From: Octopus vulgaris
Taxonomy: Eukaryota
NCBI GenBank assembly: GCA_951406725.2
Contig: OX597816.1
Coordinates: 92,938,001-93,002,000 of the forward strand
Length of the DNA: 64,000 bases
Direction of reading: 5' to 3'
Shown: positions 1 to 64,000 of the stretch, in pieces
Position numbering within the stretch: position 1 is the first letter of the stretch
Layout of the letters: every line of letters begins with the position of its first letter
Notes under the pieces: model-generated
The model's input: the letters and a program-made list of their open reading frames with translations, nothing else
The model's database searches: none
Told to the model about the DNA's origin: nothing
Translations under genes and position numbers: made by a program

Positions 1-49
1 ACTAACAGGGACCGTAATTGTCCGAAAAATGCCAACCGAGAATTCTTCA

Positions 50-98
50 GACTGACACATCTGTTTCGGCAATTTCCTTTACCATCATCAGTAAAGCC
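50..98 (-). ncRNA. Type I hammerhead ribozyme motif (probable PLE terminus)
   Basis: Minus strand reads ggct-tta-CTGATGA-t-ggtaa-aggaaa-ttgcc-GAA-aca-gatg-tgt-C^agtc. The core is canonical, stems II and III pair and the triplet is GUC. Stem I pairs only with a 3-nt bulge. Confidence 0.6.
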
Positions 99-577
99 AG
101 CTCGGTGTTCGGCTGTTTCCGGACCTGCTTCTCTATTAGTATATATGTCTTCGTTATCCAACTTAATAGATGATTTAGTGATTTGCTAATATGTATACAC
201 AAAATTAATATAAATAGCAGGCTGCAATGTTTCACCAAAAAGGAGAATTATAAGTGTCACTAAATGTGACTAAGGTGTTAAAAAGCACCTACATTGCTAC
301 ACACACACGCACATATATACATACATATGTGTGCGTGTGTGTATGTGTGTGCACGCGCGCGTGTTTGTAAACTGGTGTTTAAAGTATCATGTACTTCTTG
401 GAAAGTTGGATAAAATGTCAGTGAAGGAGAACAGCAAAATGAGACCCACACAGAACGTCATTAATTGCCATGTTGACCCTTAGTGTTACACATTACTGAC
501 CAACAACTAAAAGGAAATGTATCAAGAAAACCAGTGTTAATGTTAGTGCGATAAAACTATTTTTACTTTATTTTTTT

Positions 578-965
578 ATATTCTTTTGCTTGTTTTAATC
601 ATTTGGCTGCGGCCTTGCTGGAGCATAGCCTTGAAGGGTTTTAGCTGAACAAATCGACCCAAGGACTTTTTTAAGCGTGGTGCTTATTCTTTCTGTCTCT
701 CTTGACGAACCGCAAAGTTACAAAGACGTAAACACACCAACACCGGTTGTCAAGCAGTGATGGGGGACAAACACACACACATACACACACACATACACAC
801 ACATATACGACGCGCTTCTTTCAGTTTCCGTCTACCAAATACACTTCCAAGGCTTTGGTCCGCCCGAGGCTGTAGTAGAAGACACTTGTGCAAGGTGCTA
901 CGCAATGAGATTGAACCCGGAAGCATGTGGCTCGAAGCAAGCTTCTTACCACACAGCCACGCATG
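578..965 (-). mobile_element. tRNA-head SINE, family A
   Basis: Same head (tggctgtgtggtaag...ggttcaatc), central CA/TA microsatellite and tail (gctccagca..ggccgcagccaaatga) as the copies at 15200, 25866, 32691 and 57237. Confidence 0.8.
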
Positions 966-2395
966 TTTTGATAAAAAGGAGGATATTTCTTTTACGCGTT
1001 AAGCATAATTTCAAGATTTTACTAAAATATAAATTTATATAAGTAGGTTCTGCTGTTATATCGGTTTGGAACATTAGAAAAAAAGCGTTTTCTTGGTTTT
1101 TATAACCAGACCTTGCATATTGCCTCTTAGAAACAAATGGATTATTTCACTTTGTGAAGGAACGAGTGATAATACCAATGAATAGGGTTGAGAGATATGT
1201 TCAATTTCAGACAGTGTTTACTTTTAACTCTGTATGTCTTACTAAAATATTAATCAATCAGACATTCAAAATCGCCTGAATTATACCTAATTTAACGCCT
1301 CCAGAAACATTCAAAGTAATACTTTCAATATCAAAAGAACTGTTTACTAAGTATTCTCCAGAAAAATATAATTTAGGCTCATTAATTATAATTAATTATT
1401 AATTTTCGTTTTATCTCCAAGTAAAAAGTAGAAAGGTCAAGGCATCCAAATTAAATCACAACCGATGATCATATTGCAGGGGAACATTACGCTCAAAATA
1501 TTCAGAATTTTTCTGGATACCCTTCATTGTTTAAGTCGTCAAGATAATAATATTCGAGGCATTAAACTAAAACTTTTTGCATTTCATTTAACAGTTTAAA
1601 GAGTCTCCTTTATTCCATTCATGATGGAGACAACGTAGGGTATAGGAATTTAGAATGGTTTGCCATGTCATGGACATATTGAACTCTCTAGTGTATATTC
1701 CATGATAAAATGCAATCAGGGCATTCTGCAATGTGATTTGGAGCTCATGAGATAGACGTGGCCTCTAAGTCGTTTAAGAGGACAGTATTTTCTTAACAAA
1801 AAACCGATTGGGACTGTGACAACCTGTCCAGTCCATGCCACCATGGAAAGCAGATCTAATGTGATGATGATAAAAATGGATGATTTTGCGAACGAAAGCC
1901 TTCGATTGTGGCTAATGAGTGAGATTAAACATATCTTGAGTCCGAATACTTGGTTCGTGAAAGTACGTATTCTTCAGTCAATTGTCATTCCTATATATTT
2001 AGTTAGAGAAAATTTTATTTTACTTAACCTTAGTACAGAATTCACTGAATGCTAACAGAACAATTTATTTAAAAAATGGTTTCATTGTTTTCTTTTTTTT
2101 TTTTCAGATATGGTTTTAAATTCTCTTCAGTTGTGTTTTGCATACGATTCGTTCAGATTTAAGCAATTATTACAGCTGCTATTAATGTTTGGATATATAT
2201 TTGTACAGAATAGAGTTTTTTATATTTTCATTAACTAACCTAACCTAACCTAATTTTCAATTTGTGGTATGTTAGGTTAGATAAGGTTAGGTTACATTAA
2301 TTTATGCGTAAAAGTATACGTTATGTGCAAAAGTATGCATCTCAGTAAGATAATTTCAGTAGGATTTTTAGCCAAATTATATATAAATAAATAAG

Positions 2396-2755
<360 letters not shown>

Positions 2756-2847
2756 ATGTAAACTCACCCATGTGCTTCGTTGATGTTGATCAGTTAGCTG
2801 ATCGACTTAAGCGGGGCAGGGTCGTTTGTTTATGTATGATACATTCA

Positions 2848-2893
2848 GGCCTGCTGATGAGTACGTAAGTATGAAATCACTGTGATACAGGTC
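2848..2893 (+). ncRNA. Type I hammerhead ribozyme, canonical core
   Basis: ggcctg-CTGATGA-gtac-GTAA-gtat-GAA-atca-ctg-tgat-A^caggtc. All three stems pair, loop II is a GNRA tetraloop, and cleavage is predicted after A2887. Confidence 0.85.
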
Positions 2894-3134
2894 TATATTT
2901 TTAAATGTCTTACTTTGAAAAATTGCACTCGGTGGGATTAGTAATATTTTTGGTAGAAATGACTAATTGTCCCTCTTAGCGTGTGGCATGTATGTATAAT
3001 GCCCTCTATATATAAATTAATATGTTCAATAAGAAATAATTATTTTCGAAATTTATTCTCTTATGAGGTTTTCACGCTATCTACCTGACAATTTCTTGTT
3101 AAGTTTTCCTTATTAAGTAGTTGTCCTTAATTGT

Positions 3135-4594
<1,460 letters not shown>

Positions 4595-5039
4595 GGTTCC
4601 GTTTTCAGCAGAGAAAGACGTGATTGCCTTTGCTCTGTGAAAAAGTCTGCATAGAACGGCGAAATAACCCACTGTAGTTGCAAAACGTAAAACTCTAAGT
4701 CATAGACATCACTACAACACTTTGGTTAAAAATATTTTAAAAAATATATATATAAATATATACATATACACAGTAATTTTCATTTTCGCCGAAACGCACA
4801 TGGTGCAAAAATAACTGAATCAAGTTATCTCCTGCAAGAAAGAAAAAAGAAGCATCTCTCCCGAAAAAAATCCCGTAAACCAAAAAAAAATTATCCAGAC
4901 CACATTGTTGGATTAAGTATCAATTTCATCTATTTCATATTTTATTTATTATTCTATTTTATCTTTCACTTAGGCCCACATCTTAGTTAAAGTTGCGATC
5001 GTCATTTGGTTTGTTTACATTTTCAATAACTGTTCTCGA

Positions 5040-6170
5040 TATAATAATTTTCCAGATACTCTATCTTCTAATTAGCCTTAAGATTAAATTAAATAACGTT
5101 TAATATTGATACCGTCAAATTAGCCTTAGGATTAAATTAAATAACGTTTAATATAGTTTAATATTGTTAATAATTATTGTTAATTAGCCTTAAGATTAAA
5201 TTAAATAACGTTTAATATTGTTTTAATATTGTTAATAATTTTTCAGATACTCTATCTTCTAATTAGCCTTAAGATTAAATTAAATAACGTTTAATATTAA
5301 TAACGTCTAATTAGCCTTAGGATTAAATTAAATAACGTTTAATATTGTTAATAATTATTGTTAATTAGCCTTAGGATTAAATTAAATAACGTTTAATATT
5401 GTTAATAATTATTATTAATTAGCCTTAGGATTAAATTAAATAACGTTTAATATTGTTTAATATTGTTAATAATTATTGTTAATTAGCCTTAAGATTAAAT
5501 TAAATAACGTTTAATATTGTTTTAATATTGTTAATACTTCTTCAGATACTCTATCTTCTAATTAGCCTTAAGATTAAATTAAATAACCTTTAATATTACC
5601 CACACTCTAATATAATATTAACATTGCTAATATATTTTCAGATACTCTATCTCCTGATTAGCCTTAAGATTAAATAACGTTTTTATCCACACTCTAATAT
5701 AATATTAATATTGCTAATATATTTTCAGATACTCTATCTTCTAATTAGCCTTAAGATTAAATTAAATAACGTTTAATATTAATAACGTCTAATTAGCCTT
5801 AAGATTAAATTAAATAACGGTTAATATTGCTTAATATTGTATATATAATTTTTCAGATACTCTGTCTTCTAATTAGCCTTAAGATTAAATTAAATAACGT
5901 TTAATATTACCCACACTCTAATATAATATTAATATTGCTAATATATTTTCAGATACTCTATCTCCAAATTAGCCTTAAGATTAAATAACGTTTTTTTACC
6001 CACACTCTAATATAATATTAATATTGCTAATATATTTTCAGATACTCTATCTCCTAATTTAGCCTTAAGATTAAATAACGTTTTTACCCAAATAACGTTT
6101 TTACACAAACTTTAATATTGTTAATATTTCTTTTTCAAGTACTCTATCTTCTAATTAGCCTTAATATCTT
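5040..6170 (+). repeat. Modular tandem array in the LINE 5'UTR
   Basis: About 16 copies of aattagcctta(a/g)gattaaattaaataacgtttaatatt, interleaved with a few recurring linker modules. Confidence 0.9.
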
Positions 6171-6225
6171 CCTGTCTTCTCTCGAACATAATTAGATAGA
6201 TAAACGGATAGACGGATTATCCAGC

Positions 6226-7137
6226 ATGTCCAGAGCATGGAGACGTGACGAGCTGGATTTATTCGTACGAGCATGGGAGTGCGCCGGCGGAGATAGCCCT
6301 AGCGAGGTGATTGCGGCTGCGCTGAAGAGCAGAGGCTACAAGAGGACAGCGGCTCAGATGGAGCGAAAGAGACAGGAATTCGTGCGCTCATATGCGCTTG
6401 TACGGTCGCACATTGGCGCACTTGATGCCATCTTTGAGAACGAGCGGGGCAAAGATGGCAAGAATGGAGACGATGAAAGAAGTCACCCCCACCTGGTGGA
6501 CGCCCAGGAGGAGGTTTTGAATGAGAAACCTGCCCGGGAAGTGAACCCAGGTGCAAGTTCTCCAACCGGCAGCAAGGGCCATGGAGACGGAGAACCCGGT
6601 GAAGAGGTAGAGGGAGGAAGAAGAACTAAAAGAAGGACTGGAAGAGCTAAAGGAAAAGAAAAAGCTCAAGCAGGACAAAAGAGTGAAACAACCAGGAGTA
6701 GAAGTGGAACCGCAAAGGATGGAACCAAACAGCGCACACGGGTGTGTATGTTCTACCTGAGAGGTTCCTGCTGGCACGGAAAGGAAGGTGCAGGCTGCCG
6801 CTTTGCACATCGGGGACCCTGCCACAGAGACACGAGGCAGATGGACAAACCATCAACACAAAGAAAAGGGATGGACTACGCACCACCTGCCCCAAAGCGG
6901 AGGTACGCAGATGTTGTGCGCGCCACAAACAGCCAACATGATGTTGTCGAAAGAGCAGCTGCTGAGCAACAATCTTTTTTGTGCATGGCACAAAAGATTG
7001 TACAGCAGCTGACCTGGCTTCATCAAACCCAAGCCCGCAGGTGGGACTACCCACTATATACCAGACCACCACAGCAAACAGACACAGGATGGACACCGCC
7101 GGCAACAACGTACACCTCACCTCGATACTCCTACTGA
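6226..7137 (+). CDS. LINE ORF1: N-terminal Myb/SANT(trihelix)-like domain, basic low-complexity linker, CCCH zinc finger
   Basis: 303 aa from an ATG. W..DE..LF..W...I...L..RGY.RT..Q..RK....Y fits the Myb/SANT-like pattern. CMFYLRGSCWHGKEGAGCRFAH (C-x7-C-x8-C-x3-H) lies at 6745-6810. Confidence 0.8.
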   Translation: MSRAWRRDELDLFVRAWECAGGDSPSEVIAAALKSRGYKRTAAQMERKRQEFVRSYALVRSHIGALDAIFENERGKDGKNGDDERSHPHLVDAQEEVLNEKPAREVNPGASSPTGSKGHGDGEPGEEVEGGRRTKRRTGRAKGKEKAQAGQKSETTRSRSGTAKDGTKQRTRVCMFYLRGSCWHGKEGAGCRFAHRGPCHRDTRQMDKPSTQRKGMDYAPPAPKRRYADVVRATNSQHDVVERAAAEQQSFLCMAQKIVQQLTWLHQTQARRWDYPLYTRPPQQTDTGWTPPATTYTSPRYSY

Positions 7138-10085
7138 ACATCAGAGGACTGCAAACACTCAGTAACAGGACAAAGATCCCGTTCCTGAGAGACTTTGTTG
7201 CATGCAATCAAGCCTTATGCATAGCACTTACAGAAACGCACCTGAAACCGGACATAGCAGATGCGGAGTTACACATACCACAGTATGCTGTACTACGGAC
7301 CGACAGGAAAGAAAGGAGTCATGGAGGTGTTGCTATGTACATCCGTGAGGACCTCACACCCCAGGTCCTCTTGTCATACTCAAACTCGGTGTGTGACACA
7401 CTAATTGTACATATTAGGCAACTTGATGTAGTTGTGTGTGCTACATATCGCCCTCCAGATGCCCCAAGCCATGTGGGCAAGTTCGAAGACTGCCTTATAA
7501 AAATAGAAGAAATTCTAACCACATTAGAACAACACATATGTGTGCTTCTTATGGGAGACTTCAATCTGCCCAATGTCAGATGGCCCGAGGGCCTTTCTCT
7601 CCCAGGAATGACAAGATGTGAACGAGGACAGGCGAGGTCCCTCCTGAACCTCATCAACACCCTGTACATGGAGCAGGTAATACTCCAACCAACCAGGGCA
7701 GGTAACACACTGGATCTCTGCTTCACAAATGACATGGATCTCATCCATAATGTGAAAGTGACACCGACACTACTCTCGGATCACAACATGATAGAGCTGA
7801 CCATGTACGGGCCAAAAGAGAGCACGGACATGCAGCCTACAAGAAACCCTCAAAATCTTTCCAGCTTGAACTACCATAAGGCAAACTGGAAACAAATTGA
7901 GAAAGAGATCCTCAAACAAAACTGGCCTGAATGTCTCTCCTCGCCAGACATCGATGTGAAACTTCAACAATTCATGTCTGTAATGCAAGCCATATGCTAC
8001 AAATGTGTCCCAGAGAGAAAGGCCACTGTACACAAGAACAAAATCCCCAGAGAGAGGAAAATTTTAATGAGACGGCGTACGAAATTTTCAAATCGCCTAA
8101 ACAAACAGATTGAAAGCAGTGAAAAGTCCCGCCTAAAAATAAAACTGTTGGAAATCGAAAAATGTCTGCAACTCTCCCATGAAAAAGAAAGAGCAGACAA
8201 AGAAGCCTGGGCTATAGAAAACATAAAATCTAACCCCAGAGCTTTCTACAGGTATGCCAAAGAAACAGCTACAGTGCACTGTAGAATAGGGCCACTCCTT
8301 GAAAAGGATGGCACACTTACAGGAAAACCAATGAGGGTAAGTGAAATACTGAATGAGCAATTCAAGAGTGTTTTCACTCCACCCCTTGGGCATCTCCAAA
8401 TCACCAATCCAACTGACTTTTTTACCACTGCAGATATAAAATCAGAGGCGGCGACGATAGATTACATCGATATAAAGGAAGTCGATGTAACCAAGGCTAT
8501 AGATGAAATGAAAACAGACTCAGCTACTGGCCCCGATGGATTCCCGGCAATCCTCCTAAAAGCATGTAAGAGAGTCCTAGCAAGACCACTGCAGTTCCTC
8601 TTTCAGAGCTTCCTTGCAGCTGGCAAACTTCCAGGAAAACTGAAGGAAGGTAAAATATGCCCCATTCATAAAGGAGGTAGCAGAGCGGAAGCCAAGAACT
8701 ATAGACCTATCTCTCTGACCTCACACATCAGCAAGGTCATGGAACGAATAGTCAGAAGGAAGCTGACCACCTTCCTTGAAGAGAATGACCTGCTGCCCGA
8801 CACCCAACATGGTTTCCGACCAGGGAGAAGCTGTTTAACTCAGCTCCTACAACACTATGACTGGGTGCTGAAACGGCTGCTCAACCACTCAAATGTGGAA
8901 GTGATATATCTCGACTTTGCAAAGGCCTTTGATAAAGTCGATCATGGAATGATATGTCACAAACTGCGTGATCTCAACATAGTTGGAAAACTGGGAGAAT
9001 GGCTTCATGACTTTCTGAAGGATAGAAGTCAGGTGGTAGTAGCCAATGGGGCCACCTCCATTAACACACAAATAGTGAGCGGTGTTCCGCAGGGCACTGT
9101 TCTGGGACCACTACTGTTCATAATGGCCCTCTCAGACATGCCCTCAGCCACGCAGAGAGCCACGATCACAAGTTATGCAGATGATACAAAAGTCTCACAG
9201 GCAATACAGAACCCTGAGGACACTAAACACCTGCAATGTGAGCTGGACGAAATATACAAGTGGGCTGAAAAGAATAGCATGCAGTTCAATGCTGGAAAGT
9301 TTCAAGCTTTATACTATCAGCATGCAAAACTGAATGCAATACCCAATGAATACACTGGACCCGGAGGGATTGCAATCCCAGAGGCACAATCAGTGCGTGA
9401 CCTTGGTATTCACATGAGTGATGACGCGACCTTTCATGTACATGTTGCTAAACTGACAATGAAATGTAGACGGCTGGCTGGATGGATTCTTAGAACCTTT
9501 AGAACAAGAGAACAAGAAACCATGATGGTCCTCTGGAAGACACTTGTCCTAAGCCACTTTGACTATTGCTCTCAGCTATGGTCACCATCCAGTGTCAAGT
9601 TGATCACAGAACTTGAGGCGATCCAACGAAGCTACACAAAGAAGATAGCCTCTATGCAGAATGTAAGCTACTGGGAAAGACTCAAGAGATTAAAATTATA
9701 TTCCCTGGAGCGTAGGCGGGAAAGATATGCCATAATATACATCTGGAAGATCCTGGAGGGAAGTGTCCTGAACTTTGGCATCGAGAGTTACGCAAATGCC
9801 AGAACTGGGCGCCACTGCGTGGTGCCTAGGACTCCAAACCTGCCATCAAGATGTAGGACAAGATTCTGTGATAGCCTGGGCTTCCGAGGCCCACAGCTCT
9901 TCAATATCCTCCCGAAGAACCTGAGAGACCTGCATGGGGTGGATACAAATGTCTTTAAAATGAAGCTGGATCTCTTCCTGTCAGGTGTCCCAGATGAACC
10001 AACTTCACGGCAGGAGGGGCAGATGAGGGCAGCTGCATCGAACTCTCTCATGCACCAAATAGCAGTTGCTAGAAAGCCTCCATGA
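6981..10085 (+). CDS. LINE ORF2: apurinic-like endonuclease plus reverse transcriptase (first in-frame ATG at 7089)
   Basis: APE motifs NIRGL, LTETHL, YRPP, GDFNLP, LDL and SDH. RT motifs [42 protein letters not shown] and RDLG. CR1-like C-terminus [15 protein letters not shown], with no C-terminal CCHC. Confidence 0.97.
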
Positions 10086-10182
10086 AGTGAAACCAAGTAG
10101 CAACACCAAATGGCGGTGCCCCAGCATGGCCACAGCTCATAAGCTGAAACTAGAATCAATCAATCAATCAATCAATCAATCA

Positions 10183-11230
<1,048 letters not shown>

Positions 11231-11628
11231 ATGCATGTGTGTTGCTATTAATATAGATAGACAAAGATATTTTATTAAATTAAAACAAAATCTAAGTTAC
11301 AGAACATTGAAAGATTAACGGATGTACACAGAAAGATTGAATTACATAAACTGAAAAACATGAGTCTAATCAAGTTTACTTCTCTGGATTGATGTGATGA
11401 GTTAGCTGCCATCTTTAAAATGTTAAAATAATCCTTATTAATTGATGAATCTATAGATATAAGCGTCACAAAACTAATGTGTATTTGTGCGCAGTAATTT
11501 TTGTATATGCACCAAGAGTCTAAATAGTCTTTTTAGGAATAATTCTTATTATAAGTGTCAAAAATGGAATTGAGAATTGTTATATTTCAAAATGGTCATT
11601 CTTTTTTTTATTACCAAATAAACACCTG

Positions 11629-11849
11629 CACTATATACTAGTTCTTCAATTCAGCTGTATTATTGGTCTTATTTTAGTGTCCTTTGTCTTAAACTTTTCG
11701 TCACACATCCTGTGACCTTCTCAACGAATCTCCTTCCCACGAGTCTCCTCCTGTCCTGTTTAGTCTATGTAATGGACGACAAATTTAAGACAAAGGACAC
11801 TAAAATAAGAACAATAATAAAACTGAATGAAGAACGAGTATATAGTGCG
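11629..11849. mobile_element. Short fold-back element (~75 bp inverted arms) with a U3-A8 hammerhead-like motif
   Basis: gcactatatactagttcttca...cttttcgtc is inverted to gacgacaaatttaagac...gagtatatagtgc. Minus strand 11691-11724 reads TTGAGAA-g-gtcac-aggatgt-gtgac-GAAA. Confidence 0.6.
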
Positions 11850-13894
11850 CGTATTTATTTAGCAAAAAAATTTACCATCCCAAAATATATTAATATTTGC
11901 TTTTCAACGCAGGAATCTTGTTAAACAAATACATAAAAGTAAGAATTGAAATTATTTTGAGCAGCAACAGTTTTGATATAAATAATTAGTGCGAAACATA
12001 GTGTAGTGTCTTGAAGATTCAAAAATATGGACTCGAATATTAAATTTGCTAAATCTATATGACAGTGCTTGGTGTTGGGTTGCTTAAAGGTGTGTATTTG
12101 CCTGGCTTCTAATCTAACTTACCTGATATGAGAAATTGCAAATTGGTTTAGCGTTAATACCCTTCTTAGAGATGATTACAAGAAAATTTTTCAGTCATGA
12201 ATGATGTAAATACATGTTCCTTAAAATTTGTCACCCCGTTTGTTGATTAGTAGGAATTATATGAAAATTGTCATGTGACAATAGGAGGATCTCGGAAAGA
12301 AACGGAAAATAGCGTTCTCTGAAGATAATATACTCAAAGGAAATTTGTCTAAATGAAATACTTCAAGATGAAGCCATTAAATTTATTATCATTTTGCTTG
12401 TCCCGTTTATATTGAATTTCAAATTAGTAAATCCAGTTTTAAAAGCTTTAAATCACAACCTTAGTAGATTATTTAAAAAACTTGGAGAGTTGAATTTTAC
12501 ACTACAAAATGTATTAGAGTTTTCTTGTATAGAGAAGCCCAAGCTATATAGAGCATCAAGAAAGTTTCAAAAATATATTTAATCTAGAAAAGGAGGTGAT
12601 TATTAGAAGCAACAATATAAAGTGAAGCAGTGAAATATCATGAAGTTTTGAGGCATATCATTGATGTTCTTTTTTTGCTGTGTAAGAAAAGTAGTATTTA
12701 GTAATTCGTCGCACCAAATCGAGGAGCAAAACAATGGAAACTTCAAAATTGGATCCTATTCTCCAAGTACATGTGCTATGAGTAGAAAGATACCAGAAAG
12801 GGACAACCACCTTCAGTTTTACTGCATATATTTTAGATCATAGAAGAAAAGTTTCATAAGATTTTAACTTTGTGAAGGAATACAATTTACTTGAAAAGAA
12901 ACCTTAAATTTTGGCATTATTATGAATGCAACTTCTACTGACTCCTCGTATGTTGAGCGGACAGTATTTCTCTTACGTTAATTTAAAGGATAGTTGGTTT
13001 AAGGTACAAAAATCATTCTCAAGTTCTCAGGCTGCAACAATAAACTTGGAGAATAATTATTCATAGACACCTTGGAATACTGAATTAATCTTTGGGGCCA
13101 CTGCAGGGCAGTGCAAACTACCAATATGATGACACTATACAATAGATTGCGCCCAAGGCGAAAATACTAAAGCAATTTTCAGTGGTAATCTCTCTCCATG
13201 TGGATGCCATGCACTCTATGTGGAATAAATACAGGTGAGTGTATACTAGAATCCTAATATAATATAGAACAGTTCAAAAAATTTATATATTGTTAAGTTT
13301 CACCCATAATTGGAGAAACTTAAAAATCACATACGTTTTTCATTACACAGTATGCCATATATGCGTAGGTCTACCAGACTTGAAATTATCAAACTTTTTG
13401 AATCTTTCTTTACTGATGTTTAGTTAGCCAAGATAGGGAAGAGAGTGAATATAGTATTTGTATATATAAAATGATTTGTTTGTAAGTCTATGTTGGGTGA
13501 TTCGGTATAAACTATTAGGTCCTACGGATATTTCAACGAGTTCAGTATAACCAGAGAGTCCACATTGGCTGTACATGTATCTAAAATTGGAACAGTTCTT
13601 GAAAATTTGATAAATCTATTAAACTGCTAGGAAAGTAACTAGGATAAAACCAAAGAGTCGAAAGAGAGGAGTTGTTAACCTGATGGAAATAACTGGTGCT
13701 GATAATTTGCCAGAAGAGGCTAGCCTCAGAAAATCTGTATTATACATTTTCATTGATAATATTGTTGCAGATTAATTGTATACTTTAATGTTGTTAAGCG
13801 AATGACTGAAAAATTTAATTCAAGTGAGTGGGGATGACGAATAGCTTACAATGCCTAAAGGTGAGTCGGAGAAAATAAAGAAAGACTTAGCAAA

Positions 13895-14476
13895 TTATTT
13901 TCTACTCTAGGCACAAGGCCTGAAATTTTGGGGGAGGGAGCCAGTCGATTAGATCTACTCCAGTACACAACTGGTACTAAATTTATCGATCCCGAAAGGA
14001 TGAAAGGCAAAGTGGACTTCGGCGGAATTTGAACTCAGGAAGTAAAGACAGACAGAATACCTATTTCTTTACTACCCACAAGGGGCTAAACACAGAGAGG
14101 ACAAACAAGGAGAGACAAACGGATTAAGTCGATCATATCGACCCCAGTGCGTAACTGGTACTTATTTAATCGACCCCAAAAGGATGAAAGGCAAAGTCGA
14201 CCACGGCGAAATTTGAACTCAGACGTAACGGCCGACGAAATAGCTGTTTCTTTATTACCCGCAAGGGGCCAAACATAGAGGGGACAAACAAGGACAGACA
14301 AACGGATTAAGTCGATTACATTGACCCCAGTGCGTAACTGGTACTTAATTTATCGACCCCGAAAGGATGAAAGGCAAAGTCGACCTCGGTGGAATTTGAA
14401 CTAAGAGCGTAACGGCAGACGAAATACGGCTACGCATTTTGCCCGGCGTGCTAATGTTTTTGCCAGCTCGCCGCCT
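13895..14476 (-). mobile_element. SINE family B with a triplicated internal unit
   Basis: Minus head ggcggcgagctggca..ttagcacgccggg. The ~185 bp unit containing gttcaaattcc..gtcgactttgcctttcatcctttcggg occurs three times. Confidence 0.75.
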
Positions 14477-15199
14477 TGAAAGAGTAAGCAAACTACCAAC
14501 CAAATGACCGCAATGAAACTGTTTACAATGTAAATATAACATTAAACGTCAGTACACTAAGCAATTTTTGGAAAACCAGAACGGAAATCTCTAGAACTGG
14601 TGATTTATTCATTAATTGCAAACCGATGATATATTTCAAAATGTTTGCTTTTGAGAATACTGGTGACAATTCATCTATAGTAACATCAGCAGAAAAATTG
14701 CTTAGCTCAGGCTTATGAAATTGTTTGGAAGATCTACCATGCTTTAAACTTGACTTGTTGATTTAGCAAGACTGAGTATGAAATCAAAACATTGCTAGAG
14801 AAATTGATTTGGATGTGTTAGAAATCTAACGGATAAAAGTGTTAGAAAACCTCATTTCTTTTAGCTTCTTAGCCTTATCTTTGCTTTGTATAAAGTATAT
14901 TGTTATCTGGTTATTCTGGTGGACAAGAAATAACGCATTTACATAATTATACCAGTGGTCATATTCAGATAGCCTGAGTTGTCCAATTATGCTTTCATAA
15001 TCATACGAAAAAAGCTTTCTACTTCGTTCATATTTTATCATATTATATCATTATTGTTACTTAAAAGAAGCTGTTTAGGATTTGTCGTCTATTCACTCCT
15101 TTATGCTTAATTTTGAAAAGAAATTCATCTTCCGGAGGAAAGGTGAATAGAAGTGGTTTTGTTACTTAGAAAGCTTCTTTCGCAGGTTTTGATAATATT

Positions 15200-15612
15200 C
15201 TTTTATTCTTTTACTTGTTTCAGTCATTTGACTGTGGCCATGCTGGAGCGCCGCCTTTTAGTCGAACAAATCGACCCCAGGACTTATTCTTTGTAAGCCT
15301 AGTACTTATTTTATCAGTTTCTTTTGCCGAACCGCTGAGTTAGGGGTACGTAGACACACCAACATCGGTTGTCAAGCGATGGTGGGGGGAGGACAAACAG
15401 AGACGTACAAACGTATAACCATATACATACATATGTGTATGTGTGTGTGTTCAACGGGCTTCTTTCAGTTTCCTTCTACCAAACCCACTCACAAGGTTTT
15501 GTTTGGCTCGAGGCTATAGTAGAAGACACTTGTCCAAGGTGTCATGCAGTGGGATTGAACACAGAACCATGTGGTTGGTAAAGTAAGCTACTTACCACAC
15601 AGCCACTCCTAT
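15200..15612 (-). mobile_element. SINE family A
   Basis: Complete copy from head to tail, with central microsatellite. Confidence 0.85.
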
Positions 15613-15619
15613 ATACATA

Positions 15620-15817
15620 GAAACATTAGCACACAGGGCGAAATGCTTAGAGATTTTTCGTCTGTCTTTACATTCTGAGTTCAAATTCCGCCGAGGCACA
15701 CTTTGCTTTTCATCCTTTCGGGGTTGATAAATTAAGTACCAGTTGTGCACTGGAGTCGATCTAATTGACTGTTTCCCTCCCCAAAAATGTCGGGCCTTGT
15801 GCCTGGAGCAGAAAGAA
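15620..15817 (+). mobile_element. SINE family B
   Basis: ttagcacacagggcgaaatgc...gagttcaaattccgccgagg...cctttcggggt, as in the copies at 13895 and 38174. Confidence 0.75.
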
Positions 15818-16082
15818 TTCTTTTACTTGTTTCAGTCATTTTAACTGTGGCCATGCTGGAGCACCGCCTTAAAAGGTTTTTAATCAAAGCAATCGAACCC
15901 AGTACTTATTCTTTGTAAGCCTAGTATTTATACTATCAAACTCCTTTGCCAAACCGCCAAGTTACAGGGACATAAACACACCAACATTGGTTGTCAAGTG
16001 ATGGTGGGAGGACAAACATAGACACAAAGACAAAAACATAAATATATATATATATATATATATATGTATATGTGTGTGTGTG
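15818..16082 (-). mobile_element. SINE family A, 3' half (matching 5' half probably at 20026-20185)
   Basis: Tail and body up to the central microsatellite only. Confidence 0.75.
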
Positions 16083-16084
16083 TA

Positions 16085-16584
16085 TGATAATGACAACAAT
16101 AATAAAAGTGATGATGAAAGCTGAAATATAAATATCTCTGGGAAATGTTTACATTTCTAAAAGTAGCCAAACATTTACTGCTTTGGCCAGGGTCAAAATG
16201 CAGGTCTCTTGACATGTTCAACAAACTGTGATGCCTAAACCAGACACCAATCAACTGAAATAATTCAGTAAAACCACACATTGAATGGTCAGAATACAGT
16301 TTGCAAAACATAACATTCTGGAGCTTATACAAATGTATATAAGGCACACATTTTAACCATTTTCCTACAGTTGTAAATTGTAAAACATAACTGTCACCAC
16401 TACTTCATGAACCTGAAGTTTGCATAGTCTAATGCATGAAAGTACTAGTTCAGTCAGAAAGGACATTTAATACTCTATCATATCATTATATTATATTATC
16501 TTATATGATATTTTCCTTACTGGTGGTGCCCTAGTATGTCCACAGCCTCAAGGCTGAAACATATAAAAGAATACAAGAATAAGA
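16085..16584 (+). mobile_element. Decayed 3' end of a CR1-group LINE
   Basis: Ends tggtggtgccctagtatgtccacagcctcaaggctgaaac plus an aaagaat-type tail, homologous to the 3' end of the intact LINE. The 5' boundary is uncertain. Confidence 0.5.
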
Positions 16585-16715
16585 TTGTAAATAAAACGTG
16601 AAAATCAGAGAAAGTTGGATTTTCTTTGAGTAATATATTCTTCTATACACAATCATACACACCTGTGTGTATATATATGTATAATCAAAATAAGCAACAA
16701 GGATATCCAGAGGTA

Positions 16716-16804
16716 ATGCAGTACGATCGTTTCATGCAACTCCATTTAATTGAACAATGCAATCATTACATCAATTTAAAATACAGAGCAATCTTCAGCT
16801 GCAC
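16716..16804 (-). ncRNA. Minimal type I hammerhead (left arm)
   Basis: gtgcag-CTGAAGA-long stem II-GAA-ACGATCGT-A^ctgcat, with a palindromic stem III. Confidence 0.75.
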
Positions 16805-18560
16805 AAAGGCATAGAATTTAATTAAATTAGAACAGATGGACACATTAGTATAAATATACGTAAAATCTCCAAGAAGTTAAATAGATAGACAAAGAACATG
16901 CTGTTCTTATTCCAGCATAGCAGTTACTAAGCTTTTCAAGAAGATATACATTGTTACAGACTCTGCCTGTCACTGATTTTGTTATTTTTATGGGGTCAGT
17001 TTTAATTTATAGACTAGTTCATGAAAACCTTTGTATCTCTAAGGCTGAGAGAATAGAGGGCAGTACTGTTAGGGGTAGGGCTGAGGGAGCAGACAGACAT
17101 CGTAGTTGGTATAATCATAAAAATCAAGATTTATTAGAAGCAATATCATGAGATTTGGTAAAGGAAAAACTTAAAACAAGATGTTAGCTGACAATTAAGG
17201 GGGTCACCCACTATGAGACCATTGATAATGAAACAGGGGAAGTCTTATCATATAGTTAAATATTTTAAACAATGTTGCTATATTGTATACAGTTAAAGTT
17301 TAGTGTTATTCAGAGGATTATTAAGAAGTATATTATAACAAAAGTATAGAAATTTATGAATACTTTTGAGTATATACCAAACTTTTATCATAATAGAGGG
17401 AGGAAAAGAAATTATCCAGAAACAGTTTAATATTTATACATATTGTACACTTAAATACTAACTCATCAGATGGTATCTGTGAATATTGATTAATTGGCAT
17501 ATACTGGTATTAATAAAGGAGTATTGAGGTAAAGGAACGTTCTAATTATATATTAATAAAATTATAATCTAAGCAGTTTTACCATAGTATTAGTAATTAA
17601 GCTATTTTATTTCATTTTCTATGGTGTTCTGCCCTACTTGATTATTTTATAATTAGCCTTTATTTATTTATATAATTAATCTAACTTTTGTATCTCTATA
17701 AATTCATACTTAGCTTATATAAAACTATACTGGTGTATTCACTACTTATAAAAAACTGCTTAGATTATAATTTTATTAATATATAATTAGCATGTTCCTT
17801 TACCTCAATACTCCTTTATTAATACCAGTAAATACCAATTAATCAATATTCACAGATACATCTGATGAGTTAGTATTTAAGTGTACAATATGAGTTAGTA
17901 TCTGATGAGTTAGTATTTAAGTGTACAATAACTATTTCTAGATAATTTCTTTTCCTCTCTTTATTATGATAAAAGTTTGGTATATACTCAAAAGTATTCA
18001 TAAATTTCTATACTTTTGTTATAATATACTTCTTAATAATCCTCTGAATAACCCTAAACTTTAACTGTATACAATATAACAACATTGTTTAAAATATTTA
18101 ACTATAGTACTACATGATAAGACTTCCCCTGTTTCATTATCAATGGTCTGCTAGTGAGCGACCCCCTAAATTGTCAGCTAACATCTTGTTTTAAGTTTTT
18201 CCTTTACCAAATCTCATGATATTGCTTCTAATAAATCTTGATTTTTATGATTATACCAACTATGATGTCTGTCTGCTCCCTCAGTCCTACCCCTAACAGT
18301 ACTGCCCTCTGTTCTCTCAGCCTTAGAGATAGAAAGGTTTTCATGAACTAGTCTATAAATTAAAACTGACCCCATAAAAATAACAAAATTAGTGACAGGC
18401 AGAGTCTGTAACAATGTATATCTTCTTGAAAAGCTTAGTAACTTCTATGCTGGAATAAGAACAGCATGTTCTTTGTCTATCTCCTTAACTTCTTGGAGAT
18501 TTTACGTATAATTATACTAATGTGTCCATCTGTTCTAATTTAATTAAATTCTATGCCTTT

Positions 18561-18649
18561 GTGCAGCTGAAGATTGCTCTGTATTTTAAATTGATGTAAT
18601 GATTGCATTGTTCAATTAAATGGAGTTGCATGAAACGATTGTACTGCAT
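18561..18649 (+). ncRNA. Minimal type I hammerhead (right arm)
   Basis: gtgcag-CTGAAGA-...-GAAA-cgatt-GTA^ctgcat; cleavage predicted after A18643. Confidence 0.72.
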
Positions 18650-18763
18650 TACCTATGGATATCCTTGTTGCTTATTTTGATTTTAATCACCTTAGTTTGA
18701 AATTGTATGGATAATACTGTACTAAATTCTGGTGCCTCAACTTAAGTACCATATTCATCTGAA

Positions 18764-18811
<48 letters not shown>

Positions 18812-18812
<1 letters not shown>

Positions 18813-20017
18813 ACAGACATGCAGGAAGTAAATAGACACCTTTAATTTTCAAAATCTTTTATTTAATTCACAAATGTAATCGATAAGTAGGACTACCTAC
18901 TTTAGTATTTAGTTGACATTCCCTTTGCAGTTTTTAATTCAGAAACTCATTTTTGCATTGAATGATGAGCTTTGTGATTGTCTCTTGTGGAATTTCTGCC
19001 AACTTTTCATGTAACAATCGAAACAATTCATCTTTAGATTTAGGTTTCTGTCAAGTTTTTCATATAGCTCTATCTAGTATGCTCCAAAGATTTTCAGTTG
19101 GGTTCATGTCAGTAGATTGGCTCGGCCAAGGAAGCTTTTTGATCCCATTTCAGTCAATCATTGTTGATTCCTTTTCGTTGTGTTATATGGGGCCCATCTT
19201 CCATGAAGAAAAACTCATTTTTCGTTATGTTATCATGTGAATACATCGGAAGTAGCCCTCACTTAAGTATTTCAATGTATTTTTTCAGATTTTATGGTTC
19301 CAACACATTCAATCAGCTCAGAACGACCATTGCTGGTGACAGTACCCAATACCATTACAGAGATACTGCCTTGTTTCACAACTGGTTAGAGTCATTTCAA
19401 ATGATATTGCTGATTGGGAAGCCTCCAGACCTAAACACGTCCACTATCTGAAAATAATGCAAATCTGGATTATTCTGAGAAAATCACTCTATCCCAAGAT
19501 GAACTGGATTTTCCTGACATCTCTTTAGCCCATTTCTTTCTTTTCATGATATTAATTGGTTGAAGGAGAGGCTTTCTTCTAACTGCTCGTTCATAATACC
19601 CAAGCTTATGCAGATATGTAACACATGTTCTTGGCTAACTTCTAGCTGTGTTGCAATGTCAGAAGCCTTCGAACGGGTGTTCCTTTTCCACAATTCTGGT
19701 GATTCTTTTCCTTGGCTTTTGAACTGCACTATAATTCTATTAACTGTAGCAAGAGGAATTTGCAGATTTTCGGCAATTTTTGGCTGGCTAAGGCCAGCCT
19801 CAGATAGACCAATAATACAACCTCTTTGAAAATCTGACAGTTCTACTGAATTTTTTGTGTGTGGCATGGTTACTCGTCACAAATGTTTAATATAATGGCA
19901 CCTGGAATGGAAAAGAATAATTACATTGTAAATTCTACACTGCCGAAAACATATCAAGGTGCTTAGATAAGAAATTTTGAAAATGAACAGTGTCTATTTA
20001 CTTCCTGCATGTCTGTG
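18812..20017 (-). mobile_element. Tc1-family DNA transposon with decayed transposase
   Basis: Perfect 28 bp TIRs cacagacatgcaggaagtaaatagacac (18812-18839 and 19990-20017) with TA on both sides. ORF start [28 protein letters not shown] is a Tc1 HTH; the downstream part is disrupted. Confidence 0.9.
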
Positions 20018-20025
20018 TATATATA

Positions 20026-20185
20026 CAACGAGCTTCTTTCAGTTTCCGTCTACTAAATCCATTCAAAAGGCTTTGGTCGGCCTGAGGCTATAGCAGAAGG
20101 CACTTGCCCAAGGTGCCATGCAGTGAGACTTAACCTGGATCCATATGGTTTGGAAGCAAACTTCCTACCACACAGCCTCACCTGC
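20026..20185 (-). mobile_element. SINE family A, 5' half
   Basis: Head through ...gacggaaactgaaagaagc on the minus strand. Confidence 0.75.
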
Positions 20186-20950
20186 ATCTAGTATTTATAC
20201 AAAAATGTTGCATGACGTGTTTTATGGTTACCCAACTTTGAACCATACTGCTAATTAATTGTGTTGCAGTCTAGTTTAAAACAGATAATTATCACATCAT
20301 TGGTCTGCTACAGAAAACTAATAGATTATAAATATAAATTTTATTTTATCATTTTAGCTTTCAAGTAACTTTTAATTTAACAATCATAAAAAAACATATG
20401 AATGAAAAAGAATAAAAGTTGGCAAAGAAAAAACTAAACTTACAGCAGACTAATTATTTCCAAGAAATGAACACTTTGTTGAGGTTTACACATAAAATAT
20501 ATGAGATTATATGTGTGTGTGTGTAAAATTAGAGACACAACAATACTTACATACTCTTTTTTGAATGCATACAAACACACTTATTTGATTTTTTTCTTAT
20601 ACTCGTATATGCAGACATTCTTTTATTTATATGATTTATTTACCTTTGTAATATGTAACTACAAATCCCTTTAAGGGGCAGATCTCTCTTTGATGATAAC
20701 TATAGGAGTACAAGCAAAAATATTCTTGTTGGAATCATGCTATCAAATTGATAGAAATACAATACATGTACCAAGGAAAGGTAAACAAAGCGATAGATTG
20801 AATACCAGTTAAGTACTGGAGTCAGTGAATTAACTTATCTCCCCATTCCCGCCAAAATTGCTGGCCTTAGGCCAAAATTTGAAACTATCATTATTATTAT
20901 CATTATTATCCTTATTATTATTATTATAATTATTATTATTATTATTATTA

Positions 20951-21620
20951 GGTGAGAGAGCAGTGCATGCCATCAAAGAGACACAGGGGTAAAATATACA
21001 AAGCCCAGTATATTCATCATGACTACATGTTCGATAAGGATGCACCAGGCACATGCATCACAACCATATGTGCGTGACATAGTGATCTCATATGAAGATA
21101 GACAGCACATGACCTTGCAGGTGGAGGCCCAGTTAGAATTTTCTTCTGGTCGAGTAGCCCATCCCACTCAAAAGGTCCCTGAATAAAGGTTGTTTAAGGA
21201 TATTGTACAAAACATCCATGTTTCCAGAGGTGAATTATTCAACTGATTAAGGTCAAACAACTGACAGGCAAATCTCAGATATTGAGCAGAATATTTACTG
21301 TAGCTCAACTTTTATACCAAGACAAAACATCGTAACACTTCCAATCAGTTAAGATCAGAACCCATGAAAGCTACTGCCTGGTACTGCATCAGGGCATTCA
21401 TTATCATTATTACTGAGTGCATGCCATCAAAGTCATACTGGGGTGAAATATATGAAGCCCAATATACTCATCATGACTACCCGTCTGATAAGGGTACATC
21501 AGGCACATGCATCACAACCATGTGTGCATGACATGGTGATCTGCATGACCTTGCAGACAGAGCCCAGTTAGAATTTTGTTCAGGTCGAGTAGCCTATCTC
21601 ACTTAAAAGGTCCTTGAATA
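20951..21620. mobile_element. Non-coding interspersed repeat in a (TTA)n tract: one longer copy plus a partial tandem copy
   Basis: gtgcatgccatcaaag...gcccagttagaattt...aaaaggtccctgaataaa occurs at 20962-21188 and again at 21417-21622, bounded by (tta)n. Confidence 0.65.
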
Positions 21621-21849
21621 AACCGGCTGCACTCGTGCTCATGTTTGTGCTCGTGCTCGTGCTCGATACCAAGAACTCGGCACATAAAATCGCCACTTTG
21701 TGCCTCGTCGATAACACACGGACACACACACTTGTGGTCTTCGTCGTACTCAGACTTACTCCCCGGCAATAAACTGGCTGCACTCGTGCTCGTGTTCGTG
21801 CTCGTGCTCATGCTCGATACCGAGAACTCGGCACATAAAATCGCCGCTT
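21617..21849. repeat. ~82 bp direct repeat pair (151 bp period) containing (CTCGTG)n
   Basis: aataaacyggctgcactcgtgctc...gatacc.agaactcggcacataaaatcgcc at 21617 and 21768. Confidence 0.85.
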
Positions 21850-21923
21850 CCTCTCAACACATAGCTATGATTTTCCCTCCACTACTTCTGTTCATGATTA
21901 GAGGTGCATAAATCATCAGCCAC

Positions 21924-21979
<56 letters not shown>

Positions 21980-21984
21980 GTGCA

Positions 21985-24240
21985 GTCAGTCATTATGACT
22001 ATGACCATTCATGGTTTTGGTATGACCTGATAAGCTTCCTCCATACTGGTCAGTTTTTCGCTTGGGTTTGCCATTTATAATATTTGATTCCTTTTCACTT
22101 CATGTTGTTTTGCAGTGAATCTCAGTTTAGGCCTTCCATGATTTCCTTTACCCTTGCATAGTTGAGAGTAAAGGTGTTGTCTAGGGAGTCTGCTGGTGTC
22201 CATCTTGTGTATCTGTCTCACTCGATGTAAATTTCTATCAATGAGTATTTCCATCATTGGATGCAGACCAGCATGCAGAGGATCTTTTCATTCCTGACCT
22301 TATCAAACAGAGTGATAGTCATAATCTGTTATGGCTGTCTCATCATAGATGCATGCAGCTTGTCTAATTGAGTTTTATAGACTCTCCAGGTTTCAGTATC
22401 ATACAGCAGGGAAGACAGCACTATACCTCACATTTAACCAGTATAGAAACATGCCTATTTTTTCACAGCCTCTCCTGTTGCCTGCCAAATGAAAAACTAG
22501 CTTTGCTAATTCTGTATGAGATTTCCTGGTCCAGTTGTACATTATCTGAAATGGTGCTGCTTAGGTTTTTGAATACTTTGCATTGGACCAGCCTTTCTTG
22601 TCTAATAGTGATGTTTTCTTCAGCTACAGAGGGAGATAGGTTCTCTACCATTTGGTAAAGGCATTCAGTTCTTCTGGTGCTAATCTTGAAGCTGAACTGT
22701 TGTGAAACTGGCAAAGTTATCTACCAGTTTCTGCATATCATCAGCACTGTGAGCAACCAGTGCACTATCATCAGCAAACATCACCTCTCGTACCAGGATC
22801 TTCGTAGTGCATGTCTTTGCTTTATACTATACAACATTTATACTATACAAATCAGCATCATGCTGAAACTGGATGTAAATCCCTCTTCCAACTTTTTTGA
22901 AGGCAACTTCAAACATTGCTATGAGATAAAGGGAGGACAGTGCTGGAGCAAGTATGCACCCTTGTTTAACTCCATTTGTCACTGCAAATGCACTTGAGGC
23001 ATTGCTATCTTGTACTATAAATCCCTGCATTCTTTTGTGCAAGGACCAGACCAAGTTGATGAACCGTTGAGGACATATATGTTTCTTAAGAATCACCCAA
23101 AGCCCATCACAAGATATAGTATCAAAAACCTTTGTGAAGTCTATGAATACTATACATAGGTATGTTCTTGTGAAATCGGCGAAGACAGATCATGTTCACC
23201 ATGGTTCTACCACCATGGAAGCCACACTGAGTCTCAGATGAGACATTTTGACAGATATGCTCATTTAGTCTGTTTAATGAAATATGAGCTAAAATCTTCC
23301 CAGCTACTCATAAAAGGTATATTCCTCAGTTGTTTCTACAACTCACTCTACAACCTTTTTTGAAGACAAGTATGATACCTGTGTATTTCCAGTCTTGTTG
23401 AATCATTTTAGTCTCCCTGATCTAGAGAATAATGTTATACTGGCTTTCAATAAGCTCCACACCTCCATGCTTCCTGATTGCAGTAGATATGTTATATCTG
23501 CGAAGTGCTTTACCTTCTTTCATTTGTTTGATTGCATCACTGAATTCCTTTTAAATAGGTTCATCTCTAAGGATCAGTTGGTTGACTGTCATGTAACCTC
23601 AAGGGTGATTAGCAAATCTATCAAGGATCTCCCATTTTTCCTGGAGTACTGTTTTGCCATCAAAACCAATGAGTTTTGTTATACCTTTTCTCTGTGGCCC
23701 ATATACATCTCAAATCCCAAATAAAAGGCTTTTATATAATTTTGATTAGCATGATGGTGCAGTTCTTCTTTGGCTGCCCACCAATCTGATTTCAGTTTCC
23801 TAGTATATCGTTGCAGCTTCCTTCTTGATTCCACCAGATTTTCCTTTGTGTTGTCATTTAACTGCTCTACTATTCCAGCATTCCTTTCCTCTAGTTAGTA
23901 GGTTCTGTAGTTGGATGTCATCCTCGTTGAACCAATCTTGATGTTTTTTCACTGATTTGCCTACGACTCGTTCAGCTTTTTCATATGTAGCTATTTTCAA
24001 GATGTTCCATTTTCCTTCATGTCCTTTGTTTCCCTTATCTTCAGATCCTTCCAAAGCCTCATCCAGCTGGTCCTTCAATTCCTGTATTAGATGACCATTG
24101 ACTCTCATGAGTTCCTCTACCCTTTGTTGCTTTTTGCTCTTAGTCCCACAAGAAGTCCAAAATCCCCCTCCCCACTGAGCAAGCTAGCTGAAGTTACTGG
24201 TTTAATCACTTGACCATGCATCAGATTGTAGTGGGTTACA
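21985..24240 (-). mobile_element. Decayed RTE-clade LINE (ORF2 relic)
   Basis: Fragments GVKQGCILAPAL, LDQEISYRISKASFSFGR, RLPRQHLYSQLCKGK.N.GRPKLRF and KKHQDWFNE, with many stops and frameshifts. Confidence 0.85.
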
Positions 24241-25865
24241 TGTTACCAGTAGCAATGTGAAGTGACCTGACATTACCTTGTCAGCGATCAATAAAAAGTA
24301 TAAGTAGGATATGTGTGGTCAGCTAGTGCAGAACCAGCCGAATTTCCATCCCGCATTTATAACTGATAATTCACAGTAATTATTACAATGGCAGAAAATT
24401 TATGTACTCAAATTGAGAATGAAACCAACTGAAAAAAACCCCTCCCAAATCTAATTTATTGGCAGCTAAATAAGAATATTCAAATCTGCCTAAGTATTTA
24501 TGCTTGCAGAAAGTTTTTGTCTAACTAGCAACAAACAATTTGACTTGTTAAGAGACTGTCTAGTTTGTTGAATGAATTTGAACAAATTAAAAACGTAAAT
24601 GCAAAGTATTATTCAAATTTCAATAAAACAGCCTTCATTCTATTGAAATACTGATAAGGATCTTATATAATCAATTCGTTAATTGTAAGCTAAAACGAAA
24701 ATCATGGGAATAGTTATTTAATTCAACAATTTATATACAAAGTCACTCAACAACAATTTTCATTCTTTCAAGAGTAAAGCGGATTTAGGCTAATTCAGAG
24801 GCACTAGTCCAAAGAATGAAACCAGTTTTAGCCAAATACTTCAAATTTAGTTGCTAATCACCAAACACTAGATATGTAAAATGACCGATAATTTTTGACA
24901 TTTAAGTAAAGTTACTGGTTGTATTTATCCTTCATTAAAATTCATTCAATTAACTTAAAATCAGTGTGGTATCTACAAAACATTTTTATTAAAATCAAGC
25001 TAATTTCTTTCAAAGCTCAACAACAAAGATCTACTTATATGTCACAATGATAGAATCAAAGAACAAGTCAGTAAAGTAAAAAGGTAATAATAAAGACAGA
25101 TGCCTACACTCCATAAAGAATATAGCATTGTATAACAGGCAAAAACATTTGTCTAGGTTAATTCTTAGAAACAGACTTAAGATAAAAAAAAAGTATCAAC
25201 TGATAAGTGTTATCGCTTAGAGTTCTATATAATGTGGTTCTTTCTAATAGCCTTTTAGAAAATTTTCTGTTCTAAGGCAAGAAAAATCAAAGGTAATCAT
25301 CTTTGAAGGGCCTATAATAAGGACATAAATAAAAGATTGGTTATTTATGAGGTTACTTTGAAAAGTGCCTGTGTAGCCATTATCAAAAATTTCAAACATT
25401 TTGGAAAAACAGCAATTCTGAAAACTATAAAGATCCAGTGAGTAAGTTGATTTCATTCCAGAATCTAGGATATAATATGAGTGTTTGAGTGCATTTCCTC
25501 TACAGCACCAAGCATGGAATAAAACTATCAAAAACAAGAAAAAAGAGACCAGAAATAGTGGAAAACAAATATGCTGACCAACTGTTCTTGGTATGTATAA
25601 GAGAGCAAAACAGAAGTGATGATACTCAGCCCAACTAAAATAGAAAGTTGCTTCCTTAAACAGTACACTTGCCACCCTATTTTAATATTGATGCTACATC
25701 TTCAGATGTTGAATTAACATGAAACAGATGGAACTGCCAGCTGGATAATGTATTTAATTTTTCTTCCTACTATGTAGCCTTGTTTTCTATTTTGTCAGCT
25801 ATTTTAGTAAAATTTAATGCATTCCATTTTCTCCATGGTGACTGGAAGGTGCAACAATTTTATTT

Positions 25866-26233
25866 AGGCATAGGAGTGGCTGTGTGGTAAGTAGCTTGCT
25901 TATGAACCACATGGTTCCGGGTTCAGTCCCACTGCGTGACACCTTGGGCAAGTGTCTTCTACTATAGCCTCGGGCTGACCAAAGCCTTGTGAGTGGATTT
26001 GGTAGACGGAAACTGAAAAAAGCCTGTCGTATATATGTGTGTTTGTCCCCCCAACATTGCTTGACAACGAATGCTGGTGTGTTTACGTCCCTGTAAATTA
26101 GCAGTTTGGCAAAAGGACTGATAGAATAAGTACTAGGCTTACAAAGAATAAGTCCTGGGGTCGAGTTGCTCGACTAAAGGTAGTGCTCCAGCATGGCCAG
26201 AGTCAAATGACTAAAACAAGTAAAAGAGTAAAA
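25866..26233 (+). mobile_element. SINE family A
   Basis: Complete copy: A-box-like tggctgtgtgg, B-box-like ggttcagtcc, tail ...aaacaagtaaaagagtaaaa. Confidence 0.88.
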
Positions 26234-26888
26234 TATAACAATTTTAATAAATGCTTGCAAAATATAACCAGTTTCCATTATAGGTGCTCAATGTAAGCAT
26301 CTAAATTTAGGTGGAAAGATTTTAAAATCCTTAAAATGACCATATGAGCTCTTGTATAAGAGAATTACAATGTATAGTCTACAAATATGTACATTTCATA
26401 TGCACTATGTAACAAAAAATTGAAAATGTGTTTATGAAAATGGTTGACATGATATTCAAATTCTTTGAAAAGATTTGAAATCAGCATGCCCAAATTAGCT
26501 AAGTTAGACACTTTCCATGAAAAAGGCAAACAATCATTTTCAAAATCTACCCTAAGAGTACAAATAGAGTCATTATGATTTTCAGTCTAATAACTTAATA
26601 TTCTAGAGTTTGCTACATGTTTTCGCCTGAACTAACCTCTAATTGTGATAGATCTAGACTGTAATCTATATCTTTTAATTCTTTTTGTGATCTTCTTTCT
26701 GCTAATTCACTTGATTTTTACTTCCCTTAATATATGTATAGCAGGATATCCAAATCATTGTTATTAGTTTATTTTCAAATGAATAATTGTCTATTTTTAG
26801 CTTAAAATGCAAATGAATTAATAAACACACAAACATGCACCCAAACAAACAAAAAGGAACGCAGTGTAAATAATGGACAGAGTCAAGA

Positions 26889-26925
26889 CTATTGAAAAGG
26901 TTGCAAGACGCAACGAAAATTTTAG
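26889..26925 (+). ncRNA. Minimal hammerhead variant (U3-A8 core)
   Basis: cta-TTGAAAA-g-gttgc-aagac-gcaac-GAA-AATT-T^tag. The host repeat (~26855-27415) recurs at 61380-61630. Confidence 0.55.
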
Positions 26926-26971
26926 GAAAATAAAAATAAGTCGAAATTTTACCAGTGAGTGTGTTACATTA

Positions 26972-27307
26972 GGGTAAAGACCCCCTTCGGTCATGAATGA
27001 CCATGGGATTGCACCTAGAAAGTTACCCTCCTAGACACAAGTCCGGGCAAGGTTGTTTATGGAAGACCAGCAGTCGCCCATGCATACCAGCCTCCCCTCT
27101 CCACACCACCAGTGTTATCCAAGGGAAAGACAAAGGTTGATACAGCTTGGCACCAGTGACGTCGCAACTCATTTCTACAGCTGAGTGAACTGGAGCAACG
27201 TGAAATAAAGTGCCTTGCTCAAGAACACAACACGCAGCCCGGTCCAGGAATCGAGCTCACAACCTCACGATCGTAAGCTCGACACTCTAACCACTGAGCC
27301 ATGTGCC
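26972..27307 (-). mobile_element. tRNA-derived SINE family C with a 12 bp TSD
   Basis: Minus head ggcacatggctcagtggttagag..gctcgattcc. TSD tgtgttacatta at 26960-26971 and 27308-27319. Homologous to 52207-52492. Confidence 0.88.
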
Positions 27308-27931
27308 TGTGTTACATTATAAGGCACAAAAAGAAAATGACTCTCCCAGGACACAACAGAATATGCTTCAACACACGAACTCATATAAAGAATCTTGCAA
27401 ACCAAATTCAAAAACGAAATTAATAAACAGTCTTAAAAAAAAAATAAATAAATCCTTCAGTAGGTAGCAAAAGTAACTTGTGTAAGAACAATAATAGTTC
27501 TTAGGGGTCAGACTACATGCAATGCTCATAACGTTAAATAAGTGGAGTAGAATTTACAGGCTGAATACTTGTTAAGTGGTAAAAGTATATTTAATACTTT
27601 GAATATTCAAGAGTTAAAGTATGTTCAAATGAACAGTTAAAGTAAATGAATGATATTATTAATTTTCTTCGTGTTTATTCTTTTTGACCACCATTGGAGA
27701 AAACGCCAGATATGCTTAAGACTTATTAAGAATTTTCATCAGAAAGAGAAAATGAAAAACAAAAACTTATAACTTAGCCACTAATTGGGAAAAGTATGAT
27801 ACACAATGCAAGATCAGCTAATGAAATATATACCTTAAATGAAATATGCAAAAGGAAAGGTCACCATTAGCTTTAAAAAGTGTTTGCACATGTGTGTGTG
27901 TATGTGCATGCATGTAGTGTGATGAGGTGTA

Positions 27932-27975
<44 letters not shown>

Positions 27976-30900
27976 GGTTTGCTTATTAAGGATCCAGAAA
28001 ATACCAATAATTCATGACATCACTATCATTTTGAAGAAAGAGATTGTCCAATCCAAATGTATAGAAGGCAGCTTCCAGATAGATAATAAAAAAAAAAAAT
28101 TACAAGCTATTTAGATCATTAAAATATAATGAAAATGAATGTAATTTTTGTTAATTCTAAATTAAGGGTTTAATCTATACTATCAACAGTTGCTATAAAA
28201 TATCAGCAAGCCTTTCCTGTGAGGTATGACATCATTTTGAAGTAATTCATAATGCTATTATCAACACCACACACACACACACACACACACACAGATACGC
28301 ATACATAAATATATATATACATTTATACAAATACCATATACATACACATACACATATATATATATATTCATATTTATATATATATGCATGTGTGTGTATC
28401 AGTTTATATTGAATGGATTAGATGAACTGTGTGTGAAATCTTTTGGGAAGGATACGAAAAAAGGAAAATAATTCGATTGTCTCTGGAAAAGTGAAAAATC
28501 TATTTTATAGAATGCTCATTGATTTAGGTACATATGTACTCAATAAGCACGAAAATATATTTATCACTTGTGAAACAGGTAGTTTGGTTCTAGTCAGGCA
28601 AATGAAGAAGAGATAAATAAGAGAGAGACAGATGTACCAACAGAATGTAAATTTGAATAATTTTTGCTAATGTTATTCTACATATTGTCAGCATTTGAGT
28701 CTTGGAGATTTGTGGTATTTGTTCTATTTTTCTGATCTCAGTGTTCAAAATAATACTTTTAACATGGGCCAAATGGGCTGCAAAAATCATACAAAACAAA
28801 AAGACAATGAGAATTTATATATATGTATATCAATAATAAAATAATAAGAAATTTAGTAAAAATAAAATTCTCCAGTAGTGGAGAATACCATCCAGAGGTA
28901 ATCAATAGATCCCACAGAATCTGGGTCAAACTGATACCAGGAGGCATCCTCTCTCATCTGTTCCCTCCAATCTACCTTAGAGTTCACCCATTGGGCCCAT
29001 TCTCACCATAGTCACCCACATTTCAACAAATTTACAGGATGGTGAGCAGCAATTCCCTGTCTACCCTTACCTGCCTTTTGAAGTGGGATTTCAAAATGTC
29101 AGTGAGGGCTTAGCCATAGACAAAAGTATGTCTTTAGTCTTTTCAGTCTTGTTCACTACTTAGCCTCTTACACCATAACCAACAAACAGAGTAAAGCAAG
29201 GTCAGTTTTACCACTCTTCATTTTGGGGCTGGTTGACAATGCTGTGTCAATTATTTTCTGTCTGTCTACCTGACTGTCTTTTTTCTCCCTCTCAGAAGCA
29301 GCCATGCTGAACTGTGAAAAGATCCAACAAGAGCACATACAGCATCCATTTCTCCAGAAATGGAGACAGGTTGTACAATCTTTACCCACAACAAAAATTG
29401 ACTTGTTATTAAAACCATCCAAAACTGCTTGATGTGATGTAGAACAAGGAACAAAAATTAAGAATAATTAAGAAGATATTAAAGTTGTCAAGCAAGACTA
29501 GAGTAATTAATCAGAAGTTTAGTAGATCAAATTAACTGATATTTCTAATGAGGTCCATGTTAACACTATCGTTAAAGGTCAGAAAGATAAAGAATAATTA
29601 CTGATGTGGAAAACATAAAAGACTAAAACTAATAGAGCATAAAATGAAAGTAATAGAATAGCTATTACAGAACATAAAACCATCTGTGACGGCCTTATAA
29701 TCTATAAGTCAAGCTATTATTTTCAGATCAGAACAAAGATGACTCTAAGAAACTTATTGTTTTATTAATTCCAGCAACTAATTTCATTATGTGTTTTTAA
29801 ACAATAAAAACCATGTTAACCTCTTGAATATATTAAAGTACCATTTAGTTATTAAGAAAATGATATTGAGCAGCTTGTATTTTGACAACTTAAACCTTGT
29901 ATAGGATTATCATCATTAGGAGCTAGGATTTGTTGTAATGATTTTAGTGAAGATGGTTAGTGGGGATGATTGCTTTCCAGTTTCTGATAGTAGTTGTCAA
30001 TTTGGGTAGATGTGATAATGATAATTTATGTTAGGTATAAACTTTTAAGGAGGGAATTTTGTTGATTAAATGGATCCATGAAATCTGTGACTGATGTGTG
30101 CAGAATTTATTAAAGAACTTTGATTTTTAAGAATGTTGTGCTAAAGTAATCTTGCATATCGCTAATTTGGTACAAAATAAACCTGGAGCATTATTTAGCA
30201 TTTTGCTTTCCATTTTAAATAAATAGTCTACCAGAACTCTCTTGTTTGTTTGAGATGTTAAAATCATTTAGTTGATGTTTTGTACAAAGTGAAGTTTTTG
30301 AGCTTTGTCAGCTATTAGTGTAGTTGACAAAGTGTTTCGCTACTTCAACTGTTGAATTGTTATTGTGAATCTAGGAAACTAAATTGGTTTGCACATTGTT
30401 AAAGGTTGTGGTATCCAGTATGATGCACTGAAAAGGTTGGATGATACTATCATTCATTGTGACTACTGAACACTGTATAGAGGCGTTGCCATATATGCAG
30501 ATTTTAAAGGCAATGAGAGGGTCTTAACAAACTTAAGGAAAGCAGATGGAGTAAGTTTGTAACTTGTATCTGAAATGTAGTCAGTGAAAATTATATGATG
30601 TTTTCTGTGGATGTCTAGAGTATTTAAATGATATGGAATAGAAATGGAAACTTAGTAACTGATAGATTTTCCTTTTTTTATATAAATGCAATATTCATGT
30701 AGAAAAGCTAAAGAGAATAGTTTTTGGCAAGCAATAATGCCACTTTGGGCTTATTTCATAGCTTGTGGTTCCACCTCAAGAAATGCACACTGTTGTTCAG
30801 TGATATAGTACTGAAAAATATACTATCTATCATTATATATTCATTCATCTTTATAATGAAATGTAGTTTCTATATTTTCAGACTGAGTAGTTCTCTTGAT

Positions 30901-31090
30901 ATTTTGTGAAAATTTTAGGCAATAAGATGAGATGCATAGCAATAACATTTGAAGCATTTCACTATGAAGAGAGCCCATTATCAAATTAACAATGTATATT
31001 ATTATATTTTTTAGCAATAAAAAGTTATGTATTAAGCTGTGAGTTCCATATTAAATTGTTCTGGCATGTCTAGTTTTTTTATGTGCATAC

Positions 31091-31137
<47 letters not shown>

Positions 31138-32359
31138 AAGATAAAGTGAAACAGACAGACAGGCAGAAAGTAGGCATTCATTGTTATTGACAGAAATTGA
31201 TCCCTATAAGCCTGAGTGTAAATATAGAGGAAGATAAATTTCACTGCTTGATTTATTGGTTTATAAAGATTATGTTCATATCAGGAATAAATAATAAAGA
31301 AAAAACATAGTTTCAATAACTGGATGTAAGAAGACAGCAAAAATATGTCAGAACTTTCTCAAAAAAAATTGAACGTTAGTTCCATTGAATATTATTTGTA
31401 AATATTTTCCTTTTATATTTAAATATGTTATCATATTTATATTGAATGCAGTTTTTACAGAAAATACCTATGGGCAATGTGTCTTAGTGATTTACTCAAT
31501 AAATATACATCAAATATATCACTCCACACATTTTTAGCTTTCAACTTACCAAATGTGTCATTTCACAACTTTTTATTCTTTAGCTTATCTAAAGGTTTCT
31601 TTTTCATCAAATCATTCCTTTAAACTATTATCAATCTTTATATTTCTTGTTTATACAATATCCTTTCACTGATTTTAAAATTATATGAAAGATATTTTTC
31701 ATGCATTAAACAGAGATATCATTAGCTTATAAAAATAGTCTCAAAATATTGTTTGTTCAAGCTGTCGCGGGCTGGATGAGCTTGCATAAAAATAAAATAT
31801 ATCCACTCATTCCCTATCTGCCATAATTTACTTTAGAAGGCTAACACACAAAAACTTAATGCAGCATTCTCGTCATTTATATTTACTAACACATTCTGTT
31901 AACTGAATATGGTAGTTCTCATCCAACAAATCTCATTGTACTACTCATCCATAGAACCATAATAATATTTTTTTCCATATAACCTTAATGTGGTTTTCAT
32001 GAGACAGGTTTGTTAAAGTCAATAAAAAATAGCAATTTTCAGATTGATGTCATTTTAGAGGATAAAACTACGCTTCCTAAAAGAAGATACCACAGAAAAC
32101 ATAAATATGCTTTAGGTTTGTAGAATGGAGTCAGTAGATTCAAGAGAGAATTATTTATTTTACTAAAGATATAATAAAGGAGAAGAAAGAAGGAAGGTGA
32201 GAAAGCCACATAGAGAGCTGGAGGAAACTTGATGACAGAGTTGTGAATGAACAGAACTTTTAAAGTGTTCTGTTAGTTTAAAGAGATACAACCTGGCCTG
32301 TTGATGCTTGTTGATTTGATATTTCATCCATTTGTGTTACATTACTGAAGACAGCTTTC

Positions 32360-32488
32360 ATGACATTGGGCTATGTGTGTGTCAAGTTTCATCAGAATCG
32401 GTTGAAAGCCGTGGTCAGGCTGAGGGTACAACCTGACAGACACACAGACACACACAGAGACAAACTGCCGTTTATATATAGAGAGATA
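32360..32488 (-). mobile_element. Non-autonomous Helitron fragment
   Basis: Near-identical to 43628-43753, the 5' TC end of that element. Confidence 0.7.
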
Positions 32489-32690
32489 TACATGCTGTAA
32501 ATATTCTGGCTTCTTCCTTCAGTGCTTGTAGGTAGACTGAGTTTATAAAAAGTACACTTAAGTATTACAACTAGTCAAATTAGCAATTTTAGAAAATTTG
32601 TACACTATAACTGGTGATTTAATATCAATAAAGGAAACTCTTATGCAGATTGATACCATGAAGATGTACAGTTCAAATCTGTAATGTGTC

Positions 32691-33223
32691 TTACTCTTTT
32701 ACTTGTTTCAGTCATGTGACTGTGGCAAGGCTGGAGCACCACTTTTAGTCGAGCAAATTGACCCCAGGACTTATTTTTTGTAAGCCTAGTACTTATTTTA
32801 TCAGTCTCTTTTCCCAAACCACTACATTACAGGGATGTAAACACACCAGCATTGGTTGTCAAGCGATGTTCGGGGGACAAACACAGACACACAAACATAC
32901 GCACACACACACACACACACATATGTATATATATAAAGTTAATCCAAACAAGAAAACACAGAAAAAAGAAAAAAACACAGCAACGCAGGACGTGGAACAA
33001 TTAAAGTATTATTGATGCTCAGGAAAGAAGGGAAGGAGGGTTTAACGTTTCGAGCATACATATATATATGTACGATGGGCTTCTTTCAGTTTCCATCTAC
33101 CAAATCCACTCACAAGGCTTTGGTTGGCCCAAGGCTATAGTAGAAGACACTTACCCAAGGTGCCACACAGTGGAACTGAACCTGGAACCATGTGGTTTGT
33201 AAGCAAGCTATTTACCACACAGC
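32691..33223 (-). mobile_element. SINE family A with a ~120 bp foreign insert (32935-33055) in its microsatellite
   Basis: Both halves are present. The insert ends in a truncated HHR-like half (minus strand gctc-GAAA-cg-TTA). Confidence 0.8.
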
Positions 33224-33669
33224 TGGGGTCATTATTTACCCATGATAAAAAGCAATAGAAAACTTCTGAAATGTAGCCATTGTCAAGTTTAGATATGGAA
33301 CCTAATTGGAAATTGATGTTTGGAGAGGTGACCAAATGAAATAACTAAAATTGTATAAAAGATATTTTATTATAGATTTAAAAAAAATATGCCATTAGTT
33401 AATAGAAATAAAGTTTCACAATTTTAATGTTATTTGTTAAAGCTGATGAGGGCTGGTTGAGTGTACAACAGTAAAATATATCGATTTGTTTGAAGCATAT
33501 TAAGAACGAGTCAACTTACATGTGAGAAAACCAATCCAGATAAAAGAATAATTAAGTCATGTATGTGTGTGTGTGTGTGTATACATGTGTGAGAGTGTAT
33601 GTGTGTGTGTGTGTGTGCATATGTATGTACGTATAGATGCATACATGTATATATATATATATATATAAA

Positions 33670-33990
33670 CTTTGGGCAAGTGTCTTCTACTATAGCCTCG
33701 GGCAGACTATAGCCTTGTGAATGGATTTGGTAGATGGAAACTGAAAGAAGCCCGTCATATATACATATATATATATATATATATGATGATGATGATAAAT
33801 ATATATATATATATATATGAGTGTATATTTGTATGTCTGATTCTGTCCCCCACTATCATTTGACAACCAATATTGGTGTGCTTATGTCCTTGTAATTTAG
33901 CGGTTCGGCATAAGGAACCGATAGAATAAGTACTAGGCTTACAAAAAAGGTGGTGCTCCAGCAGGGCTGCAATCAAATGACTGAAACAAA
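33670..33990 (+). mobile_element. SINE family A, 5'-truncated
   Basis: ttgggcaagtgtcttctactatagcc...ggtgctccagca..caaatgactgaaac. Confidence 0.8.
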
Positions 33991-35257
33991 AATATATTTA
34001 TGCATGTATTCATGCATGTATATATTTTATTTTCAAGAGTCCTGTAGTTTTAGCTAACATAATATTTCACATTTTCTAAACATAAATTCGTTTGTTTGCA
34101 GAGTTCTTTTATTATATTTGCGAAATATTTATTCCTGTTAATTACTAAAGTACTAATTTCTGTAATTTGATTTTGAATTATTTTTTTATTAATAACTTCA
34201 TTTAATACAGCTTCTTTTTGTTAATCATTGTACAAGCAAACAGTCAGTAACAGAATTCTCATTGCTTTTGGTTCCTGTCATTTTTTTTCCAGGGCTAATC
34301 ACTATATTTTACTGAATTGGTATAAAGCTGTGAATTCCTGCTAAGGTTACCTTTTCTTTGTTATTCACTGTTTGTTCTTTTACAACTGCATTTATTAAAA
34401 ATACAAGCTCTCATATGAATGAAATATATTTAATATTGATATATTTCTGTTTTTAATTATTAGATTTTTCTCCACAAGTAAGGAATTGACTTCTAACACA
34501 AAAAGAAAAACAAGACACCATCACTGGAATTTGGTTAAGAAGTTAACAGCAATGAGTATTATATGCAGGATTTGGAAAAGTGTTTCAGATTTTAATGTTC
34601 CCCTTATAAGTTGTGTTTGTAAAGTACATGCTAAATGGCTGCAATATGTGCTCAAAATTTCTAGCTTTACCAGATGATTTTGATATTGGTTCATTTCACA
34701 TCAAAAGATGATTACTGTTGGCTGAGTCATGTGATATACTTCTCATTGGTCTACTCAAAACGCTGTAAATAAAGTGGGTATTGAATTCGCTGTTTGGTAG
34801 AGCGAGAGTGCTATGTAACTGCGGTGGGATTGTTGTTTTATTAAATTCATACAAGGTAAGTCTAGGAGAGTACTGTGCATTAAAACCCAATTCAAATCCA
34901 TTGTGGTGATGTGTGCATGTGAATGTAGTGTAAAGGAGGGAATTGATGCATGAAAATGCAGAGAAAAAAATTAGGAGCATGCAGGTAAATATTCAGAAAT
35001 CTCTACCATCAGAGTAAAAAATGGTCTTGGAAATATAACTATAGAAATAATTGTTGCTCAAGAAATCTGTTATTTTCTTTTGATGAAAAATGGACAGAGA
35101 TAAGAGGCTATAGGAAACAAAAAGGAAATCAAAAAAGCCCTCTCTACTAATAAGAAAAAGAATGGACTTCAAGATAAGGCTAGAAAAATACATGTGGTAG
35201 AATCCGTTTTTGCCATGCTGGACTGAAGTTCACATTTTTCGCAAAAGACACGAAATA

Positions 35258-35479
35258 CAGTAATCCTTCAACTATCACAGGTGTTACATTCCCAAAACCC
35301 ATGCGATAGGTGAAAATCTGCGAAGTAGAAACAGTACTGTGCTGTTTACTTTTTTTTTATTATTTTCATGATTTGTATATATTTATTTTATTATAAATGC
35401 AAAAAGACACCACGGAGGAATTAACAAGCTTAAATAATAAACTGCGATAGGTGAACCGTGATATGGCAAGGGACTACTG
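35258..35479. mobile_element. MITE (Tigger/pogo-like ends)
   Basis: TA-cagtaatcctt...aagggactactg-TA, with a subterminal repeated tgcgataggtgaa. Confidence 0.7.
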
Positions 35480-36099
35480 TATGAACTGACAGATGATGAA
35501 AGTACTAGTCATGTGTTAACTGAAATCCAACCTTTCAAGCATCTGAGTGATAGGTTTCTTGTAAAATCATGCAACCAATGTATGAATTGCAATTACTGTA
35601 CATTATAATCACGGGGATTTCATGCCCAGTCCAACAAAGTCACTCTTAGATATAATAATTTTAAGATCCAGCAAAATGAGAGTGTTGGGGGATACGGTAA
35701 TCCAATTTCACCCTGGGGTGTTCACCCATGTGTGTATGTAGGCGGAGGTTACCCTACCTATTTTTCCTGCACTTTTTAAACATTGTTTTACTTTTGTATG
35801 TTTTATATAACTTTACATTTATTCTGTGTTTGATTTATCAGTTCTTTAGAAAGGTTCTTTATTCGTATTCATATAATTTTGTCTTGTCCATCTTTCATAT
35901 TTTGTAAGCCACGATACTTTAATATGTATTCTTTTTATGAATTCTTGACTGATAAAGAACAAAGAAATATTTTTTATTGGATTAAGAAATTACTATCCTT
36001 ATTTGAACCCCAAAGGATGAAAGGTCAACTTCGCCTGTCATTCTTTTGTAGGTTAGTAAATGAAGGTGAAGTGAACCCGTCAAGGCAATTGGTCTAGGA

Positions 36100-36569
36100 T
36101 CAGTATGGAGGCCAATTTTTTACCATATCAAACATGACATTATCCACAAGATCCCAGACTTCATTCGCCCTCTGAGAGGGAAGGAACCACATATTACGGT
36201 TGAGGGCAGAAGGCCTCGGTGCTACCTGTGTATGGAGACTGGCCACTTGAAATCTTTCTGCTCTTGACAGAAGATAGAATATCACAAGAGTCCCTTACTG
36301 CCAACACCAGGTGACCAAAAGCCACAATAACAAAACTATCAGCGACCAAGAGCAAAAGTGGTACCTGCCCCAGCAGCAACGGCAATAACATGAACAGCAA
36401 AACTACCAACTGCTGGAACAACACTAACGCCAGCAACAACAGAAGCACTAGCACCACCAGCAACTCCAACACCAGCAGCAGATACACCACAACCACCTTC
36501 AACAGTACAAAGAAAAATAACGGATATTGAAACACCCAGGGGCTCTCCCAACGATTCTCTCTCTCCTTC

Positions 36570-36605
<36 letters not shown>

Positions 36606-37965
36606 CGTTTCTTCTAAACACAAACACAGCCTTTCGCACAAACACAAATACACTTTCACCCGTATCCGAAAGGGTTTCCACAGATACTTCTGCATCACGA
36701 AATGAAATGAAGGGAACTCCCAAAACCAAAGGAACTAAAACTAAAACACAAAAAAAACATCATGCCTCAACCCAACACACACACCAAAAATAGAAAACTC
36801 ACCCACTACAATCACAGACATATCTACACCAACACCAACTTTTCCAGCAACATAATCGTTAGCACATCACCATTACCACAACAACAACAACCCAATAGAA
36901 GAAAAGACACTCAACAAGAACAACAAACCACCCAAACACAAAACTTTGTGCTAGTGAGGAGGACCAGTAAAGAATTGATGGCCCTCATAGCACGAAGTAA
37001 GGACATCAAGACACAGAGTGTGATCTTCGGTACCAGCACCTTTCAAATGCCAGAAACACCGATGATGGTACGTGTGCCACTGGAAACTTATATAAACATT
37101 AGGGAGAACCTCCCCCACGACGTCGATCCCAAATTTGTGGTTTGGACGGTCAACTGAGACAGGATCCATTGTCAGGGCCCCAGATACTGGAAATTGAACA
37201 TGTCTATCTCGGTGCGTCAAGCTTTCAGAGACCGAGTTAGCAAGTTATTCTATCGGAAGTTGTCGGGGGTATTCGTTAACAACCGATGGTGGAGACCCTA
37301 AAAGAGCGGCTATCAGTATAAAGGTTTAGAAAAGAAATAGCGTTAGAGGTGTCTAGAATATAGGGAAGCCTAGTTAGGAAGCTAGAAGCATAATGACCGA
37401 CATATTGACGGCGCGATTGGTTCTTGATCAATTCTTCAATACTAAGTACACAGGTTGCGCTGCTAGAGCTTGGGCGCGTGTTCTAAGATACGAGGGAACG
37501 AAAGCAGTTCGACGGGCCCGTTGGAGAGGGTGTATCTCCAGCGTTTCCTTGACGGTGAGCAGGTGTGGTCGCCGTTTGTCAGATAGGAGTTCCTGCAGTT
37601 CGTCTCATTAACGGACTTGCAATCCTTGATCAAGAGTAGACCGAGGCAAGGTGTTTGGCACTTTGAAAGCTGGCAGACGCTCACAGCCTTCCATCAGGCG
37701 GGTAATGCGGTGAATTAAAGTTCCATCTTGGAGTTCTATAGGAGTGCAAGAGCGATAACGTTCTTGGGGAATATCTAGATATCAGGAGAGATCAATTAAA
37801 CGATGGATAATTTCCAGAAATCCCTGACCTAGCAGTGCTGCCGGGGAGCTCTGCTAGTTTGAGATAAGCTCTACAGGCACAGAAGTGCTGTCAAACGGAA
37901 CTGTCCGAGATGCGCGCAGAGCGATGAAACGTTCTGCATGCACTCGTCCAGTATCCGGCCATTAA
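36100..37965 (+). mobile_element. Decayed, internally deleted L1/Tx1-type LINE
   Basis: Gag knuckle EGRRPR-CYLCMETGHLKSFC (CX2CX4HX4C, 36220-36261). ORF2 C-terminal relic MDNFQKSL..RGAL...CPRCAQSDET.LHALVQ (~37803-37952). GC content is elevated. Confidence 0.7.
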
Positions 37966-38007
37966 TGATTTGTGGAGCTTTGTCGAATTATTATTATTAT
38001 TATTATG

Positions 38008-38054
<47 letters not shown>

Positions 38055-38173
38055 CATACCACTACGTTCCAGTGAAACACTGGGATTGATGTAATCGACT
38101 AACCCCCCCCCTCTCCCTAAATTTCAGATCTTGTGCCTATAATGGAAAGGATTATTATTATTATTATTAACAA

Positions 38174-38388
38174 GACGGCCAGCTGGCAGAATCGTTAGCA
38201 CACAGGCCAAAATGCTTGGCGGCATTTCGCCCCTACGCTACTTTCTGAGTTCAAATTCCGTAGAGATCGACTTTGTATTTAATCCTTTCGGGGTCGATAA
38301 ACTAAGTAGCAGTGAAATACAGGAGTCGATGTAATCGACTAGCTCCCCCTCCCCCCAAATTTTGGGCTTCGTGCCTAGAGTAGAAACG

Positions 38389-38390
<2 letters not shown>
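38174..38390 (+). mobile_element. SINE family B
   Basis: ggccagctggcagaatcgttagcac...gagttcaaattccg...tagaaacg followed by an (att)n tail. Confidence 0.78.
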
Positions 38391-38475
<85 letters not shown>

Positions 38476-38775
38476 GACGGTGGTGGTGGTGGCGGCGGCA
38501 GCAGCAGCAGCAGCAGTAGAATTTGCTGTTGTTGCAGTAGTGTTAGTGGAAGAAGAAGAGGATCAAGAAGAAAAGGAAGACGAGGTAACTTTTATTCTCA
38601 TTTTACTTGTTTTTTTTTTTATATTTCTGTTTCAACATTTTTATATGAGGTTTTTAGGTATTCCTAATTTCTTAGCTTGCTTTTGATCGAATCGTTATCC
38701 AAGCAATTTTTTTTAAATGTTTCCTCAGGCAGATTCTTTGCTCAAATATGTGTCACGAAAATATTTTGAATCTGG

Positions 38776-38825
<50 letters not shown>

Positions 38826-38835
38826 GAGAGAGAGT

Positions 38836-38873
<38 letters not shown>

Positions 38874-39017
38874 TACAGACAGAGACAGAGACAGACAGAC
38901 AGACAGAGACAGACAGAGAGACAGAGACAGAGAGAGAGAGAGAGACAGAGACAGAGAGAGACAGACAGACAGAGAGAGAGAGAGAGAAAGAGAGAGAGGA
39001 GTGAGGGAGGGAGGGAG
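38776..39017. repeat. (GA)n/(GACA)n compound microsatellite
   Basis: Seen directly. Confidence 0.95.
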
Positions 39018-39187
39018 AATGGGGGATAATGTGGAAGGAAAGAAAATATCACCTATTACCAATGTTGCTATTGTTATTGTTATTACTGCTGGTGAAGATG
39101 ATGATGATGATGATGGTGATGATAATGAGAAGGAGAAGAAAGTAGTGGAGATAGAAGGGAATGACTATTTGAGAATTTAGTTATATA

Positions 39188-39582
39188 TTAGCAGTATCGC
39201 CCGGCGTTGCTCGGGTTTGTAAGGGAAATAATTATATAAGCATTTTTAGAGATGTAAAGTATAATAGCCATCTCAATATGGCTAACCACAAAGGGGGAGG
39301 GGTGTTACTGTAGCTTTTTACGTTCTGAGATTTAATAATAAATTTTAGAGAGTTACTTCCCTTATATATGTCAAAAATGGATTAAAAATGGGAAAAATTG
39401 ATGGTAAATTTTTTTTTAAATCGTAGACTCATCGTAGACGCGCGCTAATACCCAGACGGTCTCGATATGAATCACGACTATAAGATACCCGGTTTTGGTT
39501 AAACTGCACCGCAAAATGTGGGAGTAGTTAGGAATCTAAATCGTAGGAGACAGACACACAACCTCACTTTTATATATAAAGA
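39188..39582 (-). mobile_element. Non-autonomous Helitron
   Basis: Minus strand starts A|TC and ends with hairpin cccgagcaacgccggg then gatactgCTAA. The 3' end is shared with the 43381 element. Confidence 0.7.
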
Positions 39583-39645
39583 TTTCCTCTATTTACATAA
39601 TATTGAGGTCTCTTTCTTTCTTTTGTTATCTTACTGTTTTTACCA

Positions 39646-39696
<51 letters not shown>

Positions 39697-39704
39697 TATA
39701 TATA

Positions 39705-40029
39705 GTTACAGAGATGTACTTGCATAGCAAGTGACTTGATCTGAGATCGTGTGCTGGAACGAAAACAGTTGCAGCGTTGAAGGTGTTTATAAGCCATTTA
39801 AGAAACACACAAAAACCGTTAGATTCACTTCAACATTTAAATTTAATTTGTCAAAATATTTTCGTCGCTTTGAGACCGCGACCTGTTAGCACGATATTTT
39901 TGTCAGTGAACAGGTCGCGGTCTCAAAGCGACGAAAATATTTTGGCAAATTAAATTTAAATGTTGAAGTGAATGTAACGGTTTTTGTGTGTTTCTTAAAT
40001 GGCTTACAAACACCTTCCACGCTGCAATA
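39705..40029. mobile_element. Fold-back element (119 bp arms) with a G3-C8 hammerhead variant
   Basis: Arms 39769-39887 and 39909-40027, flanked by TA repeats. HHR variant at 39900-39948. Confidence 0.7.
39900..39948 (+). ncRNA. Minimal hammerhead variant (G3-C8 core)
   Basis: ttgtca-GTGAACA-g-gtcgc-ggtctcaaa-gcgac-GAA-AATATT-T^tggcaa (tgacaa in the mirrored arm). Confidence 0.65.
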
Positions 40030-40104
40030 TATATATACACACATATATATATATGTATGTATGTATGTGTGTATATGTGCATGCATGTATGTGTGTGTGT
40101 GTGC

Positions 40105-40322
40105 GTGTCTGTGCTTGTGATTGTCCTCCACCACTGCTTGACAACGAATGTTGGTTTGTTTACATACCTGTCACCTAGTGGTTTGACAAAGGAAACAGAT
40201 AGAATAAGTACAATGCTTACAAAAATAAAACTGGAGTTGATTCATTAAACTACAATTCTTCAAGGCATTGCCCCAGCATGGCCACAGACCAATGGCTGGA
40301 AAAAGCAGAAGAATAAAAGAAT
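40105..40322 (+). mobile_element. SINE family A-related 3' half
   Basis: gcttgacaac...gatagaataagtac...tgccccagcatggccacag...aagaataaaaga. Confidence 0.65.
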
Positions 40323-40384
40323 ACATTCTCTGCTTTGGTCTTATGTTCAAGGCATGAGAAAGCTTGAGTTTACATGAGAAGGCC

Positions 40385-40635
40385 TAACAGACCTGGTAGA
40401 AACAGCAGCCAAATCTCCCTCAAATCACACCTTACTGTCTTATGTATGTATATATATATGAGCCAATGAGGGGGACCTCTACATGGTAGCTAGACCTGGT
40501 AGAAATAGCAGCCAAATTTCCCCCAAATCACACCTTACTGTCTTATCTATGTATATATGTATGTATGAGCCTATGAGGGAGACCCCTACATGGCAGCTAG
40601 ACATGGTAGAAATAGCAGCCAAATCTCCCTCAAAT
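40385..40635 (+). repeat. ~113 bp tandem repeat, about 2.5 copies
   Basis: agacctggtagaaatagcagccaaatctccctcaaatcacaccttactgtcttat occurs three times. Confidence 0.85.
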
Positions 40636-40763
40636 CACACCTTACTGTCTTATCTTTCTGCTACTTGGATATAGGTCTTATATTCGTCGTAAAAAGCTTT
40701 CCTGTCACACACTCACGCACACGCACACACACACACACACACGCACCCTCACACACACACACA

Positions 40764-40800
<37 letters not shown>

Positions 40801-41195
40801 ACACGCACGTTAGCTTACAATTTTATTTATATATTTGCGTGTCTATGTGTGGAAAGAGGAAGTGGGAGGCAGAGTGAAAGAATCACTCACTACAGTAAGT
40901 GAATTACTTTCATTTTATTCGTTGCCCACTGTGTGTGTGCGTTTGCGTGTGGTGTAAAGCAGACTAAGAAAAGCATTTGACACACACACCAGAATGTGAG
41001 TTTTCTGTAAATTTTGCTTAATTGGAGTTTAAATTTTAAAAACTGGACCTGGCATGACGCGATGCATTGTACTCTTAAAAATGCTAGGTAAATTGTAATT
41101 GAAGAAATCCTATATTGTAGATTTGTATAACTCCCAAAGGGAGGCAGATAAAATCTGCCTTTTATAATAAGAGATAAAATCTGCCTTTTATAATA

Positions 41196-41243
<48 letters not shown>

Positions 41244-43380
41244 TATCATATTATATTATATATTTTTTATACATATACATATGTTATTTTTCCCTTGCGG
41301 GTTCTCCCTATTTTAGCAGTAAATACCGAGTAAATGCACTGCACTTTCAGTATTGGGTTCATTTCCTAATTTCTTAGTTGTCTTGGAATTTACACCTACA
41401 CTTCCGGCGTTGGAATCTTTATATGATCACTCGACCTGCAAGAATTAGCAACCTGTTCTGAAAAATGAGAGGAATTTTGGGTACTGTAGTTCCTATAAAC
41501 GCAATGAGAAATGGTTGTGAATTTCATAGATGGTGTGCCTATGATCCATAGATCAGCTCGTGCAGGGTGATTTAAGGGCAAAACCACGAGATTAACAACA
41601 ACAACCGATTCCACATTCTAAAGATTTTTCATGAAAAAGTTTGCTATTTTAAAAAAATTTGTTGCTTAAATTCTGAAGTAAACATCTTATTGGAATTGTG
41701 ATAATTTTGTATGTGTTCAGAGATTTATATTGTTCCTTATATTTTCCAACAGATATATCGGATCTTATCTATTACGTTGGAAGAGATAGAAATGAAAAAA
41801 AAAAACTAGGTTCGATCTCATGTGAAAATTTCTTTCAAGTGTTTAGAAGAAATAGAACAATTGTAATATTTCGCAAGTACTTATGCTATTAATTCCGCTG
41901 AGAGGACAAAACAAAGTCAGTCCCGATATGATTTGAACGCAGAGTGAAAATTCCGCCGAATGGACATAACTAAACATAGCATGGGATTTAATGTTGCACG
42001 CTTCTATTTCTGATATTCTACTTTCCTTTTATAATTGCATTAATGAAAACCTGAAGTTAACGTTATTAAGTTATTAACATTTTATTAAGGTTTTGTATGA
42101 AAATTAATAAATCTTCAAAGATTTACCCTGTTTCAACCAATTAATGGATTCATTAGAACAAAAGTCACTCTAGTTTGCCTTCCCATTTTCACCGTCATAA
42201 CTATAATGAAATCTTTTACAACGTGTAAACCAGAAAAAAATCCCCTTTCATAATGAAGCTTCACATTAAGCAAATAAAAGCCCATTCATGCTACTTGTGT
42301 TCTTGTTTATAATATTAAAGCCTATTATATCATTAGTTCAATGCAAATAACTTGGAAATTTAAGCCTTTAAAATTCAGTTTTAGGGAGTGTTGATACTGA
42401 AAAAATAAAGGAAAAATCTTTTCATTCCTTTCTTGTCACTTCAATGGCTATTGGAAAGGTAACACACTCAAACATATATTTAAGTTCCTTCATTTATTTC
42501 TCCGTCAATCAGAGGAAGAAAGGCATCGTTCATGTTCTTTGTAGGCTCACTCAGAATTGTGAGTGATGAGTTGTGACGATGCAACTGAAGTTAAGTGCGT
42601 TGTTCCTAGGGAAAAAGTGAAGAGGGGAAAATTCCAAAGAGACGCAATCCTGAGTACGAATGATTTCAAAAATTATATATGGTGTGGTGGAACATAATAG
42701 AGAAACGGATGAGCAGCAGTGTGAGAGGTGCGTAACTAGATAATCTGTTTGGAGAAGTGGTCTTTGTAGTAGTAATGGAAGACAGAGAAGAAGAATGTAT
42801 CTGTGAGAGGAAGATTGTAAAATCATTTGAAGGTTAGAAAGCTCTGTTTTGGATACTGAACCATCGAAGATATTTGAACAGAATTCCAATATGTTTTAAT
42901 CAAATTTTTAGTTGTTCCGAAAATAATCAGAATTAAATTTTGTACTAAGTCTACCTAGGAATGGTATTCGCTATATAGTTTTAATAATGTTATATAAGTA
43001 AGGATTGGGTATGAAAACCTCATCAGGTATTATGAGGCATTTGTGGATATATTGGGAGATTTAATTGTGCTGCTCATGAATAGATAGACTCAGATATAAA
43101 ACATATGTGTATTGATTGTGTATTTGTGTTGCTGAAAGAGTCAACAGTACTTTTGAGGTATCAGTTCATAGATCACTACTGATCAAGTGTGAAATATTTA
43201 GACAGCTCACAGATATAAGAAAAAAATTAAACAACCGGCCAACCGAGCTAAAATGTTTTCATGATACATACTGTCAAAATCTTTGCAAATAAGTGCAATA
43301 ATCTTACTTTCTTCCAAGTCTCTAATAAACTGATGAGAAAGTTTAAGTCTCTGTTAGGTGTAAAAACTACTTATAGATAA

Positions 43381-43753
43381 CTAGCAGTATCGCCCGGCGT
43401 TGCTCAGGTTTGTAAGGGAAATAACTATAAAGCATTTTTAGAGAGTTATAGCCAAAAAATAGCAAAAAAATGATGGTAAATTTTTTTTGAGAGTTAAAAA
43501 AGGTGGAGTTGCGTCCCCTAGACGGTCTGTGGTTTGGGTTTCTGATTCTCGACCCCATGTCGAATTTATCGATTTTTTTCAGAACTGGGGGAACTTTTCA
43601 AAATTTTCGCTGCGTTAGTTTTGAATTATGACATTGGGCTATGTGTGTGTCAAGTTTCATCAGAATCGGTTGAAAGCCGTGGTCAGAGTGAGGGTACGAG
43701 AAAACAGACACACAGAAAACGCACAGACAAACTGCCGTTTATATAGAGAGAGA
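43381..43753 (-). mobile_element. Non-autonomous Helitron
   Basis: Minus strand A|TC...GC-rich hairpin (cctgagcaacgccggg)...CTAG|T: canonical Helitron ends, AT insertion site, no TSD. Confidence 0.8.
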
Positions 43754-44386
43754 TGAAGGCATGCGTGTGTATTAGTGCGGGCGTGTGGGTATATTAGTAC
43801 ATGTGTGTGTGTGCATGTATAATTAGAAAAAGAGAGAGAGGGGGGAAGAGAAAGAGAGAGAGAGAAACAGACAGATAGACAAACAGATAGACAGACAGCT
43901 AGATAATGTTTGGAGTGGCATATAACTAATGTTTCAAACTCTGTGTGTTCGGTTATATTTCAAAAGATCAACAGATGAAGAGTAAATGCGTTAGTATCTC
44001 TTATTGTCGTTCTGAGTTCAAATTCCACCGCGGTCGACTTCGCCTTTCATCCTTTCTGGGTCAATAAATTAAGTACCAGTTGAGTACTGAAGTCGAAGTA
44101 ATTTCAGGCCTTGTGCCTACAGTAGGAGTATCTCTTATTGCCTCCTGTATCGCATTTACGTCATTATGAATGTGACTAGCGTGAAGATAAATGGTTACGT
44201 TTTTTCAATACATCTTATAAATGTTACATTAGCACTGATCTCTGCTATTTAAGGAAAAATATTATGAACAGATTATTTTTAATGGAACACATCTGAGATA
44301 TATTAAATAACGTAAATATTTATCTATATACTTTTTATATCAATCAGTCAGTCAATCAATCAATCAATCGATCCATCCATCAATAA

Positions 44387-44446
<60 letters not shown>

Positions 44447-44453
44447 CTAATCC

Positions 44454-44489
<36 letters not shown>

Positions 44490-44491
<2 letters not shown>

Positions 44492-45860
44492 CACTCTAAT
44501 AGACTATGAGATGTCCTTGTCCATCATTGGTCAAAATGTTCTTCCATTCTTCTGCTGACTGTGCCCTTTTCTTCCATTTGGGTCTGAAGTTTTTGACTCA
44601 ATTACCTACCCGTCATCTTGAAGATATTTCTAGTGATCTCTTCCGATCTCTTGAATTCCATTTGACAACTGCATTATCTCACGTGTTGTTTGTAACGCTT
44701 GTTGCATACATGTCTGGCTCAGCAGAAATTGTGCTTTCGGTATTCCGTGATCACATCGTTCGCTTTATTCTATTCTCGACTTACTTTGTTTCTGATATAC
44801 TCTCGAAACGATATTCTTATCATGGATCTTTCCTAGGCTCCATGTGTCGTAGCTAGTCGTTGATTTCTTTCTTCGTAATAGTTCGTATCTCACTTGAAAT
44901 AAAAACGCAGGTAGGGCGTTGCTATTAAAGAGATTGGTGCACAGGGTCTTGTCCAACTTTGCTTTGAGCATAACTTTAATCGAGGCAAACGCCTTTGACC
45001 CTGCTCTTCCTCTGCGCCTGATTTCAGTGTTCATGTTTCGACATAAATTTCGTGTTTGTCCCAAGGAGACGTATTTCTTCACCACTTTATTTTCATTGCT
45101 CCCCAACACTATTCGACTTTATGCTATGCTTCCAGACGGATTATTTTGAGGTTTACGCTTTCAGATGCTTTATTTTGAGGTTTACGGCTGAACTCTGTAG
45201 GCTGAACTCTAGTGGGCAGCTGATCAGAGATTTCTCTAATGAGCACGATATCGTCTGCAAATTGGTAGTGTGCTCGTAGTTCGCTGTTGATGCTGATGAC
45301 ATCTTTCCTATTAATTCCTTTGATGTTTACTTCGAGGCAAGCGGTGAATAGTTTGGGAGAGATGTTATCACTTTATTTAACGTCCTTCCCAATGAGAACC
45401 CTTATAGGGGGTAGCAGCAGAGATATATCAGTGGGAATCGATCCTCCACCATAACAAGTGATGGAGAAAATGCCACCCATTTTCATCCAGTGAAATATAG
45501 AATGCTCTAAAACTGTTGGAGAATTATAATGCTCCAGGGAAAGACGTTATAACAACGGAAATATTAAGAAGCCGAAGAGAGCAGCTGCCAAAAATTCTTG
45601 TTCTATGTTACAATCGATATTTCAAAGAAGGGAAACTAAGCTCGCTATGGAAGGAGTCGAATATGATTTATGAGAAGGGTAAAAAGAAAGAGGTGAGGAA
45701 CTATTGCTCTGTATGCCTCTGGTCTCGCGTCTACAGGCTCTTTACAAAAGTCATAGTCACCAGATTATCGAACCAGCAGAAGAGCAAGTGAGTTTTAGGA
45801 CGAACTACAGCAGAATGGACTACGTATTCATTATAATACCGATTCAGTATTATTAAGATT
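44490..45860. mobile_element. Decayed RTE-type LINE with an inverted segment (minus 44490-45430, plus ~45440-45860)
   Basis: Minus: EIRRRGRAG.KAF.SIK and LFNSNALPA. Plus: APGKDVITTEIL, WKES and NYCSVCLWS.VY.LFTKVI.TRL. Confidence 0.7.
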
Positions 45861-46033
45861 GTTTCATGAACAGCCTCGTAAAACTCTGAGTAGAAATCTG
45901 TCGGGATTTTCTCAGCTTAATGAAATAGTATATTACTCTACTTTTGTTATTCGAGTACTATCTTTTTCAGTTTGTTTAGCAGCTATGTGCTTACTTGCGT
46001 GCGTGTGTATATGTATGTATGTTTGTGCATGTA

Positions 46034-47578
46034 CAACCTTGGCCAAAAGTATTAGGCCAACCCAATGTTTTGGGGTTCTGCTATCTCAATGTTAATGAAA
46101 CTCGTGCACATAGTAGATTGTGGTATATTTCACAATATGCATTAGTTTTAATATCTGGTTGACCCTCATTTAGCATAAATTACTGCTTTTATACTGTACT
46201 GTACATAGCACCCAATTATGAGTAAGACCAACGTCCAACATTAACTTATGTTTCCTTGATTATTTCAGAGTTTTATGCTAAAATACATTGTAGATACAGT
46301 TAATAAGCAGTAAAATGCCTAAAACAAGGGAGTTGGGTGAGTGTAAGCGAGGTCAAATCGTAGATCATCATGAAGATAGAATGTCTCAAAGGCAAATTGC
46401 TCAGAAGATGAAATGTTCTCGATGTGCTGTGAAAACGACCCTCAAGCACTTCAGAGAGACAAGACATGTGAAGACAATACAAAGAACAGGCAGAAAAAAG
46501 GTTACATCACCTCGTGATGATAGATCCATCATCCGTCAGTCGCTCAGAAACAGAAGAAAAACATCGTCGGAGCTCTGTGCGGACTTCAACAAGGCAGATA
46601 CTTCAAAAATATCAACCAGAACTGTTAGAAGAAGGCTTGTAGAGTACGGTCTGAAAGGTTGTAAAGCCAGGAAGAAGCCATGGGTTTCTGAAGCGAATAT
46701 GGAAAAAAGTCTTCTGTGGGCCAAAAACCACTCAAATTGGACCAGTGAGCAATGGTCAAAAGTGATATGGTCTGATGAAAGTAACTATGAGGTAAGATAG
46801 TACATGTATTCAATCAACATATAAACTTAATGTATCTGGTTTGTTGCCCAAAATATATAAAAAAGTATCCGACATAAAGCTAATATTATTTTTCATATTC
46901 TTACTCGGGTTTTCAGTACATCTGGTGCAACTATCATGCGTCGCAGATGTGGGAAGCATTTAAGGTTGAGTGTCTGGTACCAACCGTAAAAGATGGGAGT
47001 GGTTCTAACATGGTGTGGGCCTGCATGTCTGCCACAGGATCCGGAGAATTGTTTTTATGTAAGGGAAGGATAAATTCAGCTACCTATGCTTCTATATTAT
47101 CAGATGTTTTAGAGCCATCAATTGTTAAATTGCATCCAGGAGTGTCGAAAAACAGTGTTATCTTTCAACAAGACAACGCTTCATGTCATACAGCAAAGAA
47201 TACTCATCAGTGGTTTAAGACAGAGTATTATTCTCATGGACTGTCCAGTTCAAAGTCCCGATCTAAATCCGATCGAACACCTAGCTTCTTGGTGAAGCTA
47301 TCAGGAACAGGAACACAACAATTGAAAATAAGGAGCATTTGTACCAAACGTTAAGAGAAGAATGGAGTAAAATTGCACCTAGCACCTGGAAGAAACTAGT
47401 TGATTCAATGCCTAACCGTATAAAAGCGGTAATTGATGCTAAAAGCGGGTCAGCCAGATATTAACCCTAATGTATATTGTGAAATATGCCATAATCTACC
47501 ATGTGCATGAGTTTCATTAACATTGAGATAGCAGAACTCCAAAACATTGGAGTGGCCTAATACTTTTGGCCAAGGCTG
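46034..47578 (+). mobile_element. Tc1-family transposon with ~132 bp TIRs
   Basis: TIRs at 46034-46165 and 47447-47578, with TA on both sides. Confidence 0.93.
46315..47464 (+). pseudogene. Tc1 DDE transposase pseudogene with one intron (46792-46908)
   Basis: MPKTRELGECKRGQIV HTH, GRKKVTSPRDDR, WSDES, FQQDNASCH and SPDLNPIEH. The second exon has frameshifts. Confidence 0.88.
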
Positions 47579-47980
47579 TATATATATATATATATATATA
47601 CATAAGGTTGCCAACCACCAATCCTCAAATGCCTGCACAGGTTGCCCCCACCCACAACATTATGCACCCTTGCAAAACTCTAATTTAGCTTCCATATACG
47701 AGATGTGCACACGCAGACGCACACATACTCCGACACACGCCAAACACTTATACGTACACACCCACACATACGCACACACATGTACACCCCACACACACAC
47801 ACATATTCACCAGCTTTACTTCTGCCATATCTAGACACTGCGGCGCCACCAGTTTCCGAAAAGGAAGTGTGGTCGCTGAACAACTGATATTCTTTGACGA
47901 CACCATGTGAACCACCTTGGCCAATAGCAGCCTATCTTTTGGTAGCCATCTTGAACTTCCTGTATTTCTCCATTCGGCAA

Positions 47981-48040
47981 TCCAAAGCCTGAAAGAGACG
48001 GGCTCCTGTTCGGGACCTGCGAAACTTTAAGTTGCATGGA
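47981..48040 (+). ncRNA. Hammerhead-like motif (one extra nucleotide in the core)
   Basis: tcca-aa-gc-CTGAAAGA-stem II (gacgggctcc/gggacctgc)-GAAA-ctttaa-GTT^gc-a-tgga. Confidence 0.4.
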
Positions 48041-49169
48041 ACCGAATTGTTTTAAATCATATATGCGACTCCTACTTAACGTGTCCACACACTTGCCTAC
48101 GCACGCAGACACACACACACATATATAATTTAGGGGATTCTCCCGCCATAAAACTATCTTAATTGACTTCTTTTATCAACCTCTCTTAGTTTCATTATAT
48201 GCAAAATATACTAAATTAAAAATTCGATCTCGTGATTTGCTGGTCAAGGAATTATCCCGTATACAAAGACTGATGTAACAAAATGAATCTTTCTAGCCTA
48301 TTATGCATTTTGATGTGCAATTCCCATGTTCACATAAACATTAGGTTATAGATTTCTGAAGTTCATTATCGAAGAAGCTCTACAATTACTGTTGTATAAT
48401 TAGTATGATACAGAACACATCACACTATCATTTCGTATACAAGCTAGATCATATGCATTTATCAATATAATTCACTGTAATTATCATGCTCTGAATTGAT
48501 GGCACTTACTAGTACACAATACTTCATCATCTTGCAGCTCATAGATGTAAATACAGCTGTGAAAACACCGTAGCCAGTGTTGTCACATACACGACAAAAG
48601 TTAATAGCTCCCAACACAATATCAGAATTACCAATATTACTTTTCACTGTGTGTGTATCAGCTGGAGTGATTGGGTAGACTGTGTAAAAACAATCTAACT
48701 TGGTAGGACAGTTGGTATTGGTTCCAGTGCAGCACTTACCTTTGTGTAGGGTTTCCATTTAAATTCGTTAGCAATCAAAGCTAAATGTTATAGAAATTGC
48801 TAAGAAGACAAACAACCACGCTACTTGGTATTTTGAAGAAACGTGAGATAGACTGGAAGCAGATAGCGTACAAACTTCAAACGATGCGAGTGTGCTGATG
48901 GAAATCAACCTTGAAAGAGGCCACAAATGGAGTATAAAGTTGCCGAGGAGATATTTGAAATTCATTAAGATGGAAAATGTTTATCTCCTGAATCATACGA
49001 ATCAATGCGCAAAAGGAATCAAAGAGGAAATGTAAGATTTTAAAGCATGTGTCAAATGATGAACAAGGTTCATAGGATATATGATTTAGCACTTACATGG
49101 AGAACAAGGATTATACAAACGCTGCCTACTGATCTAGGTGATAGGATATTATCATTTCAGCAATTTATA

Positions 49170-49900
49170 ATCAGAAATTGGTTGACGCGTGGTTACAAGC
49201 TATCATCCATTGGAAACACGTCTTAATCTTGACATGTCAAACAAACGTACTTTCAACCGAATACTAGAAAAAACACTACCGGTAAAATCTACTGGACATG
49301 AGAAAAACAGGTTTACTCTAAATTAAAATACGCACTTGTAATAGCCTTAGATTAAAATACCCGTATGTATAGCATTCATAATTGTTATACAAACATGGAA
49401 CGGCATTAACTGCAATGGATTTTCTTTAATTCATTCTTCTTTGACAAATGATTCTAAATTAAAAGAGATGATTGTTTTTAAGAGAAAATGTATGCCGTAC
49501 CGAAAGAAATGCAGGCACATTACTGGTTGAAAGTCGTTGGATGATGAAAATGGTTAAAGGAAGTTTCGAACCTGGTGATATATTGAAAGGAAAGTGTTGG
49601 CTCATCTTAGGTTATATCTGGCAAAATATTGTTGATAATGGCCGACCACAAAACAATGACATAGCGGTAATTTCTGTTGGATTTACAAGTATTTCTCAAT
49701 AATTAGATGTTAATTTTCAATAAACCATTGAAAGACATTGTGGCGAGGAAATGGAGAGAATGGAGTGGGAAGTGCGATGAAGAGAGATCATGCACGAAAA
49801 GTGGAAGGAAATAATGTATACATTCAAGAAATGTTGTATTTCTAATGTGTTGGATTGTACAGAAAATGAATATCTGTGGGATGATGATGGGAGTGAACGA
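49170..49900 (+). pseudogene. pogo/Tigger-like DDE transposase relic
   Basis: Patches STGHEKNRFT and DIAVISVGFTSISQ*LDV..NKPLKD, followed by an acidic tail. Confidence 0.55.
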
Positions 49901-50795
49901 CCGTGGTGAAGAAGAAGAAGAAGAAAAAGGTGACGTTTATGAGAATGAGGATGATGATAGTGGTGGGAGCAACGATGACGACGGCGTTGGTGGTGATGGG
50001 GGTCACGATGTTGATGATGATGCGCAGCCTATAATTACGGATAACGATGAGGAAGAATACTCGTATGATATCATTCACCCTGGTAATTATGCAAGTTTAT
50101 TCAGTGCTGGAAATGATCAACTGTGATTTTGCAGGAATGAAATTTGGTAATTGAAATATTTAAAATTTACCGTGTAATTGTAATTTAAAGCTATATTGAA
50201 TTTTAATTTCAGCTTTTCATTCACAAATAACGCTTACAAATTAATTTTCATTTATTGTCTTTGTAAAATAGCAAGTGTAAATATTCATAAGAGCTACAGG
50301 ACAATATTTACTTAGTAAGACGTTTGTTTTGATATGTATATTGTATAATTATTAATATCATAACAGTAATGGTGGATTTAGAGAAACATTATAGCGTTGA
50401 ACAAAATTGATTTGTGGTATTTCTTCCGGCTGTTTAGGTTCTAAGTTGAAATTCCGCCAATGTCTACTTTGCCCTTCATTATTACAGGATCGATAAACAT
50501 TACTGTTGAAAGTAGGGCAACATAATCGAATACATAAACCTTCCTTAAATTTGAATCCTTTTACATAATTATTATTACTTTAGTACATTTTCCCACTTTA
50601 GGCATTTAAGAAATTATTTGGGAGGAGGGATTCTGCTACTGATATGGTACTTTGGATTCCGTCTTTTATCCCTGCCCTTCAAAAGTAGTAACTGTGTAAT
50701 AGCCAAGCACTATAAATGTGGTCAATTAAATTTGAGTTTCTGGAGAAATATGGTATATTCTTGTTTTAATTTGTTTTATAATCATATTTAAAACC

Positions 50796-51071
50796 TGAAG
50801 TATATTTGCCACTTAAATGTGGCTAACCCTTAAGGGTGGATGCTACTGTTGCTTGTAGCCCCAGGAGGATACCTCCTCCAGCTGGCTATTGACACACTTT
50901 CTGTGCCCTATCAGTATTTGCAAAGGGAAGCCATCCTTCTTATCTTCAATCTGACATGATACACACGGAGTCGAGTTTCTGGGTATTGACCCGGGGCTAC
51001 AAGCAACAGTAGCATCCACCCTTAAGGGTTAGCCACATTTAAGTGGCAAATATACTTCACATTGTCGTGCA
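50796..51071. mobile_element. Fold-back element with perfect 67 bp arms
   Basis: Arms 50796-50862 and 50993-51059. The body is homologous to 53528-53765. Confidence 0.85.
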
Positions 51072-52163
51072 TATTTAAAACCGTCCTCAATCATCACTTG
51101 CAATTAGAAAAAAAAATGGAAGATTAAGATGTTTTATCTTCAGTTTTCCCTGATATAACTCAAGGATGAATCTTTGTTTCTCAAACATTTAAACAAAAAT
51201 ATCTCAAGATGTTTAAAAACACGAGTGTGTTTTTTTTATTCAAATTGATATATTTACAAATAGCAGTTTGTCATACCACCAAATACAACCCGCATCTTAG
51301 TTTACCATCTGGCAATAAATTTTCTCAAGATTAGTCTAGAACCGAAGAATACATTTTTTACGTATGTTATTTAAAAGCTTCATAAAATTAGATCAGGCTT
51401 TCGTCTAAAAGCGTGTGAGAAGATTTCCGAAGAAATTCTTCCCCCATAAAACTACCAAAAATTGATCGCTCCACTTAAAGATTTCAGTGATAAAATTTGC
51501 ACTCCGTTTATCAAAATAGTTTTCTTGATAGTCAAAAATATATTATTGTTGCATGATTTCATGATACCAATAAAACCTTACTTATTTCTAATAAATACAC
51601 GTTAATTTCGTTGCCAACTGATTGTCTCTGATAAAATTTCTCGCAATCCTCTCTAGTATTGACAACTCCGTCTATAAATTCCGTTCGTAAGAATTTATTA
51701 CCCTGGAAATTACTACTAAAACTTCAGAATACATCGTATAAGAGATTATTTTTAAAAGGAAATGGAAAAGAATTCTAAATCCATGAATAAGATTAATCAA
51801 TGAATTTAAAGCGAATCATTTGTATGAAGAATCATGGCTAAGTTTGTCTTGGAATATTTTTCAAGTTTCAAATTCCTTCATTTTGAATAGCTGTTAATTG
51901 TTTTCTATATCTGAGGTCGACTGTCACTTATATTTCATGTAGGGCAGTAAAGCTGACATAGCAAATGAACTCTTGATCAACAGCCATTTAAATATTTGAA
52001 ATACGGACAAATGAATTGCTGTGTAACTTTAATCAAAAGCACATATACTCGCGCGCTTAAACATATAGACGTGCATACATAAAACATACATAGAAGTATT
52101 TTATGTATGTATATATATGTGTGTTTGTGTGTACGTATATATAGTTATAGATGCATATAAGTA

Positions 52164-52206
<43 letters not shown>

Positions 52207-52207
<1 letters not shown>

Positions 52208-52492
52208 GGCGCATGGCTCAGTGGTTAGAGCATCAATCTTACGATCGTGAGGTTGTGAGTTCGAATCCCGGTACGGCCCGCGTGTTGTGTTCTTGAGCAA
52301 GACACTTTATTTCACGTTGCTCCAGTTCACTCAGCTGTAGAAATGAGTTGCGACATCACAGGTTATTCCCTTGGATAACACTGGTGGCGTAGAGCGGGAA
52401 GGCCGGTATGCATGGGCGACTGCTGGTCTTCCATAAACAGCCTTGCCCGGACTTGTGCAATCCCATGGTCAGTCATGACCGAAAGGGGTCTC
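52207..52492 (+). mobile_element. tRNA-derived SINE family C
   Basis: A box TGGCTCAGTGG and B box GTTCGAATCC; homologous to 26972-27307. Confidence 0.88.
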
Positions 52493-52552
52493 AGCATATA
52501 TATATATATGTATATATATATGTATGTATATATATATGTATGTATGTATATA

Positions 52553-52590
<38 letters not shown>

Positions 52591-52904
52591 CATGTATGTA
52601 TGTATGCATGCATGTATGTATGTGTGTGTATGTGCGTGTGTGTGTATGTATGTATATATGCGCGCTCGTGTGTGTATACATATATATATATATAACTGGA
52701 AAAGGGAAAGAAGAAAGTGTGTATACACATACATACAGACAGGTAGATAGACAGACAGATATCTAGATAGATAGATATTGAAAACTATTTCCAGTATTCA
52801 GTTTCCCAATTAGAAGAACTGGTTTTTGTTTAACTTAAACTTGCTTCAAAATAAAAACCACACTTAAATGTGGGTATGGCTGTGTGTATATGCGTATTTC
52901 TTTG

Positions 52905-52968
<64 letters not shown>

Positions 52969-53527
52969 CATATATATGAAGAGAGAGAGAGAGAGAGGGG
53001 ATGCAGAGTGAGGGAAATATTATATGCGTATGAAGAGAGAGATTTATTTATATATCTATCTGCGTATGTGTATGTACACGCATACAAATATATAGGTATG
53101 TATATGTGTGTGTGCGTGCGTGTGCAAATATTGCATGTATGTTTAATAAATATGTTTCGTTTCACTGTGAACGTACACCCGGTAAATAAATTACAGCAGT
53201 TTCGGTAGCTGGCACAAAGGAATTATCTCTCTGGTTTCGTTTTTTTTATTATTTTATTAAGATCGTAAGATCACTTATTTGACCACTGAACTGCTAAAGT
53301 AACAAATAATATATCTTTTAAGAATAAGTTAATTAAACTATTTCTGACCTAAAGTCATTTGTGTAATAGCGCAAACTTGCACCATTGTATACATGACTTT
53401 AAAACAAAATGGTGAATCAAGATAATAACGTATAGCGTTGCACAAAATGGCGTCCAGTCATTATAAGGGTGAGTACATATGTATATATATACAATAATAA
53501 ATCTCTGAACGAGGTATAAACAGTAGC

Positions 53528-53770
53528 TGCACGACAATGTGAAGTATATTTGCCGCTCAAATGTGATTAACCACTAAGGGTGGATGCTACTGTACCTAGT
53601 AACCCCAGGAGAACATCTTCTCCAGCTGGCTATTGACACACTTTCTGTGTCTTATCAGTATTTGCAAAGGGATGCCATCCTTCTTATCGTCCACCTGACG
53701 TGATACGCACGGACCCAGGTTTATGGGTATTTACCCGTCGTCAGCGCACGACAATCACCGGTCTTCGATG
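53528..53770 (-). mobile_element. Short HHR-bearing element (same family as 50796)
   Basis: Clear homology to 50796-50992. gcacgacaat is repeated at both ends. Confidence 0.7.
53707..53749 (-). ncRNA. Type I hammerhead, G12 mutated in this copy
   Basis: gtgcg-CTGACGA-c-gggt-aaat-accc-a-TAAA-cctgg-GTC^cgtgc. The sister copy near 50976 has GAAA at this position. Confidence 0.65.
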
Positions 53771-53773
53771 CGA

Positions 53774-53866
<93 letters not shown>

Positions 53867-54019
53867 ATATATATATACATATATATATATGTGTATATAT
53901 ATATACACATATATATATATGTACATACATATATATACACACACACATATATATATACATATATGCATAAGATAATAAAATTAGAATTGCGTTATAAACA
54001 TAACTTTATATAGTTATTA

Positions 54020-54070
<51 letters not shown>

Positions 54071-54074
54071 TAAT

Positions 54075-55370
54075 TGATAGCATTTCCCACACGCGGGTCC
54101 TCGAAACACTAGCCATGAAGTAGGTAGCACCAATAATTATCAAATACATAAAACACTATGAATAGATGGCCGACAGTGCTACAGCTCCAAACAAAAAAAA
54201 GAAACTCATGAAAACCAAAGCCATTCCCATTTGAAGAGAAATATTCCAGGGAGACACGCTCTCTCCACTCCTTTTTATGCTTGGCACTGAGACCTTTATC
54301 TGACATGCTAAATAAAACTGGATGTGGATACAAATGTTACGGCAAAACAATCAGCCACCTCTTATATATGAATGACCTAAAACTATACGCTACAAATGAT
54401 AAACAGCTGGAAACACTACTACAGACAGTATATGGACTTACTAAAGAAATAAATATGAAATTGGGCTAAGAAAATGTACCAAAGCAACCTTCAAAAGAGG
54501 AAAACTAGTTAAGAGTAGCAACATCACATTAGATAAAACCAATGACATAAGAGAATTAGACCAAAGACTGTCATACAAATATTTAGGAATCAATGAACTA
54601 GATAAAATACAACACACACAAATGAAAGAGAAAATAAAGAAAGAATACTATAGACGAGTTAGATCAATACTGAAAACAGAGCTCGATGCTAAAAACAAGA
54701 TAATAGGCATGAACACTCTAGCCGTCCCAGTTGCAGCTACAATATCCTTAACTGGACACTAAATGAACTAACTAAAATAGACAGGAAAACAAGAAAAATA
54801 ACGACAGTATCTAGGATGTATCACCCAAAATCTGACATAGAAAAGCTATATATACAACGTATAGAATGTTGTAGAGGCCTTATACAGCTGGAAAACTATT
54901 ATAAAATAACCACCATTGGACTGCAAAAATACCTACTTCAGAAGCAAGGAAAACTAATACAAATAGCCACAAAACACGATCTAAACAAAAAACTGTTTTC
55001 AGTATTTAAGGAAGCTGACAAATACAAACAAGAAGTCATACTACTTAACAAATATGAAGAAGAAGAAGAAGAAGAAGAAGAAGAAGAAGAAGAAGAAGAA
55101 GAAGAAGAAGAAGAAGAAGAAGAAGAAGAAGAAGAAGAAGAAGAAGAAGAAGAAGAAGAAGAAGAAGAAGAAGCAACAAAAGCTATAAAACAAATGAAAA
55201 TCAAACTAAAACTAGAACGACAACGGTCCTTGATAAAACGATGGCAAGAAAAGTCCCTGCATGGCAAATACTGAGCTAAAATAAGCGCAAAAGAAATAGA
55301 CAGAGAAAAATCCCAGCAATGGCTCAGTAGTGAAGTGAAAGCACCTTATAAAAATAACAAAATACTGAAT
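54075..55370 (+). mobile_element. Decayed R4/Dong-like non-LTR retrotransposon fragment
   Basis: IFQGDTLSPLLF, SHLLYMNDLKLYA, YKYLGI, HPKSDIEKLYI.R...RGL and WQEKSLHGKY, with (TAA)n at both sides. Confidence 0.8.
55056..55172 (+). repeat. (GAA)~39 inside the RT relic
   Basis: Perfect trinucleotide run, in frame as poly-Glu. Confidence 0.95.
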
Positions 55371-56163
55371 AGTAATAATAATAATAATTGACTCTCCTGT
55401 GGAAGATGACATATGATCATTCTACTTATGCCGAACGATCTGTACAAATGAGTTGTGATGAAATGTTCGTGCCACACACTAGCTCACTCTCTCCATCAAA
55501 TCGACGTTGTCTGATCAGATGCTCGGTGTGCCACGCGTCATATGAGTGCAGAACATCTAGAGATGAAGTGTTTTGCTCAAGAACACAACGCGCCATCCGA
55601 TCTAGGAATTGAAATCACGATCCCTCGATTTCGACGTATGAGTGTTTGAATGAAAAGATTGAAAATAAAAAATAAAAAAAAAACAGAAGCTGCATCTGTT
55701 TGTGGTGGATGCGTGAATGTAATTTGTGTTGAGGTATGGATTTTGCAATGAAGCCACAATGGAGACAATGATAATTTTGATTTGCCTGGAATTGGACAAA
55801 AGTGTTTATTGATTGCAGGATATAGCTCTTTTGTTGTTCTGTTTCTTCAACTCAAATTGCTTAGATGCATCATGACACATTTTACACCACTCAGATCCAT
55901 CTAGACAATAACTTTCCCGAGATGTTATGTTAAGCTGTAGGGATTCTAGTGAATGTTTCAAATTATCCTTATACATTAGCAGGGGTCTTCCTTTACTGCA
56001 GAATATCCCTCTACTTGTTGGCCATACAAAAGAATTTTCGAAATGCGATCATCTTTCATTCAAGCATGTCCTGCCCATTTGCACTGAATTCTCAACAGCT
56101 TGTTTTCGATACTGGGATATCACATTATTCTAAAACAATAACAATGATAATCTAATATGTAGT

Positions 56164-56203
<40 letters not shown>

Positions 56204-57236
56204 TGCATAGGCAAAAGGTGAAGTAACATGACTAGAAAAAATTAAAGTTTGAGTACAGAATGGCTTGAAGTCTTCACTCTGGTGCCATGGCTTTGAGTTT
56301 AATCATTTCTGGTTCGATAAATACAATTACCAGTCCAGTATTAATTCTTCTTTCCTCTCTCTCTCCCCTCTCTCTCTCTCTCTTTCTCCCCACCACTCTC
56401 TCTCTAAGGAAAAAGTCGACTGTATTCAAACATGGAAATAACAGCGTCTCTACAACTCCACTTCATATTTCCCATTGTCATTCATATATCATAGAAGTGA
56501 GTAGAATAGAGGTTTCGAGTTACGGAATTCTATACTATCGAGAAGATTTTCAGAAACAACGTTTTAAATAATGTGTAGGGGAGGGGTTTGACGGATGCCT
56601 GAAATTAAAGAGAAATAACTGAAATATGGTATTAATGGATATAGACAAAGTGACGACGTATGGCTTTATAAACGATAATGATAAATAAGTAATAGAAACG
56701 AGGAACGAATCAATCAATAAATATCTGGTTAAAGATTAGATTATTTATAGAGCTTAGGTCCCAATGTAGATGATTAGTCTGACAGGGATGAAAACTAGGT
56801 GGATAAAACAGTAATAAGCTATTAGTTAGACGTAGTTCGACGTATTTAACTGAAGTTTAAGAGTGTAATGAGAGAAGCGAAGGGCATTACAGGAAGGTGA
56901 TGAAATTAGTCAGGAGAGGTGTGAAGTGACTGCTGTGTAAGGAAAGTAATGTTCTAATATTTTACTCGGAGAGATAAGTAGTGTAGGTGGATTTTTATTG
57001 TAGTAAAGATGAAAATGTGCCAACAGTTTATGTAAGAAAGAACATGGGGAAGTTGCTAAGACGGTGGTCAAGATTAGAAATAGGTAGGTTGGTAGGTAGG
57101 TAGGTTAATTCTTATTTTGGCAGGTGAATTGATTCTAATTTTAATGTAAGTAACTAAATGGAGAAGATGGATGAGGTTAGGAGTAGGAAATTTTTATTCT
57201 AGTGCAGTGAGAAAGGAGAAAAACTTACTATACATA

Positions 57237-57393
57237 TAGGCGCAGGCATGGCTATGTAGTAAGAAGTTTGCTTCTCAGCCACATGGTTCCAGGTTCAGCC
57301 CTATTGTGTGGTACCTTGAGCAGATGTCTTCTACTCAGGCCGAATAAAGCTTTGTGAGTGGATTTTGTAGAAAGAAACTGAAAGAAACCCGTC

Positions 57394-57434
<41 letters not shown>

Positions 57435-57805
57435 GTTGAATATAGTACTTAAGTTATAGGTACCAGAATTTAGTATGTTATTATCCAAATAATTCAGAAT
57501 GGGGTGATTATAATCAAAATAAGCAACAAGGATATCTGCATTACCTCTGGATATCCTTGTTGCTTATTTTGATTATATATATACACGTGTATGTGTGTGC
57601 ATTTGTGCCTGTCCCTTATTACCGTTTGGCAACCGGTGTTAGTGTGTTTACGTCCTCATAACTTAGCGATTTGGCAAAACAGACCCATAAAATAAGTGCC
57701 AGGCTTAAAAACAAATACAAAACAATAATTGGTTCGACTAAAATTCTTCAAGTCGGTACCCTAGCTTGGCCGCAGTGAAATGACTGAGACAAGTAAAAGA
57801 TAAAG
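57237..57805 (+). mobile_element. SINE family A with a mini fold-back insert (57430-57576)
   Basis: Head and tail are present. The insert matches the terminus of the 16683-18764 element. Confidence 0.8.
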
Positions 57806-58156
57806 ATATATGTTGCAAAGAGAAGACAGTGAACTGGCAGAAACAATGATGTTGAATAGGATACTTTGCAACTTTTATTTCGACTCTCTTCATTTATTTT
57901 CAAATTCTGCTGTGGGTCAATTTTCTCTTTCATTCTTTCAGAGTCGACAAAAAAAAAGTACTTATTTACGGCGGTGAATTGTTTGGGTTTCGCATAGGAT
58001 GTCATGCGATATTCGTTCCCACTTATTACATTCTGAGCTGAAATCCCGTTCCGTCACCGAAAAACTTTGCGAAGTCAGACGGGAGTTGCGACCGCTAGGT
58101 AGTATCAGAAATTTGGAAAACTAACGGAAACATAAATCCGTGGTTCGAGCGGGCTA

Positions 58157-59434
58157 CGAGGTGGTATCAAAATGTTTCCAGACTAGTTATATTTAATAAA
58201 AAGTAACATATTCACCTAAGTTTTAACATCAACTTCGAAATTGTCACCTTGCGCAGCAATACACCGGTTCCAGTGTTCCCTCCACATTTAGAATCTGGCC
58301 TCAAATTCGTTTTCCGTAAGCGAATCGAGGAGTTTCTGCAATTCGCTCTGGATCGCGACAACGGTGTTAAAACGACGACCTTTGAGCTGTATTTTCATTG
58401 TGAAGAAGAGTTAAATCTCGCGAATAGGGTGGGTACGGAAGCGATAGTATGTTGCTTTTGGCAAGAAACTTATGAGTGAGGAAAGCTCGGTGGCAGGGTG
58501 CATTGTCGTCGTGAAGAATCCAATTCTTCACGCTCCACAGATCCGGTAGCTTTCACCTAATATCCTCCTCAAATGCTTCAGAACATCGCAGTAGAACTCT
58601 CGATTGACGGTCTGGTTCTGGGGGACGAATTCTCGATGCACACTAACGCGGACGTCAAAAAAGACGATAAACATGCTTTTGATTGAGCTGCGGCTTTGTC
58701 GTGGCTTCTTCAGTCGTAGAGATGAAAGCTTCCTCCATTGTGGTGACTGCTGCTTCATCTCAGGGTCATGCACGTAGACCCAGTTCTCTTCACCGGTGAT
58801 GGTCTTCGACATGAAGGATGGATCATTAGCGGCACGCTAACGAATATTTTGACAAACTTCGACCCGAAGTTTTTTCTGCTCAGTGGTCAGCATGCGAGGG
58901 ACAGAAATACGCCGCGTGTTTAATTCAGACGTTAGGATTGCCTGTATGGGCCCATACGACAGCAATGTCGTTGATTGTCCTCCGACGATCTTCATGCAAA
59001 AGCTGAATTTTCTCCCCATTTCCGGGGGTGATGTTCGTGGCAGGTCTTCCAAATCGCTCATCGACTTCCAGGGACGTTCTTCCGTGTTTGAAGCGCCCAT
59101 GCTAATCGAAACATTGCGTATGACCCATTGCCATGTCGCCGTAAGCTTATGAAGCGAAGCATGCTCTTTGTCTATGTAGCAGAATTCCCAAGTTTAGCGC
59201 AAAATTTCACTTCGGGCTCTTTGCTCAAACTTTCTGTCCATGACAAAATCGCAGACCGTAGCATACACGTGATAACAAAAACACAAATTTCACAACTTGC
59301 AAAGTAAGTACAGTGATGTCACTCGCACACTGCCTCATAAAGATCACTGCTGGCGCTCACTACACACGCAACTGTGTGCTGCTATCTCTTGACGTGCAAC
59401 AGAACTAGTCCGGGAAGTATTTGATACCACCTCG
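58157..59434 (-). mobile_element. mariner-family transposon, decayed
   Basis: ~32 bp TIRs cgaggtggtatcaaa..gactagtt with TA flanks. Fragments VPRMLT.EQK..RV, ITGEENWVY.HDPE.KQQS.QW and HDDNAPCH. Confidence 0.9.
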
Positions 59435-61210
59435 TATCAACTACCACCAATATTAGAAGTAAAACTCGATTAACATATGGTGTGAAATGAGGTGTTATAG
59501 GTAGAAATTTAGAAATATAATCAAAAATTATCAACGTGTGTATTATTAAAAGGGCTAGACGTAATAACATAATTCTAATTAGATTATTTTTACAACATAA
59601 AAAATAGCTATGGTGAGAGGATTTAGGGTCATGGTCAGGTAATATTTTCAGGCTTTTATATTCACATAGAAAACGCTTACTCTTCCCTACTCTGATTAAT
59701 TTCTTTATTTTGGATTTATATTTGTGTAATAGTTCACACGCTTAGAGAATTACTAATAGAATTAAATTTGAGGCAGGTTATATTTTGGGCAATATTGACC
59801 TACCTTCACTAAGCACAATGCTAAGTGAGTACATTCATATGAATAGAACTCAGTACAGTATTGGTACTTATTGTTATCAACTAAGCATATGTTTTGTCAA
59901 TCTGTCTAATAGGAGTTGGAAAAGTATCATTACATTATAGTATGCATAAAGTACCCATTTCAAAGTAAAGTGTACAAAACCAAGTCGTTTCGATTCATGT
60001 TTTTGTGAGGAGGAAAGATAATTACTATATAACAGTTGGACTCGACCCCACGTTTCACTGCAAGGAAATTACAAGTTGTTATGTGTGCAAACACCTTTTC
60101 TGTCCAATCAACGGCCTTTGATTACGTGCTAGTCTCATGGTATAACTAGGACTTTCTGTTAACAGAGCCAACAAATACAGCTCCTTTCAGCGCGAAAAGA
60201 GCCGAATGGATTTAGTCCTTGATAGAGTTCGCTCTGGACTCATATCTTTTCTCACGGCTACATGCTCAACCCGGCGCGATATAGCTGAAGAAACAAACTG
60301 CGGAAACACAGCAACAAAAGTAAGCATTCATGTGTAAAAATTAGTCTAAATGTTGAATTTCTGGTGAAGATCGTCTGCGCTTGTAATATACTCTGTTTCA
60401 TATAAAATTTACTCTTCTTGTATTACATTAACACATTCTGTATTAATGTAGCAATAAATAATACCTATATACTTACATGCCTTTCTTCATGACCACGCTA
60501 CAACTGTAATAGTTAATTCTGGCAAAAAGGCAAGGAAAACAAGGGAAAGAATTTGGGAAAATAAATAAATTAAAATGAATTAAAATAAAATTTAGTAGAA
60601 AGGGAGTCTGATTTTTAGTAGTAGTACAGTAGTAATTTTAGGCACCTTGGAGGATTTTCTAAACGTTGATGGAAGATCTTAAAGTACCTAGGTAGCGAGG
60701 CTGTTGGATTTCAGTTAATAAACATTTTGTGGTGTGATAGATTAAATAAATAGCTGTTGAAAACTAACTAGGCATGCTTGCTTTACGTAAAAATCCTGGT
60801 AAAGTCGGCGCTAACATACGTAGTGCATATTCTCTAGTTTAACTACCTCTTAATATATTCGCGTGTGGAAACAATACCTAAGTTGTGAACACAATAGCTA
60901 ACTTGCTAGATAGACAGACAGATAAATAGTTGAGAGTATGGACAAGGTGCCGGATAAGTTTTTTGGTAGGCGATGTTTCCTCTCTTTTTAATAATACGTA
61001 TCTGACCAAGACCATTATCTCTCTCTGCTTCACTTTACTTAGAGCAGTCTAGGTAAGTGGAAAAGATTTGTCTCATCCACATCATTATAGAAAGCAGAAG
61101 TAAGTACTGGTCCTATGAATTACAACGTTTAACAAAGCATTGTAGGAATCTATTGGAATGATAGTGAAATATGGTGTCACTGGTTACTACTCTTTAAACA
61201 ATATAGTGAG

Positions 61211-61285
<75 letters not shown>

Positions 61286-61299
61286 TGTATCATTTGAAG

Positions 61300-61379
<80 letters not shown>

Positions 61380-61383
<4 letters not shown>

Positions 61384-61630
61384 TTTTATTTGGTTTGCAA
61401 GATTCTTTATGTGAATTCGTGTGCTGAAGCATATTTTATTGTGCTTGGGGAGAGTCATTCTCTTTTAGTGCCGTATTACTTTAACACATTCACCGGTCTA
61501 ATTTCCACTCATTTACTTATTTATTTTACTAAAATTTTCGTAAAAATAAATAAGTAAATGAGACGAAATCAGACCGGTGAGTGTATTAAATTAATAAGGC
61601 ACTAAAAGAATGACTCTCTGCAGACAGAAT
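61380..61630. mobile_element. Fold-back copy of the repeat seen at 26855-27415
   Basis: Arms ~61450-61529 and 61540-61619, set between (TA)n and (CA)n. Confidence 0.7.
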
Positions 61631-61631
61631 A

Positions 61632-61664
<33 letters not shown>

Positions 61665-64000
61665 TATATCTATATATATGTTACTGTGTATATTATTGTA
61701 TATCATACAATGTCTGTTGTTGATAATTTAATACTGGTTTACCAGAGTATTCCGGTATATTGAAGATAAACTCCATTTGAGCTGGAATTTATATAATTAA
61801 TAATTTGACTTGGAAGAAAGTCAATTTTTCTATGTGAGACGTATAATACCGGCTGTTTAGTTTATCGATTTTTTCACTACGACATGATTTGAACTCAAAA
61901 CGTCGATAATTAAACTAAATATTGATTTATTTAAGCACAAGGCACATGGACGAACCGAATAGCCATTAGTGTTATAAAATCACCGAAGGCTGAGCTTTCA
62001 GATTTGCTCATACCAAATTTTTTAGCCGTAACATTTATTGATTTCTTTTTCGTGGTCTTTATTTAATAACATTTTGGTCTCGTGAAAAAAGACTGCGAGT
62101 GAAAGGTATCAACCGTCTCAACCAACCATGGAAACAAAATACCAGAAGACATTTAATCCGACAATTCACCACTTCTAGCAACAGTCCACTCTCGAATTCT
62201 CGCAATTAATAAATAAAGCTAATCTCTGAGTAGATGAAGAGAACAAAATAACACCAACGGCAACAACAACATAATTTATTAATTTCATAACAAACAGCAT
62301 TAGAACAAGTAAATAGGAAAAAAAAATATATTAGACAGAAAGCAGCAAGTGAAGCAAAGTTCTCCTAACCTATTGCAGAATGACAACTAATTGACTTTCT
62401 TTTGTTGAATGTTCAGCTTTCAAATTCGTTCAATAGTATTCTAAAAGAATTGATACAATGGACGAACGAAGAAAAAAAATAATAGCCTTCCATTTTCAAT
62501 GTTGATCAATCAATATCTCAACTTTTGAAGTTGATGCAAGAATTATTATGTAAAACAAGAAACAAAACATTAAGCAATTCAATCAAACTTAAAGCAGACT
62601 TTAAGGAAATGAACATAAAGTGAAGCATTGAACTTCGCTTGTTTCAATTAATATACATAAATATTCTCAGACTGAGTGCATTGCATGAAGCAGCATCACG
62701 TGCAGCTGCATTTTATGCAATCTATGCTTCGCATTCTTCATACAATGTTTGTGTTATCCTTATTCAAATAATAGATTGCTTAGATTTTCTTTCTTCCTTT
62801 CTTATATTCTGAAATATTCTGTCATAAGCGAAAGTATCAAGATTCCTTTGTGTTATTGAACATTTACCTTCGCTCTTTGTTTCCATTCTTGTGATTTCTT
62901 AAACTCTCTGATATGAAGTTATCGTTGGTTACTGTTATAATAAGGTTATCACTGTCATCTTCAGCTGCCATGAAGCTTTACTTCTCATCTAGCATGTCAT
63001 AGATTGACGAATATGTTGTTGTTACTATTGTTGCTGTGGTTGTTGTTGTTGCTGCTGCTGCTATTGTTGCAGCCGTTGTTGTTTCTGTATAGCACAAGGC
63101 ATAACCTGATCCAGAGGTTCTATGGTATTTATGTAAACAATCTGATAACTAAGCACCTCATATATACCACACCTCTGCCTCGTTGAGGGTCTATACTGTA
63201 CATTCAGACTGAAGTGGTTTACTGTGAAGGGAAAAGTAAGAAAGTTGGGACATGTTGCTTATTTTTCTCACTATTCTTGTGCATCTATAGGTTTTGGTGG
63301 CAACCCCATCTGAACCAGACAAGGCAGAAAGGATCAAAATATAACCACAGTTTAGTTTCTCTTCTTCCTGAAGCAATAGTATGTTCCAGAACGATGTTTG
63401 AGAAACTAAGATTTATGATGCTGCAGTTATATATGTTTATGTTTTTTTCTTTCCTATTCGTCTTGGGAGAGGAATAATGTACCTTAATGTAGTTTTGTAA
63501 TTGTTATTATCATTTAGCCTCAACCCAGGTAAAGATCGAACCGACCCTGAGCAATGGTAATCCAGTCTTTAATTAAAATTGTGTCGAAGTTTGCACTATC
63601 CAATGTGTCTTACATTTTTTATGCAAAATGGTGTGATCTGAGAGGCGTTTCGTTGCTCATTCTCGTAGGTTGGGCGACCACATCGTGGAAGTACTGTCAT
63701 GTCTTGTTTTTTGGAGCCGATTCTGCATGAAGGAGCAGGGTCTCAGTTAACTGGATCTTACTGTGGTCATACAGTGCATTCTTCTCATACCCAAGTGTCC
63801 TTTTAGGTTTTTAATGTATTTTTATATTGTCTATCTTTCCTTTGATTTTTTTTTTTGCTTAGTCATCCTGAAAGGCTATTTTGTCATATTTTACATTAAA
63901 TTTCAAGTGCAGCTAACACTTTGATCTGTTTCTAAATTTTGAATTTGAAGTTCACTAAGAAGTTTAATGTGCCGCACAAGCGATAATATGAGAGAATCTT

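Follow-up and report, generated by a model that had tools for sequence, protein, structure and literature searches.

A hammerhead-bearing repeat between TA tracts of the Octopus vulgaris genome, probably a shortened retrozyme monomer

The stretch of Octopus vulgaris DNA analysed here (64,000 nucleotides, hereafter the window) contains a short non-coding island, set between long TA tracts, that carries a type I hammerhead ribozyme motif and belongs to an abundant repeat family. This island is probably a shortened monomer of a non-LTR retrozyme, for whose insertion into the TA microsatellite a Penelope-like element likely supplied the enzymes. In the sequence, this reading is based on the motif itself, the many variant copies of the repeat, one head-to-tail join, and an upstream piece that is missing from the island copy. 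The island and its flanks are laid out as follows:

2378-2755, no strand: left (TA)n tract, running into what in other family copies is a short internal TA run.
2756-3134, plus strand: island, probably a shortened monomer of a high-copy, non-coding, retrozyme-like repeat family; hundreds of variant contigs reach each of its 30 bins (runs X1, X2 and X8).
2756-2835, plus strand: predicted long 5' hairpin of the island RNA, from the minimum-energy fold.
3134-4594, no strand: right (TA)n/(TG)n tract between the island and a LINE, from the sequence.

The island spans approximately 380 bp with a GC content of 34%. Its longest stop-free frame runs to 51 codons (32 when counted from an ATG), in agreement with the preliminary description of this DNA, which had presented it as a non-coding island between two long TA tracts. 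The tracts measure 378 bases on the left and ~1460 bases on the right, and because TA repeat lies on both sides, no target-site duplication is discernible. As a locus the island is single copy, with no second copy detected in the 64-kb window by self-BLAST.

The hammerhead motif at 2847-2894 is real and lies above chance expectation. The preliminary description had picked it out as the best hammerhead of the window for its 6-bp stem I, GUAA-capped stem II, 4-bp stem III and AUA triplet, and it proved to be the sole type I fold on both strands of the 64 kb. Its parts are:

2847-2894, plus strand: type I hammerhead motif of canonical proportions (helix I 6-7 bp, helix II 4, helix III 4), from a pattern scan.
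2854-2860, plus strand: catalytic core box CUGAUGA, from the sequence.
2861-2872, plus strand: helix II, 2861-2864 with 2869-2872, closed by a GUAA (GNRA) loop; the basal pair is G.U in the window.
2876-2886, plus strand: helix III, A2876-A2879 with U2883-U2886, and a CUG loop; an 11-nt palindrome with an unpaired centre, giving 4 bp in a monomer and 10 bp between two copies.
2887-2888, plus strand: predicted cleavage site after A2887, last base of the AUA triplet 2885-2887, from the hammerhead consensus.

Stem I pairs 2848-2853 with 2888-2893 (6 bp, one of them G.U), with a possible 7th pair between A2847 and U2894, and the GAAA box occupies 2873-2876. The motif thereby displays the defining parts of a type I hammerhead, namely the CUGANGA core, GAAA, UH, three helices, and an open helix I. 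The position of the cut, after A2887, we take to follow from the established hammerhead consensus. Chance levels were estimated with block-wise dinucleotide shuffles (n = 200): at least one match appeared in none of the 200 shuffled windows at stem lengths of 6/4/3, in 3 at 5/3/2, and in 10 at 4/2/2. The core words alone occur at chance level (16 matches vs. 8.1 ± 6.3).

One part of the motif departs from the standard. The basal pair of stem II is G.U instead of the G10.1-C11.1 pair, which PMC4209133 describes as highly conserved in hammerheads but which is not invariant; cleavage is reported to persist in an axolotl hammerhead family with a U.U mismatch at that position (PMC7229834). An Rfam search of the sequence returned no match at the gathering score, and the 24 matches at E ≤ 10 include no hammerhead family. 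Two components of the loop contact set out in PMC11875169 occur in the island, a GNRA loop and U2894 (position 1.7), although A2847 could compete by pairing with U2894. Separately, a relaxed scan returned a weak hammerhead-like match at ~45-96 on the minus strand (core at 91, bulged stem II, indistinct stem III), which is probably due to chance.

Four of 24 listed sequencing runs were compared with the island: X1, X2 and X8, which carry three organism labels and amount to 2.3-3.3 billion letters of contigs, and X9, which is RNA by guess only. Variant contigs fitting the island numbered 942 in X1, 1038 in X2 and 607 in X8, mostly 90-100% alike and together reaching every bin. Summed depth over the island reaches 0.3-1.0 million and single contigs a depth of up to 1351, where neither contig counts nor depth equate to copy number. 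Since hundreds of variant contigs over 379 bp are impossible for a single-copy locus, the repeat is a high-copy family, which on these contigs would comprise at least hundreds and probably thousands of copies. The preliminary description had proposed a BLAST-type check and had counted a single-copy, unconserved sequence against its reading; what the comparison returned was a family of variants.

Positions 2834, 2928, and 3055 set the window copy apart from most of this family. Within the motif, the most frequent variant, G2861A, accounts for 22%, 38% and 11% of the summed depth in the three runs, and by changing G.U to A-U it keeps the pair at the base of stem II. The core holds no listed variant (at least 5 in 100) in 13 positions, compared with 22 listed places in the other 366, a difference that is not significant. 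Ten X2 contigs and four X8 contigs share a non-repetitive upstream extension, which precedes 2759 and closes with a short TA run. This extension does not lie beside the island, and its best match in the window is at 33724 with 3 mismatches. Because other copies carry the extension and its terminal TA run while the window copy lacks it, the window copy is, by sequence comparison, truncated at an internal TA run, which is now continuous with the TA tract beside it.

Towards the 3' end of the island (3094-3134), the fall in summed depth is far greater in X1 than in X2 or X8, possibly a sign that the organism labels differ in their subfamilies. Pattern scans for relatives yielded none in viral contigs and none in metagenome contigs. 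A looser pattern gave eight candidate loci, which were rejected as chance matches, none of the eight having both stems I and II or any similarity past the pattern.

The head-to-tail arrangement comes from X9, in which eight contigs fit the island. Record 25 of this run (529 nt, depth 8.4) reads 3002-3133, then 78 other letters, then 2756-3029, and then 21 letters that are presumably sequencing adapter. Its start and end overlap by 28 positions, so that it makes one full turn of a unit of ~480 nt, leaving no room for an ORF between the 3' and 5' ends of the island. The record is a circle or a tandem, and contigs cannot tell which. On this basis, the full family unit would measure ~460-480 nt. 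The join was found in one contig of one of the four runs and in none of the other three (X1, X2 and X8), whose listed pieces (at most 123 nt) are too short to span it.

Record 26 of X9 begins at 2852 behind a TA run, which makes it a second shortened copy attached to such a repeat. This record and record 25 each exceed the window form by 22-24 nt, and among the indels listed, the insertions of record 26 cluster in stem II. The X9 insertions listed have zero depth in X1, X2 and X8, whose short pieces may miss them. With its ~24 additional nucleotides, record 25 may represent another subfamily.

Folding was predicted with ViennaRNA, a model that does not include tertiary contacts or magnesium. 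In the isolated motif, stems I and II form with a probability above 0.93 and stem III with 0.02, while the probability of stem I is 0.67 in the whole island and 0.06 in the fragment 2800-2950. As a monomer, the hammerhead lies 3 kcal/mol above a favoured misfold in which the core is base-paired to the 5' arm of stem III. When two copies are folded together, the structure of lowest energy is precisely the double hammerhead, at -30.5 kcal/mol vs. -24.8 kcal/mol for two misfolded monomers. Cleavage of the monomer, which had been put forward at the outset, is doubtful in light of these predictions, because the monomer prefers the misfold and two copies prefer the double hammerhead. The preference for a dimer is itself a prediction rather than a result, since tertiary contacts and magnesium could close the gap of 3 kcal/mol and only the fifth pair of the stem III palindrome goes beyond what the monomer stem requires.

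A dimer preference would agree with the newt and axolotl satellite hammerheads, for which double-hammerhead cleavage through an extended palindromic helix III is reported (PMC7229834, PMC6155905). Helix III is 1-2 bp in those repeats and 4 bp in the island, so some activity of the monomer may persist. A good-looking motif can also be inactive, as eight of nine predicted frog retrozyme dimers are reported without in vitro cleavage (10.64898/2026.07.22.740005). Over its whole length, the island folds more stably than all 60 of its shuffles, although this stability is modest, with one of 27 control stretches equally stable. Self-pairing gives z-scores of -2.9 to -3.1 for the linear form and -4.7 when the shortened piece is closed, a calculation from which 78 nt of the unit are absent.

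The retrozyme reading would entail the following course of events. Following the published model, tandem copies would be transcribed, and neighbouring hammerheads in the transcript would join along the palindromic helix III and excise monomers of ~460-480 nt. These monomers would be circularised by a host ligase, and the circles would then be copied into TA repeats, in many cases incompletely, by a reverse transcriptase and endonuclease of the Penelope type. With one ribozyme only, the island could not free a monomer unaided. Its cleavage would be poor in the absence of a second family transcript to pair with, and the island is likely a dead-end insertion.

Several properties of the island are those of the metazoan non-LTR retrozymes of mussel, coral, and axolotl (PMC7229834): a non-coding unit of a few hundred bases, GC content below 50%, one type I hammerhead per unit, and many copies. 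A head-to-tail or circular form is shared with the same group, here in one contig, and length variants of ~20 nt are shared with the coral retrozymes (PMC7229834). Reported unit sizes range from 150 to 450 bp, with ~350-390 bp in mussel (PMC7229834), and from 51 to 972 bp in a second survey (10.64898/2026.07.22.740005). Unlike the retrozymes of PMC7229834, the island is a lone shortened monomer in a microsatellite, its family unit would be ~460-480 nt rather than 150-450 bp, its helix III has 4 bp rather than 1-2, and its stem II opens with G.U or A-U; cleavage and circles are predictions in the case of the island. Dispersed solo copies of a hammerhead repeat are also known as monomeric retrozyme derivatives of Penelope-like pseudo-LTRs, and such dispersed monomers are read as non-transposing offspring derived from those pseudo-LTRs (Li, Clavereau, Pollet; bioRxiv 10.64898/2026.07.22.740005). 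The sampling given for that survey comprises 31 vertebrates and 4 invertebrates (three insects and one anthozoan), with no mollusc.

The likeness extends to the hammerheads of Penelope-like pseudo-LTRs (PMC4209133), which share with the island a type I topology, a palindromic helix III, a predicted dimeric action, and occurrence as dispersed single copies. In its proportions, the island motif matches the canonical metazoan type of PMC4209133 (helix I of 6 bp, helix II of 4 bp, palindromic helix III). It differs from the minimal Penelope hammerhead of the same study in lacking a bulged base after A9, in a helix II of 4 bp instead of 7-8, and in the presence of helix III, while some Penelope-like elements are described as carrying variants with a small palindromic helix III (PMC4209133). 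In contrast to the Penelope-like elements of PMC4209133, no reverse transcriptase or GIY-YIG frame linked to the island was found in the window, and Pfam gave no GIY-YIG match in 111 scanned frames of the window (6 + 105). A preference for TA and hidden target-site duplications are reported for the Naiad and Neptune clades of Penelope-like elements (PMC8557442). By analogy, we infer that a Neptune-like element would be the first candidate partner, since Naiads are described as lacking canonical hammerheads and as leaving only remnants in cephalopods (PMC8557442). O. vulgaris is reported to hold 31 recently active Penelope-like families (PMC13282606).

A somewhat unlikely alternative is that the island is a solo pseudo-LTR, the end fragment of an autonomous Penelope-like element left by a truncated insertion into TA repeat, whose hammerhead serves the processing of the parent RNA. 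Most Penelope-associated hammerheads are reported to be single dispersed motifs from truncated copies (PMC4209133), the TA bias of the Neptune and Naiad clades (PMC8557442) fits as well, and record 26 of X9, with its longer helix II, tends towards the Penelope type. However, the sole contig that crosses the 3' end of the island returns to the 5' end after 78 letters without an ORF, and the proportions of the window motif are canonical, not minimal. The loose ends listed are too short to show coding sequence either way, and 118 more lie outside that list. Frog retrozymes are described as homologous to pseudo-LTRs (10.64898/2026.07.22.740005), and the two readings therefore grade into each other. 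Both had been named from the start, as a retrozyme-like unit or solo pseudo-LTR, and the high-copy family and the one contig with a head-to-tail join bear that assignment out.

A two-form reading of the family is unlikely as it stands. It would see an abundant cephalopod retrozyme family that targets TA microsatellites, in which a form with a longer helix II is transcribed and circularised and the many dispersed short-helix copies carry palindromic hammerheads that cut only when paired with another RNA of the family. If this were true, read-through transcripts from many loci could be cut in trans, under the control of family expression.

Two of the remaining alternatives involve the LINE on the far side of the right TA tract:

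4595-10182, plus strand: LINE, not part of the island element; ORF1 at 6226-7137, endonuclease and reverse transcriptase frame at 6966-10085, (AATC)7 tail; the 5' end at 4595 is assumed.

Both frames of this LINE are open and overlap, and the element lies on the same strand as the island, with a TA tract after it as well. The nearest named relative of its protein comes from Argonauta hians (57% identity). Its ORF1 has a weak Torus/CCCH-type Pfam match below the cut-off, and 5040-6170 within the element consists of AT-rich tandem subrepeats. The window holds further repeats:

16680-18685: foldback element of 2 kb, 89% identical to its reverse complement.
46006-47602: remnant of a Tc1-like transposon, with transposase HTH domains at 46294-46800 and inverted ends of ~190 bp at 86%.
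22830-23189, minus strand: reverse transcriptase fragment of another LINE, in a weak alignment 27% identical to the reverse transcriptase of the intact LINE.
58531-58836 and 19547-19876, both minus strand: partial DDE transposase and HTH fragments.
13943-14427: tandem array of a 183-bp unit (2.6 copies), which recurs dispersed at 15660-15814, 38239-38386 and 44008-44102.

It is quite improbable that the family is a satellite or SINE-like repeat with a hammerhead, carried through the genome by a LINE or amplified at the DNA level, with no Penelope-like partner involved. The neighbouring LINE does likewise lie between TA tracts, and PMC7229834 leaves LINEs open as mobilisers. However, comparison of the island with 4595-10182 found no significant similarity and no shared 3' end or tail, the best hit (E 0.25) being an AT-rich match only. 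In addition, a tRNA scan found no tRNA genes in the 64-kb window, and inspection of the island sequence found no (AATC)n tail.

There is very little to recommend the view that the ribozyme is retained for the cleavage of read-through RNA ahead of the intact LINE. The preliminary description correctly placed the island ~1.7 kb upstream of the LINE, on the same strand and in a shared TA tract: the predicted cut after A2887 lies 1707 nt before the end of that tract and 3338 nt before the ATG of ORF1. An incidental cut of read-through RNA is possible if the motif folds. The further proposal, that cleavage separates read-through transcripts from the LINE, found no support. The cut would leave 247 nt of island and ~1.46 kb of microsatellite ahead of the first non-repeat base on the LINE side and would not define an exact 5' end for the LINE, the monomer fold is predicted to be disfavoured, and the three departures of the island from the family majority are as expected of an ordinary ageing copy. 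A many-copy repeat that is seen joined to a TA run elsewhere too explains the neighbourhood, and in a high-copy family one LINE neighbour needs no special cause. The island and the LINE are likely unrelated, as two TA-associated mobile elements in one TA tract suffice for their arrangement without a functional link. Finally, a chance hammerhead match inside an unrelated repeat is scarcely credible, because despite the missing Rfam match, the non-standard base of stem II and a core conservation short of significance, no shuffled window gave such a fold and the commonest motif variant keeps its pair.

The class of element to which we assign the island as a shortened retrozyme monomer is itself known, such hammerhead repeats occurring in corals, mussels, insects, and amphibians. 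In the full texts searched on hammerheads and retrozymes in octopus and cephalopods, mostly open-access papers, no earlier octopus description was found; the supplement of PMC7229834 may list cephalopod retrozymes. The giant squid paper only counts 235 Rfam hammerhead matches (PMC6962438), and the 2026 repeat annotation of O. vulgaris does not contain the word ribozyme in its main text (PMC13282606). The single locus is likely an ordinary leftover copy. As an abundant family missed by Rfam, these repeats would add cephalopods to the retrozyme map, and their TA-bound, shortened copies would help test which autonomous element moves animal retrozymes.

Follow-up and report, generated by a model that had tools for sequence, protein, structure and literature searches.

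Hammerhead motifs with exchanged 3–8 core pairs in the pLTRs of one octopus Penelope-like element clade

Three hammerhead-like motifs lie within a 64,000-nucleotide stretch of Octopus vulgaris DNA (the window), each with a core in which positions 3 and 8 both differ from the canonical C3 and G8 and can pair with one another. We asked whether these are three separately compensated ribozymes or relatives of common descent, and whether their altered pair is maintained. The original prediction gave the coordinates and letters of all three correctly, including the cores UUGAGAA, UUGAAAA and GUGAACA (Table 1). Non-canonical motifs with a Watson–Crick 3–8 pair and a stem II of at least 5 bp numbered three in the window versus 0.145 per shuffled window (200 local shuffles, same stem II threshold), and 0.01 per window when the extra G was demanded. 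Genome-wide, double-changed 3/8 cores gave 509 matches versus 19 in the control, and sites 2 and 3 each had more than 1,000 exact copies, with none for the reversed-pattern controls. Strict scanning of 200 kb drawn from nearby and regularly spaced stretches returned two motifs, a number too small to serve as a survey. The idea that the motifs are chance look-alikes in AT-rich repetitive DNA could draw on the absence of any hammerhead family among the 139 matches that Rfam gave for the window at E ≤ 5; against these copy numbers, the covariation described below and a location at the pLTR position known for hammerheads of Penelope-like elements (PLEs), we consider its probability negligible. The Rfam result also agrees with the expectation that standard searches would miss such motifs: the canonical descriptor CUGANGA, with C3 and G8, matches the family of site 1 and neither the U3–A8 family of site 2 (F2) nor the G3–C8 family of site 3 (F3).

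Table 1. Positions of the three motifs and the elements that carry them in the window.
Feature	Position	Strand	Details
Site 1, min-HHR copy of PLE family F1a	11696..11724	-	decayed from canonical CUGAAGA; core 11724–11718
F1a pLTR remnant with inverted partial arm	11577..11889	- (pLTR)	pLTR ~11577–11768; arm ~11775–11889
Site 2, min-HHR of family F2	26889..26925	+	U3–A8 core 26892–26898
Site 2 parts			extra G 26899; stem II 26900–26914; GAAA 26915–26918; AAUU; predicted cut after U17 = 26922
F2 solo pLTR remnant	26833..27420	+	inserted repeat at ~26972–27307, between duplicated TGTGTTACATTA
Site 3, min-HHR of family F3a	39899..39949	+	G3–C8 core 39906–39912; 7-bp stem I
Site 3 parts			extra G 39913; stem II 39914–39932; GAAA 39933–39936; AAUAUU; predicted cut after U17 = 39942
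Inverted F3a pLTR pair	39664..40028	.	119-bp arms, 21-nt loop
Non-autonomous element of ~2.1 kb carrying site 3 as passenger	39182..41283	-	Helitron-like ends

All motifs were found in PLE pLTRs, on the same strand as the ORF. In a quick tree, the RT–endonuclease proteins formed one clade with an SH-aLRT support of 100, and F3b fell outside F2 and a sister family, F5, at 99; the F2, F3b and F5 proteins are 54–61% alike, and BLASTN gives no alignment between the pLTRs of F2 and F3. The elements have a single ORF combining RT, a CX2-5CxxC linker (as defined in PMC8557442) and, at its C-terminal end, GIY-YIG with CCHH, which by domain layout corresponds to EN+ PLEs of the Neptune/Nematis type. 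The motif lies 0.5–1.2 kb behind the GIY-YIG end of the ORF and, in tandem copies, directly before the start codon. Same-strand tandem copies were identified (L253, L431); in L253, 4,261 nt separate the hammerheads and the ATG follows the predicted cut by 57 nt. The existence of such copies means that a dimer-dependent fold is permitted. A reading as non-LTR retrozymes was rejected, as no tandem array covered any of the three motifs and the copies were dispersed and tied to RT–EN ORFs.

All three motifs are residual ends of a single octopus PLE family or clade, in which two swap events occurred. They had been proposed to belong to unrelated elements, each with an independently compensated core and acting as a ribozyme at its own locus. 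This proposal now appears very unlikely: the three cores are indeed 3–8 paired as written, above chance, but the pLTRs and proteins of the lineages are homologous, site 1 is explained by decay, long hairpins are predicted to enclose sites 1 and 3, and no same-strand partner copy was found near sites 1, 2 or 3 in the window. The window copies would be dead remains: site 1 has decayed, site 2 is a solo pLTR with an interruption, and site 3 would be locked in a hairpin within another element; the three are probably inert, and an individual role for any of them is not likely.

Site 1 illustrates the decay. Its UUGAGAA core is followed by the extra G, a 6-bp stem II and GAAA, and the copy has a helix III of AAGUUU, A at position 17 and no proper stem I, which sets it apart from the palindrome, H17 and stem I of min-HHRs. 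The majority core of F1a is the canonical CUGAAGA, from which majority sequence the site 1 copy has diverged by 11.6%, and U3–A8 was observed in 2 of 50 cases versus 1.5 expected from independent decay. Since the observed frequency equals the independent-decay rate, U3–A8 at site 1 is a decay product, and the argument that random decay would not change both positions and keep the pair does not hold at 11.7 kb. The F1a pLTR remnant and its inverted arm were predicted to fold into a long hairpin that buries the site. Endonuclease fragments lie behind F1 motifs.

The families of the other two sites behave differently, and the claim of a fixed paired swap stands for sites 2 and 3 and falls for site 1; likewise, the proposed family-consensus test revealed free drift at positions 3 and 8 for site 1 and no free drift for sites 2 and 3. 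Site 2 consists of UUGAAAA, G, stem II GUUGC/GCAAC, GAAA, a helix III of AAUU, U17 and stem I CUA/UAG, and its motif is accompanied by a 665-aa ORF. When positions 3 and 8 were left free, U3–A8 was present in 90 of the first 100 of 1,072 genome copies of F2 and in 12 of 13 copies of the related F2b, with no C3–G8 in either; among F2 copies collected by protein alone (30 loci), all 23 that covered the core had U3–A8. Site 3 combines GUGAACA, G, stem II GUCGC/GCGAC, GAAA, a helix III of AAUAUU, U17 and a 7-bp stem I, and the motif goes with a 1,025-aa ORF encoding RT, a CX3CX2C linker and GIY-YIG. G3–C8 is fixed in three F3 subfamilies, one of them young with intact ORFs (1,148 and 1,870 copies). 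With positions 3 and 8 left free, it occurred in 95/100 (F3a) and 98/100 (F3b) of the matches listed, none being C3–G8, and in 6 of 11 copies of the old subfamily F3c, where C3 was absent; these family counts leave out the first site 3 search, in which every copy recovered was a passenger of the 2.1-kb element. Among F3b copies found by protein alone (30 loci), 25 of 27 carried G3–C8. In both protein-derived sets (F2 and F3b), positions 3 and 8 are pairable and U4, G5, A6, A9, G12, A13 and A14 are kept. Four runs under four organism labels, which may stand for one species or closely related ones, showed no further letter at 5% or above at position 3 or 8. A putative A3–U8 family was rejected (129 matches versus 130 in the control), its matches being decayed F2 or F3 copies or noise.

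Pairing is preserved throughout the motif while its letters change. In 11 hand-picked representatives, one of them the decayed site 1, the 3–8 pair and stem II were paired in 66/66 cells with two-sided changes in three of six pairs, including positions 10.3 and 10.4, and G10.1–C11.1 opened stem II in every case. Stem I covaries between F2 (CUA/UAG) and F2b (UCCA/UGGA) and measures 3 bp in F2, 4 bp in F2b and 6–7 bp in F3, within the short stem I of min-HHRs. Helix III is, as in min-HHRs, a palindrome, AAUU in F2, F2b and F3c and AAUAUU in F3a and F3b, with U17; the earlier description of the motifs as hammerhead-type with a palindromic helix III is correct, the site 1 copy departing from the palindrome. 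Across families, stems I and II, the palindromic helix III and U4-G5-A6/G12-A13-A14 are retained despite letter changes, an extra base, always G, sits between 9 and 10.1, and loop II differs freely among subfamilies. Positions 3 and 8 are paired in every family majority, the old family F4 being mixed with U–G in 10 of 23. The first 100 double-changed cores, counted by eye, comprised 50 G–C, 32 U–A, 6 G–U and 12 unpaired cases, and N7, a known free core position, took A, C, U or G. Weighing against selection for pairing, there are only two independent 3–8 swaps, and both double changes would remain Watson–Crick by chance about 1 time in 9.

Much of this architecture has been described by Cervera and de la Pena (2014; PMC4209133). 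The metazoan PLE min-HHRs compiled there share with the octopus motifs the pLTR location, a short stem I, a palindromic helix III, a common U17, a 5–6 bp stem II starting from G10.1–C11.1 and a single additional base between 9 and 10.1. The dimer layout, U3–A8 and U17 are therefore not novel as had been supposed: schistosome PLEs in that study combine U3–A8, a palindromic helix III, an extra nucleotide and U17, the UUGAAAA core is common to F2 and family 4 of Schistosoma mansoni (Cercyon variant), and Saccoglossus has U3–G8. Nor is the UUU triplet unusual, given U17 in 24 of the 56 published PLE min-HHRs (counted by eye) and a Crassostrea min-HHR with AAUU and UUU like site 2 (PMC4209133). Natural 3–8 covariation to U3–A8 is also common to F2 and the hammerheads of Perreault et al. 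(2011; PMC3088659), whose text names U3–A8 and not G3–C8 or A9C. In contrast, G3–C8 occurs in none of the 56 min-HHR representatives of PMC4209133, and the extra base, G in octopus, follows the consensus H there, with G in one of 56. That list contains no cephalopod, whereas the octopus clade, within one genome, displays C–G, U–G, U–A, G–C and A9C. G3–C8, fixed in ~3,000 copies, is likely a new natural hammerhead variant and is predicted to cut slowly. No natural G3–C8 or A9C was found in the literature, searched without most subscription papers, figures or some supplements. Going by its title, a study by Lunse, Weinberg and Breaker (RNA Biol 14:1499) reportedly has short-helix III PLE hammerheads cleaving as dimers, and it may already list G3–C8 variants. 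U17 might possibly be permissive for G3 by avoiding a G3–C17 pair, by analogy with C3–G17 (PMC3884650). As a strict rule of swapped cores U17 was rejected, since the C3–G8 families F1d and F5 also have it.

What maintains the pair? We find it reasonably probable that these are minimal type I hammerheads in the pLTRs of one PLE clade, whose 3–8 pair is fixed as U–A in one lineage and G–C in another; selection for a slow self-cleavage, assisted by dimers or protein, likely maintains the pairing. Two hammerheads of one tandem pLTR–ORF–pLTR transcript would pair through the palindrome and cut, slowly, after U17, trimming or releasing the unit RNA; with cutting this slow, most inserted copies would come from uncut RNA. 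A possible but less probable reading is that cleavage is dispensable in this clade and that the motif persists as an RNA fold with another use, perhaps protein binding, splicing, or a signal in the 5′ leader for translation or the promoter, the swaps and A9C being drift tolerated within the fold. Positions 3 and 8 pair solely when the RNA adopts its catalytic tertiary fold, and the presence of this pair in every family majority argues against such drift, as do the unpaired catalytic bases, which are identical across F2, F3b and F5 despite their diverged proteins and the divergence of the F2 and F3 pLTRs.

A counterweight comes from F5, the largest and youngest intact sister family (1,312-aa ORFs, 99% alike). 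A9C was present in 53/53 F5 motif copies and in 95 of the first 100 of 3,342 genome matches. Its fixation in an intact family indicates that elements can spread without one of the textbook core bases and weakens the case for required cleavage, although the sister F1c, 90% alike to F5, keeps A9, so that the change is recent. Dispensable cleavage is also favored by the lack of a pile-up of 5′ ends at the predicted cut, where one of 71 sampled copies, from F5, starts (several F3b loci in this sample are two arms of one insertion, and F2 offsets run one base high), and by the G at 9a, an extra base reported to be harmful in a viroid hammerhead. A pile-up of 5′ ends does lie 57–58 nt ahead of the cut, at a candidate start site or splice acceptor. 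Two further features weigh against cleavage: the fold prediction has G3 in a wobble pair with U17 (P 0.67), an inactive pairing, and no loop I–loop II contact was identified, short of a systematic search. In its genomic context, site 3 was predicted to be sequestered by the inverted F3a pLTR pair, with stems I and II at P = 0.00.

Some published results point the same way. Min-HHRs cut poorly in PMC4209133, and Naiad PLEs spread without canonical hammerheads in PMC8557442, which describes hammerhead function in PLEs as still unclear. The anole Poseidon element PAc (Frangieh et al. 2024; PMC11167929), like the octopus elements, carries a pLTR hammerhead near the start codon. As described there, uncut RNA is its main insertion template, in vitro insertion was unaffected by hammerhead mutants, and RNA reads ending at the cut were absent; the only PLE active in vitro inserted with no need for cleavage. 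On the side of cleavage, the same report finds that the PAc ribozyme needs the element's protein and that cutting is partly recovered in an engineered C3G/G8C double mutant. G3–C8 is a laboratory mutant in PAc, of the Penelope/Poseidon clade, and the natural state in the octopus PLEs, whose proteins have the linker of the Neptune/Nematis type.

Tentatively, one octopus PLE clade may represent a natural allelic series, comprising C3–G8, U3–G8, U3–A8, the G3–C8 inversion (carried by an intact young element present in thousands of copies) and A9C, whose family is now larger than any of the others. Because young intact elements differ naturally at positions 3, 8 and 9, hammerhead function can be tested with natural sequences. 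Should G3–C8 and U3–A8 dimers cut and A9C not, the series would represent natural compensation at the catalytic pair and would show, within one genome, that a PLE can go on spreading once cleavage is lost; it would thereby decide whether PLE hammerheads benefit their element or are passengers on it. The clade would also extend the natural core variants by G3–C8, found in print solely as an engineered rescue. It shows that CUGANGA descriptors overlook thousands of motifs per genome. Finally, the 2.1-kb element that carries site 3 has a 5′ TC, a 3′ GC-rich hairpin followed by CTAG, and TA runs at its flanks, which we take to be Helitron hallmarks; it houses 13 of 30 sampled F3a copies.

All three hammerhead-like motifs claimed in the original prediction were located in the window. 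Scanning it with the pattern N3-UGA-N-N8-A, an optional extra base, stem II and GAAA gave five matches with a stem II of at least 4 bp, among which sites 1, 2 and 3 are the only ones combining a 5–6-bp stem II with a paired 3-8; shuffled sequence yields 0.145 such motifs per window. An Rfam search of the window found no hammerhead. We then searched the 2.8-Gb genome for copies; a protein attributed by its source to Octopus vulgaris has a 100% match in it.

Hammerhead-like motifs and other elements in the window and in related genome stretches
Feature	Location	Strand	Details
Site 1 (family F1a)	window 11696-11724	-	
Site 2 (family F2)	window 26889-26925	+	
Site 3 (family F3a)	window 39899-39949	+	
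Fourth hammerhead-like motif	window 58-91	-	core CUGAUGA (canonical) followed by an extra U; stem II of 5 bp; no clear stem I or helix III
Two-ORF LINE, apparently intact	window 6196-10085	+	313-aa ORF1; 1,039-aa APE-RT ORF2; (AATC)n tail
Large inverted repeat, unclassified	window 16680-18685		589-nt arms, 96%; 177-nt inner arms
Helitron-like non-autonomous element	window 39182-41283	-	copies 92-99% alike
Tc1/mariner-type transposon	window 46008-47604		190-nt terminal inverted repeats; transposase frame split
F2-type pseudo-LTR remnant	window 61314-61633		inverted pair
F5 hammerheads, A9C core	L431:4644 and 9232 (G000:C17:6327000+)		
Pseudo-LTR 5′ edge, F3b and F3a	L253:6960-6985		

The elements behind all three sites are, by their coding sequence, Penelope-like elements (PLEs) related to each other. 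GIY-YIG fragments lie upstream of the motifs in all three families; F3b, a relative of the site 3 family, has a 1,025-aa ORF with RT motifs, a CX3CX2C linker and GIY-YIG, F2 retains a 665-aa open stretch, and F5, a young member of the site 1 (F1) group, has a 1,312-aa ORF. The three had been described as unrelated; the F3b, F2 and F5 proteins are 54–61% identical and form one clade among 40 homologs in a quick tree (SH-aLRT 100; F2 with F5, 99). Tandem copies, in which two pseudo-LTRs (pLTRs) flank the ORF, carry two same-strand hammerheads ~4.3–4.6 kb apart, the first immediately preceding the start codon.

Site 3 belongs to a family with a fixed G3-C8 core, found in 95 of the 100 matches listed of 1,148, with C-G in none. 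F3b, reached via its protein, has G3-C8 in 98 of the 100 matches listed of 1,870, and the older F3c (pLTR ~72% alike) in 6/11 matches, C3 occurring in none. Thirteen of 30 sampled F3a copies, like the one in the window, ride inside a 2.1-kb element, which we take from its ends to be Helitron-like, and are not independent; there a 119-bp hairpin is predicted to enclose the motif. The element also carries a captured pair of inverted F3a pLTRs and a tandem repeat of 107 bp, and some of its copies are arranged head to tail.

Site 2 likewise belongs to a family with a fixed core, here U3-A8; its window copy is a lone pLTR that an insertion interrupts. With positions 3 and 8 left free, the F2 pattern had 1,072 exact genome matches (control, 0), and the 100 listed comprise 90 U-A, 8 C-A, 1 G-A and 1 U-U. 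The sister family F2b, which differs from F2 at N7 and has a compensated stem I, keeps U3-A8 in 12/13 matches. C3-A8 is commoner than the other changes at 3 or 8 (one each) and may mark either a subfamily or a mutation hotspot. The inverted F2-type pair ends inside the GAAA strand, leaving no core; Rfam scores the pair, below threshold, as resembling a miRNA hairpin.

The apparent U3-A8 of site 1 is decay. CUGAAGA, a canonical core, is the majority among its 30 best relatives, and a genome search with position 3 free and 7 and 8 limited to A or G returned 50 matches, scored by eye as 33 C-G, 9 U-G, 4 C-A, 2 U-A, 1 G-A and 1 G-G; the 2 U-A compare with 1.5 predicted under independence. The window copy, located within an inverted repeat, mismatches the majority base at 11.6% of aligned positions and has lost its helix III symmetry and stem I. 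The argument that random decay would not keep the pair fails at site 1, where decay did.

Family majorities at 3-8 are C-G in five families, U-A in two, G-C in three and U-G in one old, mixed family, and unpaired in none, although core pattern was the criterion for choosing some sets, and two stray rows belong to different families present at the same loci. Copies retrieved by protein alone keep the 3-8 state (23/23 and 25/27 of those covering the core), double-changed cores with N7 other than A are Watson-Crick in 82 of the 100 matches listed of 509, and stems I and II show covariation. A shuffle test of the pairing is inflated by the relatedness of the sequences. Against compensation, independent swaps number only two, taken alone a coincidence of about 1 in 9. 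With C3-G8, present in 53/56 published PLE minimal hammerhead rows (PMC4209133), taken as the general PLE state, the pair would most simply have been swapped twice, separately. In the old family F4 (L371-L400), U-G wobble is the commonest state (10/23), possibly an intermediate between C-G and U-A.

Self-cutting by the G3-C8 and U3-A8 motifs is a candidate activity. In the parts of the reports consulted, engineered C3G/G8C partially rescues a PLE hammerhead that depends on its protein (PMC11167929) and other hammerheads too (PMC8495972), and minimal hammerheads cut weakly, as dimers (PMC4209133; PMC6765202). Two observations weigh against a required cut. The first is F5, of all intact families in the clade the youngest, with ORFs 99% alike and 3,342 genome pattern matches, which has C instead of A9 in 53/53 copies and in 95 of the 100 matches listed; its older sister F1c has A9 and C17. 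The second is the position of 5′ ends: a pile-up at the predicted cut was absent from 71 sampled copies, only one of which, an F5 copy, starts exactly there. Instead, 21/30 F3b copies start 43–61 nt upstream (11 at 57–58) and 13/20 F2 copies ~31–47 nt upstream. As the ends gather before the motif, inserted copies mostly derive from uncut RNA, which is compatible both with slow, dimer-only cutting and with no cutting. The F3b pile-up 57–58 nt before the predicted cut, at the pLTR 5′ edge, resembles a branch point, pyrimidine tract and YAG (TAG in F3b, CAG in F3a) and also an initiator; it may be either a start site or a splice acceptor.

The bulk of the finding is already known: these are PLE minimal hammerheads, of which one case is false and another is a variant already in print. 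The minimal hammerheads of Cervera and de la Peña 2014 (PMC4209133, in part) share the pLTR location, extra base and palindrome, and the dimer model is already theirs. Their Figure S3 (56 rows) has U17 in 24, so the UUU triplet is not unusual as had been proposed, and U3-A8 in 2, U3-G8 in 1 and G3-C8 in 0; they also report ~1,300 U3-A8 motifs in S. mansoni, and Perreault 2011 (PMC3088659, in part) reports natural U3-A8. Neither natural G3-C8 nor A9C was found in the portions of the literature searched; parts of PMC8557442, PMC3884650, PMC6155905, PMC2377424 and bioRxiv 2026.07.22.740005 were also consulted. What is left, and likely new, is a natural G3-C8 core that spans a lineage and sits on an intact element, plus an A9C sister family. 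The same genome holds several other canonical minimal hammerhead families (stretches L096, L033, L217, L255, L413, L240 and L268), for example one with CUGACGA-A and a 4-bp stem II.

Follow-up and report, generated by a model that had tools for sequence, protein, structure and literature searches.

A fold-back insertion in a microsatellite

The window analysed here is a 64,000-nucleotide stretch of the Octopus vulgaris genome (assembly GCA_951406725.2, contig OX597816.1, positions 92,938,001 to 93,002,000), and the locus of interest within it is a 147-base fold-back insertion in which an inverted arm and a sense arm of one Penelope-like family are joined. Element positions are counted so that +1 is the C following GTA (GUA in the RNA), which in a longer copy in the same window falls at 16721 on the minus strand and at 18644 on the plus strand. 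The inverted, long-tailed arm (57430..57536, minus strand) corresponds in reverse complement to +121 through +15 and agrees with the majority sequence of its subtype in 103/110 positions over +15..+124; the sense, short-tailed arm (57536..57577, plus strand) matches the family without a difference from +1 up to about +38..+42, its 3′ end being blurred by TA. The two meet at a C (57536) that belongs to both, a 1-nt microhomology of junction class i16/g0/m1, and as this C fits either arm, the start of the sense piece may be placed at +1 or at +2. An initial reading made from the letters of the window (the sequence-only reading) had described a plus-oriented piece that begins at the predicted cut, shares its C with the other arm and is fused to an inverted copy of the element terminus, and the coordinates bear out both parts of that description.

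The insertion lies in a (TA)n run (left side at 57394..57429), and since TA also follows the sense arm, no target-site duplication is readable at this locus. On either side stands one half of a host interspersed repeat that is unrelated to the element, the left half (57231..57400) being 74-78% and the right half (57586..57810) 68-72% identical to six other copies in the window. In other window copies the two halves are contiguous, so the focal pair represents an insertion into the (TA)n run of the host repeat. An assembly chimera was considered as the source of the junction and rejected, as the element interrupts the host repeat cleanly. Among the pieces listed from the RNA-seq contigs of four runs, none bridges the junction, a result that speaks neither for nor against it.

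Elsewhere in the window, an apparently intact open frame of 1039 codons with endonuclease and RT motifs (6966-10085, plus strand), which we take to be that of a LINE-type non-LTR retrotransposon, is preceded by a 313-codon frame (6196-7137) with what is presumably a CCCH-like motif. Inverted terminal repeats of ~190 bp (46006-47602, 86% identical) surround pieces at 46294-47354 that we assume to derive from a Tc1/mariner-like transposase. Local inverted repeats of ~260 bp are also found at 39769-40027 and 11606-11870 (92% and 74% identical), and a sequence search of the window revealed no relation of either to the Penelope-like family.

The element family and its copies

The longer copy consists of an inverted, short-tailed arm (16680..17750, minus strand) and a sense, long-tailed arm (17578..18764, plus strand, with an approximate inner boundary), both of which read through the cut site. 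A search of the genome (2.8 Gb, 227 contigs) with a 221-base family query yielded 1833 candidate places. Broken ORF pieces of the family (L302-L330), reached by stepwise extension upstream, carry the RT motifs F..FDINSYY, MGS..SAE and YRDD together with an endonuclease region, in the order RT and then GIY-YIG-type endonuclease that characterizes EN+ Penelope-like elements. The RT piece is 36% identical to the intact RT-EN proteins P0001-P0003 and the EN piece shares 32% identity with P0001 (E 2e-21), among whose atlas neighbours GIY-YIG, RVT_1 and HTH_animal appear on part of the members. Pfam returned no significant match for the family ORF pieces or for P0001-P0004, a PDB sequence search with P0001 found nothing significant, and no intact ORF was found among the family copies.

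On the same strand as the ORF, a hammerhead-bearing terminus lies downstream in L331, L333, L337/338 and L341 and directly upstream in L488, L495, L498 and L507; the ATG stands at +185 to +187, or at +168 in a deleted copy. By this layout of pseudo-LTR, ORF and pseudo-LTR, the family is, as judged from its sequence, a Penelope-like element with remnants of RT and of a GIY-YIG-type endonuclease, an element class that is already known. An inverted 5′-truncated copy, a tail at one end and microsatellite targets are all found in the family. The segment that connects RT to EN holds, before EN, a Zn-finger-like cysteine motif (CNCR...CPL..C). We assume that the family belongs to the Neptune clade, a label given from this linker motif rather than from an RT tree. 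A Zn-finger-like linker motif is described as a Neptune feature common to Nematis (PMC8557442).

Some further traits of these copies can be recorded. The RT-EN linker (L302-L330) contains long poly-asparagine runs encoded by (AAT)n microsatellites. The 3′ region between ORF and hammerhead (L298 and relatives, L331, L333) is AT-rich, 3-4 kb long, and includes an internal duplication, ~900 bp in length and degenerate (65-70% identity). Just before the ATG at ~+186 (L488:1062-1250, L495, L498, L507) there is a splice-acceptor-like, pyrimidine-rich run ending in AG, which may belong to a 5′ UTR intron as in Penelope.

The predicted hammerhead ribozyme

Each arm of the longer copy contains a predicted minimal type I hammerhead (16716..16804, minus strand, with the cut expected between 16722 and 16721; 18561..18649, plus strand, with the cut expected between 18643 and 18644). 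Canonical hammerhead numbering of the subfamily to which we refer as A puts the predicted site at GUA^C, in agreement with the sequence-only reading. The subfamily A hammerhead has a helix I of GUGCAG/CUGCAU, the core CUGAAGA...GAAA and a helix III of C-G with a palindromic loop. Across subfamilies the core is conserved (CUGAAGA, CUGAGGA or CUGAUGA, with GAAAC and GUA) and conforms to CUGANGA...GAAA...NUH, and helices I (GUGCAG/CUGCAU, AUUGG/CCAAA, UGUGG/CUACA, UUUAG/CUAAA, UCGG/CCGA) and II (GUAC/GUAC, GCAC/GUGC, UUGC/GCAU) vary through compensatory changes, as read from listings rather than from a formal covariation statistic.

Helix III is a short palindrome, with a dimer of ACGAUCGU or ACAAUUGU at -12.0 or -8.4 kcal/mol. 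For helix I, the duplex energy is -7.0 kcal/mol in A, against -1.6 to -2.5 for B and -3.4 for C. In place of the G10.1-C11.1 pair, subfamily A has U.U, and part of subfamily B has G-C; the U.U lowers the activity to be expected, the pair being usual but not strict. At the gathering threshold, Rfam recognized nothing in the window (0 matches). Folded as a monomer, the sequence does not outperform its shuffles (z -0.34), which is to be expected if the ribozyme works as a dimer. Hammerheads of other, more distant subfamilies occur at L184:69 (plus strand) and L512:949-1047; they share the tail and have a canonical or near-canonical GUAC helix II.

Start points of truncated copies

By itself, a single locus that starts at the cut is no evidence of cleavage, as 23/26 positions between -18 and +8 contain apparent starts and chance would put about 5 at +1. 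The sequence-only reading had proposed a histogram of 5′ truncation points, and this was compiled from 2056 subfamily A arms with an exact +8..+27 anchor. A truncation filter (no G at -22, -21 and -19) passes 205/2056 of these; about 9/10 of the anchor-bearing arms are not caught by it and therefore mostly read through the cut site. An apparent 5′ start was scored for 190 arms, from the 190 of 205 matches that were listed, the 15 others being on late contigs.

Among the matches listed, the 190 arms comprise 6, 7, 4, 11, 5, 2, 7 and 9 starts at -18, -17, -15, -14, -13, -12, -11 and -10; 4, 4, 4, 2, 8, 13 and 6 at -8, -7, -6, -4, -3, -2 and -1; and 29, 3, 5, 9, 12, 6, 27 and 7 at +1 to +8. The other C positions (-15, -8, -4 and +4) account for 4, 4, 2 and 9 of these arms, against the 29 at +1. 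The focal piece, which had been presented as a single instance, is thus one of a class that makes up 29/190 arms genome-wide, among the matches listed.

The null models take account of the filter and of a slope fitted to the data. A start at +1 is seen in 13/101 arms that have filler or lack an identified donor, versus 3.1 expected (p=1.5e-5). For filler-free inverted junctions, where the microhomology weights were fitted outside the cut site, the count is 12/61 versus 1.3-1.7 (p about 1e-7 or less), although these 12 represent only 5 junction classes. A further 28 direct-donor arms fall outside both groups. With these and 4 hand-flagged +1 arms dropped and identical contexts collapsed, 16/140 remain at +1 versus 4.6, and further collapse by hand leaves 11 classes versus 4.4 expected (p=0.005). 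It is very improbable that the focal locus is a random truncation and the excess a product of filter bias or repeated counting: the filter is indeed sequence dependent, starts occur at nearly every position and some five arms are due at +1 anyway, but the position was named in advance, the nulls contain the filter, the loci with recurrent junctions have independent flanks, and an unfiltered search gave 7-9 truncation-type +1 starts among 30 of 101 matches, a similar rate.

A scan for spikes places +7 first (LRT 18.0) and +1 second (15.3); without +7 and +8, +1 comes first (21.1) and the next position reaches 3.6. The peak at +7 is read as TA microhomology at the edge of the anchor, because it is as common in the sister subfamilies (27/190 arms in A, 12/92 in B and 7/30 in C/D, among the matches listed). 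This bears on the idea that reverse transcriptase stalls at the folded, uncut hammerhead (at helix I or at an intermolecular helix III) and falls off near +1. Stalling on entering helix I should be visible at +7, yet +7 does not distinguish A from its sisters, and stalling before helix III should be visible at -1, where 6 arms start, and in all subfamilies; helix I is nevertheless strongest in A, and uncut RNA is reported as the dominant in vitro substrate of a related element (PMC11167929). On balance, stalling is an improbable source of the excess.

Sister subfamilies, ORF-bearing copies and transcripts

The spike at +1 in subfamily A (29/190, among the matches listed) has no clear counterpart in B or C/D, so that the histogram favours the original proposal for one subfamily only. 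For B, 205 matches were found, of which 100 were listed and 92 arms scored, with 6 listed rows left aside; 81 were kept after removal of 9 with an indel or deletion and 2 tandem repeats. Four of these 81 arms, among the matches listed, start at +1 versus 2.6 expected (p=0.28), or 6 versus 2.7 if a variant base is allowed (p=0.06). In C/D, 0/30 arms from 182 matches start there, and inspection by eye gave 1-2 among the 100 of 182 matches that were listed. None of the four ORF-bearing copies with an upstream pseudo-LTR starts at +1 (0/4), and the idea that cleavage gives rise to the 5′ ends of such copies was rejected.

RNA-seq reads of a related organism (three runs, ~6% of each) show no pile-up of beginnings or ends at the cut site and depth is continuous across it; the check is uninformative for randomly fragmented libraries and an element with thousands of copies.

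Fold-back junctions and tails

Thirty-five fold-back loci, listed without use of the truncation filter, were classed by eye. A TGCA palindrome (+2..+5) forms the junction in 13/35, a CAG-type junction (one arm reaching +1, with a 1-nt overlap) in 4/35, a GTA overlap in 4/35 and the palindrome ACGATCGT upstream of the cut in 4/35. Both arms end exactly at +1 in 2/35, probably one duplicated event, TGCA at -17 is paired with TGCA at +2 in 2/35, and GTAC across the cut is seen in 1/35, besides five single cases. TGCA palindromes had been removed by the truncation filter; if counted, they would contribute up to 26 arms at an apparent +2, and the raw contrast between +1 and +2 is accordingly overstated. 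The null gives the two palindromes nearly equal weight, so that 13 TGCA cases versus 1 of GTAC (p=0.001) still speak for a boundary at the cut. TGCA stacks more stably than GTAC, which weakens GTAC as a control.

These classes are also the ground on which cleavage has to be weighed against a sequence-specific joining hot spot, in which no RNA is cut, CTGCA/TGCA favours fold-back of the cDNA or template switching, and the partner arm supplies the C to cDNAs that end at +2 or nearby. The spike is confined to the subfamily with TGCA at +2..+5, more than a third of the fold-backs (13/35) are TGCA palindromes, and most +1 junctions share their C with the partner arm and recur in few classes, all of which speak for a hot spot. 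On the other hand, the null that weights microhomology expects only the 1.3-1.7 arms at +1 given above; the upstream TGCA at -17 is rarely used (the 2 loci paired with +2, and 2 self-palindromes); the donor supplies no C in several +1 starts (L184, L196, L140 and L221, in the last of which the previous tail is joined directly to +1); and unambiguous +2 starts number only 3 among the 190 arms of the matches listed. A hot spot, including the variant in which the partner provides the C, consequently seems a doubtful though serious explanation.

Flanks are unrelated among nine loci of the CAG type and among five of the GATAT(C) type, to which the focal locus belongs. For the nine CAG-type loci, the unrelated flanks, the presence of both tail subtypes and the several tail ends imply independent insertions, and a propagated master mini-element behind the recurrent junctions was rejected, as flanks, tail subtypes and tail ends differ.

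Arms end at about +39 (short tail, 102), further out (long tail, 102) or otherwise (19). Fold-backs pair a long with a short tail in 17/21 cases and two short tails in 4/21, and never two long ones, which agrees with reverse transcription starting at two internal sites. In CAG-type fold-backs with unequal tails (L110, L113, L114, L156, L186, L187, L053, L163), the arm that starts at +1 is the long-tailed one in 7/8 (p=0.07); the focal locus is opposite to this trend, its +1 arm being short-tailed.

Interpretation and proposed mechanism

We regard the +1 excess as the probable genomic footprint, in one subfamily, of occasional cleavage in vivo, and assign this sequence-based reading a probability of roughly 0.6. 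As new evidence, the family-wide footprint is of moderate strength. The focal sense arm likely goes back to reverse transcription of a transcript that had cleaved itself, with the 3′ product as template. The sequence-only reading had drawn this conclusion from the locus itself, which alone proves nothing; given the spike across subfamily A, it becomes the best reading. With ~4/5 of the +1 starts being excess and cleavage put at roughly 0.7 as their cause, the focal locus would stem from cut RNA with a probability of about 0.55-0.6. The inverted arm is an ordinary Penelope-like inverted truncated copy that needs no ribozyme; cleavage was rejected as its origin, since inversions occur at all truncation points.

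The mechanism that we envisage would run as follows: (i) the endonuclease would nick both strands of the (TA)n target, (ii) priming of two cDNAs would take place at two internal sites (about +39 and +121 to +131), (iii) a small share of the templates would have been cut by the dimeric hammerhead, such that cDNA synthesis ends by run-off at +1 and leaves a 3′ G, and (iv) the ends of the two cDNAs would be joined, with base pairing between the terminal G and a C in the partner (at the focal locus, the C opposite +15). Alternatively, the ends could be joined through the TGCA palindrome that lies one base inside the cut. The partners in 1-nt junctions are minus-strand C positions opposite +3, +14, +15 and +36, as a fixed 3′ G would predict. 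Cleavage would be a minor route, accounting for a few percent of arms, and may be strongest in A because helix I is most stable there, a link drawn post hoc. For the full scheme, in which the stability of helix I determines how often a minimal hammerhead cuts germ-line RNA, and the resulting 3′ fragments are copied and then linked end to end as fold-back mini-elements, we see the chances as about even.

Relation to known systems

Pseudo-LTR hammerheads, inverted truncated copies, tails and microsatellite targeting have all been described for Penelope-like elements (PMC4209133; PMC8557442). As set out in the account of EN+ elements of the Neptune type, these share with the present family a hammerhead pseudo-LTR on both sides of one RT-EN ORF, heavy 5′ truncation with an inverted truncated 5′ copy, a tail at one end and microsatellite targets, and differ in a tail difference of 30-40 nt, compared with about 85-90 nt here; where that account treats the hammerhead, its function is called unclear and no copy ends are reported at the cut (PMC8557442). 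The minimal type I hammerheads described for metazoan Penelope-like elements likewise have the same core boxes, a palindromic short helix III that needs a dimer, a long helix II and covariation among families in one genome, whereas their G10.1-C11.1 pair is conserved and replaced by U.U in subfamily A; low activity in vitro is reported for them, and in vivo evidence is stated to be lacking (PMC4209133).

A parallel to the proposed mechanism is PAc/Poseidon of the green anole, for which cutting and extension of both target strands and reverse transcription from two internal sites downstream of the hammerhead are described (PMC11167929). The protein is predicted to be a dimer, most templates are uncut, and cleavage is protein-assisted in vitro (PMC11167929). 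Its ORF starts inside the hammerhead, unlike the ATG at about +186 here, and no RNA-seq reads are described as beginning or ending at the cut, whereas a minority of genomic copies start there in the octopus; uncut RNA as the main substrate and the lack of reads at the cut fit cleavage as a minor route (PMC11167929).

In R2, the cut site of an HDV-like ribozyme likewise marks genomic 5′ junctions, and chance microhomology is described as priming the second strand; the ribozyme class is different, and the R2 cut defines full-length 5′ ends, whereas here it marks only short by-products (PMC3774820). Non-LTR retrozymes are presented as non-coding, related to Penelope-like elements and equipped with dimeric type I hammerheads; they are tandem direct repeats that each keep a complete ribozyme, in contrast to the focal mini-element, which is an inverted pair without the core (PMC7229834; bioRxiv 10.64898/2026.07.22.740005). 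Unit-length RNAs of such retrozymes have been seen in vivo (PMC7229834). In the literature covered, with supplements and most subscription journals outside its scope, no report was found of Penelope-like copies enriched at the cut site.

In the literature covered, the hammerheads of animal Penelope-like elements are weakly active in vitro and dispensable for insertion in vitro, and RNA-seq shows no reads at the site. A spike at +1 would be indirect evidence, from germ-line insertions, that they cut in vivo, with cleavage as a minor route by which the 5′ ends of ORF-bearing copies are not defined. For the start-point test an assembly is sufficient, and any family can be examined in this way; its outcome here predicts more cleavage in A than in B and C. 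If the reading is true, past ribozyme activity could be read from genome assemblies, as from a fossil record, for each subfamily.
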